Positions 1-64,000 of a DNA stretch of 64,000 nucleotides are shown one piece after another. The DNA is taken from assembly GCA_036229005.1 (NCBI GenBank), contig JAZAMN010000014.1, forward strand, positions 39,785 through 103,784, given 5' to 3'. Made by a program: the position numbers and the translations under genes. The stretch is from Myxococcota bacterium (GTDB taxonomy: Bacteria; Myxococcota_A; UBA796; CAJQPC01). Below the pieces are notes generated by a model. That model had not been told where the DNA came from, ran no database searches, and worked only from the letters and a program-made list of their open reading frames with translations. Position 1 is the stretch's first letter; each line of letters opens with the position of its first letter.

Positions 1-1686
1 GTCCCCGCTGCGAACATCCGGGTCCTCTCCTCTCCCCTGAGCAGCCCGGACGCGTTCGCCGCGGTGGCCAACGGGCGGGACCCGGCGATCGACATGAACA
101 TGGCCCAGGCCCAGTTCGGCCCGGCCACCCACGACGCCATCCTGGAGGGCCTGGACTGGCTCAGCGCGCAGCTCCAGGCGCCCAACACGCAGGGGGTGGT
201 CTACTTCTCGGGGCACTCCGTGGTGAGCACCAGTGGGCACCCCGCCCTGGCGCCCTCGGACACCCGGCGCGACCTGGACGATGTGCGGGTGGTGCCCTGC
301 AAGGACTTCGATAGCTGGATGCCGCGGACGGTCCTGGTGAGCGCGGTGGAGCAGGTGACGGGGCCCAGTGCGCAGCGCATCCAGCGCTTCATCGACGCCC
401 TGCTGGGGGCGCCCTTTGACGACCTGCGGACTCGAGCGCTGCAGCTCGCAGAGGCCCAGGAGCTCTCCGACGCGGAGGCTGGGGTCGAGCGCTTCATGCG
501 GGACCTGGGCAACATGGGGGACGACGGCGGCGCCACGGGATCTGGACGCGACAAGAAGGCCGCGCAGGCGGTGAAGTTGGCGGGCCAGGTCAGCTACTCC
601 CTGCTGGAGATCGAGTCGGTGCTCCACGGCGATGCGTTCACCGACGAAGACCCGCTGCGGGGGCTGATCTCCTTCAACCGGGCCTTCTTCCAGCGCCTGC
701 GCAAGCTGCCGGAGACCAACCCGGTGCAGATCCTGCTGGAGACCTGCCTCCAGGAGCAGCCCGAGCGCGCGCTTGCGCCCTACTACGAGCGCGGCGAGGT
801 GCCCCTTGCCCACGGGAACATGGCGATGCTGGCGGGCTGTCAGCTCCGGCAGGCCAGCCAGATGGCGGTGTTCGACAACCGCTGGCACGGCGCGTTCACC
901 TGGGCGCTGGTGAGCCTGCTCAGCAAGACCACCGTCAAGCTGTACGCCGGCCATCGCAGCTTCGACGTCTCCTACGGCAAGCTCACCCAGGACATCTCCG
1001 CGCTGCTGCGCCTGATGCGGATCGAGCAGACCCCGCTGCTCTCGGCGGCCAAGGGGGCCAAGGACTGGGAGGTGCTGGGCAAGGCGCCGGAGCGTCCCAA
1101 GCGCGAGCTGCCGCCCGTGATCAAGCCCAAGCAACTGAACGGTGGAAACACCGGGCACATCTTCCAGGTCTTGGACGCCGAAGGCGCCGCGCTGGGCTGG
1201 ATGATCCGCACCCCCAACAACAGCGACGTCGTGGCCAAGGGGGTGACCTGGACCCAGAAGCGCGAGTACTGGGTCTGGAACGGCGACGTGACACCCTGGG
1301 CCACTACGACGCTGCGCCTGGTGCGGCCGCCCGGCACCGCCACCGGGGGGCTGGCCGGCTGGATCAACATGCCTGAGGGCGTCCCCCACGCCCCTGCACA
1401 CCTGTCGGCCCCAGCGGCGCCGTTCACCAACTCCGACAAGACCCCCGGTGGACCCGGCTGGAACGTGAGCTTCAAGGAGCCCGGACCGAACGTCGGGCCG
1501 ATGCTGGCGCGGGTGCAGAAGAGCGGCACCACCCTGACCTGGTTCCGGGTGGGGGGCGCGCTGGGCTGGCTGGAGTTCGGGACCGGTCCGGTGGCCCCCG
1601 CGGGCCGGGAGATTGTCTGGACCTACACGGCCGCGCCGCCGTCTGATGTCACCTACGGCAGCAGCTGTGAGGACGTGATGGAGTAG
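1..1686 (+). CDS. Caspase-like (peptidase C14/metacaspase) domain protein with unknown C-terminal domain; 5'-truncated by window edge
   Basis: Frame 1 is open from base 1 (VPAANIRVL...). Motifs: VVYFSGH (catalytic His strand), ILLETC (Cys strand), LAGC...Q.S...HGAFTWAL (C14 small-subunit signature). Confidence 0.7.
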   Translation, partial: VPAANIRVLSSPLSSPDAFAAVANGRDPAIDMNMAQAQFGPATHDAILEGLDWLSAQLQAPNTQGVVYFSGHSVVSTSGHPALAPSDTRRDLDDVRVVPCKDFDSWMPRTVLVSAVEQVTGPSAQRIQRFIDALLGAPFDDLRTRALQLAEAQELSDAEAGVERFMRDLGNMGDDGGATGSGRDKKAAQAVKLAGQVSYSLLEIESVLHGDAFTDEDPLRGLISFNRAFFQRLRKLPETNPVQILLETCLQEQPERALAPYYERGEVPLAHGNMAMLAGCQLRQASQMAVFDNRWHGAFTWALVSLLSKTTVKLYAGHRSFDVSYGKLTQDISALLRLMRIEQTPLLSAAKGAKDWEVLGKAPERPKRELPPVIKPKQLNGGNTGHIFQVLDAEGAALGWMIRTPNNSDVVAKGVTWTQKREYWVWNGDVTPWATTTLRLVRPPGTATGGLAGWINMPEGVPHAPAHLSAPAAPFTNSDKTPGGPGWNVSFKEPGPNVGPMLARVQKSGTTLTWFRVGGALGWLEFGTGPVAPAGREIVWTYTAAPPSDVTYGSSCEDVME

Positions 1687-1691
1687 GGGAC

Positions 1692-4006
<2,315 letters not shown>

Positions 4007-4007
<1 letters not shown>

Positions 4008-4927
4008 CAGGGGCGGCGGATCTCGAAGCGGGGGCAGCCAAAGCGGAGCTGGCCCGAGCCGGTGCGGCGCTCCACGAGGGCCTTGGCGTCGAGCACGCCG
4101 GCCCGCTTGAGGTGCTGGCGGGCGCGGAAGACGGCGACGTTGAACTGGTTGTCGGGGATGCGCAGGCCACGGACCAGGTCGTCCCGGTAGCGCCAGCCCC
4201 GCTCGCCCTCGGACAGCGTGGGGTCCTGGGCGTCCTCGGCGCGGGCCCGGGCCAGGGTGAGCAGCAGGTAGTGCTGGGCGCGGTGGGAGAGCTTGCGGTG
4301 GTTGCCGCGGCGGTCGCGCAGCTCCAGGGCGACGTGCTCTTCGTCCTGGGAGACCAGGAAGGTGATGCTGAGCTCGGCGAAGTGGATCTGGGTGCTCTGC
4401 ACCACGGTGTCGGTGCGGACCACCGCGCCAGGCAGGTGGATCCGCCAGCTCCGGCCGCCGGCCTCCACGACCTCGCCCACCTGGAGGGGGCGGACCTCCA
4501 TCTCGCGCTCCAGGCAGGGGCGCCCGTCGTCGTCCAGGTAGAGCACGACCTCGGGGCTGTCGGGATCCGGCAGCACCAGCAGCTCACCGTCGGCCTCGAT
4601 CCACAGCTCCCCGGAGCTCGCGGCCAGCACCGGCGCGCGATCGTCGACCAGCACCCAGGGCGACTCGGGGCTGCCGAAGGCGAGCTGTGCGCCGCGGGTC
4701 AGCAGCTCTCGGGCCCCGGACTCCAGGCGGCGGCCGCCCACATAGGTGCCGTTGCGGCTGCCCAGGTCCCGCAGCTCCCAGCCCTGCCCCTTCCACGCCA
4801 GCATGGCGTGCATCCCGGAGACGCGGGGGTCTTCCAGGCGCAGCACGCAGGCGCGGGAGCGTCCGATGCTGGTCTCCGCTGAGAGGCGGAGTTCCTGGCC
4901 GGATTTGGGGTGTCGGAGCTTGGGCAT
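4007..4927 (-). CDS. FHA domain protein with C-terminal winged-helix DNA-binding-like domain
   Basis: FHA motifs IGR, VSGMHA, DLGSRNGT. C-terminal NVAVFRARQHL resembles an OmpR-type wHTH. TGATG overlap with the kinase start. Confidence 0.85.
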
Positions 4928-4972
4928 CGCCCCATTTTGACACGACGCAGCCCAAGGCCCGCCTCCCCGGAC

Positions 4973-5671
4973 TCAGGGCAGGTCGAACACCAGGGCCTCC
5001 ACGCCCTCCGCGCCTGCGCTGAGCGAGAGCTGCTCGGCGCCCTCGATGGCCAGGCCGTCACCCGCCTTGAGTGCGGCGCCGTTGACCTGGAGGCTGCCCT
5101 TGATCACCTGCACCCAAGCCCGGGGACCGCGCGGATCGAGCTGGGCCTGACCCTGTGCGTCCAGGAGCAGGCGGTGGAGGTCCATGTCCTGGTCGATGCG
5201 CAGCGAGCCCTCGCGGCCGGTGGGTGAGACCACCAGGCGCAGGCCCTCGCCGGGGGTGGGCTCGAAGAGCCGCTGGTCGTAGCGCGGGGCGCTGCGGGCG
5301 CTGCGGGGCAGGATCCAGATCTGGAGGAAGTGGACCTCCTCTTGGGTGGACCCGTTCATCTCCGAGTGCTGGATGCCGCGGCCGGCGCTCATGAGCTGCA
5401 CCTCGCCGGGGCGGATGACCGAGCCGTTGCCCAGGGTGTCCTTGTGCTCCAGGGCGCCGGAGATCACGTAGGACAGGATCTCCATGCTCTGGTGGTGGTG
5501 GGGCAGGAAGCCCCGACCGGGGGCCACCTTGTCCTCGTTGATCACCCGCAGCGGGCCAAAGCCCATGTGCCGGCGGTCGTAGTAGTGGGCGAACGAGAAG
5601 CTGTGCTGGCTGTAGAGCCAGCCGTGGTTTGCCTGGCCGCGGGCGGCGGCGGGGCGGATCTCCATCTGCAT
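4973..5671 (-). CDS. Pirin family protein (YhhW-like)
   Basis: HSFSFAHYYD, LRVINED, GF.PH.H..MEI, MSAGRGIQHSE, FLQIWI. Confidence 0.93.
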   Translation of the reverse strand: MQMEIRPAAARGQANHGWLYSQHSFSFAHYYDRRHMGFGPLRVINEDKVAPGRGFLPHHHQSMEILSYVISGALEHKDTLGNGSVIRPGEVQLMSAGRGIQHSEMNGSTQEEVHFLQIWILPRSARSAPRYDQRLFEPTPGEGLRLVVSPTGREGSLRIDQDMDLHRLLLDAQGQAQLDPRGPRAWVQVIKGSLQVNGAALKAGDGLAIEGAEQLSLSAGAEGVEALVFDLP

Positions 5672-5716
5672 GGGAGCCTCCTTTCGGAACCCAGCCTAGG
5701 CCCGGGGAAGCGCCGC

Positions 5717-5746
5717 AACAATCGGAGCCAATCAGAATTGATTGTT
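5717..5746. promoter_or_regulatory. Putative regulator site upstream of pirin
   Basis: AT-rich inverted repeat AACAATC-N16-GATTGTT with nested CAATC-N6-GATTG, in a GC-rich background. Confidence 0.4.
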
Positions 5747-5801
5747 CCAGAAGCTGCCACCACACTCCGGGCGCCAGTCACCAGCCGCCGGCCACCAGCG
5801 C

Positions 5802-6527
5802 TCAGAACTCCACGCCGCAGTGCCCCTCCCCATCGACATGCCCGACGGTCTGGGTCAGGTGCCGCACGAACGCCGCGAGGTCCTCGACCTCCGAGTACTG
5901 GCCGACGCTGTAGCCCAGCGGCGCCAGGGAGACGGCCTCCAGCTCGTCCAGGGTCACGCTCCCGTCGGCGTCGGCGTCGGCGTTCACGATGGGCCAGCCC
6001 TGCAGCACGGCGTCGTCGGCCTCCAGGGCGTCGTAGAACAGGTGGTCGCCGTGGACGGTCAGCTCCGTGGTGACCTCGCCGGCGGACGGGACCGTCAGGG
6101 CGTCGGGCTCACACAGGTAGGTCGTGGTGGTGGAGAAGGACCAGTCGAACGCCACGGTCTCGGCCTCCTCCCCCTCGCCGCAGCTCAGCTCACCGGCCAC
6201 GTGCACGCTGTCGCTGGCGTCGGGCGCGATGACGAAGCGGGCCGTGGTGTAGGTGCCGGCGGGGACCTCCACGCTGCCCAGGTCGTGCGGGCCGACGGGC
6301 ACCAGGTCCACCCGCGCGGGCTCCAGGTCGGCCACCGCGTCGCCGTTCCCGTCCAGGAGCTGGCCCTCGGTGATCTCCACCTCGAAGCTGGAGAAGGTGA
6401 CCGAGCAGCCGTCGCTGAACTCCGCCGCGGGGATGCCGGTCTCGATGTAGTCCTCGCCCCAGGTGTCCACGGTCCAGGTGCCGGTGCTGCAGGCGATCAG
6501 CGAAAAGATGAGGGAGAAGGAGGGCAT
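5802..6527 (-). CDS. Putative metal-uptake lipoprotein (DUF4382-like)
   Basis: Lipobox LIAC; HGDHLFYD and C-terminal GHVDGEGHC; EF-hand-like DADADGSVTLDE; last gene of the nikR operon. Confidence 0.7.
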   Translation of the reverse strand: MPSFSLIFSLIACSTGTWTVDTWGEDYIETGIPAAEFSDGCSVTFSSFEVEITEGQLLDGNGDAVADLEPARVDLVPVGPHDLGSVEVPAGTYTTARFVIAPDASDSVHVAGELSCGEGEEAETVAFDWSFSTTTTYLCEPDALTVPSAGEVTTELTVHGDHLFYDALEADDAVLQGWPIVNADADADGSVTLDELEAVSLAPLGYSVGQYSEVEDLAAFVRHLTQTVGHVDGEGHCGVEF

Positions 6528-7190
6528 TCAGGGCTCCAGGGTCAGGCTGTAGGTGGGGGTGCTCAGGGCACCGAATGAGAAGCTGTTCTCGACGCCGTCG
6601 TCCGCTGCGGTGAGCAGGCCGTCGTCGTCGCTGTCCGCGCTCAGGTCCACCCAGGACAGGGCGTGGGCGGGGTCGAGGGAGAGGACCAGGGCGCTGGGGG
6701 GATCCGTGCTCACCACCTGGGCCTCCAGGGGCAGCCCGGTCACCTCGGCATCGCTCTCGACAGCGAGGTCAAAGGGATGCAGCGCGCCGTCCAGCTCGGC
6801 GACGCCCTGGAGGCGCAGGGTCCCGGCCAGCTCCAGGCGTCCGGTGGCCAGCTCCCCCTCGTAGAGCTGCAGCGTGCCCAGGTCCTGGTCGCTGAGCAGG
6901 TCCAGCTCCCACTCCCCCAGCAGCTCGCCCAGCACGCCGCCCGCGCTCTCGTGGCCGGGGTGCGCGTGGGCGACGGAGATGGGGGAGAGGTGCCGCAGCA
7001 GGGCGCTCCCGGTGTCCTGGGTGCTGCTGGCGGGGGACTCCAGGCGCAGGCTGCCGATGGTCCAGGTGGCCTGCTCCAGGGTGGCGGTGCCGCCGTCCTC
7101 CAGGGTGAGCGCGGCGGGGGAGGCCTCAAAGCGCGCGGGCAGCGCCAGCAGGTCGCGGTCGGGCACGCAGGCCAGCATCCAGAGCCACAT
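6528..7190 (-). CDS. Putative metal-binding lipoprotein
   Basis: True start inferred at ATG 7190 (MWLWMLAC) from the TGATG overlap with the receptor stop. Contains AHAHPGH. Confidence 0.75.
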   Translation of the reverse strand: MWLWMLACVPDRDLLALPARFEASPAALTLEDGGTATLEQATWTIGSLRLESPASSTQDTGSALLRHLSPISVAHAHPGHESAGGVLGELLGEWELDLLSDQDLGTLQLYEGELATGRLELAGTLRLQGVAELDGALHPFDLAVESDAEVTGLPLEAQVVSTDPPSALVLSLDPAHALSWVDLSADSDDDGLLTAADDGVENSFSFGALSTPTYSLTLEP

Positions 7191-9184
7191 CAGAAGCGCC
7201 TCGTCAGGGTCAGGCGAGCGACCCGGGGGGCCCCCGCGGTGAAGTGCCGGGCGGGCAGCTCCGAGGCGGTGCTCCCCGCGACCCAGTTGGACGCGTAGAC
7301 GAACTCGCCGTCTCGCCACTGGTTGCCCAGGATGTTGTCCACCGAGAGCCCCACGCCCCAGGACTTCCAGGCGACCTGCGCGCGAAGATCGAGCACGAAC
7401 GCCGGGTGTGACGAGAACCCGCCCGGCAGGGGGCGGCGGCCCAGCACCCAGCCCCGGAGGCCGGCGGTCAGGGTGGTGGGGCCCAGGGGCAGGCCGGTCG
7501 CGTAGAGCCCGGAGCTGAGCAGCAGGCGCGGCGCGTAGGGGATGTCGGCGCCGGTCTCGGTGTAGCGGCCCAGGCTCCAGGTCCCGTCCAGCTCCCAGCG
7601 CAGCCGCTCGATGGGGCGCACCTGCAGCCCCGCGTCCACGCCCACCCGCCGGGTCGAGCCGGTGGCCAGGTAGCGGGCCTCCAGGTGGTCGAACACGATC
7701 TCGTCGCTCACCCAGGTCGCGAAGCCCGCGCCGCGCCAGGAGAGCCAGGGCAGTGGCGCGCTGCGCAGGCCCAGCTCCATGCTGTCCGAGGTGGCCATGG
7801 GCGCGCGTCCGCTGGCGGTGGTCCCGGCCAGGGTGGGGGAGCGGTAGCCCCGCCCGTAGGCGAGCTGGAGCTGGGTGGCCCGCTCCTCGAAGAGCTGCAG
7901 GCTCAGGCGGGGGGCCAGCGCGGGGGCCCAGGCGCGGATGCCCTCCGGGGCGACCAGGAAGGCGCCGCCGCGCAGCGAAGGCTCCACGCGCAGCCAGGAG
8001 GTGGGGTGGAGGGGGAGGCTGATCCAGCCCTCGGCGCCGGCGCTCACACCGCTCAGGCTCTGCTGGAGCGCGAGCACCTCGCCACCGGTGTCCACCGTCG
8101 AGGTGCTCTGATCCACGGAGTCCACCCGCAGGCTGCCGCCGCCCAGCAGCACCATCCCGGGTCGCAGGGTGCGGCTCCCGTCGCCCACCAGCCCGGCGCT
8201 CAGTGCCTCGTGCGCCTGCAGCGTGCCGTCGCCGTTCTCCGCGTCGCTCAGGTAGCCCGTGTAGTTCTGGGTGAGCTCCAGCCGCCGCAGGCCCGCCCAG
8301 CCCGTGAGGCTCCACGCGCTGCCCTGGTGGCTCTGGGACAGCTCGGCGGCCGCCAGCACCCGCTGGGACAGCCCCCCGCCAGACCCCGCGTAGGCGTCGT
8401 AGAAGTCCACCTGGTCCGCTGCCAGCATGTCCTCGCGCAGCACACCGGGGCTCTCGAAGTTGCCGTGGTAGGCCAGAGCCCAGATGCGGTGGTCCACGGA
8501 GCCTCGGGTGCCCTCCCAGCCGGCTCCTGCCCGGAGCTGCTGGTAGCCGCGGGACATGCCCACGCCCTGTCCGCCCTCGAGCTCGGCGATCGCGAAGCTG
8601 CCGCTGGGAGCGTCCTTGGGCCGGTAGCTCAGGCTGGCCTCGCCGCTCAGGTCGCTGCCCACGCCCAGGGTGAGCTGGGCTCCGGGCTGCGAGAGGCCCA
8701 GGGAGAAGTCCGCCGAGCCCGCGACCGCGAAGTCGCCTCCTTGTGGCGCGTAGCTGCCAGGGCGCAGCAGCACGCCGGACAGCAGCGCGGTGGGCAGGAA
8801 GTGCAGGTCCAGGTAGCCGTGGGCGTGCACGTTGGAGGGCTCGTTGAGCGGCACGCCCTCCAGGGTCACGGCCAGGTCCGCGCCGTGCACCGCGTCGAAG
8901 CCGCGCAGGAAGTACTGGTAGGCCTTGCCCTCTCCGCCGTGGGCCGACTGGTGCAGCCCCGGCATAGCCCGCAGCACCTGGTCGGCGGAGCGGGCGGGGA
9001 GGGCCTGGATGTCCTGGGCGTCCAGGCTGCGCTCGGAGGCGCTGGAGCGGGTGCGCGGGGCCTGGACGACCAGCACGTCATCGGCGCTCTCGTCGTCTGA
9101 GCTGGGCTCGGCCGCCTGGCTCTGGCTGGCCAGCAGGAGGACGCCGGCCAGCGGGAGGGCGCGGAGGGAGCGGGGCGTGCTCAC
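7190..9184 (-). CDS. TonB-dependent receptor, probably nickel/cobalt
   Basis: Signal peptide, TonB-box-like DVLVVQA, plug motif QYFLRGFDAVHGAD...HAHGYLDLHF, C-terminal GAPR...RF. Confidence 0.9.
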   Translation of the reverse strand: MSTPRSLRALPLAGVLLLASQSQAAEPSSDDESADDVLVVQAPRTRSSASERSLDAQDIQALPARSADQVLRAMPGLHQSAHGGEGKAYQYFLRGFDAVHGADLAVTLEGVPLNEPSNVHAHGYLDLHFLPTALLSGVLLRPGSYAPQGGDFAVAGSADFSLGLSQPGAQLTLGVGSDLSGEASLSYRPKDAPSGSFAIAELEGGQGVGMSRGYQQLRAGAGWEGTRGSVDHRIWALAYHGNFESPGVLREDMLAADQVDFYDAYAGSGGGLSQRVLAAAELSQSHQGSAWSLTGWAGLRRLELTQNYTGYLSDAENGDGTLQAHEALSAGLVGDGSRTLRPGMVLLGGGSLRVDSVDQSTSTVDTGGEVLALQQSLSGVSAGAEGWISLPLHPTSWLRVEPSLRGGAFLVAPEGIRAWAPALAPRLSLQLFEERATQLQLAYGRGYRSPTLAGTTASGRAPMATSDSMELGLRSAPLPWLSWRGAGFATWVSDEIVFDHLEARYLATGSTRRVGVDAGLQVRPIERLRWELDGTWSLGRYTETGADIPYAPRLLLSSGLYATGLPLGPTTLTAGLRGWVLGRRPLPGGFSSHPAFVLDLRAQVAWKSWGVGLSVDNILGNQWRDGEFVYASNWVAGSTASELPARHFTAGAPRVARLTLTRRF

Positions 9185-9588
9185 GCGGGGGCGGCGCCGC
9201 TGATGACCAGCTCACCGGAGAGCACACCCTTCATGGTGGCCAGGTGGTGGGCGTAGTGCTCAAGCTCGCTGCGGGTGCCCTTGAGGGCGGAGATCTCCAT
9301 GCAGGTGTCGTGGTCCAGGTGCACGTGCATGGTGGACATCACGATGTCGTGGTGATCGTGGGCGGCCTCGATCATGCGCTCGGCCAGGGCCCGCTTGCGG
9401 TGATCGAACACCACCGTCAGGCTGCCGGCCACCAGCGTGTCGCTCTGCAGCTCGCTGCGCAGGCGGGCGCGGATCATGTCGCGCAGGGCCTCGCTGCGGT
9501 TGCCGTGGCCGGCCTGGGCCACGTGCTCGTCCAGGCGCTGCAGGAGCTCCCGGTCGATGCTGATGCTGATGCGCTCGATGTCGGCCAT
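9181..9588 (-). CDS. nikR: Nickel-responsive regulator NikR
   Basis: RHH motif RISISID...NRSEALRDMIR; Ni-binding H...MHVHLDHDTCME. Start placed at MADIER (9588). Confidence 0.93.
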   Translation of the reverse strand: MADIERISISIDRELLQRLDEHVAQAGHGNRSEALRDMIRARLRSELQSDTLVAGSLTVVFDHRKRALAERMIEAAHDHHDIVMSTMHVHLDHDTCMEISALKGTRSELEHYAHHLATMKGVLSGELVISGAAPA

Positions 9589-9630
9589 CGGTATTACTCC
9601 GCTCGGGTTTTTCGTATTGTGTATTACCAG

Positions 9631-9657
9631 GAGGGGCTCAGTAATACTCAAAACAAC
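9631..9657. promoter_or_regulatory. NikR operator
   Basis: Perfect inverted repeat GTATTAC-N13-GTAATAC, 43-69 bp upstream of nikR. Extra half-site GTATTAC at 9591-9597. Confidence 0.8.
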
Positions 9658-9709
9658 GCAAGTTGCGCCGCGTTCAGGAGATCCACAGCTCCCGGGTTAG
9701 ACGGCCCCC

Positions 9710-10726
9710 ATGCTCACTCGCCCCCCCATGGCCGCCCCCGCTCCGGTGCTCGCCGGTGACCTCTCCCCCGAAGGCGCCGCCCGCCGCCTGATCCAGGGAG
9801 AGCGCCTGCTCATGCGCGGCCGCTACGGCCACGGCGCCGACATCTTCCTGGCCATCGACCAGCTCCTCCCCGAGCCCGGTCCCAAGGCCCCCTACGCGGT
9901 GCGCCGCGAGCACCTGGCGCGGGTCCGGGCGGCCAAGCTGCGCCTGAGCGTGCCCATCCGGGACCACCAGCTCGCCCTCAAGGGCGCCGCCCCCATCGGC
10001 TTCCTGCGGGAGCTCTACCCCGAGACCCCGGACTTCGAGCTGGCCCTGCTCCACGCCCAGGAGCTGCGCGGCGCCTGGGAGAAGTACAAGGAGGGCACCC
10101 ACCTGCCCGTGCTGGGGCGGCGCCTGCACCCCTTCGCCGGGACCTACCTGCCCACCCGCACCGAGCACCTGGAGCTCTTCGCCACCTGGCTGAGCGGCTA
10201 CGACGGCCCCAAGCACCAGGCCATCGACGTAGGCACCGGCGCCGGGGTGCTGGCCTTCCTGCTGGCCCGCGCGGGCTTTGAGCGGGTGCTGGCCACGGAC
10301 GACAACCCCAACGCCATCGAGAGCGTCCAGCGTGACCTCGCGCGGGCCGAGCAGCCCCTCCCCATTGAGCCGCGCCAGGCAGACCTGATGGGTGAGGATC
10401 CGCCTGAGGCCGACCTGGTCGTCTTCAACCCCCCCTGGATCCCGGGCGAGGCCGCCAGCCTGGTCGAGCGCGCGCTCTACTGCCCGCCGGAGCTGATGCC
10501 CCGCTTCTTTGACCGGGCCGTGGAGTGCATGCAGCCGCACACCAAGCTGGTGCTGCTCTACTCCAACATCGGGACCCTGCTGCGCCCGGACCAGCCCCAC
10601 CCCATCCAGGCCGAGCTGGAGAAGGGGCGCCTTGTCCTGGAGCAGAAGCTGCGGCGCAAGGTCAAGCCCCCCAAGGGCAAGCGCACGCAGGAGAAGGTGG
10701 AGCTCTGGGTGCTCGCCAAGGCCTGA
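9710..10726 (+). CDS. Class I SAM-dependent methyltransferase (MTS-like)
   Basis: DVGTGAG motif I and NPPW motif IV. Confidence 0.88.
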   Translation: MLTRPPMAAPAPVLAGDLSPEGAARRLIQGERLLMRGRYGHGADIFLAIDQLLPEPGPKAPYAVRREHLARVRAAKLRLSVPIRDHQLALKGAAPIGFLRELYPETPDFELALLHAQELRGAWEKYKEGTHLPVLGRRLHPFAGTYLPTRTEHLELFATWLSGYDGPKHQAIDVGTGAGVLAFLLARAGFERVLATDDNPNAIESVQRDLARAEQPLPIEPRQADLMGEDPPEADLVVFNPPWIPGEAASLVERALYCPPELMPRFFDRAVECMQPHTKLVLLYSNIGTLLRPDQPHPIQAELEKGRLVLEQKLRRKVKPPKGKRTQEKVELWVLAKA

Positions 10727-10760
10727 TTTCCACCGTCGGGGCCCGGCTCTGCTTGCTACG

Positions 10761-10775
10761 CTGACTTTTGGTCAG
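10761..10775. promoter_or_regulatory. Palindromic operator-like site
   Basis: CTGAC-N5-GTCAG, about 30 bp upstream of the ATG at 10805. Confidence 0.35.
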
Positions 10776-10804
10776 TTACCCAAGCGAGGTCATCGAGGGT
10801 CCAA

Positions 10805-11791
10805 ATGAAGCAGTCCGCCGCGATCCGTCCCGAGCCCAACACCCAGCGCAAGGCCGCCATCGCAGCCGGGGGGGCCATCGACCACGCCGGCAAGGTGGAG
10901 ATCCAGGTGATCCCGGACTTCGACCTGGACCGCACCATCTTCCAGACCCTGGAGGGCCGCCTGCCGCGCTACATCATGCGGCACCGGGTGGGGAAGGAGA
11001 TCCACTGGGATGCCCAGGCGCGCCAGAGCATCGAGGCCCGCTACCAGGAGGCCTTTGGCCGCGCGCCCCTGCCGCAGATCGAGCCCGAGATCATCCGCTT
11101 CATGGTCGAGGAGTGCGACTTTGACGTGGAGCACGCCGACGGCAGCTTCCTGGACCACCTGTACTTCTGCTTTGAGTACGCGGTGAAGCACTACCCCCAG
11201 GAGTCCGCGCTGGTGCAGCTCCTGCACTCCATCCTGGGGACGGGCACCAACACCTTCGCCATGACCGCGGACAAGATCCCGGCGCTCCAAGCGCTGCTGG
11301 AGCCCCAGGTGTTCGCCCAGGTCGAGGCCTTCCCCAGCGTGCTGCGTCTGCTCTACGTGGGGGACCTGCGCCGGGAGCTGTGGGCCAACCTGAGCCGCCT
11401 GGACAAGCTGGAGTCGGTGCAGATGCACCGGGTCATCGACAACGCGCCCATCACCCTGAGCGCGGACCAGCTCTGGGTGGCGCTCAACCACCAGCTCATC
11501 CACTTTGTGGACTTCATGCCGGTGGCCAACTGGCACCGCAACCGCAGCGACACCAGCTACATCCTGTTCCGGGACCTGCACGCCTTCCTCAGCCGCGCCG
11601 GCAAGCTGGACGCCAAGGTGGAGTACACGCCGCCCCAGCCGGGGCCCGTGAGCGGTGAGCCCGCCGACCTGGGGAGCTGGCTCACCCGGCACATCCCCGT
11701 GGGCGCGGCCGAGAAGATGGCCGCCAAGAGCGTGCAGCGATTCTCCGAGAAGATCGGTCACGAGACGGCGTTCACCCTGAATTTTGGGTGA
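10805..11791 (+). CDS. Hypothetical protein with HD-like (DUF6817-like) domain
   Basis: HADGSFLDHL...LLHSILGT pattern; GC3-rich codons; GAGG RBS. Confidence 0.7.
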   Translation: MKQSAAIRPEPNTQRKAAIAAGGAIDHAGKVEIQVIPDFDLDRTIFQTLEGRLPRYIMRHRVGKEIHWDAQARQSIEARYQEAFGRAPLPQIEPEIIRFMVEECDFDVEHADGSFLDHLYFCFEYAVKHYPQESALVQLLHSILGTGTNTFAMTADKIPALQALLEPQVFAQVEAFPSVLRLLYVGDLRRELWANLSRLDKLESVQMHRVIDNAPITLSADQLWVALNHQLIHFVDFMPVANWHRNRSDTSYILFRDLHAFLSRAGKLDAKVEYTPPQPGPVSGEPADLGSWLTRHIPVGAAEKMAAKSVQRFSEKIGHETAFTLNFG

Positions 11792-11800
11792 TCGACCCCC

Positions 11801-13549
<1,749 letters not shown>

Positions 13550-13699
13550 CCGGCCTCACAGTCTCTTTGGTAACTCGGATGAAAGCCCCCTCACCTTAAC
13601 GGAGCTGTGGTGTCTCAGGGGGGTGAATGGGCCTTGGTGCTGCATTTCTCAGGGAGGCCCACCGCCTGACATGCTAAGGATCCAGCACTGGAGAGCACC

Positions 13700-14272
13700 A
13701 TGCCCCTGCCCGAGGTCACCACGGCCCTCAAGACCCAGCCCGCCACCCGGCACGCCGAGTCGGAAGCGGCGCCGGCCACCGCGGACGCCCTGCAGGACCC
13801 GCTGGTCGACCCCATGAACAGCGTCGCCAGCATGGCCCCGCCCGTGGAGCAGCCGATCGATGTGATGAGCATCCAGGAGATCCTCCACACCATCGCCACG
13901 TGGATGAGCATCGGGGACCCGGCGCTGCAGCCCCTGTACCAGGGGGCCTTTGGCGGCATCCACGGGCTGGTCAGCGGCTTCGTGGAGCTGGAGGTCATGA
14001 CCCGCGCCGGCGTCATGGACCCCCTCAAGGCAGCAGGGCAACGCGTGCACCTGCTCACCATGCTCGACACCTACCTGAGCACCCTCCCGGAGCAGGACCC
14101 GCGCATCGTGGCCTTCAAGGCCAGGGTCAAGCGGGACCTGGCCCAGGCCTGGGAGCGGCGCATCGAGCTGCTCCAGCAGCAGGCGACCGCCGCGGAGAAG
14201 GGGCAGCTCGCCGATGACCGCAAGAGCGTGGCCGCCATCAAGGAGTCCCTGTTCAGCGCGGTGGTCGAGTAG
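13700..14272 (+). CDS. Hypothetical helical protein
   Basis: GGAG RBS and typical codon usage; no recognised motif. Confidence 0.7.
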   Translation: MPLPEVTTALKTQPATRHAESEAAPATADALQDPLVDPMNSVASMAPPVEQPIDVMSIQEILHTIATWMSIGDPALQPLYQGAFGGIHGLVSGFVELEVMTRAGVMDPLKAAGQRVHLLTMLDTYLSTLPEQDPRIVAFKARVKRDLAQAWERRIELLQQQATAAEKGQLADDRKSVAAIKESLFSAVVE

Positions 14273-14319
14273 CCGCGCGGTCGCGCACCCTTCAGGCCGC
14301 GCCCTTCAGCTCCCGTCGG

Positions 14320-16065
14320 TCAGCTCGCTTCGGTCAGCCGCTCAGGGAGCCGCTCGGCGGTCTGAGCCAGCCTCGCGCGCAGCGCGCTCAGCTCCACCGG
14401 CTTGGACAGGAAGCCGTCCATTCCAGCCGCCAGGGCTTCGCTGCGGTCCTGGGCCATCGTGCTCGCCGACAGCCCGACCACCGGCAGCGACCGGGTGCGC
14501 GGGTCGGCGCGCAGGGCGCGGGTGGCCTGGAGTCCATCCAGAGTGGGCATGTGCAGGTCCATGAGCACCAGATCGACCGCCTCGGCGCGGGCCAGCGCCA
14601 CCGCCTCCCGGCCGTCCTGGGCCAGCAGCACCTGGTGCCCGTCCCGCTCCAGCAGCATGCGGATCACCCGCTGGTTCACGGGGTTGTCCTCGGCCACGAG
14701 CACCCTCAGAGCCGGAGCGCGCAGGCTCGGGCAGGTCTGCGCAGGGCAGGGCTCGGAGGCGACCGCTGTGGCGGGGAGTCGCAGGGTGAAGCGGCTGCCC
14801 ACGCCGGGGGTGGACACCAGCTCCAGGCTGCCCCCCATCTGCTCGGCCAGGCGGCGGGAGATGGAGAGCCCCAGTCCGGTGCCCCCGTAGCTGCGCGCCG
14901 TGGTGACCTCGGCTTGGACGAAGGGGTCGAAGATGGCGGCCTGCCGATCCGGGGAGATGCCGATGCCTGTGTCTTCGACCGCCAGGATCCACGCCTCCCC
15001 CTCCAGAGACTGGCGCAGGGTCACGCTGCCCGAGGCGGTGAACTTGATGGCGTTGCCCACCAGGTTGAGCAGCACCTGCTGGATGCGCTGGCCGTCTCCG
15101 GAGAGCGCCGCGGGCAGCGTCGGGGCCACCTGCCCGATCAGCGCGAGGCCCTTCTGCTCGGCCTTGGCCCGCTGTAGCCGCAGCACGGCGTCGGAGAGCG
15201 CCTGGGGGGCCACGGGCGCCTGAACGATCTCCAGGAGCCCGGCCTCGGCCTTGGCGCTGTCCAGGATGTCGTTGAGGATGGACAGCAGGAGCTCGCCGGA
15301 GTCCACGATGGTCTCGACGTGCTCGCGGTCCTGGGGGGAGAGCTCGGCGCCGCGGAGCAGCTCCGCTGTGCCCAGCACGCCGCTCAAGGGGGTGCGGATC
15401 TCGTGGCTCATGGCGGCCAGGACCTGGGACTTGGAGCGGCTCTCCGCCTCGGCCACCAGGCGGGCCTCGCGCTCCCCCTGACGCAGGGCCTCGGCCCGGG
15501 ACGCCGCCCGCTCGCGGAAGCCGAGCAGCAGCAGCAGCACCCCGCAGGTGGTCAGGAAGTTCTGGACCATGAACAGGCCGTTGAGGCGGTGGTCCCCGGG
15601 GTCGATGTAGGGGGCGAGGCTCTCCTCGAAGAACCAGACAGCCCCCAGCAGCACCCCCAGCGCGACGGTGGCCACGACCCCGTGCGTTCTGCCGCCCAGC
15701 GCGCCCATCGTTGGGGGCAGCATGACCAGGAAGATCAGCCCAGGCGAGTACAGGCCCCCGTCGTGGGTCATGGCCGAGAGTAGCATCAGGCCGCCCATCA
15801 CCCCCAGGTAGGCGGCCGCTGGGCCCGCGCGCCGGTACTGGCGAACCAGCACCCACACCAGGGGCAGCGCGAACAGTGCGATCAGGCCCAGGCGGGCGAG
15901 CGCGTGCATGCCCATGGCCAGGTTGGCCACCAGGCTGAGGCCCACCACGATCTCCAGAGCCAGCGCCGCCGCTACGGCAGAGCGGGCGCGCTGCAGCTCT
16001 TCGATCCCGCCGTTGATGGCGGACTCGGGCACGAGCTTCTGGAGCAGGGCTTCGATTCGGTGCAT
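14320..16065 (-). CDS. Membrane hybrid sensor histidine kinase/response regulator (paralogue of 11801-13549)
   Basis: [25 protein letters not shown], receiver LMDLHMP. Confidence 0.93.
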   Translation of the reverse strand: MHRIEALLQKLVPESAINGGIEELQRARSAVAAALALEIVVGLSLVANLAMGMHALARLGLIALFALPLVWVLVRQYRRAGPAAAYLGVMGGLMLLSAMTHDGGLYSPGLIFLVMLPPTMGALGGRTHGVVATVALGVLLGAVWFFEESLAPYIDPGDHRLNGLFMVQNFLTTCGVLLLLLGFRERAASRAEALRQGEREARLVAEAESRSKSQVLAAMSHEIRTPLSGVLGTAELLRGAELSPQDREHVETIVDSGELLLSILNDILDSAKAEAGLLEIVQAPVAPQALSDAVLRLQRAKAEQKGLALIGQVAPTLPAALSGDGQRIQQVLLNLVGNAIKFTASGSVTLRQSLEGEAWILAVEDTGIGISPDRQAAIFDPFVQAEVTTARSYGGTGLGLSISRRLAEQMGGSLELVSTPGVGSRFTLRLPATAVASEPCPAQTCPSLRAPALRVLVAEDNPVNQRVIRMLLERDGHQVLLAQDGREAVALARAEAVDLVLMDLHMPTLDGLQATRALRADPRTRSLPVVGLSASTMAQDRSEALAAGMDGFLSKPVELSALRARLAQTAERLPERLTEAS

Positions 16066-16114
16066 GGGCGCGGGGGGCTCGCCCGGTTGTCGGACAATCC
16101 CGGCCCAGCTTGAG

Positions 16115-17086
16115 TCAGTATCCGCAGTCCCCGAGCTCCTGGTTGTCGGCGGAGAGCGCCGGGTCTCCCGCGTAGGTCCAGGTGTCGGCGCAGGTCGTGA
16201 ACCACAGCGCCTTGTCCTGGTCCAGGATGCGGTAGCTGCCGTCTGTGTTGAACTCGACCACCCAGAAGTTGTCGGCGTCGTAGCGTGTGGCGGCGACGAC
16301 GTAGTGGGGGAAGTCGTAGTTCTCCTGGGCCAGCCAGCGGTGCGTGTGCCCGACCAGCGCCATCGCCAGGTTGTCGCGGCCCTGCAGCACCGAGAACACG
16401 TCGGGGTAGGGGCCCTCGGGGTCCTCGTCCTTCTCGGTGATCAGCGGCAGCATGTAGTGCGCCATCCAGACCGTGGGCTTGCCCTCGTCGAGCTGCTCCG
16501 CCATCCAGGCGAGCTGCTCGCGCCCATAGCTGGCCTTGCCCGTGTCGCAGCGGGGGTCCCCAGGGTCCCAGGTGGGCCCCAGCATCGAGTTCGCCGCGAT
16601 GAAGCGCCACCCCCCGTGGTCCACCGCGAACCAGGGCTCGGCGTCGAACAGCCTGGCAAAGAGCTGGTGGGAGAACTCCCGGCTCCACCCGCCGCCCTCG
16701 CAGTCCAGCTCGTAGTCGTGGTTGCCCCAGATCGGGTAGACCGGGGCGTCCAGCTTGCCCAGGATGTCCTGCGCGCGGGTGAACCCGGTCTCGTTGTCCT
16801 CGAACCAGCCCAGCTCCTCGGAGTGGTAGCTGTCGTGCACCACGTCCCCGAGCACAAACACCATCTCCACCGGCGGCTCGATGGCGTTGATGGCCGCGAC
16901 CGTCGCCTCCGCGCGCTCCACCGTCTTCATGATGGAGGCGTTGTCCAGCTCCCCGTTCTCGGAGGGCTCGGTGTACTGGGGCCCGATGATGTGCGTGTCC
17001 GCGACGAACGCCACGCGGAAGCTGCCGGAGGCCGGCGCGGTGTCCTCGGGGGGCTTGTCGGTGCAGGCGAGCGCGAGCAGGAGCAT
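16115..17086 (-). CDS. Calcineurin-like metallophosphoesterase lipoprotein
   Basis: ADTH, LGDVV, GNHD, GHTH motifs. Start inferred at MLLLALAC. Confidence 0.85.
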   Translation of the reverse strand: MLLLALACTDKPPEDTAPASGSFRVAFVADTHIIGPQYTEPSENGELDNASIMKTVERAEATVAAINAIEPPVEMVFVLGDVVHDSYHSEELGWFEDNETGFTRAQDILGKLDAPVYPIWGNHDYELDCEGGGWSREFSHQLFARLFDAEPWFAVDHGGWRFIAANSMLGPTWDPGDPRCDTGKASYGREQLAWMAEQLDEGKPTVWMAHYMLPLITEKDEDPEGPYPDVFSVLQGRDNLAMALVGHTHRWLAQENYDFPHYVVAATRYDADNFWVVEFNTDGSYRILDQDKALWFTTCADTWTYAGDPALSADNQELGDCGY

Positions 17087-17154
17087 GCCCGGAGGGTACA
17101 CCCCGCGCTTGGGGCCGACACGCAGCATTTCCCCCCTCGTGACCCAAGGGTTTC

Positions 17155-17553
17155 GTGCTGCGACTCTTCAACATCGGCGTCTGGTTCACCGCGCTGGGGC
17201 TCGTCTTTCTGGGCCTGCACACCCTGGTCGTCCCGGAGCTCGCTGCGCAGGGCTACGGCCTGGGCCTCTCCGGCGATGCCCCCGGCTGGATGTTGGCCGC
17301 CGGCGCCCGGGATCTGGCGTTGGGCCTGGCCCTGCTCACTCAACGCAAGCGCCCCCAGGTGCTGCTGCCTCTGCTGCTGTGCACGGCGGTGGTGCCGCTG
17401 TCGGATGTGCTGATCGTGTGGAGGGAGACCGGGGTGCTCGCGCGGGCAGTGCCACACCTCACTGGCCTCGTTGGCATCCTGGTCCTCTGTGTCATGTGTT
17501 GGCGAAAGCGAGGTCACCGGGTTGTAGCCGAGCCGCCGGAGAGCGCCGGTTAG
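17155..17553 (+). CDS. Small membrane protein (DUF4267-like)
   Basis: Four hydrophobic segments; GARDLALG motif. Confidence 0.65.
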   Translation: MLRLFNIGVWFTALGLVFLGLHTLVVPELAAQGYGLGLSGDAPGWMLAAGARDLALGLALLTQRKRPQVLLPLLLCTAVVPLSDVLIVWRETGVLARAVPHLTGLVGILVLCVMCWRKRGHRVVAEPPESAG

Positions 17554-17574
17554 CCCTCCTCTCCCGGAGGCCCG

Positions 17575-18813
17575 ATGATCCCGCTGCTGCTGTCCCTTCT
17601 CGCCTGCAACCGCACCCAGCCGGAGAGCCCGGTGGTGCAGGACTCGGACACCGGGCCCTTCTACGCGCCCGCGGTGGACTGCGGGGAGCGCGTGCTGCCG
17701 GAGCAGGGGACGCTCTACCGCTGGCCCTACCTCCAGAATCCTCAGCCTGACGGGATCACCGTCATGTGGGGCACCACCGCCGAGCGCAGCGCGACCCTGC
17801 TGTGGGGGGCGGACGCCAGCCTGGGGGAGCGGGCCACGCCGCAGGTACAGGCCATCACCGACCTGGACCCGCTGATGAACCTGCAGCACGTCACCCTGAG
17901 CGGGCTGGAGCCCGGCACCACCTACTGCTACGGCCTCGAGGTGGACGGGCAGGTCGTGGCCAGCGGGCTCAGCTTCCAGACCGCCCCGGAGAGCCCCCGG
18001 GCCCCGCTGCGCTTCATCGCGCTGGGCGACTACGGCAACGGCAGCCCCGAGCAGATGGCGGTGCTGGAGGCCATCAAGCGGCACAGCGACGGCGTGCACT
18101 TCTGGGTGACCCTGGGCGACAACGCCTACACGGATGGCCTGCACCCGGAGTTCCAGGAGAAGGTGTTCGCCGTCTACCAGGAGCTGTGGCTGGACACGCC
18201 CGTGATGCCCACCCCCGGGAACCACGACTGGCGCGCGGGGAACCTGACCCCCTACCAGGACAACTTCACGGTCCCCCGCATGGTCGCCGAGCGCGACGAG
18301 CAGGAGGCCTACTACATCTGGCAGTGGGGCGCGCTGGAGCTGCTGGCCCTGGACTCCGCGGACTCGCTGCTCAACGTCAGCGCCCAGGACGGCGACGAGC
18401 TGGACTGGCTGGACCAGGTGCTGGCCACCGAGCAGGAGCGCTGGCGCATCGCGGCCTGGCACCACCCCGCCTACACCGGCCAGCCGAACCGGACCCCGGA
18501 GCTGCAGGTGGTCCTGGGCCTGCGGCCCGCCGTCGAAGAGGCGGGGGTCCCCCTGATCCTGACCGGCCACAACCACATGTACGAGCGCTTCTCCAACGTG
18601 AAGGCGGACCAGAAGGTGGAGCAGGGGAGCACCTTCATCACCAGCGGGGGCGGCGGCGCCAGCCTCTACGAGATCGGCCCGAACGAGCTGCTGGACGTGA
18701 ACGCCCAGGCCCACCACTTCCTGCTGGTGGATGTGGACGCCTGCACCATCCGGCTGCGGGCGATCTCGTCGGAGGACGCGGTGCTGGATGACTGGAGCAC
18801 CACGCGCTGCTGA
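17575..18813 (+). CDS. Purple acid phosphatase-family metallophosphoesterase lipoprotein
   Basis: FN3-like LEPGTTYCY; GDYG, GDNAY, GNHD, HHP, GHNHMYER. Confidence 0.9.
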   Translation: MIPLLLSLLACNRTQPESPVVQDSDTGPFYAPAVDCGERVLPEQGTLYRWPYLQNPQPDGITVMWGTTAERSATLLWGADASLGERATPQVQAITDLDPLMNLQHVTLSGLEPGTTYCYGLEVDGQVVASGLSFQTAPESPRAPLRFIALGDYGNGSPEQMAVLEAIKRHSDGVHFWVTLGDNAYTDGLHPEFQEKVFAVYQELWLDTPVMPTPGNHDWRAGNLTPYQDNFTVPRMVAERDEQEAYYIWQWGALELLALDSADSLLNVSAQDGDELDWLDQVLATEQERWRIAAWHHPAYTGQPNRTPELQVVLGLRPAVEEAGVPLILTGHNHMYERFSNVKADQKVEQGSTFITSGGGGASLYEIGPNELLDVNAQAHHFLLVDVDACTIRLRAISSEDAVLDDWSTTRC

Positions 18814-18885
18814 GACTGTGCTGTCGGGCGCGCACCCTTGGCCCGCGCACGTCATAGAGTGTCAAAGCAAACAGGAGTTCCCCCA

Positions 18886-19452
18886 ATGCTCTCTCCCGAA
18901 AGTGCCCTCCGTCGCCTCCAGGAAGGCAACAACCGCTTCGTCCAGGACAAGCTGGACGGCAAGCTGCAGGACAGCAGCCGCCGCGAGAACCTGACCAGCG
19001 GCCAGGCCCCCTTCGCCATCGTGCTCTCCTGCGCGGACTCCCGCGTGGTGCCCGAGCTGGCCTTTGATGTGGGTCTCGGGGAGATCTTTGTGTGCCGGGT
19101 GGCGGGCAACGTGGCCAACACCTCGACCATCGCGTCCATCGAGTACGCCGTCGCCCACCTCAAGACCCCGCTGATCCTGGTGCTGGGCCACGAGAGCTGT
19201 GGCGCGGTGACCGCGGCCATCGCGGGTGGGGACAACGGCTACAACCTCAACCACCTGCTCGCGCACATCGAGCCGGCCAAGGCCAAGAGCGCGGACCCCA
19301 GCGTCAACGGGGTGGTCAAGACCAACGCCTCCCTCACCGCCCAGGAGCTCTGCGAGCGCTCCGCCATCATCAAGGGCGCGGTGGACAGCGGCGCGCTCAA
19401 GATCCAGGCCGGCTACTACGAGCTGGGCAGCGGCAAGGTCGAGCTCCTCTGA
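18886..19452 (+). CDS. Beta-class carbonic anhydrase
   Basis: CADSRV, RVAGN and LGHESCGAV Zn ligands; AGGAG RBS before ATG 18886. Confidence 0.95.
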   Translation: MLSPESALRRLQEGNNRFVQDKLDGKLQDSSRRENLTSGQAPFAIVLSCADSRVVPELAFDVGLGEIFVCRVAGNVANTSTIASIEYAVAHLKTPLILVLGHESCGAVTAAIAGGDNGYNLNHLLAHIEPAKAKSADPSVNGVVKTNASLTAQELCERSAIIKGAVDSGALKIQAGYYELGSGKVELL

Positions 19453-19508
19453 GCTGGCTGCGCTGAGAATTGCTTCAAGGCGGGGGGGGCTCGTCCGATC
19501 CCTGGTGC

Positions 19509-20021
19509 ATGAGCGCCCACCCCCTGGCTGAGATCATGGCCGAGACCGCCCCCATCCTGCTGATCGGGGACTCGGACTCCGACCGCTTCCCGCGGGCCTC
19601 CCACGCCAACTACCGCAAGGCGGGGAAGGCCTTCGAGTTCTACGACCTGGGCAAGCGGGACCTGACCCAGCACGTCGATGGCAAGCCCGTCCGACGCAGC
19701 CTCTCGGAGCTCCCCGAGCAGTGGGGGGGTGATCTCGCGGTCCTCTGGCTGCACCCCGCGTCGGTGCCCGCGGGCCTGGAGGTCGCCGCGGGAGCCGGCT
19801 GCAAGCGGGTCTGGTTCAGCTTCGACACGGGCAGCCCGGGAGGGATCGCCCTGGCGGAGCGTCTGGGGATGCAGGTGGTGGAGGTCGGCCGCTGTCCGGT
19901 CTTCTACATGTCCAGCCGCCATGGCCCTTGCGCGATCCACGGCGGCGTCGTGCAGCTCACCGGACTGCTCGACGGCGCGCCCCGGGTGGCCTTCCAGAAG
20001 GGTCAACGGGAGCTGCTCTAG
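19509..20021 (+). CDS. CoA-binding (CoA_binding_2-like) protein
   Basis: AGCKRVWF...GMQVV..RCP pattern. Confidence 0.65.
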
Positions 20022-22174
20022 TGCCCTCGACCGCGCTGTTGGTCGTCGCAGGGCTCGCGCTGGGCGCGGAGCTGCTGGCGGTGCTCTGGCTCATCCCGCG
20101 TTCGCGCTCTCGGCGCCTGCTCAGCCTGCAGACCAGCGTGTGCTCCTGGGCGCTGCTGCACATGGTGGCGGTGCTGGGGTTGCGCCTGCAGCTCAACGCC
20201 GAGGCCGAGCTGCTGGCGAATGGTCTGCGCGCCGCTGCCGCGGTCCTCAGCGGCCTCCAGCTCGTGGAGGCGGCGCTGTGCTGGGCGCAGGTCGGGGACG
20301 CACGCGAGCGCCACCGGCTCTTTGGGCCTATGGGCCCGGTGCTGGCCCTGCTCGGTGTCCTGGCGGTGGTGGTGCTGGAGCCGCTGCTCGCGGGCAGCGC
20401 CTTGTCGGCGGTGCATCTGGTGGAGGCTGTGGTCGCGGTCGCGGTCTGCACAGCCCTCCTGCGACAGGCGCCCAAGCGTCTGCTGCGGCTGAACCCCAAC
20501 GGTCTGTTCCAGGAGCTCCCTTGGCTGCTGTTCACCTCGCTGGTACTGCTCAATGCGATGGTGTGGTTGCTCTCTGATGACCCGAGGGTGTGGATGGGCA
20601 GCCTGGCCCTCCACGCAGGCCTCGTCCTCCTCTGGGCCTGGTCAGCGGACCGCGCACACCCGCTGAGTCTGGGGCCTGGAAACGCGGGCGCGGCGTCCCT
20701 GCGGAGCCTCCAGGAGGCGCTGATCCTCTTGAACCGCGGTGGGATCGTGGACTACGCCAACCCGGCGTCGGTGCGGATGCTGGGGATGGACCTGACGGGC
20801 AGCGCCCTGACCTCCGTGTTGGAGGGCGGCACCCTCAAGCCCGGCCTGCGGCGGATGCGCAGCGGCTCCGGCGAGTGGCTGGATGTGATGTGCAGCCTGG
20901 CCCCCATCCACCTTGGGGGGGAACGCGTCGGCACGGCGGTGTCGCTGGTCGACATCGGGGAGCTGCAGGAGGCGCGGCGCTCGGCGGAGCAGGCGGCGCA
21001 GGCGCGGGCGGACTTCCTGGCAGTCATGAGCCATGAGATCCGCACACCAATGAACGGGGTGCTGGGGCTGGCCCACCTGCTCGCGGACACCCGGCTGGAC
21101 GAGACCCAGACCAAGTGGGTGGGGACGATGGTGCAGAGCGCCGATGCGCTGCTGGTCATGCTCTCGGACATCCTGGACCTCTCCCGCATCGAGTCGGGGC
21201 AGGTGGAGCTGGAGATGGTGGCCTGGGAGCCTCACAAGGTGCTGGAGGCCAGCCTGGAGGTGGTGCGGCCCCAGGCCGAGAGCAAGGGTCTGGAGCTGAT
21301 CCTGGAGGACACCGCGCTCCCATCGTTCGTCAAGGGCGACCCGACGCGCTTCCGGCAGGTGGTGCTGAACCTGCTCTCGAACGCGGTGAAGTTCACGCAC
21401 GAGGGGCGGGTGACCGTCCGCGCCGGGTGGGCGGATGGCCGCCTGAGCGTGCAGGTCGAAGACACCGGCATCGGCATCCCCGCCGAGCAGATCAGTGGCC
21501 TGTTCGACGCCTTCACGCAGGTCGACAGCTCCCACACGCGGCGCTTTGGTGGCTCGGGGCTGGGGCTGGCGATCAGCCGCAGCTTCGTGGAGATGATGGG
21601 GGGCCAGCTCACCGTCGAGAGCGCGGTGGGGTACGGGAGCTGCTTCGGTCTGGAGATAGACGCGCCCAGGGCCCGCGGAATCGTTCGGCGCACCAGCCCC
21701 ACGGGCACTCGGGTCGCCATGGCCAGGCTGCGGGTGCTCATCGTCGAGGACAACGCGGTGAACCGCATGGTGCTCAAGGCGATGCTCGCGAACCTGGGCA
21801 TCGAGCCGCTGGAGGCCGAGAACGGCCAGGAGGGGGTGGACGTGGTGCTGCACAGCCGCGTGGACGTGGTGATCATGGACCTGCAGATGCCGGTCATGGA
21901 CGGGTGGGAGGCCATCGGGCACATCCGACAGTCGCTGGGGGAACGGTCTCCCTGGATCGTGGCGCACTCCGCGAACGTGCGACAGGAGGACATCGCGCGC
22001 GCCCTGGAGGCTGGCGCCGACGACCACCTGGCCAAGCCCACAACCCCCGCCAAGGTGGAGGCCGCGCTCTATCGGGGGCTGCTCGAGCGCAGGGGGGACC
22101 TGCGGGGCAGCTCGCTGATGCTGGAGCCCGAGAACAACCCCTTCCGCGTCAACGCAACTGGAACCCGAGGGTGA
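20021..22174 (+). CDS. Membrane PAS hybrid sensor histidine kinase
   Basis: About 7 TM segments, PAS-like [16 protein letters not shown], receiver MDLQMP. GTG start overlaps the upstream TAG. Confidence 0.9.
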
Positions 22175-22976
22175 GCGCCGTGAGGTGGATCCAGTTGCGG
22201 TTGTAGCCGTCGCCGGGGCCCGTGTTGTCGTCGTCCGTCCCCACCGCGCCGCCGCCGATGTAGCGGAGGCTCAGGTACGCATCCACGCCGCTGTCCAGCT
22301 CCAGCCCCACGCGGGCGTTGGCGTCCAGGATGGCGCCGACCACGTCGTTGTTGTCGCCGTTGAGGTAGCTGATGGGCGCGTAGAAGCCGTCCGCCTCCAC
22401 CCCCCACCAAGCCTGCTCACCGAAGGGCTGCCGGGTGCGTACCTTGAGGATGGGGACCGGCCCGATGTTCCGGTTGCTGCGCTGCTGGGTGCCGTCCTCC
22501 GAGCGGAAGTCGATCACGGCGTTGCGGAGCTGCAGGCTCGCGCCGATGGCCAGCTCGCGGTCGGCCCCGGGCTGGAGGTCGTAGAGGTAGGAGGCGCGGG
22601 TGTAGGAGAAGCCGTAGCGCAGGGCCATGGGGGTGCCGGCGGCGAACACCTCGTCGTCCACCACCAGGTCCTCTTGCAGCAGCACCGAGGTCTGCAGGTC
22701 CAGGGGCTGGTAGAGCAGCACGATGCTGTGGCGCTGGCCCAGGTCCAGGTCGGCGCTCCAGCGGGTGGTCGCAAAGAGGTTGTCCTGGCCGCCGTCCTTG
22801 ACGTAGTCAAAGTAGGTGCCGTCCTGGTCGAACTGGATCTTGTGGGAGACGGGCAGCAGCGCGCCGACCTCGGCGTTCAGGCGGACCCGGGGGCCCTGTT
22901 GGCGGTCGCCGTTGAGCCAGGAGTCGTCGCGGTCGGGGGTGGTGGCCAGCGCCAGGGAGCTGATGAGCAGGAGCAT
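22149..22976 (-). CDS. Putative outer-membrane beta-barrel protein
   Basis: Short signal [11 protein letters not shown], alternating beta-strand pattern, C-terminal LTLGFQLR. Confidence 0.7.
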
Positions 22977-23082
22977 TTGGGAGAGCCCTCTTGGGTGTGT
23001 GCAAAGTATATACAATCTATCTCCATGGGTTGCACCCCGCCGCACCCGTGCTCCCCCGGGGTACCCTGGGAGTGGAGATTCC

Positions 23083-23592
23083 ATGCCCACTCTGCTGCTG
23101 CTGACCTTGGCCTGCGCCAAAGACGACCCCACCGACACCGCGCTGGACACCCAGGACCCTGGATCCGCCGTGGTGCTGCACATCAACGAGCTGATGGCCT
23201 CCAACAGCAGCGGCGTCCAGGACGAAGGCGGGGCCTACCCCGACTGGATCGAGCTCTACAACCCGGGCGACCAGGACATCGACCTGACCGGCTACCGCAT
23301 CACCGACGATCTGGACGAGCCCGACAAGTACATCCTGGCCGGCGTCACGGTCCCTGCAGGCGGCTATCTGCTGCTCTACGCGGACGGCGACACCGACGAG
23401 GGCCTGCAGCACCTGGGCTTCAAGCTGTCCAAGGACGGGGAGTCCGTGGGGCTCTACACCGTCGCCGACGAGCTGGTGGACTCGGTCCGCTTCGAGGCCC
23501 AGGAGACCGACATCTCCTACGCCCGGGTCAGCGACGGGGCCGCCGAGTGGGTCACCGACGACACCCCCACGCCGGGCGCCGCCAACGAGTAG
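23083..23592 (+). CDS. Lamin-tail domain (LTD) lipoprotein
   Basis: LHINELMASN, DWIELYNPG, HLGFKLSKDGE, TPTPGAAN; lipobox TLAC. Confidence 0.88.
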   Translation: MPTLLLLTLACAKDDPTDTALDTQDPGSAVVLHINELMASNSSGVQDEGGAYPDWIELYNPGDQDIDLTGYRITDDLDEPDKYILAGVTVPAGGYLLLYADGDTDEGLQHLGFKLSKDGESVGLYTVADELVDSVRFEAQETDISYARVSDGAAEWVTDDTPTPGAANE

Positions 23593-23615
23593 CGGTCACC
23601 CCAGCGGAGAGGGGC

Positions 23616-26339
23616 CTACTTGGCGGCCAGCTCTTCGGGGCTCAGGGCGCGCACCCGCACCGCGCACACCTTGTACTCGGCGGTCTGGGTGACGGGATCG
23701 CCCGCGTCGTTGGTGAGCCGGTTGGTGTTGGACTCGGCAAAGTGCAGGGGCATCCAGACGCACCCGCGCTTCATGCGGGGGCTGATGTTGACCGCCGCGG
23801 TGACCTCGCCGCGCCGAGAGCTGACCCGCACGAGCTGACCATCCTCCAGGCCCAGGCGGTGGGCGTCCCGCTTGTGCATCTCCACAAAGTTCTGTGGCTG
23901 CTTTGCGTGGGCACCCGAGGCCCGCCGCGTCTGGGTCGCGCTGTTGTAGTGGTACAGCGTCCGGCCTGTCGACAGCAGCAGGGGGTAGTCCCGATCGGGG
24001 AGCTCTTCGCTGGGGCGGTAGAAGATGGGCTGGAGGGGCCCGCGCCCGATGATGGGGCCGTCGCTGTGCAGGGTGGGGGTCCCGGGATGCAGCGGATCGG
24101 GGCACGGCCACTGCAGGCCCTCCACCGTCTGCTCCAGGCGCTCGTACGAGATGCCTGAGAACTTGGGCGCCAGCGAGGCCATCTCGGCGTAGATTTCGCC
24201 AGGGCCCGCGTAGTCGGGCATGGGGTAGCCCACCGCCTGGGCCAGCTCGACCAGGATCTCCCAGTCGGCCCGGGCCTGTCCTGGGGGCTCGACGGCCTTG
24301 CGCACGCGCTGCACGCGGCGGTCGGAGTTGGTGAACACCCCGTCCTTCTCGGCAAAGCACGCGGCGGGCAGCACCACGTCCGCGAAGCGGGCGGTCTCGT
24401 TCAGGAAGATGTCCTGGAGCACCAGGAAGTCCAGGGTGTTGAGCCCCTGCTCCAGCTTCTCGGTGTTGGGCTCGGAGAGCACGATGTCCTCGCCCATCAC
24501 GTAGAGCCCGTGGATACCGCGCCCCAGGTGCTTCATCATCACGTTGAGGTTCATCCCCGGCTCAGGGGACAGGGGCACGCCCCAGCCGGCCTCGAAGTGG
24601 GCTTGGGCTGCAGGGTCATCCACCCGCTGGTAGCCGGGGTAGTACACGGGGCTCGCGCCCGCGTCGTTGGCGCCCTGGACGTTGTTCTGGCCGCGCAGGG
24701 GGTTCATGCCCATGCTGGGCTCGCCCAGGTGGCCTGTCGCAAGAACCAGGTTCGCGAGCCCATACACGTTGTCCGTGCCGTGGCTGTGCTCGGTGATGCC
24801 CAGGGTGTAGTAGATGCCGGCCTTGCGGGTGCTGGCGTACCAGCGGGCGGCGGTGCGGATGTCGTCTGCGGGGACGCCCGTGATCTCCTCGGCCCACTCC
24901 GGGGTGCTGTCTGCGACGTTGTCGACCAGCCGCTCCCACCCGGTGGTGTGCTGCTCAATGAACGCGCGGTCCTGCAGCCCCTCGTCCACGATCACGTGCA
25001 TCAGCGCCTTGAGCAGCGCGACGTCGGTGCCGGGCTTGAGCTGCAGATACAGATCGGCGATGTCGGCCAGCCAGATGCGACGGGGATCCGCCACGATCAG
25101 CTTGGCGCCACGCCTCTTGGCCCGCTTCATCTCCATCGCGATGATGGGGTGCGCTTCCGTGGTGTTGCTCCCGATGACGAACATCAGCTCCGTGTCCCGG
25201 ATCTCCGGGATGGAGTTGGTCATCGCGCCTGCTCCGAACATGGTCACCAGACCGGCGACCGTGGGAGCGTGTCACGTCGCCGCGCATTGATGGCAGTTGT
25301 TCGTGCCAAAGGCTGCGCGGGCCAGTTTCTGCATCAGGTAGTTCTCCTCGCCGGTGCAGCGAGACGAGGAGACAAAGCCGAGACCATCGGCGCCGTAGCG
25401 CTGCTTGACGCCCATCAGCCCCTGGGCGGCCACGCGCATGGCGTGCTCCCAGGTCGTGGGCTCCAGCTCCCCCTGGTCGTTGCGGACCAGCGGCTGGGTG
25501 AGGCGCTCACCGTGGTGGATGAACTCGTAGGAGAAGCGCCCCTTCACGCAGAGGTTGCCGTCGTTGACGGTCTCTCCGGGGGGCGGGCTGGTGACCCGCA
25601 CGACCTTGCCGTCGCGGGCGTGCAGGTTGACCTGGCAGCCCACGCCGCAGAAGTTGCAGGTGCTGCGTACAACCTGCTCTTTGTGGTGATCGCTCTGCAG
25701 CGAGGGCTTCTCCGACATGGCCCCGGTGGGGCACACCGCGATGCAGCCGCCGCAGAGCTCGCAGCTCGTGTCCAGCAGGCCCTTGTCGTCGGCGGTGCCG
25801 ATGGTGGTCCTGGCGCCGCGGCCCGACAGGGTGATGGCGGAGACGGCCTCGACCTCGTCGCAGTAGCGCACGCACAGGTTGCAGAGAACGCAGGCGTTGG
25901 GCTCGAAGTGGATGTAGGGGTTGGGGTCGTCCCGGCCCGCGCGCGGCGCCTGGATGGGCGGCAGGCTGGGGCCGTGCCCGTGGGCGATGACCTGCTCGCG
26001 CAGCTTGTTGCCGGTGCCCCGGTCGGCGGGGAGCCCGTCGGCGTCCAGAGCGTGGTCGGCCATGTACATGGACAGCAGCATCTCGCGGTGCCGCTTGACC
26101 TTGGCGCTCTCGCTCTGGACCTTCATGTCGGGGGCGGCCTTGAAGGCGCAGGAGGGCTGCAGCCGCCGCTGTCCCTCGATCTCCACCAGACACATGCGAC
26201 AGGAGCCCATGGGGTCGACCCGGTCCTCTTGACACAGAGTGGGGACATCGACCCCGTTCCTGCGACAGACGTCCAGGAGGGTCTCGCCCTCCGTCGCGGA
26301 GACCTGGGCGCCGTTCAGCTCCAGGGTGAACTCAGACAT
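23616..26339 (-). CDS. fdhA: NAD-dependent formate dehydrogenase alpha subunit, selenocysteine-containing (907 aa; UGA at 25272-25274)
   Basis: The two track ORFs are in one frame. Readthrough gives GTNNCHQCAAT-U-HAPTVAGL..FGAGAMTNS, the FdhF active-site motif. Also 2Fe-2S and 4Fe-4S motifs, CNFCGVGC, PLRGQNNVQG, and a C-terminal molybdopterin-binding domain. Confidence 0.95.
25239..25274 (-). promoter_or_regulatory. Sec UGA codon and bacterial SECIS element
   Basis: UGA-N11-GGUCGCC-GGUCU-GGUGACC hairpin at 25260-25242, same position as the E. coli fdhF SECIS. Confidence 0.88.
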
Positions 26340-27852
26340 CTTCGGCTGCCTCGCGCTGCTGAAAGTCCTGGGGGAAGTGCTCCATCGCGCTCTTGAGGGG
26401 GAGGGAGGCGACCATCCCCAGCCCGCAGATCGAGCCTGCATCCATCTCCCAGTGGACCGCCTCCACATGGGTCAGGGACTCGGTGGCCCCAGCGAGGTGC
26501 GACTGGATGGCTTGCCGCTGCATGCGACAACCGATGCGACAGGGCGCGCACTGGCCGCAGCTCTCATCCTCGAAGAACACCTGCTGCCACAGCGCCGCTT
26601 GGGCCATGTCCACCGTGTCGTTGAGCACGACCGCGCCCGCGCTGCCCAGCATGGAGCCCAGCTTGGGCAGGCCCTTGAAGTCCAAGGGCTGCTCGGCCTG
26701 CGACATGGGCAGGAAGCCGCTGGAGGCGCCCCCCGGCGAGAAGGCCTTGGGGGTGCCCAGGTAGCCGCCCGCGGCGTCCACGAGCTGGGTGAGGGTCGCA
26801 CCCAGGGGCAGCTCGTAGGTACCGGGCCGCTGAACGTGACCGCTGATGCAATACAGTTTGGTCCCCGGCTCGGTGGCGCCCTGCGCCTGGAACCACTGCC
26901 CGCCGCGCAGCACGATGCTGGGCACGCAGGCCAGGGTCTCGACGTTGTTGATCAGCGTGGGCTGCCCAAAGAGCCCGACCTGGGTGGGGTAGGGGGGCTT
27001 GAGGCGCGGCATGCCGCGCTTGCCCTCGATGGCCTCCAGCAGGGCGGTCTCCTCGCCGCAGATGTAGGCCCCGTGCCCCATGACCAGGCGCACATCCAGC
27101 CCGGAGAGGTGGGGTCGGGCCTGCGCGAGGGCCGCCTCCAGGCTCCTCCTCGGCGCCGGGAACTCCCCGCGGATGTAGATGTATGCGCGCTGGGCGCCCA
27201 CGAACCACGCGGCGATGGCCAGCCCCTCGATCAGGCGGTGGGGGCGGCGCAGCATGACCTCGCGGTCCTTGAAGGTGCCGGGCTCGCCCTCGTCGGCGTT
27301 GACCACCACGTAGGGGGTGCCGGGCTCTGCGCGCACCGCCTTCCACTTGAAGAAGGCGGGGAAGCCGGCACCGCCGCGGCCCTGGAGACCGCTGGACTGG
27401 AGTTCCTCCAGGAAGGCGTCGTGTCCCAGCTCCTTGGCGCGCTGCAGGGCCGAATAGCTGGCGTCGTCCGCGCCCCCCAGGTTGATGGGCAGCTCCGGGT
27501 CAGCCGGCGTGACGCCCCCCAGGGGGCCGCTGTGCTCCAACTCCAGGTCGGCGTCGATGTGGATGGGGGCCACATCGCAGTGGCCCAGGCAGCTCACCTT
27601 CTCGACGGGCAGGCCCTGGGCCTCCAGGCGCGCTGCCAGAGCATCGGCGCCCTTGAGCTGGCAGCTCAGGCCCTGACAGACCCGCGTGACGCCCGGCCGG
27701 GCGAGCAGGGTGTAGAAGCTGGCCACGCCGTAGACATCGGCCTCGGGGATGCCGGTCTGCTGGCTGACGCTGCGGGCGACGCCGGGGATCTTTCCGCCGT
27801 GGTGCTCCAGCAGGTCCATGACCTTGGGGCGGTCGGCGTTGTGCTTCTCCAT
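26332..27852 (-). CDS. Fused NuoE/NuoF-like diaphorase subunit of formate dehydrogenase
   Basis: NuoE-like VASFY..CQGLSC..CLGHC fused to NuoF motifs GRGGAGF, NADEGEPGTFKDR, GAYICGEETAL, ESCGQCAPCR, ICGLG. Confidence 0.92.
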   Translation of the reverse strand: MEKHNADRPKVMDLLEHHGGKIPGVARSVSQQTGIPEADVYGVASFYTLLARPGVTRVCQGLSCQLKGADALAARLEAQGLPVEKVSCLGHCDVAPIHIDADLELEHSGPLGGVTPADPELPINLGGADDASYSALQRAKELGHDAFLEELQSSGLQGRGGAGFPAFFKWKAVRAEPGTPYVVVNADEGEPGTFKDREVMLRRPHRLIEGLAIAAWFVGAQRAYIYIRGEFPAPRRSLEAALAQARPHLSGLDVRLVMGHGAYICGEETALLEAIEGKRGMPRLKPPYPTQVGLFGQPTLINNVETLACVPSIVLRGGQWFQAQGATEPGTKLYCISGHVQRPGTYELPLGATLTQLVDAAGGYLGTPKAFSPGGASSGFLPMSQAEQPLDFKGLPKLGSMLGSAGAVVLNDTVDMAQAALWQQVFFEDESCGQCAPCRIGCRMQRQAIQSHLAGATESLTHVEAVHWEMDAGSICGLGMVASLPLKSAMEHFPQDFQQREAAEDV

Positions 27853-27888
27853 TTGGGGAGCGTAGCAGCTTTGTGCCGATTGCAACCG

Positions 27889-28518
27889 TCAGGAAACGGT
27901 GTTCTCCGTACGTCCAGCGAGCTCAGCGAGATCGGCGAGCCACTGGTGCAGCGTGGGCAGGTGGTCGATGGGAGGGGACTCTGCGCGGAGCACGCAGGGC
28001 GCGTCGGGGAAGAGCCCCTGGGCGTACATGGCCCGGTCATCCGTGCTGCCCAGGGAGAAGCGCAGCTCCGGCGAGTTGTTGGCGAGATCCATCAAGAAGG
28101 CGCGCAGCTCGGGCCCCGGCTGCAGGCCGTGGGGGATGCCCTCCCACACCTTGGAGAACTCCCGCCCGTGGGGCGACAAGCGGGTGCGGCGCAGCGTGCC
28201 GCCGAAGGGCTGCAGGTCCAGCGGCATCACGGCCACCAGCTTCTGGCCCAGGCGCACGGAGGCGGGGGCGTCGCTGCTGCTCGCTCGGTAGGAGGCGCTC
28301 ACCATGGCCTTGATCCGGACCGGGCGGCCCTGGGCGTGGCCCGCGAGCCAGGGCTCCGGCTCCACGGGGGTGAAGCCCCCAAGCGCGATCCGCTCGGAGA
28401 GGGCATCTCGGCCCGCCTCGGCGCGCCCGCGCTGCTTGAGACCGGCCCAGACGCCCAGCCCGATCGCCACCGGGAGACCCAGCGGGAGCAGGCAGGCGAG
28501 GCCGGTCAGCCAGTCCAC
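27889..28518 (-). CDS. Hypothetical membrane-anchored protein
   Basis: GTG start overlapping the upstream TAG; N-terminal TM segment. Confidence 0.65.
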   Translation of the reverse strand: MDWLTGLACLLPLGLPVAIGLGVWAGLKQRGRAEAGRDALSERIALGGFTPVEPEPWLAGHAQGRPVRIKAMVSASYRASSSDAPASVRLGQKLVAVMPLDLQPFGGTLRRTRLSPHGREFSKVWEGIPHGLQPGPELRAFLMDLANNSPELRFSLGSTDDRAMYAQGLFPDAPCVLRAESPPIDHLPTLHQWLADLAELAGRTENTVS

Positions 28519-29150
28519 TACTCGGCGATCAGCTCGAGGGAGCCGCTGACCTTGACCGCGTCCCCGATGGACTCGTGGGCGCACTCGGTGATCAGGGCCT
28601 GCAGGTTCTCACCCAGGCCGGCCGCGGCGATGGAGACCTCGAAGGGGGCCTTGCTCGCCAGGGTGTAGGTGGTCTCGCCGGTGCGGGTCAGGGTGGCCTC
28701 GAAGGAGACCGGGGCCTTTCCGGTGTAGAAGGCGACCTCGCCCGAGAGGGGCAGGGTGGTGCTGGCGCCCTGCTCCAGAGCGGGCATCTCCGGAAAGGTC
28801 ACGGTCCAGGTGGCGTTGGGGTGCTCGCCGGCGTGGAAGAAGGTGTCGTGCAGGCGCTGATCGCGCAGCTCCATGCCGGAGTTCCAGGTGGACACGGGGA
28901 TGCTCAGCTCGCTGGGCTTGCCGGAGAAGGCGATCTGTCCGGTGGGGGCGTCCACGGTGGCGCCGACCTCAGCGCTGCCGTTCTTGATCTGCACGAGCTG
29001 GAGCTGGCCGCCGCGCACGGTCAGGGGCTGCTGGGGTGCGGCCTTGGGCTCGGCCTCCTTGCCGGCCTCCGCGCTGGGGGCCTGGTCGCCTGCGGGGGCG
29101 GTGGACTCGGCGGGGGTGCAGGCGAGGGCGAGCAGGATCAGGGACAGCAT
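28518..29150 (-). CDS. YceI-like lipoprotein
   Basis: NSGMELRDQRL...FF..EHP YceI signature; lipobox ALAC. Confidence 0.8.
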   Translation of the reverse strand: MLSLILLALACTPAESTAPAGDQAPSAEAGKEAEPKAAPQQPLTVRGGQLQLVQIKNGSAEVGATVDAPTGQIAFSGKPSELSIPVSTWNSGMELRDQRLHDTFFHAGEHPNATWTVTFPEMPALEQGASTTLPLSGEVAFYTGKAPVSFEATLTRTGETTYTLASKAPFEVSIAAAGLGENLQALITECAHESIGDAVKVSGSLELIAE

Positions 29151-29227
29151 GAAGACTCCAACAGGTGCGGCTGTTTCTATCTATGTGGGCCACGCGGCGC
29201 GATATCTTGCTCTCCCGGGAGGTCGCC

Positions 29228-29596
29228 GTGAAGCTCCGACTGCTGATGCGAGAAGAACTGGTCTCCGTGCTGCCCGAGATGTCTGCGGACCTGGCGCTGC
29301 GGGCCATGCAGGACCATGACTTCCACCACTTCCCGGTCGTGGACACCGACAGCCAGCTCGTGGGCGTGGTGTCGGACCGGGACCTGCTGCGACACGCCGA
29401 GAGCCTGCGCAGCCTGCGGGTGATGGACGTCATGAGCACCCCGGCCATCTGCATGAGCCCCGAAGCCAGCGTCGCCGAGGCCGCCGCCCTGATGATCCAG
29501 GACCACCTGAGCTGCATCCCGCTGCTGGAGGATGGCGCGCTGGTGGGCATCGTCACCCACATCGACCTGCTCAGCCTCTTGTCTCGGGACCTGTAG
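29228..29596 (+). CDS. CBS domain pair protein
   Basis: HFPVVD...LVGVVSDRDL and CIPLL...LVGIVT..DL; GGAGG RBS before GTG 29228. Confidence 0.9.
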   Translation: MKLRLLMREELVSVLPEMSADLALRAMQDHDFHHFPVVDTDSQLVGVVSDRDLLRHAESLRSLRVMDVMSTPAICMSPEASVAEAAALMIQDHLSCIPLLEDGALVGIVTHIDLLSLLSRDL

Positions 29597-29770
29597 TTCT
29601 CCGAAGCAAGTGTTCCGACACTCTTCGCGTGCCGGAACCCATGCTCCAGAGAACTATTGTCTTCTCCGGGGGACACCCCCGGAAATGCGCCTTGCGGCGC
29701 AGCCCCCGCGGGCCCACCCGGGCCCGTGTTCTGCCGGACGGGCCTGTTCGGGGCTCTTGCCCGGCAGAAC
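29594..29770. other. Multi-hairpin structured intergenic element (ncRNA, REP-like or terminator complex)
   Basis: Five consecutive inverted repeats: 29594-29656, 29665-29683, 29686-29701, 29709-29726, 29728-29770. Confidence 0.6.
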
Positions 29771-30783
29771 TAGCAGGCTGCTCGGGGGGCGCCTGAGACC
29801 GCCTCAGCGCAGCGCAGCGCGGCCGCCAGTGTGTCCTCGACGGTGGGGCCGATGTCGTGGTGTGCGAGGAGCAGGAGGTGGTCGTGGTGTACCTCACTGC
29901 CGGGTACACCATGGGCCACCTCCATCACCGCCTCCAGAACCTCAGGACGCTGCAGCAAGGCGAGGACACGCTGGGGATGTCGGGTGTGGACCGCGAGCAG
30001 GCTGTCGGCGATGGGGTGGTTGATGGGCGTGGCGCCGGGCGGCGCGTGCTCCCGATGGCGGATCGTGAAGGGGGCCTGAACGCTGGGGTAGTCGACCCGG
30101 ATCCGGCTGCTGCGGCGATCCCCGCGCTGGCTCAGGGTGAGCTCGAACGCGCAGTCGCCCTGGCTCCCCGTGATGCGCCGGATGGGGGAGGTGTCGCTGA
30201 CCTGGAGGGGCCAGCCGCGGCGCTCGGCGAGCTGGTGCCAGCCGGGGGCGCCAGCGCGCTCGAGCTGCAGGGCGAGCTGGATCAGGGCTCGGGCGGCCTC
30301 GGTGATGTGCTGGGGGGCCATGTCCCACTCGCGGCGCCAGCTCCCCACCAGGTAGCCCAGGCTGAGGGTGTCTCCGTCCGGGAGGCGGAAGCCGGTGAGG
30401 GTCTGCGGCAAGCTGCGCTTGACGCTCAGCGGGGCGCCCAGGGCGTCGGTGAGGGGCAGGGGCTGGGTGAGCAGGAGCTCGCAGTGGGCGCGGTCGATGG
30501 CCTGCAGCTCCAGGCTCAGGCGCAGGGGCCAGGGGCCCAGTCGGCCCTCGAGGGTCAGGCTCGGGCCGTCGCGGGTGACGCTCAGGCCGTGGGTCTCCGC
30601 GAGTGCTCTCAGGCCGCGCTCCTGGCGCTCCAGGACGGCCAGGGACTGGGGGCTCTGGAGCAGAGCCCGCGGCTGGGAGAGCGCGAAGGAGCGGTACAGG
30701 GAGAAGGCGCCCCAGGCGAGCAGGGCGCCGCCTGAAGTCAGCGCGAGGGCCACGCCGGTCCCGATGGCGAGGGGTGGGCTCAT
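29770..30783 (-). CDS. Hypothetical membrane-anchored protein (paralogue of 30780-31769)
   Basis: N-terminal TM; shared W..LAER.GWPL, HPIADSLL and HG.PGSEV..D motifs. Confidence 0.7.
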   Translation of the reverse strand: MSPPLAIGTGVALALTSGGALLAWGAFSLYRSFALSQPRALLQSPQSLAVLERQERGLRALAETHGLSVTRDGPSLTLEGRLGPWPLRLSLELQAIDRAHCELLLTQPLPLTDALGAPLSVKRSLPQTLTGFRLPDGDTLSLGYLVGSWRREWDMAPQHITEAARALIQLALQLERAGAPGWHQLAERRGWPLQVSDTSPIRRITGSQGDCAFELTLSQRGDRRSSRIRVDYPSVQAPFTIRHREHAPPGATPINHPIADSLLAVHTRHPQRVLALLQRPEVLEAVMEVAHGVPGSEVHHDHLLLLAHHDIGPTVEDTLAAALRCAEAVSGAPRAAC

Positions 30784-31769
30784 GCTGGGGCTTGTAGTAC
30801 CTGGGCGGCGTCGACGGCCAGCTCCAGGGCATCGCGCAGGCCCTCGCCGAGGTCTCCGGGGGCTACGAGCACGATGCGGTCCTGCCGCACCTCGCTCCCG
30901 GGGTAGCCGTGCACGATGGCCATCAGGCGCTCAAAGGCCAGGGGGTGGGCCAGCAAGGCGCGGAGGGCTTCGGGCTCCTCTGCCCGACCCCAGAGGAGGG
31001 AGTCGGCGATGGGGTGGGCAAAGCGCACGGATGCACCACGCCCCCGCTCGCGGTGGAGGAGCTGGAAGGGGGGCTGGCCGGTGTCGACGAGGCACATCAG
31101 GCGCGTGCGGAGCTTGCCCTGGACGCGCTCGATGGAGAGCTGCACGGCCCGGCCCTGATGCAGCGCGGAGATGCGCGGGAGGCCGTCGTGGTTCAGGGTC
31201 AGGGGCCAGCCCTCGCGCTCGGCCAGCGCGTACCACTGCGGGTGCAGTGACTTGTGGGCGGCCGTGAGCCAGGCCAGCAGCTCCGGCCAGAGGGTCTGGT
31301 GCTGGGAGGGGGCGCAGGACAGGACGATGCGGCCGCGCAGGTCGGTCTCGGGGCCCTTGCAGCAGCCCTTGAGGTCGGGGCCCGCCTGCTCCCAGAGGGC
31401 GGCCAGAGTCTGCTTGCCCAGGTCGGGGAGGCTGTATCGGAGGCGGATGGTCCCCGGGCGCTCGTAGCCCAGGGATTGGGGGGGCGGCTGACACACATTG
31501 ACCTGCAGCGGCGCGCCGCGGAGCTTGCCCTCCAGCACGTGGTGGCTGCCGTCGTAGCTGTGTCGCAGGCCCAGTTCGGCCGCGCGGGGCTTCCAGGGGG
31601 TGTCGGCGAGATCGCGCTGGAAGGCCTCGTGCTCGGCCTGGATGCTCTCCCAGGTCGGCTGGCCCGGGCGGGGCGGAGCGTCCTGCTGCCTGCTCGCGGC
31701 GTAGGCGATCAGAGCCATGTTGACGATGCCACTCAGCAAGAAGGCCAGGGCGCTCAGATCGGCTTCCAC
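30780..31769 (-). CDS. Hypothetical membrane-anchored protein (start 31769 or 31823)
   Basis: N-terminal TM; motifs shared with the downstream gene; 4-nt ATGA overlap with it. Confidence 0.7.
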   Translation of the reverse strand: MEADLSALAFLLSGIVNMALIAYAASRQQDAPPRPGQPTWESIQAEHEAFQRDLADTPWKPRAAELGLRHSYDGSHHVLEGKLRGAPLQVNVCQPPPQSLGYERPGTIRLRYSLPDLGKQTLAALWEQAGPDLKGCCKGPETDLRGRIVLSCAPSQHQTLWPELLAWLTAAHKSLHPQWYALAEREGWPLTLNHDGLPRISALHQGRAVQLSIERVQGKLRTRLMCLVDTGQPPFQLLHRERGRGASVRFAHPIADSLLWGRAEEPEALRALLAHPLAFERLMAIVHGYPGSEVRQDRIVLVAPGDLGEGLRDALELAVDAAQVLQAPA

Positions 31770-31852
31770 CCCAGCAAAGTAGCCACCCCGGGCGCGTCGT
31801 CCAGGGGCACTCCGGGTAGTCATCCGGCCCCCCCCAGGCTACCGGGGCGGCC

Positions 31853-34222
31853 ATGCGTCTGGTCATCACCGAGAAGCCCTCCGTCGCCCGCGATCTGGCC
31901 AAGGTCCTGGGGGTCGGGGGCAAGGCCCAGGGCCACCTGCGCGGTCAGGGCATGGCGATCGCGTGGTGTTTCGGGCACATGGCCGAGCTGGTCGACCCGG
32001 CGACCTACAACCCGGAGTGGAAGCGCTGGGACCCCGAGCGGCTGCCGATGCTGCCCGAGCAGTTCCAGATCCAGGCGCGCCAGGGGGCCGAGGAGCAGGT
32101 CGCAGTGCTCAAGCGTCTGCTGGCCGATCCCGAGTGCACCGAGGTCATCAACGCCTGCGATGCGGGGCGCGAGGGCGAGCTGATCTTCCGCTACGTGATG
32201 CAGCTCGCTGCGTGCGACAAGCCGGTTCAGCGCCTGTGGGTGAGCTCGATGACCGACAAGGCCATCAAGGCCGCCTGGGCCAAGCTGCGGCCGGGGCCGG
32301 ACTTCGATCCCCTGGCCGACGCCGCGCGCTGCCGGGCCGAGGCCGACTGGCTGGTGGGGCTGAACGCGACCCGGGCGATGACCTGCCTTGTGCGACAGGC
32401 CGGCGGGGGCCAGCTCCTCTCCATCGGGCGCGTGCAGACGCCCACCCTGGCGATGATCGTCGAGCGGGACCGGGCCATCGCGGAGTTCGTGCCCGAGGAC
32501 TTCTGGACCGTGAAGGCCCAGATCCAGGGGCAGGGGGAGGAGGCCGAGGGGCTGCGATTCCCTGCGGACTGGTTTGATCACCTCGCTGGCACCGAGAAGT
32601 CCGAAAAGGGCAAGAAGGATCCGGGTGATGACGAGGTGGACAAGGGTCCCTCGAACGACACCCGCCTCTCCTCCCCTGAGCAGGCTGAGCAGGTCGTGCA
32701 GGCTGCCGTGGGAAGACCGGGCAAGGTGCTCTCGGCCAGCCGGCGCAAGAAGGTGGAGCCGCCGCCGCTGCTTTATGACCTGACGGCGCTGCAGCGTAGG
32801 GCGAACCAGCGCTATGGGCTCAGCGCGCAGAAGACCCTGGAGATCGCGCAGGCGCTCTACGAGCGGCACAAGCTGATCACCTACCCGCGTACGGACGCGC
32901 GCTACCTGACGCCGGACCAGGCGGGGGAGCTGCCCGGGATCCTGCAGGCGCTGAGCGGGCTCTCGGTGTACGCGCCCTTTGCCCAGGGCATCCTGAACGC
33001 GGGGCCCATCCAGCCGGGCAAGCGGGTGATCAACGCGGCCGAGGTCGGCGACCACCACGCCATCCTGCCCACCGACCGGCAGCCCAACGCGGGGGCGCTC
33101 AACCCGGACGAGAAGCGCATCTACGACCTGGTCGCCCGGAGGCTGATGGCGGTGCTGTCGCCGGATGCGCACTTTGCTCTGGCCAAGCTGGTGGTCGTGG
33201 TCGACCCAGACCCAGAGGCGCCGCTGCCCGAGCACGTCAAGGCGCCGCTGCACTTCCGGGCCAAGGGGCGAATGCGGACGCAGGCGGGCTGGCAGGCCGT
33301 GGATCCCCCCAAGAAGCGCAAGGACACCGAGCTGCCCGTGCTGGCGGTCGAGGACCCCATCCACTGCGCCGAGGCCGAGGCCAAGAAGGGCCAGACGCGG
33401 CCGCCGCAGCCCCACAACGACGCCTCGATCCTCAAGGGTATGGAGACCGCGGGGCGGGACCTGGACGACGCGGCGCTCAAGCGGGTGATGCGCCAGTCTG
33501 GGCTTGGGACGCCGGCCACCCGGGCGAGCATCCTGGGCACCCTGGAGCGGCGCGGCTTTGTGCTGCGGGACGGCAAGCACCTGCGCAGCACGGAGCGCGG
33601 TCAGAACCTGATCAAGGCCGTCCCCATCGAGGAGCTCAAGTCCGCGGAGCTCACCGGACGCTGGGAGGCCAGGCTCTCCCAGGTGGCCGAGGGGAAGGAG
33701 CAGCGGGACCGCTTCATGGCTGACGTGCGCAACCGCACCGGCGAGATCGTGCAGGCCATCCTGGAGGCGGATCCGCCCGCAGCCGAGGACATCGAGGACG
33801 ACCGGCCCATCCTGGGGACCTGCCCGATCTGCGAGACCCCGGTGCGGGAGGGCAAGGGGGCCTACTCCTGCGCCAAGGGCCGGGCCTGCAGCTTCGTGAT
33901 CTTCAAGAAGGTGGCCAAGCGGCCGGTGTCCAAGCGCATGGTCGCGACCCTGCTCAAGGGGGAGAAGACCAAGGTGCTCAAGGGCTTCAAGTCCAAGAAG
34001 GGCAAGGACTTCGAGGCCGCACTCATGCTGGATCCGGAGGGCAAGGTGCGCTTTGACTTCCCGCCGCGGCAGGCTCCGGACCCGGCAACTGCGAAGGACC
34101 CCGCGGGCATGCGCTGCCCCAACTGCGGGAACGGCCGCATCATCCGGGGGCGCGCGGGCTGGGGCTGTGACCGCTGGCGCGAGGGCTGCGGGTGGAGGAG
34201 GATGGACGCCGACTCCAAGTGA
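31853..34222 (+). CDS. topB: DNA topoisomerase III
   Basis: ITEKPSVA, DAGREGE, SIGRVQTPTL, ITYPRTD (catalytic Tyr), GLGTPATRA, C-terminal zinc ribbons and GFKSKKGK repeat. Confidence 0.95.
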   Translation: MRLVITEKPSVARDLAKVLGVGGKAQGHLRGQGMAIAWCFGHMAELVDPATYNPEWKRWDPERLPMLPEQFQIQARQGAEEQVAVLKRLLADPECTEVINACDAGREGELIFRYVMQLAACDKPVQRLWVSSMTDKAIKAAWAKLRPGPDFDPLADAARCRAEADWLVGLNATRAMTCLVRQAGGGQLLSIGRVQTPTLAMIVERDRAIAEFVPEDFWTVKAQIQGQGEEAEGLRFPADWFDHLAGTEKSEKGKKDPGDDEVDKGPSNDTRLSSPEQAEQVVQAAVGRPGKVLSASRRKKVEPPPLLYDLTALQRRANQRYGLSAQKTLEIAQALYERHKLITYPRTDARYLTPDQAGELPGILQALSGLSVYAPFAQGILNAGPIQPGKRVINAAEVGDHHAILPTDRQPNAGALNPDEKRIYDLVARRLMAVLSPDAHFALAKLVVVVDPDPEAPLPEHVKAPLHFRAKGRMRTQAGWQAVDPPKKRKDTELPVLAVEDPIHCAEAEAKKGQTRPPQPHNDASILKGMETAGRDLDDAALKRVMRQSGLGTPATRASILGTLERRGFVLRDGKHLRSTERGQNLIKAVPIEELKSAELTGRWEARLSQVAEGKEQRDRFMADVRNRTGEIVQAILEADPPAAEDIEDDRPILGTCPICETPVREGKGAYSCAKGRACSFVIFKKVAKRPVSKRMVATLLKGEKTKVLKGFKSKKGKDFEAALMLDPEGKVRFDFPPRQAPDPATAKDPAGMRCPNCGNGRIIRGRAGWGCDRWREGCGWRRMDADSK

Positions 34223-34233
34223 GGGAGGCTCCC

Positions 34234-34530
34234 GTGTGTAGAAACATCAAGCGCCTGTACAACCTGGATCCCTGCGCCACCCGAGACGAGGTGCGGGAGA
34301 GCGCGCTGCAGTACGTGCGCAAGATCAGCGGGATGCGCACGCCGTCGCAGGCCAACCAAGAGGCCTTTGACCAGGCGGTGGAGGCCATCACAGAGATCGG
34401 CTGGCGCCTGCTGGACCAGGACCTGGAGACCCGCGCCGCCCCGCGAGACCGGGCCTTGGAGGCGGAAGCGGCGCGCAAGCGGGGGCAGCGGAGGGAGGCC
34501 CGGATGCGGGCGGAGCTGGCGGGCGACTGA
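34234..34530 (+). CDS. DUF2277 family protein
   Basis: MCRNIK.L.N..P.AT..EV...[18 protein letters not shown] before GTG 34234. Confidence 0.85.
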
Positions 34531-34643
34531 AGGGCGTTGGCGAGGGGTGGGCTCGGGCGCTATCATCGGCGGGCTTGGCACCGAGGCCCCCGGAGACGCT
34601 CTCCGGCGCGGGCCTTCTCGTGTTTGCCCCTTCGAGGTTCCCC

Positions 34644-37600
34644 ATGCGCCGCCGTTCCACCCTCCTGCTGCCCTCCCTGCTCCTTGGTCTCTGCGCGATG
34701 CCCCGCGCCGCGAACGCCAGCGGGGTGATGTACAGCTCCAGCGGCTTCTGGTACGTGGACCACGGCGACTGCGGCACCTGGGCCAACCCGGACACCGGCT
34801 ACGGCTGGATGACCTACGACCCCTACGCCTACAGCACCTCGCCGGCGAGTGGCTGGGTGGACACGACCTACGCGGATCAGCAGTGGGTGCAGGTCACGCT
34901 GGAGTACGACCAGGGCGGCACCTCCTACTTCTGGGAGGCCAACGACGCCGACGGCGTGTGCGACTGGACGGTGGAGTACGAGGGCTACGGGGGCGCCGAC
35001 GCGCTGCACATCTTCTCGGTCGGGGACCTGGAGATCACGCGCTACACCTACACCAACGTCACGGTGCAGCGCAGCAGCGGCAGCACGGCCATCGACTATG
35101 CCGCCGCCACTCGCGTGTGGTTCGAGGTCTACAACACCGGCAGCACCGACATCGCCAACTTCCGGATGATGAACGCGCTGAACCCCGAGGTCGACTACGA
35201 CACCTACGGGCTGAACACCTCGGCCAACGACGTCGAGAACCTGGACACCAGCGACAGCTACGACGACTGGGCGGGGTCCGAGGGCAGCTCGGGCGTGACC
35301 ATCGGCTTCTCCCCCTGCGACGCCAGCGTGGGCGACCTGGGCTTCGCGTCCAACGACACCGACGCAGACGTGGCCCTGAGCGATCCGGGCGGCAGCAGCG
35401 CGGACAGCTCCCTGCACTACACCAGCGAGACGGTGGACATCGCGGCGGGGCAGGCCTTCTCCTTTGGCTTCTACGTGGGCGTGGGCTCCGAGGAGTCGGT
35501 CACCTCGCAGTACACCATCCTGGCGGCCACTGGCGGGACCTCGGCCGGCAACACCTGCACCGACTGCGACGACGACGGCGACGAGTTCACCGACGACTAC
35601 GAGTGCTGGGGCAACGACTGCGACGACACCGACGCCACCATCCACCCCGGCGCCACGGAGATCTGGTACGACGGCGTGGACCAGAACTGCGACGATGAGA
35701 GCGACTACGACGCGGACGGCGACGGCTTCGACTCCGATAGCTACGGCGGCACCGACTGCGACGACAGCGACAGCGCGGTCAACCTGACGGCCACGGAGAT
35801 CTGGTACGACGGCGTGGACCAGGACTGCGATGGGGCCAGCGACTACGACGCGGACGGGGACGGCGAGGACAGCGACGCCTACGGCGGCACCGACTGCGAC
35901 GACACCCTGAGCTACGTGAACAGCGCGGCCTCTGAGACCTGGTACGACGGCGTGGACCAGGACTGCGACGGGGCCAGCGACTACGACGCGGACGGGGACG
36001 GCGAGGACAGCGACGCCTACGGCGGCAGCGACTGTGACGACACCGACGCCACCGTGAACAGCTCCGGGACCGAGATCGACGCCAACGGCATCGACGAGGA
36101 CTGTGACGGCTATGACGGGGGCGTGGACACTGACGGCGATGGTCTGGACGACGACGACGAGGTCAACGTCCACGGCACCGACCCGGACAGCGCGGACACC
36201 GACGGCGACGGCCTGAGCGACGGGGACGAGGTCAACACCCACGGCACCGACCCCCTGGATGAAGACACCGATGGCGAGGGCCTGACGGATGGCGAGGAGG
36301 TCAACACCCACGGCACCGACCCCCTGGACCGGAACTCCGACGACGACGGGCTGAGCGACTACCGCGAGGTCACCGAGACCGGGACCGACCCGAACGACGC
36401 GGACAGCGACGACGACGGGCTCACCGACGGCGAGGAGGTCAAGACCCATGGGACCGACCCCAACGACGCGGACACCGACAGCGACGGCCTGGACGACGGG
36501 GAGGAGGTCGACACCTACGACACCGACCCCCTGGACAGCGACAGCGACGACGACGGCCTGAGCGACGGGGACGAGGTCAACACCCACGGCAGCGACCCCA
36601 ATGACCCCGACACCGACGACGACGGGCTGGGCGACGGCACCGAGGTCAACGACGTGGGCACGGACCCCACCGACGCGGACACCGACGACGACGGCTGCAG
36701 CGACTACGACGAATACGTATTGCACGGCAGCGACCCCACGGTGGCCGACACCGACGGGGACGGTCTGGACGACTGCGAGGAGATCGAGCTGGGGACCGAT
36801 CCCACCCGCGCGGACAGCGACGGCGACGGCCTGGACGATGGGGAGGAGGTCGACACCCACGGCAGCGACCCCACGGACAGCGACAGCGACGACGACGGCC
36901 TGGACGACGGCCGCGAGGTGGAGACCGGCACCGACTGCAACGACGCCGATAGCGACGACGACGGCCTCTCCGACAGCGAAGAGGTGGACTCGCTGGGCAC
37001 CGATCCCAGCGATGCGGACAGCGACGACGACGGCATCGAGGATGGGGACGAGTGTGACGTCCACGGCAGCGACCCCCTCGACCGAGACAGCGACGACGAC
37101 GGCCTGAGCGACGGCGACGAGGTCTACAACGGCACCGATCCCATCGACGACGACAGCGACGACGACGGGGTCTCGGACGCGGACGACGCGGACCCCACCG
37201 TGTGCGACATCGAGCCGGGTGAGGTCGACACGGACGGCGACGGCCTGAGCGACGTGGAGGAGGACGCGCTGGGCACCGATCCCAACGACGCGGACACCGA
37301 CGGCGACGGCCTGAGCGACGGGGACGAGGTCAACACCCACGGCACCGATCCCTACGACGCCGACAGCGACGACGACGGCCTGGACGACCGCGAGGAGACC
37401 GAGGACCACGGCACCGACCCTCTGGACAACGACAGCGACGGGGACCGCCTGACGGATGCGGAGGAGGTGGACTCCTACGGGACCGACCCCAACGACGCGG
37501 ACACGGACGGGGATGGGCTGAGTGATGGCTCGGAGGTCGACACCTACAACTGCGACCCCACCGATCCGGACAGCGACGGGGATGGGCTTGAGGATGGCGT

Positions 37601-38678
37601 CGAGGCCACCTCGACCGACACGGATCCTGCCGACTCGGACACCGATGACGACGGCCTGAGCGACGGCGAGGAGGTCAACGAGACCGGCTCTGACCCCAAG
37701 GATCCCGACTCGGACAACGGCGGAGTGGGTGACGGCGCGGAGCACGAGGCGGGCACCGACCTGGGCGACTGTCTGGACGACTCTCCGGTCGCAGACAGCG
37801 ATGGCGACGGCCTCAGCGACGATGACGAGGCCGCCTGGGGCAGCGATCCCGGCGTCGCGGACAGCGACGGCGACGGCCTGAGCGATGGGGAGGAGGTCGC
37901 TCTGGGCACCGACCCCACCGACACCGACTCGGACGACGACGGCCTGGATGACCGCGAGGAGGTCGAGGACCTGGGCACCGATCCCACCGACGCGGACTCC
38001 GACAACGACGCGCTCAGCGACGGCGAGGAGGTCAACGACCACGGCACCGATCCCCTGGTCGAGGACAGCGATGGCGACGGCCTGGGCGACGGCTCCGAGG
38101 TCGACACCTGGGAGACCGACCCCCTGGACGCTGACAGCGACGACGACGGCCTGGACGACGGGACCGAGTGCCAGGGCACCGACACCGACCCCAACGACTG
38201 GGACACCGATGACGGCGGCCGCAGCGACGGCGACGAGCTGAACACCGATGGCACGGACCCCTTGGATGGGGACGACGACCTGATGGACAGCGACGGGGAT
38301 GGCCTCACCGACTACGCCGAGGAGAACGTCCACGGCACGGACCCGCTGGATGACGACACCGACGACGACGGCCTGCAGGACGGCGAGGAGGTCCTGGAGA
38401 CCGGCACCGACCCCCTGGACCCGGACACCGATGAGGGCGGCGTCAACGACGGCGACGAGTGGGAGCGCGGCACCGACCCCTTCGACCCCAGCGACGACTT
38501 CCCCGCGGACACCGGAGACAGCGGCGGCGAGCTCGAGGACAGCGGCCTGGACGGCTACGAGTGGAAGGGCGGCGGCGGCTGCGGCTGCAGCACGGCCCCC
38601 GAGTCCAAGGACCTGCCTGGGATCGCGGGTGTTGTTGGGTTGTTGGCTGGGTTGATGTTGGTGAGGCGGCGGCGCTAG
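34644..38678 (+). CDS. Large surface protein: MopE-like metal-binding motifs, about 30 Ca-binding DxDGDGLxDGxE..GTDP repeats, MYXO-CTERM tail
   Basis: Signal peptide; four DCDD...E.WYDGVDQ.CD-type motifs; roughly 23-aa Asp-rich repeats; [15 protein letters not shown] terminus. Confidence 0.88.
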
Positions 38679-38706
38679 TCGCTTGCTCGGGCGGGGCTTG
38701 GGGGGG

Positions 38707-39360
38707 CTCGGGTATCAGGTCTCAGGTGTCGGGTGTCAGTTGTCAGTCAGGAACGCCGGGTTTCGGTTGTCTCGGCGACCGGCGACCGGCGACCGGGAAC
38801 CGGCATGACGCCGAGGTATTCTCGGGGCCAGGTGCCGTTGGCGGGCCAGGAGTTGTGGCCGACGGCTCACCAGCGCCGTCGCTGGTCTCGGGCATCAGGT
38901 CTCAGGTGTCGGGTATCGGGTGTCTGTAGTCGTCCAGGAACGCCGGGTTTCGGTTGTCTCGGCGACCGGCGACCGGCGACCGGGAACCGGCATGACGCCG
39001 AGGCGTTCATGGGGCCAGGTGCCGTTGGCGAGCCAGGAGTTGTGGCCGACCACCAGCGCTATCGCTGGTTTCGGGTATCAGGTCTCAGGTGTCGGGTGTC
39101 ATTTATCGGCCAGGAACGCCGTATTTCACTCGCCTCGGCGACTGGCGACCGGCGACCGGGAACCGGCATGACGCCGAGGTGTTCATGGGGCCAGGTGCCG
39201 TCGGCGAGCCAGGAATCGTTGGCTGCACGCGGTGCCGGTGCTCCCCCCGCCCCCAAGTCGGCTGCCCCAAAGGTCTCTCCCCGGCACCGCCGCCATCGCC
39301 GGTCCCCGGTCCCCGGTCGCCGCCCCCCCAAACGCCCTGATACCTGATACCTGATACCTG
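38707..39360. repeat. Structured tandem repeat array (3 x about 180 bp plus inverted partial motifs)
   Basis: Units start at 38707, 38887 and 39070. Internal heptamers GGTRTCR/GGTCTCA and GGCGACC. Inverted copies at 39298-39360. Confidence 0.9.
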
Positions 39361-39367
39361 AACCCCC

Positions 39368-39754
39368 TCAATACCGAGCCAGATACCGCCTCTCCATCGA
39401 CCACGCCTCAATGTCCGCGTCCTCGCCGACCCCTCCCGGCTCGCCATCTCTCCCGTAGGACCAGAGGTCGTAGGGCCCGTGCTCGCCGGGCATCCGGTAG
39501 CGGAAGGGCCGACGCCAGTAGTCCTTCGGGACCGCTCCGGAGTCGAAGTAGGGCCGCAGCCCGTCCAGGGTCTGGGGGTAGCGCCCGTGCTGGGCGTGGA
39601 AGTCCTCCAGCGCCTGCTCGATGGCCGAGATCTGGAGCTCCGTGGCGATGGCGTGCTGCTCTCCCCGGACCAGCGCGGCGTCCTCGTCGACCAGCGCGGC
39701 GGCGCCCACTCCGAGGGCGGCGCCCAGTCCCAGGAATGTCCAGAGCTGCTTCAT
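39368..39754 (-). CDS. Type II secretion GspG-like pseudopilin domain protein
   Basis: ALE.F....GRYP...GL, PKDYW.RPF.Y..PG, YDLWSYG.DG.PGG.GEDADI. Confidence 0.85.
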   Translation of the reverse strand: MKQLWTFLGLGAALGVGAAALVDEDAALVRGEQHAIATELQISAIEQALEDFHAQHGRYPQTLDGLRPYFDSGAVPKDYWRRPFRYRMPGEHGPYDLWSYGRDGEPGGVGEDADIEAWSMERRYLARY

Positions 39755-39796
39755 GCACTCAGGATGCCCGGCCCCGACCAGGGTCGCTGAGCTTTG

Positions 39797-42547
39797 TCAA
39801 GGCAATGTGAGGGCCCCCAGATCCCAGCGCCGAAGCTGCTTGTCCCAGCTCGCTGTGTAGAGCGTGTCCTCGCTGGTGACCAGATCGGCGATGCGTCCGG
39901 TGTGCAGGTGTGCCCGAGCGGTGAGCCCGGCGTTGAGGTCAAACACCAGCAGCTCCCCCTCGATCGTCCCCACGTAGACGTGCTTGTCGTCGACCTCGAG
40001 GGCGGTGGGGAGGGTGTCCAGCTCAAGGGTCAGGGGCGCGCTGTCCTGCCCGCGCCAGATGTACAAGGTCAGGCGGTCGGTGGCGGCCAAGGTCTGCCCG
40101 GTGGCGGAGATGGCGCCCAGGCCGGAGCCCTCCGGCAGGAGCACGCGCTGGGGGCCGTCCTCCCAAGGGGCCTGGGTGTCCCAGAGCGAGAAGAAGGGGC
40201 CGTCCCCGATCAGCGCCAGCCAGCGGCCGTCCGCGCTGCTGTGGGGGTGTCCGAGCAGCCAGCCCAGGGGCTGTACGCCGTCGCGAGTGTGCAGAGCGGC
40301 GCCGCCGTAGCTGGCGATGAGCTCCCGGCCGTCGGGGAGCACCATGAAGTCCCGGCCGCCGCGCCCGTCGAGCTCGGTCGCCACGCCGTCCTGAACGCGC
40401 CAGCGCCCGTGCATGGAGGTCATGGCGACGAGCCCTTCCCCGGAGCGCTCCTGTCGCACCCGCTTGACCACGCCCTGGACCACAAAGGTCTGCTCCAGGC
40501 CCTCGCGGCGCCAGACCCCCACGTGCCCATCTCCGGTCCCGAACACAGGCTGCCCCTGCTGATCCAGCTCCACGCTGGAGAGGCCTCCGCTGGCCACCAC
40601 AAAGGGCGGCTGCTCGGGGATCTGCCAGGTGTCCAGGCGCTCACCGACGGTCAGCAGCACGCCGGGCGAGGTGAAGGCGCCCTCGCGGCCCTCGGCGCTC
40701 ATCAAGGGGGCCAGATCGCTGACACGCAGCACCCGCAGAGGCCCGTTGAAGCACTGGACCAATACGTATCGCTCATCTTGTGACAGGCGCAGGCTGCGCA
40801 CGGGTGCGGCCTCCAGGAGCTCGTGCTCGGCCAGGACCTCGCCGCTCTGGCTCAGGCGCAGGATCTGCGCGTCCAGGGTGCCGACCAGCAGCTCTCCGCT
40901 CTCCAGGACGACCACATCGGCGGGTCGGAGCTCAGGCAGGGACAGGCGGCTGTGGACCTGGGTGCCCTGGCCAAAGACCAGCTCCCCGCGCTCACAGGCG
41001 GCGACCCAGCCCGCCCCAAGGCGCGTCACCCCGAGCACGCCCATCCCGGCGCTGCAGCTCACCTGGTGGCGCCTGAGGTCCGGAGCCAAGAGGAAGAGGA
41101 AGCTGCTCTGCGCGGCCGCGACCAGCATGCCGTCGGGGGGCGGGTGCAGGGCCTCGCCCGGGAAGGGGGAGGGGAGGTCGAGGGGCTGGAGGGTGCCCTC
41201 GGACTCCATCCACAACGCCCCGCCATCGTTGATGACCAGCGCACCCTGGGCTCCCCACCCCGCCGAGGTCACCCTTCCGTCAAAGCGGGTGAGCACCTGA
41301 CCATCCGGGGTGCGCCGCTCCAGCCCCTGGCTGTCGAAGCAGAGGATCTCGGTGCCCTCGGGGTTCACACGCACCTTCTCGCAGGCCAGGGGGCTGGAGC
41401 TCAGGCGCTGGGGCTGGCTGGCGCCCAGGGCCATGGCCACGCCGACCAGGCGGGGATCGGTGCCCAGCTCGGCGGCGGCCTCCAGCTCGGCGGCGGCGGC
41501 CTGCAGGCGGTGCTCGCGCAGGGCGGCCTCGGCGGCGCGTCCCATGGAGCTCAGGGCCAGGGCGCGGCTGGAGGCCTCGGCGTCCTCGGCCCGGTAGAAC
41601 TCGGAGAGTCCCCAGCCCGTGGCCAGCGCCACGAGCACCAGAGCCACCACGCCGACACTGCCGGCGCTGAGCAGCAGGGTGCGGTGCCCGCGGATCCAGA
41701 CCCGCAGGGCCTCGCCGGCGGTGTAGGTGTGGGCGTGCACCCGCTCGCCGGCCAGCCAGCGCTCCAGCTCCCGGGCCAGGACGCGGGCGCTGGGGTAGCG
41801 CTCGGCGGGCGCTTTGGCCGCGGCCTTCGCGGCGATGGCCCGGAGCTCCGGGAGCGCCAGCTCCCCGCAGATGTGCTTGAGGATGACCCCCAGGGCGTAC
41901 AGATCCGAGCGCGCATCCACCGGCTGTCCGGCGGCCTGCTCCGGGGAGGCGAAGCCCACCGTGCCCTCAAAGGGCTGCTCGCGCAGCGCGGCCTGCTCGT
42001 CCAGGGTGGTCGCCAGGCCCCAGTCCACGATCAGGCTCTCGCCGTCGGGGCCCAGCATCAGGTTGTCGGGCTTGAGGTCGCGGTGGATCACGCCCTGATC
42101 GTGGGCGTAGGCCAGGGCCTGCGTGATGGAGAGCAGGCGCGGGATCAGCGCGATGCGCCCGGGCCTATCCTTGGGGTCCAGGTCGGCCAGAACCTGCGAC
42201 AGGCTGCGACCGCGCACGAGGCGCATCGTGTACCAGAGGCTGCCGTCGGGATCCTCGCCCAGGTTGTGCACCGGGACGATCCCGGGGTGTCGCAGGCGGG
42301 CGGTCAAGCGGGCCTCGCGCAGCAGGCGGGCCCGCTGGGTGGGGTCGGTCAGGGTTTTGCGGGCGACCTGGCGCTGCAGCAGCGTGTCCTCGACGGCTTC
42401 CACCCGTCCCATGCCGCCTTGACCCACCAAGAGGCCGGAGCGGTATCGGCCCCCAGGTGTGGGCAGCTCCGGCGCCTCCTCCTCCCCTGCAGCAGAGCTC
42501 GAGCGGGCCGCCTGCGAGGGCCCGGCCTGATCCCAGGGGTCCGACAT
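39797..42547 (-). CDS. Transmembrane Ser/Thr kinase with WD40-like beta-propeller
   Basis: GQGGMGRV, HRDLKPDN, DWG; TM segment; C-terminal HTGRI...TASWDKQLRRW. Confidence 0.9.
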   Translation of the reverse strand: MSDPWDQAGPSQAARSSSAAGEEEAPELPTPGGRYRSGLLVGQGGMGRVEAVEDTLLQRQVARKTLTDPTQRARLLREARLTARLRHPGIVPVHNLGEDPDGSLWYTMRLVRGRSLSQVLADLDPKDRPGRIALIPRLLSITQALAYAHDQGVIHRDLKPDNLMLGPDGESLIVDWGLATTLDEQAALREQPFEGTVGFASPEQAAGQPVDARSDLYALGVILKHICGELALPELRAIAAKAAAKAPAERYPSARVLARELERWLAGERVHAHTYTAGEALRVWIRGHRTLLLSAGSVGVVALVLVALATGWGLSEFYRAEDAEASSRALALSSMGRAAEAALREHRLQAAAAELEAAAELGTDPRLVGVAMALGASQPQRLSSSPLACEKVRVNPEGTEILCFDSQGLERRTPDGQVLTRFDGRVTSAGWGAQGALVINDGGALWMESEGTLQPLDLPSPFPGEALHPPPDGMLVAAAQSSFLFLLAPDLRRHQVSCSAGMGVLGVTRLGAGWVAACERGELVFGQGTQVHSRLSLPELRPADVVVLESGELLVGTLDAQILRLSQSGEVLAEHELLEAAPVRSLRLSQDERYVLVQCFNGPLRVLRVSDLAPLMSAEGREGAFTSPGVLLTVGERLDTWQIPEQPPFVVASGGLSSVELDQQGQPVFGTGDGHVGVWRREGLEQTFVVQGVVKRVRQERSGEGLVAMTSMHGRWRVQDGVATELDGRGGRDFMVLPDGRELIASYGGAALHTRDGVQPLGWLLGHPHSSADGRWLALIGDGPFFSLWDTQAPWEDGPQRVLLPEGSGLGAISATGQTLAATDRLTLYIWRGQDSAPLTLELDTLPTALEVDDKHVYVGTIEGELLVFDLNAGLTARAHLHTGRIADLVTSEDTLYTASWDKQLRRWDLGALTLP

Positions 42548-43446
42548 CAGTCCTGGGCCACGGTGTCGGCGGGGTGCAGGAAGAGCTCGATCATGCCGTT
42601 GCCCATCGGGCGCACCAGGTCGGCGCGGATGCCGCCCTCACGCAGGGTGCCCCGCAGCCGCAGCAGGGCTCCGTCCAGGCGCTTGCGCAGGCGGGTGGGG
42701 GAGACGCGCTGGCCCCAGACGCCCTCGGCGAGCATGGTCCAGGAGACGGGGACGCCGAACTCGGCGAGCTCGGAGATGAGCTGCGCGGCGACGCCGTTGA
42801 TGACGACCGGATCCCCCACAGCGGGGAAGACGTGCACGGAGTCGTAGCGACACACCAGGCGCAGGCCCTCGCTCAGGCCGTCGTGGCGCTGGGTGGGGTG
42901 GGTGCCGTGCACGGGCCGGGCGCTGAGGGTGAAGCGCTGGCCGCTCAGGCTGAAGCTGTCGCCGGGTTGGAGGCTGCGGGTCTGGTCGCCGTGGGAGAGG
43001 CGCCAGTGGCCTCCGGAGGGCCAGAGCAGGGCGTCTGCGCCGCGGGCGGTGGCGTGGTCCAGGCGGGGCGGGGGGCCCAGGTGCAGGGAGACGGCGCCGG
43101 GGAGCACGGTGGACGACAGCCCAGGGCCCTCCAGGCAGATGACGGACTCGGGCAGGAGCAGGTCGACGACCTGCAGGGAGAGGCTGCGGGAGACGCCGAT
43201 GCGCGCGCCGATCTGGAGGGTGACGGTGTCCACCAGCTTGCCGCCGTGCTCCAGGCGACCGCGCAGGGCCAGGAGCTTGAGCTGGTCACCGCGCAGGCTG
43301 AGCAGGGCGTGGGCCTCGGACACGCAGGGGTCGTCCAGGCGGAGCGCGGCGGAGGCGGCCCGGCCGATGAGCTGCCCTGGGGTCAACCAGACCGCGGGTC
43401 CGTCGGGCGGCTTGAGGGCGGCGGCGACCAGGGCGGGGGGCGTCAT
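42547..43446 (-). CDS. FHA domain protein with C-terminal winged-helix-like domain
   Basis: IGR...LDDPCVSEAHA FHA motif; C-terminal LAEGVW...LDGALLRLRGTL; TGATG overlap with the kinase. Confidence 0.8.
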   Translation of the reverse strand: MTPPALVAAALKPPDGPAVWLTPGQLIGRAASAALRLDDPCVSEAHALLSLRGDQLKLLALRGRLEHGGKLVDTVTLQIGARIGVSRSLSLQVVDLLLPESVICLEGPGLSSTVLPGAVSLHLGPPPRLDHATARGADALLWPSGGHWRLSHGDQTRSLQPGDSFSLSGQRFTLSARPVHGTHPTQRHDGLSEGLRLVCRYDSVHVFPAVGDPVVINGVAAQLISELAEFGVPVSWTMLAEGVWGQRVSPTRLRKRLDGALLRLRGTLREGGIRADLVRPMGNGMIELFLHPADTVAQD

Positions 43447-43560
43447 GGGGGCAGGCTATCGCAGGGCCGAGGGGGCGAACAGGGGAGCGGGCGGGGAAGT
43501 GGCGGGGATCTCACCGGCCGGGGGCTCGGATAGCGCTGCTGCACTGGCGTTGGAGGCCTC

Positions 43561-45240
43561 ATGATGACCCGCAGCACTGCCCTCAGGCTCGCTTGGACCA
43601 CCCCCCTCTGGCTGCTCGCCCTGGCCTGCACGGGCGTGGCCACGGACTCCGGATCGGACAGCTACGGCCCCGAGCCGACGGGCAACATGTGTGACCCCGA
43701 CACCCCGGAGGCCACCTGCGGCGACGAGCAGAGCTGCGAGCTGTGGGAGGGCAACGGCGCCTACTACTGCATGTGCCCTGAGGGCACCGAGCAGGTCGGC
43801 CGCGAGTGCTACGGGGAGGGCGAGGACAACCTCAAGCCCACGTGCAGCACCCTGGAGGAGGACGCCTGTGACGATGAGGGCTTCTGCTACGACCTGACGC
43901 AGGAGGCCTGCGACTACATGACCGACCGGGACATCCCCACCCCCTCGGAGTGCGATGTCATCGAGCCCTCCGGCGAGAACGACACCATCGGGATCTGTGT
44001 CAGCTCCACCCAGGACCCGTCCGCGAACCCCTACGCCCCGGACGCCGGCTACTGCGAGTTCACCCAGCAGTGGTCCAACCCCACGCACCTGCCCGTGGAC
44101 TGCCGCTGTGGCCAGCCCTTCGAGGTCAGCGAGTGCAAGCGCCCCTACGGCCTGGACGCCAGCATCTCCTTTGGTGACGGCCCGCGCTGGCGCTCCATCT
44201 CGACCTTCGAGCTCTTCGGCGCCGACCTGGACGGCCGCGAGATGATCGTGGCCGGGAGCTGGGAGTCCTCCACCCTGGACGACCAGGGCGTGGTCTTCGC
44301 CGTGGACCTGGACACCGGGGACCGCCGCGTCGTCTCCGGCAGCTTCCAGGACCCCTCTCTGGGCACCTACACCGAGGGCAGCGGCCCCGACTTCGTCAAC
44401 GCGTACAACGTGCGGCTGGGCGCGGACGGGGACTACTACGTGGTCGGCGCCACCGGACAGGCCGGCGCTCCCTACATCTGGCGCGTGGACCCCGACAGCG
44501 GCGACCGCGAGCTCATCTGGCAGGGCCGCAGCGACGGCGCGTTCGCCCCCTGTGCCAACGGCGTCCCCGAGTCCGAGGTCGGCACCAAGGAGATCAACTA
44601 CGACCCCATGTCCTGGACCATGGACGACGCCGGCTACCACTACTTTGGTGTGCTCGCTGGCGCCCCCGGTCCTGGCGTCGTGCGCGTGTCCCCCGACGGC
44701 GAGAGCTGCGACTACCTCACCCGCATCGTCCAGGACCCCGACAGCACCTTCGACGACGTCGGCGACGGCTACAGCGACATCCAGTTCTACTTCTCCGCCC
44801 TGGAGATCGTGGACGACACCATGTACGCGCTGTCGGACCGGCAGGTCTACACCATCGAGATGGACACCGGCCGCCGCCGGCTCTTCTCCGACGCCGAGTC
44901 GGGCACCGTGGGCTCCGGCACCAGCTCCCTGGGCAAGACCTGGCTCACCTGGGACCCCCACCACGACGTCCTCTGGTCCTACGGCAACCCCAGCAGCGAC
45001 AACATCCTGGTGGCCATCGACCCCGACACCGGCGACCGCACCAACGCCCCCTGCTGGCACCCCTACCAGGGCATGCTCGAGGGCTGCGCCGGCAACTCCG
45101 TGGGCATCGGCGGCGTCATGAGCATGGGCGGCATGGTCGTGGATCCCCAGGCCCCCCACGACCTCTTCAACGCCTTCGACGACCTGAGCGTCATCCAGAC
45201 CGACCAGGCCACGCTGAACATCAACATCCACTCGCTGTGA
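43561..45240 (+). CDS. Lipoprotein with Cys-rich N-terminus and beta-propeller-like C-terminus
   Basis: Lipobox ALAC; EGF-like CMCPEG; repeated (V/I)D.D(T/S)G.R blades; GGAGG RBS. Confidence 0.75.
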   Translation: MMTRSTALRLAWTTPLWLLALACTGVATDSGSDSYGPEPTGNMCDPDTPEATCGDEQSCELWEGNGAYYCMCPEGTEQVGRECYGEGEDNLKPTCSTLEEDACDDEGFCYDLTQEACDYMTDRDIPTPSECDVIEPSGENDTIGICVSSTQDPSANPYAPDAGYCEFTQQWSNPTHLPVDCRCGQPFEVSECKRPYGLDASISFGDGPRWRSISTFELFGADLDGREMIVAGSWESSTLDDQGVVFAVDLDTGDRRVVSGSFQDPSLGTYTEGSGPDFVNAYNVRLGADGDYYVVGATGQAGAPYIWRVDPDSGDRELIWQGRSDGAFAPCANGVPESEVGTKEINYDPMSWTMDDAGYHYFGVLAGAPGPGVVRVSPDGESCDYLTRIVQDPDSTFDDVGDGYSDIQFYFSALEIVDDTMYALSDRQVYTIEMDTGRRRLFSDAESGTVGSGTSSLGKTWLTWDPHHDVLWSYGNPSSDNILVAIDPDTGDRTNAPCWHPYQGMLEGCAGNSVGIGGVMSMGGMVVDPQAPHDLFNAFDDLSVIQTDQATLNINIHSL

Positions 45241-45309
45241 TGCTGCGAGGGCCGCTGCGCGGTTGACCGGGGGCGGGGGCGTGGGCAGAGTTCCGGCTCG
45301 GAGTCTGTC

Positions 45310-45822
45310 ATGCCCCTTGTGTCCCTCGGTCCGCAGCACCGCGAAGCCCTCCAGCAGCTCCTCGCCGCCTTCCAGAGCGCCGGGGAGTCCAGCATCCCCG
45401 GGTACTTCGCGGGGTGGGACTGGGAGCACGCACAGACCGTCACCGCTCTCTCCGACTGGTCCCAGGGCTGGGGGCTCCAGCCGGGTTGGGTGCCCTGCAC
45501 CACAGTCTTTCTGGAGGAGGAGGGGACCTTGGTCGGTCTGTACAACTTCCGCCACCACCTGACCCCCCAGCTCCGTCGCTACGGCGGTCACGTGGGCTAC
45601 AGCGTGCGGCCGGACCACCGCGGCCGGGGCCACGCGACCACCTTGCTCACCGGGGCCATGGATCTCGCCCGCCAGCGAGGACACACTGCCCTTGTCCTGA
45701 GCTGCGCCCCCGACAACCTGGCCTCCGCCCGGGTCATACAGAAGTGCGGTGGCGTCCTGCAGGAGCGCTTCTTCCACCAGGACCACCAGCGCGAGGTGCT
45801 TCTGTGGGAGGTGCCGCTGTGA
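45310..45822 (+). CDS. GNAT family acetyltransferase
   Basis: GGHVGYSVRPDHRGRGHAT and DNLASARVIQKCGG. Confidence 0.9.
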   Translation: MPLVSLGPQHREALQQLLAAFQSAGESSIPGYFAGWDWEHAQTVTALSDWSQGWGLQPGWVPCTTVFLEEEGTLVGLYNFRHHLTPQLRRYGGHVGYSVRPDHRGRGHATTLLTGAMDLARQRGHTALVLSCAPDNLASARVIQKCGGVLQERFFHQDHQREVLLWEVPL

Positions 45823-46337
45823 CGCGCATCTTGCTCGAGCGCGGGGACATCACCCGCTGCGCTGTGGATGCCATCGTCAACGCCGCGAACTCCGGGATGC
45901 TCGGCGGGGGCGGGGTCGACGGCGCCATCCACCGCGCCGCCGGCCCGGAGCTGCTGGAGGCCTGTCGCAGATTCCCCAAACAACAGGGCACGCGCTGTCC
46001 CCCCGGGCAGGCCCGCATCACGCCCGGCTTCCGCCTCCCCGCCGCCTGGGTCATCCACACCGTCGGCCCCATCTACCGCCAGGACCCCGACCCCGCACAG
46101 ACTCTGCGACAGGCCCACCTGAGCAGCCTCGCGCTGGCCACCGACAAGGGCCTCCGCAGCGTCGCATTTCCAGCCATCTCCTGCGGCGTCTACGGCTACC
46201 CCCTGAACGAGGCCGCCCCCATCGCCATCGCTGCGGCGCGAGAGGGCGGGCAGGCGCTGGAGGAGGTGCGCTTTGTGTTGTTTGATGGGGAGGCGCTGGG
46301 GGTGTGGGAGGAGGCGCTGGCCGAGGATCCGGTTTGA
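45819..46337 (+). CDS. Macrodomain O-acetyl-ADP-ribose deacetylase (YmdB-like)
   Basis: GDIT, AIVNAAN, GGGGVDGAIHRAAG, VIHTVGP, AFPAISCGVYGYP; GTGA overlap with the GNAT gene. Confidence 0.95.
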   Translation: MTRILLERGDITRCAVDAIVNAANSGMLGGGGVDGAIHRAAGPELLEACRRFPKQQGTRCPPGQARITPGFRLPAAWVIHTVGPIYRQDPDPAQTLRQAHLSSLALATDKGLRSVAFPAISCGVYGYPLNEAAPIAIAAAREGGQALEEVRFVLFDGEALGVWEEALAEDPV

Positions 46338-46398
46338 ATACCTGGTGGCTTTCGTCGTCTGGGCTGCGCTGAACACCCGGAAGTAGAGTGGGGGAGTC

Positions 46399-47436
46399 GT
46401 GATTGAGCGGTACTTGGCGGCGAGCGAGCATAAACCGGCAACCAAGAAGGCCTACAGGCGTCACCTGACTGGATTCATGGACCGCCTGGAGCCGGATGTG
46501 TCCTGGCAGGATTGCGGGTCTGAGGACGTCGTGATCTGGCTGCAGGAGTGTGTGAGGTCGGGGCTCGCGCCCCAGTCGGTGAATCAGACTCTGTCCGCAG
46601 TTCGGAGCTTCTATAAATGGGCGGTGACGGAAGGCCTGGTGGACAGCAACCCTGCCAGCGCCGTGAGGCAACTGTCGGTGTCCAACCCTCCCAAGACACC
46701 TCCGACCTGGGCGCAGATCCTCAAGGTGCTGTCCAAGGAGCCCCGAGACCGTGAACGTCGTCTGATCTGTCTGGCGAGCATGGGGCTGCAGGTAGAAGAG
46801 GTCCTGAAGCTCTCGCCGGTGGATCTGCGCATGGATGAGGGGTTTGTGCTTGCTGGGGAGGGGGCAAGGCGGAGAAGGGTCGAGATTCCTGTGGACCTGA
46901 AGCGATTTCTTACAGAGCCAGCGGGCGAGCACGTGCTCCAGAACAAGGACGGGGGAGCACTCAGCACTCGAAGCATGAGCAACGGGGTCAGGCGTGCCTT
47001 CAAGGACACCCTGGGGCTTGAGAGTGTTGGTCTCAAGGAACTGCGCGTCGCTGCAGCCCGTCGCTGCATCGAGCTTGGAGGGGAGAAGTGGGCCGCTGGG
47101 CAGCTTGGGTGCAAGAACAAGCAGGTGCTCAGACGTCTCGCTGGCCGACAGAGGGCGGGTCGGGAGCACTGCAGTCACTGTGACGGGCGGGACGCCTACT
47201 GCGCGGAGTGCCTGGGGACCGGGACTGTTCTGACCGACATTGGGGAGCGCTACTCAGGGCCCGACGGGTGGTGGACCATGAGGAAGCGGCTGAGGGCCCT
47301 GACCACCGAGCTGCTCACCTATTCCAAGGGAATGCGCTCCCAAGGCTTGGTCAGCGAGAGCGAGCTCAAGCAGATGGTCGATGCCGCTGCGTGCTTTGCA
47401 TCGGTCGCGAATGATGAGGAGCGCTGGGGTTCCTGA
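46399..47436 (+). CDS. Degenerate tyrosine-recombinase-like protein with C-terminal Cys4 zinc finger
   Basis: XerC/D-like core-binding domain (T.KAY; LSAVRSFYKW...GL..NP); catalytic motifs substituted; CSHC-x6-CAECLGTG; atypical codon usage. Confidence 0.75.
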   Translation: MIERYLAASEHKPATKKAYRRHLTGFMDRLEPDVSWQDCGSEDVVIWLQECVRSGLAPQSVNQTLSAVRSFYKWAVTEGLVDSNPASAVRQLSVSNPPKTPPTWAQILKVLSKEPRDRERRLICLASMGLQVEEVLKLSPVDLRMDEGFVLAGEGARRRRVEIPVDLKRFLTEPAGEHVLQNKDGGALSTRSMSNGVRRAFKDTLGLESVGLKELRVAAARRCIELGGEKWAAGQLGCKNKQVLRRLAGRQRAGREHCSHCDGRDAYCAECLGTGTVLTDIGERYSGPDGWWTMRKRLRALTTELLTYSKGMRSQGLVSESELKQMVDAAACFASVANDEERWGS

Positions 47437-47500
47437 CCCTGTCAGCTCACCGACACCCCCTGTCAACCCTCCGACACCCCTGACACCCCCGTCGACCGAC
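47437..47500. repeat. Short direct repeats (CCCTGTCA-N5-CCGACACC x2 plus further GACACCCC)
   Basis: CCCTGTCAGCTCACCGACACC / CCCTGTCAACCCTCCGACACC / CCTGACACCCC. Confidence 0.6.
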
Positions 47501-47528
47501 GAGGTCGATGGGGTGCGGATCTCCGATC

Positions 47529-47544
47529 TGGCACGAGGGTTGCT
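47529..47544 (+). promoter_or_regulatory. Sigma-54 (-24/-12) promoter
   Basis: TGGCACGAGGGTTGCT is an exact match to TGGCAC-N5-TTGCW; it is intergenic. Confidence 0.75.
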
Positions 47545-47622
47545 CCACCTCAGCCTGTCCTCGCTGGCGGTGCAGTGGTGCGCTGGTGGGTGGGGGCGTG
47601 ATCCCCAAGCGGTGGAGTTCCC

Positions 47623-47910
47623 GTGTCGCAGCGCATCGACAGCCCCTCGTCCCCCGAGACCCTCCAGAGCGACGAGGCCGCCCAGTCCCTTGAGAAGGAG
47701 CCCCAGGCGCCGCCCCCGCCGGAGGTCCCGGGCTGCTACACCCGCGACATCGAGCTGCCCGAGGAGAAGAGGGGCCCGCCGGTGCAGAACCCGGAGGTGC
47801 CGGGGGCCTATACGCGCTCGCCGGAGCGACGAAAGTCCAAGGTGAGCGGGCGACATGGGCTTGAGGGGCCGCCGCCGGGCTGTGGGCTGTCGGGCGGGAG
47901 TTGGTGGTAG
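47623..47910 (+). CDS. Small Pro-rich protein with duplicated PEVPG[C/A]YTR motif
   Basis: GGAG RBS 5 nt before the GTG; downstream of the sigma-54 site; fills the gap before the next gene. Confidence 0.55.
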   Translation: MSQRIDSPSSPETLQSDEAAQSLEKEPQAPPPPEVPGCYTRDIELPEEKRGPPVQNPEVPGAYTRSPERRKSKVSGRHGLEGPPPGCGLSGGSWW

Positions 47911-47925
47911 GGCGCGCGGGGTAGG

Positions 47926-48756
47926 ATGCGCGTCTGCGAGGTTCCCATGCCCATGTCGGTGCGCCAGAAGCTGGCGATCGCGTCCTGGAAGGCCCCCAAA
48001 GAGGGCAACATCTACGGCAAGCTCACGCTGGATGCGACGGAGGCGCTCGCGTACATCGACTGGCTGCGCGAGACCACCGGGGAGAAGGTGACCATCACGC
48101 ACTTTGTGGGCGCCGCGTGCGCTCGGGCGTTGGAGGCCGCGCCCAAGCTGAACGGCGTGATCCGGCTGGGCAGCTTCGTGCCGCGCCAGACCGTGGACAT
48201 CGCCTACCTGGTGGCGCTGGAGGAGGGCCGGAACCTGGCCAAGGCCAAGGTCTGTGACATGCACCGCAAGTCCCCCGACCAGGTCGCGCGGGAGCTGCGG
48301 GAGCTGGCCAAGAAGCTCTACGCGGGCACCGACGACAACTTCAACAAGTCGATGGGGCCCCTCAAGTTCCTGCCCACCTGGCTGATCCGGCCGCTGGTCA
48401 GCACCATCGGCTACCTGTCCAGCGTGTTCGGGCTGTCGGTGCCGGCGCTGGGCGTCGAGGCCTACCCCTTCGGCTCCTGCGTGATCACCAACGTGGGCAG
48501 CTTTGGCCTGGACGAGGGCTTCGCGCCGCCCACCCCCTTCGCGCATGTGCCGGTGTTCGTGCTCATGGGCGCGGTCCGCAAGGCCCCCTGGGTCAACGCC
48601 CAGGACGCGCTCGAGGTGCGGCCCCAGATCACGCTGTGCGCGACCATCGACCACCGCTACATCGACGGCGCCCAGGGGGGCGTGCTGGCCAAGGAGATCC
48701 GGGCCTGCTTCGCCAACCCCTGGAAGCTCAGCGGACTCCAGGGGCGCCCCGCGTAG
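47926..48756 (+). CDS. Stand-alone 2-oxo-acid dehydrogenase E2-like acyltransferase catalytic domain
   Basis: ITNVGS.G and TIDHRYIDG (DHRxxDG); no lipoyl or E3-binding domain. Confidence 0.88.
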   Translation: MRVCEVPMPMSVRQKLAIASWKAPKEGNIYGKLTLDATEALAYIDWLRETTGEKVTITHFVGAACARALEAAPKLNGVIRLGSFVPRQTVDIAYLVALEEGRNLAKAKVCDMHRKSPDQVARELRELAKKLYAGTDDNFNKSMGPLKFLPTWLIRPLVSTIGYLSSVFGLSVPALGVEAYPFGSCVITNVGSFGLDEGFAPPTPFAHVPVFVLMGAVRKAPWVNAQDALEVRPQITLCATIDHRYIDGAQGGVLAKEIRACFANPWKLSGLQGRPA

Positions 48757-48772
48757 CCCGGACCCTGGCCGC

Positions 48773-50569
48773 TCAGTCCAGGTTGGCCCGGTCCGAGTCG
48801 CCCATCTCCACGCCGCCCTGGGGGAAGTACTCCTTCCAGCGCTCGTCGACCGTCTTGGCGGTGTCGGGGTCGCAGAAGAGCTCGGCGGGGTAGCCGGGCT
48901 TCATGCGGCAGTCCATGACGATGGGGCCGCTGTAGACCAGGTGGTGGCGGTGGACGCGCTGCTTGGCGTACATGTCGGCGGCCGGCTCGAAGCGGGTGAA
49001 GGTGGTCCAGATGAAGCGGGGAGTGCTGCGCGTGGCCTCCTCCGCGTTGTCGACCATCACGACCAGGGGCCAGTCGGCCAGGGCCTCGCACTCGACCAGG
49101 GCCTGGGCGAACTCGGGGTCGTCGGTGTAGGCGGGGACCTGCACCACCAGGCAGCCGGGGCAGTAGACGCGGGCGTCGGTGGCGCCGCGGGGGAGCTCGC
49201 CGGAGAAGCTGCCGGGCAGGTCGCGGACGGGCTCGCCGATGCCCATCAGGATGCCCTTGGAGCCGGAGTTCACCTCTGGGCCGGCGTAGTCCAGGGTGTC
49301 CATGGAGGTGTTGGAGATGACGTAGAGGTCGGTCTCCGGCGAAAAGCGGGCGAGCACGATCTCCAGCAGGCCCTTGAAGTCCGCCAGGTCGTGGGGCTGG
49401 TCGGTGAGCAGCAGGAACTTGGTCAGCGAGAGCTGGCCCTCTCCCAGGATGCGGAAGGCGGAGGCCATGGCCTCTCGGGGGTATCGGACCTTCACCACCG
49501 CGCTGGCGAGGGCGTGGTACCCAGCCTCTCCATAGGTCCACAGCGAGGACACCGTTGGCATGACCACCGGGAACATCGGGCTGAGCAGGCGCTGCAGGTA
49601 GTCCCCGATGTAGAAGTCCTCCTGGCGGGGCTTGCCCACCACGGTCGCGGGGTAGACGGCGCCGCGGCGGTGGCAGAGCGCGTCCACGTGGAAGACCGGG
49701 TAGTCGTGCTGCAGGCTGTAGTAGCCGTAGTGATCGCCGAAGGGCCCCTCGGGGCGGCGCTCCCCGGCCTTGATGCGGCCCACCAGGGCGAACTCGGCGT
49801 CGGCCACCAGGTCGTTGGGGCCGGCGGGGTTGTCGGTCATGCGCAGGCGCTCGCCGGTGAGCAGGCTGGCCAGGATGAGCTCGGGCACGTTCTCGGGCAG
49901 GGGGGCGATGGCCGAGAGCACCAGGGCGGGGGGGCCGCCGGTGTAGACGACGGCCGGGAGGTCCTCTCCGCGCTGCTCCGCGATGTGGAAGTGGGCGCCG
50001 CCGCCGCGCACGATCTGGATGTGCATGCCGGTGGTCTGCGCGTCGAAGCGCTGGATCCGGTACATGCCCAGGTTGGAGCTGCCGTCGTCTGGGTGGTGGG
50101 TCTGCACCAGGGGCAGGGTGATGAAGTCGCCGCCGTCGTCGATCCAGCTCTTGAGCATGGGGATGCGATCGATGCGCGGGGGGCGGTCGACCACCTGGGT
50201 GACCGGGCCGGCCGGGATGCGGTTCAGGCCCACCTTGAGGCCCTGGCCCAAGAAGTCGCGCAGGCCCCAGACCTTGCCCAGGCTGGGGGGCATCAGCTCG
50301 TGGGGGAGCTGGGCCGCGCGCTCGATGAAGGAGATGGGGCGGCGGCCGAAGGCCAGGTTGACGCGCTTCTCGCTGCCAAAGAGGTTCGTGACGACGGGGA
50401 AGTCTGCGCCCTTGGGGTTCTTGAAGAGCAGCGCCGGGCCGCCCGCGGCGATGACGCGGCGGTGGATCTCGGCGATCTCCAGGTTGGGGTCGCAGGGGGC
50501 GTCGATCTCGACCAGCTCGCCCTCTGCGCGGAGCAGATCCATGAAGCTGCCAAGGTCTCGGATGGTCAT
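48773..50569 (-). CDS. UbiD family decarboxylase (long form)
   Basis: GPALLF, NLFGS, NLGMYR, PEGPFGDHYGYY, VGKPRQED. Confidence 0.93.
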   Translation of the reverse strand: MTIRDLGSFMDLLRAEGELVEIDAPCDPNLEIAEIHRRVIAAGGPALLFKNPKGADFPVVTNLFGSEKRVNLAFGRRPISFIERAAQLPHELMPPSLGKVWGLRDFLGQGLKVGLNRIPAGPVTQVVDRPPRIDRIPMLKSWIDDGGDFITLPLVQTHHPDDGSSNLGMYRIQRFDAQTTGMHIQIVRGGGAHFHIAEQRGEDLPAVVYTGGPPALVLSAIAPLPENVPELILASLLTGERLRMTDNPAGPNDLVADAEFALVGRIKAGERRPEGPFGDHYGYYSLQHDYPVFHVDALCHRRGAVYPATVVGKPRQEDFYIGDYLQRLLSPMFPVVMPTVSSLWTYGEAGYHALASAVVKVRYPREAMASAFRILGEGQLSLTKFLLLTDQPHDLADFKGLLEIVLARFSPETDLYVISNTSMDTLDYAGPEVNSGSKGILMGIGEPVRDLPGSFSGELPRGATDARVYCPGCLVVQVPAYTDDPEFAQALVECEALADWPLVVMVDNAEEATRSTPRFIWTTFTRFEPAADMYAKQRVHRHHLVYSGPIVMDCRMKPGYPAELFCDPDTAKTVDERWKEYFPQGGVEMGDSDRANLD

Positions 50570-50637
50570 CGGGTCCTCCGGGGGGGTGACTTAACCCTCA
50601 AAGGCGGGCAGAATGCAGCCCCGGAGGATCGCCGACC

Positions 50638-51552
50638 ATGTTCTTGATGCTTGCATCGCTCGCCCACGCCGACACCATCGAGGCCTGGTCCCAGGACGAC
50701 TGGGGCCGCGAGGGCTCGTTCATCGATCGGAACGATGACTGGCTCAATGGCTACGAAGAGGACCCCTGGTACGTGACCCAGAGCGGCGTCCTCATCCCGG
50801 AGACCGACCACAACACCAGCAACAGCGAGGATGCGCTGTTCAACTGGATCATCCACGAAGAGGCGGAGATCCAGCAGGGCCTGGTCCAGGCGGTTGTGTT
50901 CAACGACGACGACGACTCGATGGGCATCGTCTCCAACCACGATGGCGACCAGCGCTTCTACCTGCTCGTGCACAGCGCGGACTCGGTGCCCAGCGGGCTC
51001 GGGGACGCCGGGGACGGCCGCCTCTACCTGGTGCGCGTGGACGGCGAGGACTTCGAGGTGCTGGCCGACGCGGAGGCCGAGATCGGGGACCGCCCCTTTG
51101 GGCTGGAGCTGTCGGTGGACAACGGCGTGGTCACGGGGACCCTGGGCGAGGACATCCAGATCCAGGCCACCGATCCGGACCCGCTGGGCCCCGGTCTGGC
51201 CGGCTTCTGGTCCTACGACTCCGGCTATGACGGCTGGAACAGCGACTACTGCGGCGCCTCCGAGATCAACGTGTTCTGGCAGGACGAGGACGCCGACGGC
51301 GTCGCCGATGACATCGACAACTGCGAGGACGTGGCCAACGCCGACCAGGCGGACGCGGACGGCGACGGGGTGGGGGATGCCTGCTCCGAGGCCGGCGGCG
51401 ACACCGGCGAGACCGGCGGCGACGACACCGGGGCCGACGGTGAGCTGCAGATCTCCGGGAGCGCCTGCGGTGGCTGCGGCGGCGGCACGGCCGGCGGCGG
51501 TCTGCTGATCCTGGCTCTGGGCGCGCTGTTCACCAGGCGTCGGAGCGACTGA
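50638..51552 (+). CDS. Secreted protein with TSP3-like repeat and MYXO-CTERM-like tail
   Basis: DEDADGVADDIDNC...NADQADADGDGVGDAC; ACGGC-TM-RRR. Confidence 0.8.
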   Translation: MFLMLASLAHADTIEAWSQDDWGREGSFIDRNDDWLNGYEEDPWYVTQSGVLIPETDHNTSNSEDALFNWIIHEEAEIQQGLVQAVVFNDDDDSMGIVSNHDGDQRFYLLVHSADSVPSGLGDAGDGRLYLVRVDGEDFEVLADAEAEIGDRPFGLELSVDNGVVTGTLGEDIQIQATDPDPLGPGLAGFWSYDSGYDGWNSDYCGASEINVFWQDEDADGVADDIDNCEDVANADQADADGDGVGDACSEAGGDTGETGGDDTGADGELQISGSACGGCGGGTAGGGLLILALGALFTRRRSD

Positions 51553-53823
51553 GTGGAGCTCGCCCCATCGGCGCCGCTGCTCTTGGGGCGCTCTGCGGAG
51601 CGACGCGCCCTGCAGCAGGCGCTCTCCCGCTCCCACAGCTCCAAGCACCTGCAGCTCGTTCAGCTCAAGGGTCCCCCTGGGGCTGGGCGCACGGCGCTGC
51701 TGGACGATCTGGAGCGCCACGCCCGCAGTGAGGGCTGCGCGGTGCTGCGCTCGGCGGAGCAGGATCCCTCGGGGGAGGCCTACGAGCCGGGGCGTATGGT
51801 GGCCCGGCACCTGGGGCTGGGCGGCCTGCGGGGCGGGGCGCTGGACTCGGCGTTCTTGCGTGCGGTGCGGGACTGGGGCTGGGGCGAGCCCCTGGTGCTG
51901 GACGGGCTGAGGCGGCTGGTGCAGCCCCACGTGCGCTTCCCGGATCCTCGGGACGGCGTGATGCGCGCCGGGTTCGTCATCTCCTTCCTGGAGCTGCTGG
52001 CGGCCCGCCACAGCGGCGGGGTGGTGCTGATCCTGCAGGACCTGCACTGGCAGCAGGACTGCCTGAGCTTTGCGCTGCACCTGGCCCAGGAGGAGTTGGA
52101 TCTGCCTGTGCTGCTGGTGACCTCGTTTCGGGAGGGTGTGCTCCCCTGGCGGTCGCGGGAGGCCCGGCTGCTGGAGCGGTTGGGGCGGATGTCCAACTGC
52201 ATGACGGTCCGCTTGGGCCCCATCCCTGGACCCGAGGCGCTGGCCCTGGCCCGCAGGATGGGCCTGTCCTCGACGGACGCGGCGCGGGCTGCGCAGCTCT
52301 CCGGGGGCAAGCTGGAGACGCTGGTCGAGCTGTGCAGGGACCGGCGGGAGCGCGAGGAGCTGCTCCTGGAGTCGGAGCCCGAGGAGATCCAGTCCAAGCG
52401 CCTGGCCCTGAGCGTCGACCCCGGCGGAGAGGGGCACCGCAGCCTGGAGATCGCGGCGGTGCTGGGGCTCAGCGTGGACCGGCAGCAGTGGGCGCGCGCC
52501 TGTGAGCTGCTGGGGGTGTCGGTCCCCGAGGGGCTGCTGGCCTCGCTGTACCGACGCAGGCTGCTGATTCGGAAGGGCTCGGGCTTTGCGTTCCGACGCC
52601 GGGCGCTGCACCGGGCTCTGCTGCGCTCCGTCCGGGCGCAAGGGCGGCTCGCGCGGCTCAGTCAGGTGGCGGCCTCGGCGACGGTGGGGGTGCGGGACGC
52701 GGGCACCCTGGAGCGGCGGGCGGGGTACCTGGAGCACTCCGGGCGGCCCGCGGAGGCGGCGAGCTGCCTGATGATGGCCGCGCAGACGCGCTTGAAGGCG
52801 GGGGACCACGTGAACGCGGTCCGGCTGCTGGAGCGGCGCGAGTCCCTGATGGCCCGGCTGTCCTGGGCCGACGAGGTCTCCCGGGCGCAGGGGCTGATCC
52901 TGGAGGCGACCGCTCTGGAGCGGCGCGGGCGCCCTGAGGAGGCCTACGAGGTCGCGGTCCAGGCCGAGCGACGGGCCCGCTACAGCGGCGACAAGGAGCT
53001 CTGGATCGCGGCGCTGGTGTGTCTGGCGACGGTGCTCAGGGGCCGGGGGGAGATGGGCCGGGCCATGTCCTGCGTCCGGAACGCCCGGGCGGCGCTGGGG
53101 CGGAAGCGGGCCTCGGTCGCGCTGCAGCTTGAGGAGGCGGAGATCCGAGCCGCCCTGGGTGACGCCGCGGGGGCCCTCAAGCTGGTGGACCTGTTGTTGC
53201 CGGCCGCCTCCGATCTACAGGCGGCGCGGGCGCTGGGCGTGCGGGCCCGGGCGCTGCTGCTGCGCGAGGATCTGGAGTCAGCCGGAGAGGCGCTGGACCA
53301 GGCCGAGACGCGGGCCTGGAGCGCCCAGAGCGCGACGGAGGCCGTGGAGCTGCAGATCCTGCGGGCCCACCTGCTGGACCTCTGCGGGGACCGCAGCGGA
53401 GCCCTGCGCACGATGGAGACGGCGGGCCGGCTGGTGCGCCGCACGGGACTGCAGAATGCGGCGATTCCGGATCTCTTCATGGGCGCCCGGCTGCTGGAGA
53501 GCGGACAGGCCGCCCAGGCCCAGGGACTGCTGGAGCGGGCGGGGGTCTGGCTGGAGCGGCGCGGTCGGCGGGATGAGGAGGGGCTGGCGCGCCTTCTGGA
53601 GGCCTCGGCCCACATCGCCCAACAGCGGTACGCGCGCGGAGAGGAGCTGGTCAGCGTCGCCGAGGCACTGCTGGGCGGCGGCGAGGCGGCCTCCGACCGG
53701 GTGCTCCTGGCGCTGCAGGCGGCCCACAAGCAGGCGCGTCAGGCGCGTCAGGGGGTGTTGGGCGAGGCCGTGGGCCGGGCGATGGAGCGCCAGGAGCGGC
53801 TGCTGGGCCAGGCGGGGTACTGA
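51553..53823 (+). CDS. AAA_16/STAND-like P-loop ATPase with helical (TPR-like) C-terminus
   Basis: LLGR..ER, Walker A GPPGAGRT, Walker B LILQDLHW, helical repeats. Confidence 0.75.
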   Translation: MELAPSAPLLLGRSAERRALQQALSRSHSSKHLQLVQLKGPPGAGRTALLDDLERHARSEGCAVLRSAEQDPSGEAYEPGRMVARHLGLGGLRGGALDSAFLRAVRDWGWGEPLVLDGLRRLVQPHVRFPDPRDGVMRAGFVISFLELLAARHSGGVVLILQDLHWQQDCLSFALHLAQEELDLPVLLVTSFREGVLPWRSREARLLERLGRMSNCMTVRLGPIPGPEALALARRMGLSSTDAARAAQLSGGKLETLVELCRDRREREELLLESEPEEIQSKRLALSVDPGGEGHRSLEIAAVLGLSVDRQQWARACELLGVSVPEGLLASLYRRRLLIRKGSGFAFRRRALHRALLRSVRAQGRLARLSQVAASATVGVRDAGTLERRAGYLEHSGRPAEAASCLMMAAQTRLKAGDHVNAVRLLERRESLMARLSWADEVSRAQGLILEATALERRGRPEEAYEVAVQAERRARYSGDKELWIAALVCLATVLRGRGEMGRAMSCVRNARAALGRKRASVALQLEEAEIRAALGDAAGALKLVDLLLPAASDLQAARALGVRARALLLREDLESAGEALDQAETRAWSAQSATEAVELQILRAHLLDLCGDRSGALRTMETAGRLVRRTGLQNAAIPDLFMGARLLESGQAAQAQGLLERAGVWLERRGRRDEEGLARLLEASAHIAQQRYARGEELVSVAEALLGGGEAASDRVLLALQAAHKQARQARQGVLGEAVGRAMERQERLLGQAGY

Positions 53824-53833
53824 GCCCCGGGCG

Positions 53834-55936
53834 CTACCAGCCGCTCGAGAGGCTGACGTAGGTGCGGCCGTAGCCCGCGGCGTAGCCGGGCTCGCCGACC
53901 ACGAGGTCCGGCAGGCCGTCGCCGTCGAAGTCTCCGGTGGCGAGCTCCACGCCGGTGCTGTCTTCGGTCGAGGGGCCGCGCCAGTGCATGATCGCGGCGT
54001 CCTCCCAGTCGCTCAGGCCGGCCACGCTCAGGTCCGCGCCGGAGACCAGGTAGATGTCGCCCTTTCCCAGGTAGCCGGAGACGGCGTCGGGCTGGACCAG
54101 GAGCAGGTCGTCGGCGCCATCCCCGTCCACGTCGCCGGCGTTGTGCATGGTGTAGCCCAGCAGGCCGTCGAGTCGGCTGCCGTCGGTCCAACTGTCGGCC
54201 TCGGCGCTGACGTCCTGGACGCCGCCGATCATGTCGGCTCCGGCGTTGGAGAAGAAGTAGACGGCGCCCGCCAGATCCTGTGCACCTTGGGTGCTGTTGT
54301 AGCCGCTCACCACAAGGTCCTGGATCCCGTCCCCGTCGAAGTCACCCTCGACCATCCGGAACCCGAACTGGCTGCTCTCCTGCCCCACGGCCGAGCTGTC
54401 GATGAGGTCGTCCAGGCTCACCTCTGTGTCAGCGCCGCTGGCCAGCGCACCGATGAAGTCCATGCGGCCCTCGAGCGCGTAGTCCCCGGTGTCCGCGGTG
54501 TCGCCGAGGTCGCTGGTGTACGCACTGGAGAGCACCACCAGATCCGGGCTGCCGTCGCCGTCCAGGTCGTCGGTGACGCCCGCCCAGGAGAGCTGGTAGG
54601 GCTGCCCGGGCTCGATGATGTGGGAGACCTCCTCCACCATCTCCAGGTCCCCGGAGTAGTCGCCGCCGGGCAGGATGACGACGCGCTCTTCGTAGTCGAA
54701 GGTGCTCTGGGTGGAGCTCCCGACCGTGAAGATGGCGTCCACCGCGCCGTCGCCGTCCACGTCGCCCAGGGAGAGCGTGCCGCTGGAGACGGAGGGGACG
54801 TCGGGCTCCACGCCCAGCTCCAGGCTGAGCTCGGCGTCCGCGTCGTAGCTGTCCAGTGCGGCCGCGAGCTGGGTGCCGTTGCCGTAGTAGACCAGCAGCC
54901 CGAACTGCTGCACGTAGGTGCTGCCGTAGTTGATCTCCCCGCGCTGGAAGAGCAGGTCGTTGTACCCGTCGCCGTCAAAGTCCACGCAGCCTGGGGAGAA
55001 GCCCACGAAGCCGAAGGTGTCGCCGGTGATCACCGCGTCCGCGTCGGCCATCGCCATGCCGCTGGTCCAGGTGCTGGCGTTCGCTCCGTAGAACACGCCC
55101 ACCTGGCCCGAGTAGCTGGACCCGAAGGGGGCGCCGACCACCAGGTCGTCCAGGCCGTCGTGGTCCAGGTCGCAGACGGTGACTCCGCGCCCGAGCAGCG
55201 CGTTGGTCGCCCCGCTGGTGTCGCCGGCGATGATGACGTCCGCGTCGTCCAGATCGAAGCGCGCGCCGTCCTTGCCGTCGCAGTCGGCGTCCAGGCCGTC
55301 CACCAGGTAGTCGCTGGCGTCCGGGTTCACCGCGGGGTCGCTGTCGTCGCAGTCCTCGCCGCCCTCGGCCGCGTCGTCGTAGCCGTCGCCGTCGGCGTCC
55401 AGCAGGTCCAGGCCGTCGCAGTCCTGGTCGATGCCATCCTTGGCGATCTCGGCCGCGCCGGGGAACACGGTCGCGTCGCTGTCGTCGCAGTCGGTCCCGC
55501 CGGCTTCGACGGCGTCGTATCCGTCGCCGTCCACGTCCAGCAGGTCCTCGCCGTCGCAGTCCTGGTCGATGCCGTCGTAGGGCAGCTCGGTGGCGCCGAG
55601 GTAGACCCCGGAGTCGGAGTCATCACAGTCCTCTCCTCCCTCGCAGGACTCCGCGTCCAGGTAGCCGTCCCCGTCGGCGTCGAAGCCCTCGTCCACGGCC
55701 TCATCGCAGTTGTTGTCCACGCCATCGCAGATCTCGGTGGCGGCGGGGTGGATGTCGGCGTTGTCGTCGTCGCAGTCGACGTCTTCGGTGTAGCCGTCGG
55801 CGTCCGCGTCCGCCCACTCGGGCTCGGTGTCCAGCGGGATGGTGTCCTCTGGGGGGGCGGTGTCGCGCGGCTCCACATCCTTGGCGCATGCGACCAGGCC
55901 CAGGGCGAGGACGAGGGAAGACAAGGGCAGACGCAC
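53834..55936 (-). CDS. Lipoprotein with MopE-like metal-binding motifs and FG-GAP repeats
   Basis: Lipobox LVAC; DCDD...PxA.E..DGID.DCDG repeats; GDFDGDG..DLVVG blades. Confidence 0.85.
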   Translation of the reverse strand: MRLPLSSLVLALGLVACAKDVEPRDTAPPEDTIPLDTEPEWADADADGYTEDVDCDDDNADIHPAATEICDGVDNNCDEAVDEGFDADGDGYLDAESCEGGEDCDDSDSGVYLGATELPYDGIDQDCDGEDLLDVDGDGYDAVEAGGTDCDDSDATVFPGAAEIAKDGIDQDCDGLDLLDADGDGYDDAAEGGEDCDDSDPAVNPDASDYLVDGLDADCDGKDGARFDLDDADVIIAGDTSGATNALLGRGVTVCDLDHDGLDDLVVGAPFGSSYSGQVGVFYGANASTWTSGMAMADADAVITGDTFGFVGFSPGCVDFDGDGYNDLLFQRGEINYGSTYVQQFGLLVYYGNGTQLAAALDSYDADAELSLELGVEPDVPSVSSGTLSLGDVDGDGAVDAIFTVGSSTQSTFDYEERVVILPGGDYSGDLEMVEEVSHIIEPGQPYQLSWAGVTDDLDGDGSPDLVVLSSAYTSDLGDTADTGDYALEGRMDFIGALASGADTEVSLDDLIDSSAVGQESSQFGFRMVEGDFDGDGIQDLVVSGYNSTQGAQDLAGAVYFFSNAGADMIGGVQDVSAEADSWTDGSRLDGLLGYTMHNAGDVDGDGADDLLLVQPDAVSGYLGKGDIYLVSGADLSVAGLSDWEDAAIMHWRGPSTEDSTGVELATGDFDGDGLPDLVVGEPGYAAGYGRTYVSLSSGW

Positions 55937-55967
55937 GCTCTCTCCAGGCGGGGCCCCAGTCTACACC

Positions 55968-57494
55968 CTATTGACGGCGCCTCCGAAGCCCGACGAGCGC
56001 CAGCGCGCCCAGGACCAGAGCCAGGAAGGAGGCGGGCTCTGCGGTGCTGCTGCAGCCCTGCTCTTCGGTCGTGTCCGTCACGATGACATCGGCCAGGAAG
56101 TCGCAGGCGTCGTCGTCCTCGGAGCCGCTCTCGGCCTCGTCGATGAAGTTGTCGCAGTCGTTGTCGATGCTGTCGCAGTCCTCCTGCGCGCCCGGGAAGC
56201 TCCACGCGTCGTAGTCGTCGCAGTCGCCGTCGGCCTCGGAGTAGCCGTCCTGGTCATCGTCGAAGTTGAAGGTGCCCTCGTCGATGTTGTCGTCGCAGTC
56301 GTTGTCGATCTCGTCGGCCTCCTCCTTGGCGCTGGGGTTGATGGACGCGTCGAGGTCGTCGCAGTCGCCCTGCTGGTTGGTGAAGCCGTCGCCGTCGTCG
56401 TCGAAGCGGCGGGAGTTCTCGTCGACGTTGCCGTCGCAGTCGTCGTCGATCTTGTTGTTCTTGTCCTCTTCTGCGTCGGGGCTCACGGCGGGGTCGTCGT
56501 CGTTGCAGTCGCCCGCGTTCTCGGAGTAGCCGTCGCCGTCGTCGTCCTTGGAGACCTGGTCGGCGGCTTCGTCCACGACGCCGTCGCAGTCGTCGTCCAT
56601 GCCGTTGGCGACCTCCTGCGCGTCGGGGTGCACGCCGGAGAGCAGGTCGTCGCAGTCGTCGCCGCAGGAGATGAAGCCGTCGCCGTCCTGGTCCCAGGTC
56701 TCGTCCAGGCTGTCGGGGCACTGGTTGCCGACCAGGGTGACCTCGGGCTCGCCGTCGGGGTCCGAGGTGATGAGGGTGAGGGTGGCGCGCTCGGCGTTGC
56801 CGGTGGCGGGGATGTAGCCGACCTCGATGCGCTCGGTGCTGCCGGGGAGGATGTAGACGGGGTCGGGCGTCTCCACGTAGAAGGCGGTGGAGTCGTCGTC
56901 CTCGAAGCCGTAGCCGGCGATGGTCAGGACGACGGAGCCGGTGTTGCGCACCCAGACGTCGTCGTAGAAGGCGCCGCCCACCAGCCGCCGGCCGAAGTCC
57001 AGCTTCTCGGGGTAGGTGGAGCTGCGGGGGTAGCGGGCCAGGCCGCGGAGCTGGAAGATGTGGACGCCGCTGCCGTCGTGGAGGCCGTCCACCGGGTCGA
57101 TCCCGGTCACGCGGTTGTCGTTGGTGTCCAGGTAGACGGTGGCGCGGAAGTAGCCTTCGGTGGTGGGGCGGAAGCTGATCTCCAGCTCCTCGAACACGGA
57201 GAGATCCGTCGCGCCGGGCTCGAACTCCAAGGCGTCCATGACGCCGTCCTCGTCGTCGTCGGTGTTGGCCCAGGAGTCCAGCAGGACAAAGGCCTCCTCC
57301 TCCTGCTCGTTCACGACGGTGATCTGGTCCAGGCGCAGCTCGCCGCTGCCGACGCTGTAGAGGGGCACCCGCACGGTGGTCCGCTCGCCGACGGTGAGGC
57401 CGCCGCCATCGGCCAGAGGGGCGACCTTGAGCTGCCGGCGGCGCTCGGTCACGCTGTAGTCGGGCTGGCAGGCCAGAGCCAGGAGCAGCAGCAT
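55968..57494 (-). CDS. Lipoprotein with Ig-like (ASH-type) domains, MopE-like motifs and MYXO-CTERM tail
   Basis: MLLLLALAC; LDFG..NTG and TSDP Ig-like motifs; DCDD repeats; GCSS-TM-RRRRQ. Confidence 0.8.
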   Translation of the reverse strand: MLLLLALACQPDYSVTERRRQLKVAPLADGGGLTVGERTTVRVPLYSVGSGELRLDQITVVNEQEEEAFVLLDSWANTDDDEDGVMDALEFEPGATDLSVFEELEISFRPTTEGYFRATVYLDTNDNRVTGIDPVDGLHDGSGVHIFQLRGLARYPRSSTYPEKLDFGRRLVGGAFYDDVWVRNTGSVVLTIAGYGFEDDDSTAFYVETPDPVYILPGSTERIEVGYIPATGNAERATLTLITSDPDGEPEVTLVGNQCPDSLDETWDQDGDGFISCGDDCDDLLSGVHPDAQEVANGMDDDCDGVVDEAADQVSKDDDGDGYSENAGDCNDDDPAVSPDAEEDKNNKIDDDCDGNVDENSRRFDDDGDGFTNQQGDCDDLDASINPSAKEEADEIDNDCDDNIDEGTFNFDDDQDGYSEADGDCDDYDAWSFPGAQEDCDSIDNDCDNFIDEAESGSEDDDACDFLADVIVTDTTEEQGCSSTAEPASFLALVLGALALVGLRRRRQ

Positions 57495-57560
57495 CGGGAA
57501 ACCTCCGGCCGCATTTTACACCCTGCTCACCCCATCCGGGCCTGGGCGTGGGGGGGAGGG

Positions 57561-59129
57561 CTACTCGTCGGCCTGCGATTCCTCGGCTTCCTGCTTGAGC
57601 GCCTCGCGCTCTCCGTGCAGCCGGCGGGTCTCGGTGCGCAGGGTCTGGACGGTCTTCTTGTAGAGGAACTGGGCCTGCTGCGGGTTGTCGCCGATGCAGA
57701 CCAGACCCAGCTTGCCGAACTCGGAGAGGGCGCCCATCAGGTGGAACACCACGCCGCGCTCGCTGGCGCCGTGGAAGTGGATGTCGTGGTAGACGGCGAT
57801 GTCGATCAGGTCGTCGGGCGAGAGGCCGCGGTAGAGCGGCGACTGCAGGGTGTCGCTGGCGTAGTAGAACTTGGGACGCCCGGTGGGGGTCAGGAACTGG
57901 CCGGTCTGCCCGTCGTAGGTGCCGTCGGTCAGGAACTTGAGGGTCAGGAAGGGGTGGGTGGTGCCGCCCTTTCGCAGGTTGACCTCGATCGCGTAGTGGA
58001 TCCAGCCGTGCTCGCCGCGCACGGAGACGAAGTCCGTGGCGAAGCGCCCGACCACGCCCTTGGCCGCCAGCACCTCGGCGACCCGCTGGCCGGCGCGCTG
58101 GACCTCCAGGCGGTACTCGGCGTCGGCGGGGAAGGTGCAGCCCAGGAACACCTGCCCGCTGGGGCCTCCGAGCACCTGGTCGTGGGTGGAGATGGTCTGG
58201 GGCTGGCCCAGGGCGTTGACCCGGCACTGGCAGCTCGGGGAGCGCTTGTCCTCGCCCTCGATCCACTGCTCCACGACGCCGCCCATGGCCGCGTACTTGG
58301 CCTTGAAGCTCTCCCAGTGCTCCTGGGGCGCCTCGAAGCGGAGCTTGGGCAGGTTCTCCCGGATCCAGCTCTGGCGGCCCCCGGAGCTGGGGCAGCCCTC
58401 CCAGCGGAACACCGCGTTGCCCTCGCCGGAGAAGCCATCGTTGAGCTTGACGACCGACTTGCGCATGTCCGGGTGGTTGGCCTTGAGCGCCTCCAGGGCC
58501 TCGACGATGTCGTCCTCGCTGTGGAGGCGCTCGTATCCGTCGGGGAAGGTGACGCCGGCCTCGCGGAAGATCTCGCGGCAGCCGGACTTGGTGCCCAGGT
58601 CCCAGAGCGCGGGGTCGGTCGCGTACAGCGGCAAGCCCAGGGCCACCGCCAGGGAGCGCTCGATGGCGGTGGAGTTGAAGACGCTCAGGTGGGCGCTGTC
58701 CGTGTCGGGCAAGGCGGCCAGGATGCGCTGCTGCAGGCGGGGGCGGTCCAGCACCTTCTGGGACAGCGGGGTGGGGGAGGCGTCCAGGGCGCTGAGCAGC
58801 ACCAGGCGCTTGCGGGCGTGGTTGCCCGGGACCCCGGCCAGGAGCTGCAGATAGTAGTCGACGATGTCCGGGTTCAGCGGCTGCGAGGTCACGTAGACCA
58901 GGCGCAGGTTGGGCCGCCGCAGGAGCATCAGCATGTAGAGCAGGCGCTCTTCGTAGTGGTGCACCCCGCTGACCTTCTCGAGCTCGGTCGGGTCCAGCGT
59001 CAGGCTGGGGATGACCACCACGGAGTGGTGCTTGCGCGGGTCTTCGACCACCTCCTGGAAGAGGGTGGGCAGGCGCTGCTGGATCCGCACGAAGGCGGCC
59101 AGCTCTTCCGGGGAGCCGGGGGTGAACAT
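57561..59129 (-). CDS. PGM1-related ATP-grasp peptide ligase
   Basis: HYEERLL, LGTKSG.R..F, VVKLNDGFSGEGN, THDQVLGG, EVNLRKGGTTHP, C-terminal YYASD...GVVFHL...GKLG. Confidence 0.85.
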   Translation of the reverse strand: MFTPGSPEELAAFVRIQQRLPTLFQEVVEDPRKHHSVVVIPSLTLDPTELEKVSGVHHYEERLLYMLMLLRRPNLRLVYVTSQPLNPDIVDYYLQLLAGVPGNHARKRLVLLSALDASPTPLSQKVLDRPRLQQRILAALPDTDSAHLSVFNSTAIERSLAVALGLPLYATDPALWDLGTKSGCREIFREAGVTFPDGYERLHSEDDIVEALEALKANHPDMRKSVVKLNDGFSGEGNAVFRWEGCPSSGGRQSWIRENLPKLRFEAPQEHWESFKAKYAAMGGVVEQWIEGEDKRSPSCQCRVNALGQPQTISTHDQVLGGPSGQVFLGCTFPADAEYRLEVQRAGQRVAEVLAAKGVVGRFATDFVSVRGEHGWIHYAIEVNLRKGGTTHPFLTLKFLTDGTYDGQTGQFLTPTGRPKFYYASDTLQSPLYRGLSPDDLIDIAVYHDIHFHGASERGVVFHLMGALSEFGKLGLVCIGDNPQQAQFLYKKTVQTLRTETRRLHGEREALKQEAEESQADE

Positions 59130-59196
59130 TCGCCGATGCTACCGCGACGCGTGTTGTGCCGTCATCTGGGGGCTGCCCCTGTGCTATGCCGGGTCC

Positions 59197-59580
59197 ATGG
59201 ACATCCAGACCCACCCCGACATCGACCGCGCGCTCTGCGGGCAGCCCACCCTGGTGGAGCCGGGCCGCGCCGTGGTCCAGCTCACCACCACCGAGCGCAT
59301 GCGCGTGGACGCCAAGGGGCTGGTCCACGGGGGCTTCGTGTTCGGCGCCGCGGACCACGCCGCGATGCTGGCGGTCAACGACCCGAACGTCGTGCTCGGG
59401 AGCACCTCGCTTCGCTTCACAGCCCCCGTCAGAGTGGGGGAGACCGTGGCCTGCGAGGCGGTGATCCACACCGCTGAGGGCAGAAAGCGTGTCCTCTCCA
59501 TCTCTGCACGCGTGGGCCCAAGCGAGGTGCTGCGTGGTGAGATGACGGCGTTCGTCCTGGACAAGCACGTCCTGGACTGA
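59197..59580 (+). CDS. PaaI-like hotdog-fold thioesterase
   Basis: GLVHGGFVFGAAD and FTAPVRVG. Confidence 0.88.
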   Translation: MDIQTHPDIDRALCGQPTLVEPGRAVVQLTTTERMRVDAKGLVHGGFVFGAADHAAMLAVNDPNVVLGSTSLRFTAPVRVGETVACEAVIHTAEGRKRVLSISARVGPSEVLRGEMTAFVLDKHVLD

Positions 59581-59615
59581 GAGGGGAGTGCGCCCCCCAA
59601 AGGGAGCTGCGGGGG

Positions 59616-61070
59616 CTACTTTCCGGTGCCCGCGATGACCGCGTAGGGGGTCTTGAGCAGCAGCTTGAGATCCAGGAACAAGCTCCAGTTGTCGATGTAC
59701 TGGAGGTCGAGCTTCATCCAGGTCTTGAAGTCGATGTTGTTGCGGCCGCTGACCTGCCAGATGCAGGTGATGCCGGGCTTCATGCTCAGGCGGCGCATCT
59801 GCCAGCGCTCGTACTGGGCGACCTCGGCGGGGATGGGGGGGCGGGGGCCGACCAGGCTCATCTCGCCCACGAGCACGTTCCAGAACTGGGGGAACTCGTC
59901 CAGGGAGGTCTTGCGGATGAAGCGGCCCACGCGGGTGATCCGGGGGTCGTGGGTCATCTTGAAGACGGGGCCGTCCATCTCGTTCTCGGCCTGCAGCTTG
60001 GCCTTGAGGGCTTCTGCGTTGGAGACCATGGAGCGGAACTTCCACATCTTGAAGGTGCGGCCGTAGAGCCCGCTGCGCTCCTGGCCGAAGAACACGCCGC
60101 CGGCGGGGTCCTCCAGCTTGATGGCGATGGCGATGGCGGCCATCATCGGGGCGCTCACGAGCAGCGCCAGGGACGCCAGGGTGATGTCCATGACGCGCTT
60201 GATGAACAGGGCCTCGGCGTTCCGGGGGGTGGCCGAGAAGGAGATGATGGGGCGGCCCTCGACCTCGGTGAGCTCGGCCTGGGCGACGCGCAGGCCCAGG
60301 AAGTTGGCGTCCATGGAGAACTCGACGCCCAGCTCCTCGCAGGAGTCGGCGACGCGGCGCAGGGTGGCGACGTCCCAGGCGCGGCCGGTCAGGTAGACCT
60401 GGTGGACGGGGAGCTCTTCGAGCAGGCGGGCCAGGTCGCGGACGCGGCCCAGGACCTTGTAGGCTGCCACGGAGGACTCGCGGTCCTGCTCCTGGTCGGG
60501 GTGCACCACGCCCAGCACGTGCAGGCCCCACTCCTTGTGGTCCTCCAGCGCCTGGATGTAGGGGAGGGCCTCGCCGGCGGTGCCGACGATGAGCACGTTG
60601 TGCTGGTCCAGGCCGCTGCGCGCGCGGGAGCGGGTCCAGGCCAGCATGCTGCGGCGGGCGACGAACACGCCGATCAGCGAGAAGACGAAGAAGCCCAGGA
60701 AGAGGGTTCGGCTGAGGACCGCGACCGACTGGAAGAGGAAGAGCACGCCCAGGGAGAGCGAGGCGCCCAGCAGCACACCCGAGAAGATGCGGATGAGCAG
60801 GATGTCGGTGCGCATGCGGCGCAGGCCGTCGTAGGTCTTGGTCCAGCTCAGGCCGATCAGCCAGGCGGGGAGGAAGACCAGCAGCATCTCCAGGTGGGGC
60901 TCGACGGAGAGGTCCTGGAGGGTGCGCTCGGCGCCGGGGAAGAGGTCGAAGGGCCAGTGCTCCCGGGCCACCATGCGGGTGGCCAGGGCGAAGAGGTAGG
61001 CCGCGGCGATGACGAGGCCGTCTACGAGTCGGGCGCCCAGCTTGAGCGCTGCGTTTTGTTCGCGCTGCAT
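59616..61070 (-). CDS. Polyprenyl glycosylphosphotransferase (WcaJ/WbaP-like sugar transferase)
   Basis: KRVMDI, KFRSM, DPRITRVG, SLDEFPQFWNV..GEMSLVGPRP, WQVSGR. Confidence 0.95.
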   Translation of the reverse strand: MQREQNAALKLGARLVDGLVIAAAYLFALATRMVAREHWPFDLFPGAERTLQDLSVEPHLEMLLVFLPAWLIGLSWTKTYDGLRRMRTDILLIRIFSGVLLGASLSLGVLFLFQSVAVLSRTLFLGFFVFSLIGVFVARRSMLAWTRSRARSGLDQHNVLIVGTAGEALPYIQALEDHKEWGLHVLGVVHPDQEQDRESSVAAYKVLGRVRDLARLLEELPVHQVYLTGRAWDVATLRRVADSCEELGVEFSMDANFLGLRVAQAELTEVEGRPIISFSATPRNAEALFIKRVMDITLASLALLVSAPMMAAIAIAIKLEDPAGGVFFGQERSGLYGRTFKMWKFRSMVSNAEALKAKLQAENEMDGPVFKMTHDPRITRVGRFIRKTSLDEFPQFWNVLVGEMSLVGPRPPIPAEVAQYERWQMRRLSMKPGITCIWQVSGRNNIDFKTWMKLDLQYIDNWSLFLDLKLLLKTPYAVIAGTGK

Positions 61071-61156
61071 TCTTCCCTGCCGGTGTGCGTTTCTCCAGGG
61101 TATCCCCAGGATGGCGGGGCTGCATGGCCCGACGAAACCCTGACACGTGGTGGAGC

Positions 61157-62002
61157 ATGACCGAGAGCACCCAGAACGCCGACGGCCCGGAGCTGCAGGT
61201 CGATCGGATCATCGTCGGGGGTGGCCGCCGCTTTACGCTGATTGCGGGGCCCTGCGCCATCGAGTCGCAGGCGCTGTGCCTGGAGGTGGCCGAGCGTGTG
61301 GGGGAGATCTGCGAGAAGCTTGGGATCCCCTACATCTTCAAGGCCAGCTTCGACAAGGCGAACCGCACCAGCCTGTCCTCGTTCCGGGGTCCCGGTCTGG
61401 ATCGAGGTCTGAAGGCCCTGGAGGCTGTGAGCGGTGGGCTGGGGATCCCGGTGACCACGGACATCCACCTCCCCTCCCAGGCGGCGCCGGTGGCCGAGGT
61501 GGTGGATCTGCTGCAGATCCCGGCTTTCCTGTGCCGCCAGACGGACCTGCTGGTGGCGGCCGCGCAGACGGGCAGGCCGGTGAACGTGAAGAAGGGGCAG
61601 TTTTTGGCGCCGGGGGCGATGGCGCACGCGGTGGAGAAGCTCCGGGCCTCGGGCGACGGCGGGGTGATGCTGACGGAGCGGGGGAGCAGCTTCGGCCGGG
61701 GAGACCTGGTGGCCGACCTGCGCGGGCTGGCGGAGATGCGGGCGCTGGGCGTGCCGGTGTGCATGGACGCGACGCACGCCGCGCAGAAGCCCGGGGTGGA
61801 CGGGACGACGGGGGGAGACCGGCAGGTGGCGGAGCTGCTGGCGCGGGCGGCGGTCGCGGTCGGGGTGGATGCCCTGTTCCTGGAGGTGCACCCGGATCCG
61901 GAGCGCGCGCTGAGCGACGGGCCGAACATGGTGGCGCTGGAGCGGCTGCCGGCGCTGCTCGCTATGCTCCGGGACCTGGACGATGTCGTGAAGGAGCGCT
62001 GA
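61157..62002 (+). CDS. kdsA: KDO 8-phosphate synthase
   Basis: IAGPCAIE, KASFDKANRTS, QIPAFLCRQTDL, DATH, EVHPDP...SDG. Confidence 0.95.
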   Translation: MTESTQNADGPELQVDRIIVGGGRRFTLIAGPCAIESQALCLEVAERVGEICEKLGIPYIFKASFDKANRTSLSSFRGPGLDRGLKALEAVSGGLGIPVTTDIHLPSQAAPVAEVVDLLQIPAFLCRQTDLLVAAAQTGRPVNVKKGQFLAPGAMAHAVEKLRASGDGGVMLTERGSSFGRGDLVADLRGLAEMRALGVPVCMDATHAAQKPGVDGTTGGDRQVAELLARAAVAVGVDALFLEVHPDPERALSDGPNMVALERLPALLAMLRDLDDVVKER

Positions 62003-62003
62003 G

Positions 62004-62705
62004 ATGCTGATCGCCCTGCTCGTCGCCTGCGCGGCCCCCCAGGAGGGCGTGTGGTGGGTGGCGCTGTCGATGGAGGAGGAGGCGAGCTGCGCCCAGACGG
62101 TCGCCCACAACTTCCTGGACGCGTCGGTCCCCGAGACCGAGGATCCAGAGGACGCCTGGGAGCGCATCGGGCAGACCTGGGAGAGCCCCGCGGGCTTCTA
62201 CGTGCTGGTGACCCAGGGGCCCGATGGGCTGGTCTGGACGGGGCCGGACACGGTGTACCTGGGCGACGTGGAGGACGGCGCCTGGACGCTGCAGCACTAC
62301 GCCTACGAGGGCGAGAGCGCCTTGGACAGCCACCCCAGCGGCTACCACTTCCAGCAGGAGGGGGAGAGGAGCGTGACGCGCACGCTGGACCTGACCCAAG
62401 CGGGCCAGGTCCTGGAGGGGAACCTCACCATCAGCACCGTGGACTCTGCGCGCTACTCGGAGGTCGAGGGGTGGGGCGAGGAGCTCGGGCAGAGCTCACA
62501 GCTCCCAGCCTCCAGCTACCTGGAGGGGCCCGAGGGCGCCGTGGTGGCCAACACCCGGGAGGGGCTGGAGTGCGTGGACGACCCCTGCGTGCTGCAGGTG
62601 GAGGCGCAGTGCTCGTGGTCTGGCGGGGTGGTCGCGCAGCTCACGGGGCTGAGCGCCGAGGCCTTTGACGGCGTGCTCGACGCGGGCTTTGACGCGGGAG
62701 AGTAG
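62004..62705 (+). CDS. Hypothetical lipoprotein
   Basis: MLIALLVAC; abuts the kdsA stop; AAGGAG RBS. Confidence 0.7.
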   Translation: MLIALLVACAAPQEGVWWVALSMEEEASCAQTVAHNFLDASVPETEDPEDAWERIGQTWESPAGFYVLVTQGPDGLVWTGPDTVYLGDVEDGAWTLQHYAYEGESALDSHPSGYHFQQEGERSVTRTLDLTQAGQVLEGNLTISTVDSARYSEVEGWGEELGQSSQLPASSYLEGPEGAVVANTREGLECVDDPCVLQVEAQCSWSGGVVAQLTGLSAEAFDGVLDAGFDAGE

Positions 62706-62750
62706 CGGCGGATGGGGGAAGCGGGCGGTCCGCTGTTAGACTTGCAGGGA

Positions 62751-63653
62751 ATGTCCCTCCTCCCGCGCCGACCCGCTTCCGCCCCCCAGGGGCCGGGGCT
62801 CCGTCCGTCCAGGCCGGGGGACCGCCAGCCGGAGCCCGAGGGGCCGCGTCCGGTGTCGGTGCTCAGCGAGCTCAAGGTGCTCTGGGGGCACCGGGAGCTG
62901 CTGCTGCAGTTCGCGTTCAACGACCTCAAGCACCGCTACATCGGCAGCTTGATGGGCGTGTTCTGGATGGTGATCAACCCGATCATCGAGCTGGCGACCT
63001 ACACCTTTGTGTTCCACGTCCTGATGCGGCAGAACTTCACGCCCCAGGGCGGTGTGGTGCACTACTCGCTGTTCTTGTTCTGCGGGATGGTGGCCTGGTT
63101 CGCGGTGGCCGACGGCCTGACCCGGGCGACCAACTCCATCACGGGGCACGCGCACCTGATCAAGAAGGTGAACTTCCCGGCTGCGGTTCTGCCCGCGCAC
63201 ATGGTGCTCTCGGCGGTGTTCAACCAGGGCGTGCGCACGGCGATCCTGGCCCTGGGCGCGATCTTCCTGGGCAACGGCCTGAGCCTGCACTTTGCCCTGG
63301 TGCCGGTGTTCATCCTGCTGCAGACCCTGTTCGTGATGGGGCTGAGCTTCTTCCTGAGCACCGCGCAGGTCTACTTCCGGGACACCGCCCACTGGGTGAA
63401 CGCCTTCTTGCTGGCCTGGATGTTCATCACGCCGATCTTCTACCCGGCGGACGCCTACCCCCAGCAGGCGCAGCTCCTGCTGCAGCTCAACCCGCTGGCG
63501 CACGTGGTGGGCATCTACCAGGAGCTGATCCTGAATCAGCGCCTGCCCAACGTGCGGCAGATGATCCTGGTGACGATGTACTCGCTGGGGTTCTTCGTGG
63601 CGGGGTTCTCGATCTTTGTGCATCACCGGAAGAAGTTCGCGGATCTGGTGTGA
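62751..63653 (+). CDS. wzm: ABC-2 polysaccharide/O-antigen export permease
   Basis: DLKHRYIGSLMGVFW..INP, LIKKVNFP, FRD, TPIFYP, LNPL, FADLV. Confidence 0.92.
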   Translation: MSLLPRRPASAPQGPGLRPSRPGDRQPEPEGPRPVSVLSELKVLWGHRELLLQFAFNDLKHRYIGSLMGVFWMVINPIIELATYTFVFHVLMRQNFTPQGGVVHYSLFLFCGMVAWFAVADGLTRATNSITGHAHLIKKVNFPAAVLPAHMVLSAVFNQGVRTAILALGAIFLGNGLSLHFALVPVFILLQTLFVMGLSFFLSTAQVYFRDTAHWVNAFLLAWMFITPIFYPADAYPQQAQLLLQLNPLAHVVGIYQELILNQRLPNVRQMILVTMYSLGFFVAGFSIFVHHRKKFADLV

Positions 63654-64000
63654 GGAGTCAGGTAGCCGGGGGAGTCAGGTAGCCGGGGGGGTATCAGGTA
63701 TCGGGAGTCAGTATCGGGGGAGGATGCGGCGGTTCGAGCGCCGGGGATGGGGCGTGACGGCGGGGTCAGTGCCGGGGCCGATAGCGGGGCGCTGATACCC
63801 GAAAGCTGAGCGGGGTATCAGGTATCTGGAGTCAGGTATCTGGGGAGGCTGAGGCGGCTCGAGCGCCGGGGATGGGGCGAGACGGCGGGGGCAGTGCCGG
63901 GGCCGTTAGCGGGGCGCTGATACCCGAAACCTGCGCGGGGGGTCTCAGGTAACTGGAGGGAGGGCTCGGGGGATGATGCGGCGGTTCGGGCGCCGGGGGG
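63654..64000. repeat. G-rich tandem repeat array (about 124-127 bp units with GGGTATCAG...CTGATACCC inverted ends), truncated by window edge
   Basis: Units at 63689, 63813 and 63940; inverted motif at 63792-63800 and 63917-63925. Confidence 0.88.

Follow-up and report, generated by a model that had tools for sequence, protein, structure and literature searches.

In this genome, 581 of 5,293 genes (11%, about one in nine) encode a short hydrophobic run followed by a lipobox cysteine at residue 13 or earlier, and their products are very probably exported and lipidated from these minimal leaders, a reading well supported at the sequence level by start statistics, BamA, an orthologue family, passenger motifs and cysteine parity. 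Genes were called with our own codon-model script rather than a standard caller, and the lipobox filter imposed Ala, Gly or Ser at −1 and a hydrophobic residue at −3. A genome-wide tabulation of cysteine position and charge, proposed in the original prediction, gave a bimodal distribution of 581 short and 238 longer leaders, with Lys or Arg present in 11 of the former and 178 of the latter; the cysteine fell at residues 8–10 in 403 short leaders. As 570 of the 581 lack both Arg and Lys, a Tat twin-arginine motif is ruled out for them by sequence. The pattern is well above chance, since only 152 of 89,139 internal ATG/GTG/TTG codons (0.17%) match it, making gene starts 64-fold higher. The residue that follows an initial Met, a hydrophobic stretch and Ala, Gly or Ser is Cys in 335 cases, as compared to Ser in 26, Thr in 26, Gly in 29 and Ala in 86.

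Like the Sec/SPase II signal peptide of the E. coli Lpp type, these leaders have a hydrophobic run, Leu at −3, a small residue at −1 and the invariant Cys, followed by a disordered acidic or Pro-rich tether, and Lgt, LspA, Lnt and LolA are encoded. They differ in having no basic n-region, in carrying Leu rather than Ala, Ser, Thr, Val or Ile at −2 in two thirds of cases, in their abundance at about 11% of all genes, and in a length of about 6–12 residues against a norm of 16–26 (PMC8689077). The discrete export code originally proposed gave way to what looks like graded erosion: within one orthologue family the leaders range from 8 to 16 residues, with the Cys at 8–16 on one tether and starts called by independent pipelines, and genome G000 holds 15 short/long paralogue pairs. 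No prior description of such leaders was found in the literature searched, and as far as that literature extends they would represent a previously undescribed form of Sec signal peptide.

Within the window (the whole 64,000-nucleotide stretch of DNA analysed), all twelve N-termini cited in the original prediction were recovered in place and on the expected strand. Eight belong to lipoproteins, with the lipobox Cys at residues 13, 8, 8, 11, 11, 11, 9 and 9 in order of position. The first (5802..6527, minus strand) has an uncharged 13-residue leader including the Cys, a weak DUF4382 match below the cut-off and an ATG that follows directly on the upstream gene's in-frame stop, and the start of the second (6528..7190, minus) overlaps the stop of a TonB-dependent receptor gene (7190–9184), an arrangement of translational coupling. 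The others are a metallophosphoesterase by family match (16115..17086, minus), a purple acid phosphatase (17575..18813, plus) whose orthologues carry leaders of 8–16 residues on an unchanged tether, a lamin-tail-domain (LTD) protein (23083..23592, plus) that the lipobox filter missed because of Thr at −3, a YceI protein (28518..29150, minus), a MopE/Ig protein with a C-terminal MYXO-CTERM tail (55968..57494, minus) and a protein starting 1 base past the previous stop (62004..62705, plus). Two secreted-type proteins (22149..22976, minus; 50638..51552, plus, with a weak TSP3 match) have uncharged 11-residue SPase-I-like leaders, as first read. The passenger domains assigned at 17086, 17575, 23083, 29150 and 57494 held up, and the outer-membrane barrel label at 22976 stayed unconfirmed, with 0 matches in a protein family search. 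Conventional lipoprotein leaders coexist in the window and served as internal controls, one with Cys at 23 and two Arg (43561..45240, plus) and one, on a MopE/FG-GAP protein, with Cys at 17 and an Arg (53834..55936, minus). The claims about start context were also borne out: GGAG Shine-Dalgarno (SD) sequences precede 23083 and 29150 and GGAGG precedes 50638 and 57494, the starts at 6527, 7190 and 62004 adjoin or overlap the previous stop, and no in-frame ATG, GTG or TTG lies between start and upstream stop at 6527, 17575, 29150 (ATA only), 50638, 57494 and 62004.

The passengers of the short leaders look exported. DxDGDG motifs occur in 14.0% of them as compared to 14.6% of conventional lipoproteins, CxxCH motifs in 5.1% of both, and kinase and ligase motifs in 0 of 570. 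Past the lipobox Cys, the cysteine count is even in 152 of 204 proteins with the Cys at residue 9 or earlier and 161 of 203 with the Cys at 10–13 (75–79%), close to conventional lipoproteins (98/126, 78%) and unlike proteins with cytoplasmic motifs (131/269, 49%). Such an even-Cys bias is described as a mark of oxidised exported proteins (PMC2823432). The even share falls to 20% if the lipobox Cys is included; because the count after it is mostly even, the lipobox Cys itself is left unpaired, which is consistent with lipidation.

Leaders of the SPase I type appear to be shortened as well. Uncharged examples of 8–16 residues number 250, of which 142 have no upstream start, against an internal control of 0.76%. 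The evidence that their passengers are exported is mixed: MYXO-CTERM-like tails stand at 13.6% versus 0.7% in the passenger comparison, and the same proteins show no even-Cys bias (85/164). BamA has a leader of 15 uncharged residues whose start lies right past an in-frame stop; its leader has 14 residues in G207 and is conventional in G056 and G007. In 5 of 5 genomes the BamD leader is of the SPase I type, which makes this protein unusable as a lipoprotein test. These leaders share with the Sec/SPase I signal peptide a hydrophobic core and an A-x-A site, on passengers that include BamA and OmpA/TonB-type proteins, and differ in spanning 11–16 residues without Lys or Arg, as compared to 20–30 including a positively charged n-region (PMC5427057). 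How small a signal peptide can be, and what its basic n-region contributes, has long been asked, largely through engineered mutants; in this lineage the essential BamA and some 570 native lipoproteins per genome seem to work without an n-region at half the textbook length. Lipoprotein rules of the PROSITE type ask for charge in the n-region and place the Cys at residue 15 or later, and predictors based on such rules would miss about 70% of the lipoproteins of this lineage.

The trait is lineage-restricted, as predicted: at least five copies of the 8-residue pattern were found in 15 of 44 genomes of one order and in 0 of 257 others. The order, an uncultured one, probably belongs to the Myxococcota, as MYXO-CTERM proteins and the label of one homologue indicate. 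Inside the order it is patchy, and the high-trait genomes do not form one clade on the SecA tree (p-AU 6e-7). None of the 11 low-trait members has the strict 9-residue pattern, and short uncharged leaders account for 3 of 36 in samples; in the 100-kb sampling, G252 (48% GC, no genes called) was left out, and G287 yielded no lipoproteins and adds nothing to the sums. The order is also marked by a change in SecY at residue 185, equivalent by ungapped alignment to E. coli 187, which belongs to the isoleucine ring (PMC2171872). This position is Ala or Ser in 24 of 24 aligned order members as compared to Ile in 4 of 4 sister-order genomes. By pattern, Ala or Ser was found in 35 of 44 order genomes, 0 of 14 from the class outgroup and 2 of 243 others, and an aliphatic residue in 0 of 44, 12 of 14 and 164 of 243, respectively. 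The remaining five pore-ring residues are kept in G000.

The best explanation overall, and a rather likely one, is that these are genuine minimal Sec leaders, gated by SecY and processed by the standard lipoprotein enzymes. The n-region would have been lost, so that the hydrophobic core runs straight into the lipobox (M-L-L-L-L-L-A-C type), and precursors would take the single SecYEG/SecA/SRP pathway before the Cys is diacylglyceryl-modified by Lgt, LspA cleaves and Lnt acylates, as for conventional lipoproteins; SPase I substrates such as BamA would have been shortened in parallel. Channel gating, rather than Lgt or LspA, would be the limiting step, and replacement of Ile187 by Ala or Ser, together with a small residue at neighbouring Phe192, would relax the channel, as a natural counterpart of prlA, enough for marginal signals to open it, a background on which leaders could be eroded repeatedly and to varying degree in several families. 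Pore-ring changes are known to give prl phenotypes and lower the signal threshold (PMC3164448, PMC3518225). I187A/S is a non-conservative pore-ring change and so would count as prlA-type by position, with a gain of export predicted from it. As in the E. coli prlA alleles, a class that lowers signal-sequence stringency, a pore-ring isoleucine side chain is lost; unlike them, the change is natural, fixed across an order and outside the prlA sites named in the available part of the literature (G69, I191, I278, S282 and I408). The eleven low-trait members share it, so it may permit short leaders and is permissive at most; Ser187 is also present in G115 and G290, which lie outside the order and yet lack 8-residue leaders, cyanobacterial SecY may have Ala at this position, and because one order is one evolutionary event, the link to the trait is statistically a single coincidence. 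The modified Sec channel implied by the original prediction survives only as an order-wide correlate, equally present in low-trait members, and a causal role for the SecY change is plausible, if short of probable. Slightly more tentatively, the order may have fixed a prlA-like SecY (I187A/S), after which stringency fell and hundreds of lipoprotein and secretory leaders eroded, several times independently, to 7–12 uncharged residues, which would make them the shortest routine bacterial Sec signals and a case of natural translocon–signal co-evolution. This single substitution is a candidate enabler that is cheap to test.

It is rather unlikely, but conceivable, that ordinary machinery exports and lipidates these leaders, with a pure Leu core replacing the charge, an acidic tether orienting the chain and the SecY change an incidental lineage marker. 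Judging by the title of Hikita and Mizushima 1992, N-terminal charge is reportedly replaceable by a longer hydrophobic stretch, which would let hydrophobic length compensate. A −2 Leu, present in 67% of short and 27% of long leaders, fits this account, as does the failure of the SecY change to follow the trait inside the order, and standard LspA can cleave in vitro where five residues precede the lipidated Cys (PMC6952399). Against it, the short cores are in fact shorter, with 4.8–5.5 bulky residues versus 7.6, and exceed the long ones only marginally in hydrophobicity (best 7-residue window, 2.76–2.82 versus 2.69), acidic tethers are equal in both leader classes, and ordinary machinery would make such leaders common, yet no genome outside the order reaches five copies.

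An improbable alternative to SecY gating invokes another lineage factor, such as the SRP or SecA surface, a YidC route, a retained neutral formyl-Met, a thinner membrane or an unrecognised chaperone. A helix of seven residues is too short to span the bilayer, and an unusual topology is therefore likely; order-wide columns lacking the outgroup residue were also found in SecA (10) and Ffh (6). Against this, nearly all of 30 genomes have one Ffh and one SecA, the two deformylases encoded are of ordinary type, and nothing in a residue screen of SecY, Ffh and SecA tracked the trait: counts separating high- from low-trait genomes were at or near the label-shuffle maxima (SecY 7 versus 10, SecA 22 versus 22, Ffh 7 versus 6), and a residue-level separator was rejected. 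Loss of SRP was likewise rejected, as Ffh and FtsY are present and the SRP family was found in 81 of 81 order genomes.

The export and lipidation pathway is complete in the genome, with four Lgt homologues, two LspA bearing both catalytic-Asp motifs, Lnt (by motif) and LolA. That the proteins are exported with the leader as an uncleaved anchor, or with a Cys that escapes Lgt, is very improbable: E. coli His103 and Asn146 are both absent from all four Lgt homologues, but this Tyr/Cys type also occurs in sister orders with conventional lipoproteins and in many Bacteroidota (a motif-retrieved set that gives spread, not frequency), and the Cys parity and short/long orthologue pairs speak for lipidation. 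The modified Lgt or LspA recognition originally suggested did not hold. The Lgt motif change is common to outgroups, Lgt copy number (2–6 matches in 81 order genomes, 2–7 in five outgroups) is unrelated to trait level, ordinary LspA handles a five-residue leader as noted above, and the tandem lspA-lspA-lgt operon is the Myxococcus xanthus arrangement (PMC8689077). Several Lgt paralogues and MYXO-CTERM proteins are likewise shared with M. xanthus; the other sampled classes of the phylum, in which no genome was recognised as M. xanthus, differ in having 0 of 20 short uncharged leaders and an aliphatic SecY187.

Miscalled starts, with the real starts upstream adding a basic n-region, are scarcely credible and appear already refuted for most short-leader genes: among 265 genes with a start codon anywhere upstream, 22 have an SD-backed one giving a Lys/Arg leader of at most 35 residues, and 17086 offers such an alternative, as against 316 of 581 with no upstream ATG, GTG or TTG (182 without even CTG or ATH), 112 with an in-frame stop at most 4 codons upstream, 84% of short starts with an SD, −10 box or coupling versus 77% of all genes, and orthologue starts called identically by independent gene callers. 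The RNA data comprised three short contigs in one run, carrying no start information. In the window, upstream starts at 23083 and 22976 lack an SD or overlap the divergent partner gene. The start at 17086 is ambiguous on window evidence, where initiation at the SD-backed ATG 17128 would instead yield a Lys/Arg leader of 22 residues; the short start is preferred because the orthologue in G102 (69% identity) starts short, with a 7-residue leader and 0 start codons in the 50 codons upstream.

All 12 N-termini quoted in the original prediction were found in the window where it placed them, and six of the starts indeed have no upstream ATG, GTG or TTG ahead of an in-frame stop. The gene starting at 17086 is less clear-cut: a plausible start lies upstream, but the orthologue in comparison genome G102 opens with a 7-residue leader, and the 50 codons 5' of its start contain no start codon. 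Passenger domains were confirmed for purple acid phosphatase (PAP), metallophosphoesterase, lamin-tail domain (LTD), YceI, MopE and a MYXO-CTERM tail; the products of 22976, 7190 and 62004 gave no match in a family search. The product of 55968-57494 (minus strand) combines a short lipobox leader with a MYXO-CTERM tail above cut-off, and thus two lipid-anchor signals.

The short uncharged leaders are a real phenomenon. In the source genome, G000 (6.4 Mb, 70% GC, 94% complete), our own codon-model gene caller, whose start choice is blind to lipoboxes, called 5,293 genes. An N-terminal lipobox was found in 819, a count that, like those derived from it, is approximate, since the filter imposed Ala, Gly or Ser at -1 and missed, for example, 23083. 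The position of the lipobox cysteine is bimodal, at or before residue 13 in 581 genes and later in 238. Among the 581 short leaders, 403 have the cysteine at residues 8-10 and 11 contain Lys or Arg; 178 of the 238 longer leaders contain one. As a control, the short pattern occurred at 152 of 89,139 internal ATG, GTG or TTG codons. Of the short leaders, 316 begin at the earliest start available downstream of an in-frame stop, and 182 lack even CTG or ATH upstream, with 112 having a stop at most four codons away; a charged leader backed by a Shine-Dalgarno sequence is possible for 22 of the 265 short-leader genes having some upstream start. Uncharged SPase-I-type leaders of 8-16 residues begin a further 250 genes (142 without an upstream start), beside 237 conventional ones, and their pattern occurs at 4.7% vs 0.76% in the control.

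Four lines of evidence, all from sequence, argue that the short-leader proteins are exported and lipidated. BamA of G000 starts directly after a stop with an uncharged leader of 15 residues; the leader has 14 residues in G207 and 19 uncharged residues in G297, and is conventional in G056 and G007. The BamD and LolA leaders of G000 retain a basic residue. Motifs of Ser/Thr kinases, His kinases or AMP ligases are absent from the 570 uncharged short lipoproteins of G000, seven of which have a P-loop-like match, whereas calcium repeats and CxxCH are as frequent among them as among conventional lipoproteins. Cysteine parity, a method for oxidised compartments (PMC2823432, in the part available), was counted on proteins with 1-10 cysteines, CxxCH proteins dropped. 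An even number follows the lipobox cysteine in 152/204 and 161/203 short-leader proteins and 98/126 conventional ones, as compared to an even number in 131/269 cytoplasmic-motif proteins, and the even share drops to 20% once the lipobox cysteine is counted. This suggests that the remaining cysteines are paired as in an oxidising compartment, which leaves the lipobox cysteine unpaired. In short SPase-I-type proteins this bias is absent (85/164). Among the 29 closest homologues of 17575 are leaders with the cysteine at 8, 10, 10, 10, 10, 11, 13, 14, 15 and 16, and these varied leaders, charged and uncharged, all precede the same tether. Fifteen short leaders of G000 have full-length paralogues bearing long charged leaders. 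Separately, although E. coli BamD is a lipoprotein, BamD here (L098-L102; G000:C7:59665-60249 and orthologues) has an SPase-I-type leader without a lipobox in five of five genomes of the class, including a sister order.

In function the leaders would match a Sec/SPII or SPI signal, yet two defining features are absent, the basic n-region and the usual length of 16-26 residues (PMC8689077, as far as available). No description of them in this lineage was found in a mostly open-access literature, nor in the accessible portions of PMC9360617, PMC9287161, PMC5427057 and PMC11495043.

As a frequent trait, lipoprotein leaders with the cysteine at or before residue 13 and without Lys or Arg are limited to one order. 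Fifteen of its 44 genomes carry 5-90 copies of a strict 8-residue DNA pattern, the 257 others at most four, and reversed controls 0-2; a 9-residue pattern matched 19/19 f6, 16/16 f1 and 2/7 f4 genomes. In 36-100-kb samples such leaders made up 48/85 lipoproteins in seven high- or middle-trait genomes, 3/36 in low-trait order members, 1/31 in sister orders and 0/20 in two other classes, sums that are descriptive and not a test because the groups were set from the trait itself. A SecA tree groups the order into a single clade (100/100). Three changes are needed to account for the 12 high-trait genomes, perhaps one gain plus two losses; a single high-trait clade was rejected. G240 of another class (L208-L212) has short but charged lipoprotein leaders, with cysteine at 11-16 and Arg or Lys near the start, possibly a separate shortening.

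G000 encodes SecA, SecYEG, SecDF-YajC, YidC, Ffh, FtsY, Lnt, LolA, two LspA, four Lgt and one LepB, the last found by motif. The predicted modification of Lgt found no support, as Lgt number and motif type do not track the trait. All four homologues (C8:70960, C20:161356, C21:84375, C52:307944) lack both His103 and Asn146 (Tyr, Met, Ile, Asn; Cys), a distinct VHDH motif is found in two of them, and the Tyr/Cys type is present in outgroups too. The lspA-lspA-lgt operon is the same as in M. xanthus (PMC8689077, in part). SecY is the exception. By gapless alignment, G000 residue 185 corresponds to E. coli I187, which belongs to the isoleucine pore ring (PMC2171872, partial text). Among SecYs recovered from 28 of 30 genomes, this residue is Ala or Ser in 24/24 from the order and Ile in 4/4 from sister orders, and the Phe192 position is Thr, Ala, Val or Ser in 24/24 of the order. 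Across 301 genomes, 88 of which matched neither pattern, Ala/Ser was found in 35/44 order, 0/14 class-outgroup and 2/243 other genomes; for an aliphatic residue the corresponding counts were 0/44, 12/14 and 164/243. Among prl alleles, changes in the pore ring form the principal class, and they reduce the threshold that a signal must reach to work (PMC3164448, PMC2585858, PMC3518225, each in part). Against a causal role of SecY, low-trait order members carry Ala/Ser187 without ultra-short leaders, and two genomes of one genus outside the order (G115:C62, G290:C66) have Ser187 yet no 8-residue leaders. The order-wide change is also one evolutionary event, I187 is not among the prlA sites listed in the available text, and no column set clearly split high from low genomes.

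In the most likely mechanism, a leader consisting of a bare h-region joined to the lipobox engages a relaxed SecYEG. Its orientation may be set by the acidic tether, whose net charge of -1.8 to -2.2 across 15 residues resembles that of conventional lipoproteins. Lgt, LspA and Lnt would act as usual, because the lipobox is what they read; P. aeruginosa and S. aureus LspA cleave a lipopeptide having five residues ahead of the cysteine (PMC6952399, in the part available). We conjecture that a seven-residue leader inserts partly into the membrane, its formylated end being neutral.

A TAnnnT box lies 4-8 bases 5' of the start in 28/146 G000 genes with cysteine at or before residue 8, 4/209 with cysteine at 15 or later and 404/5,293 genes overall, and is probably a mark typical of leaderless mRNA. 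On the minus strand, window positions 5802-9588 hold a candidate metal-uptake unit, a coupled operon in which two short-leader lipoproteins are encoded together with a TonB-dependent receptor and a small regulator that presumably resembles NikR by motif.
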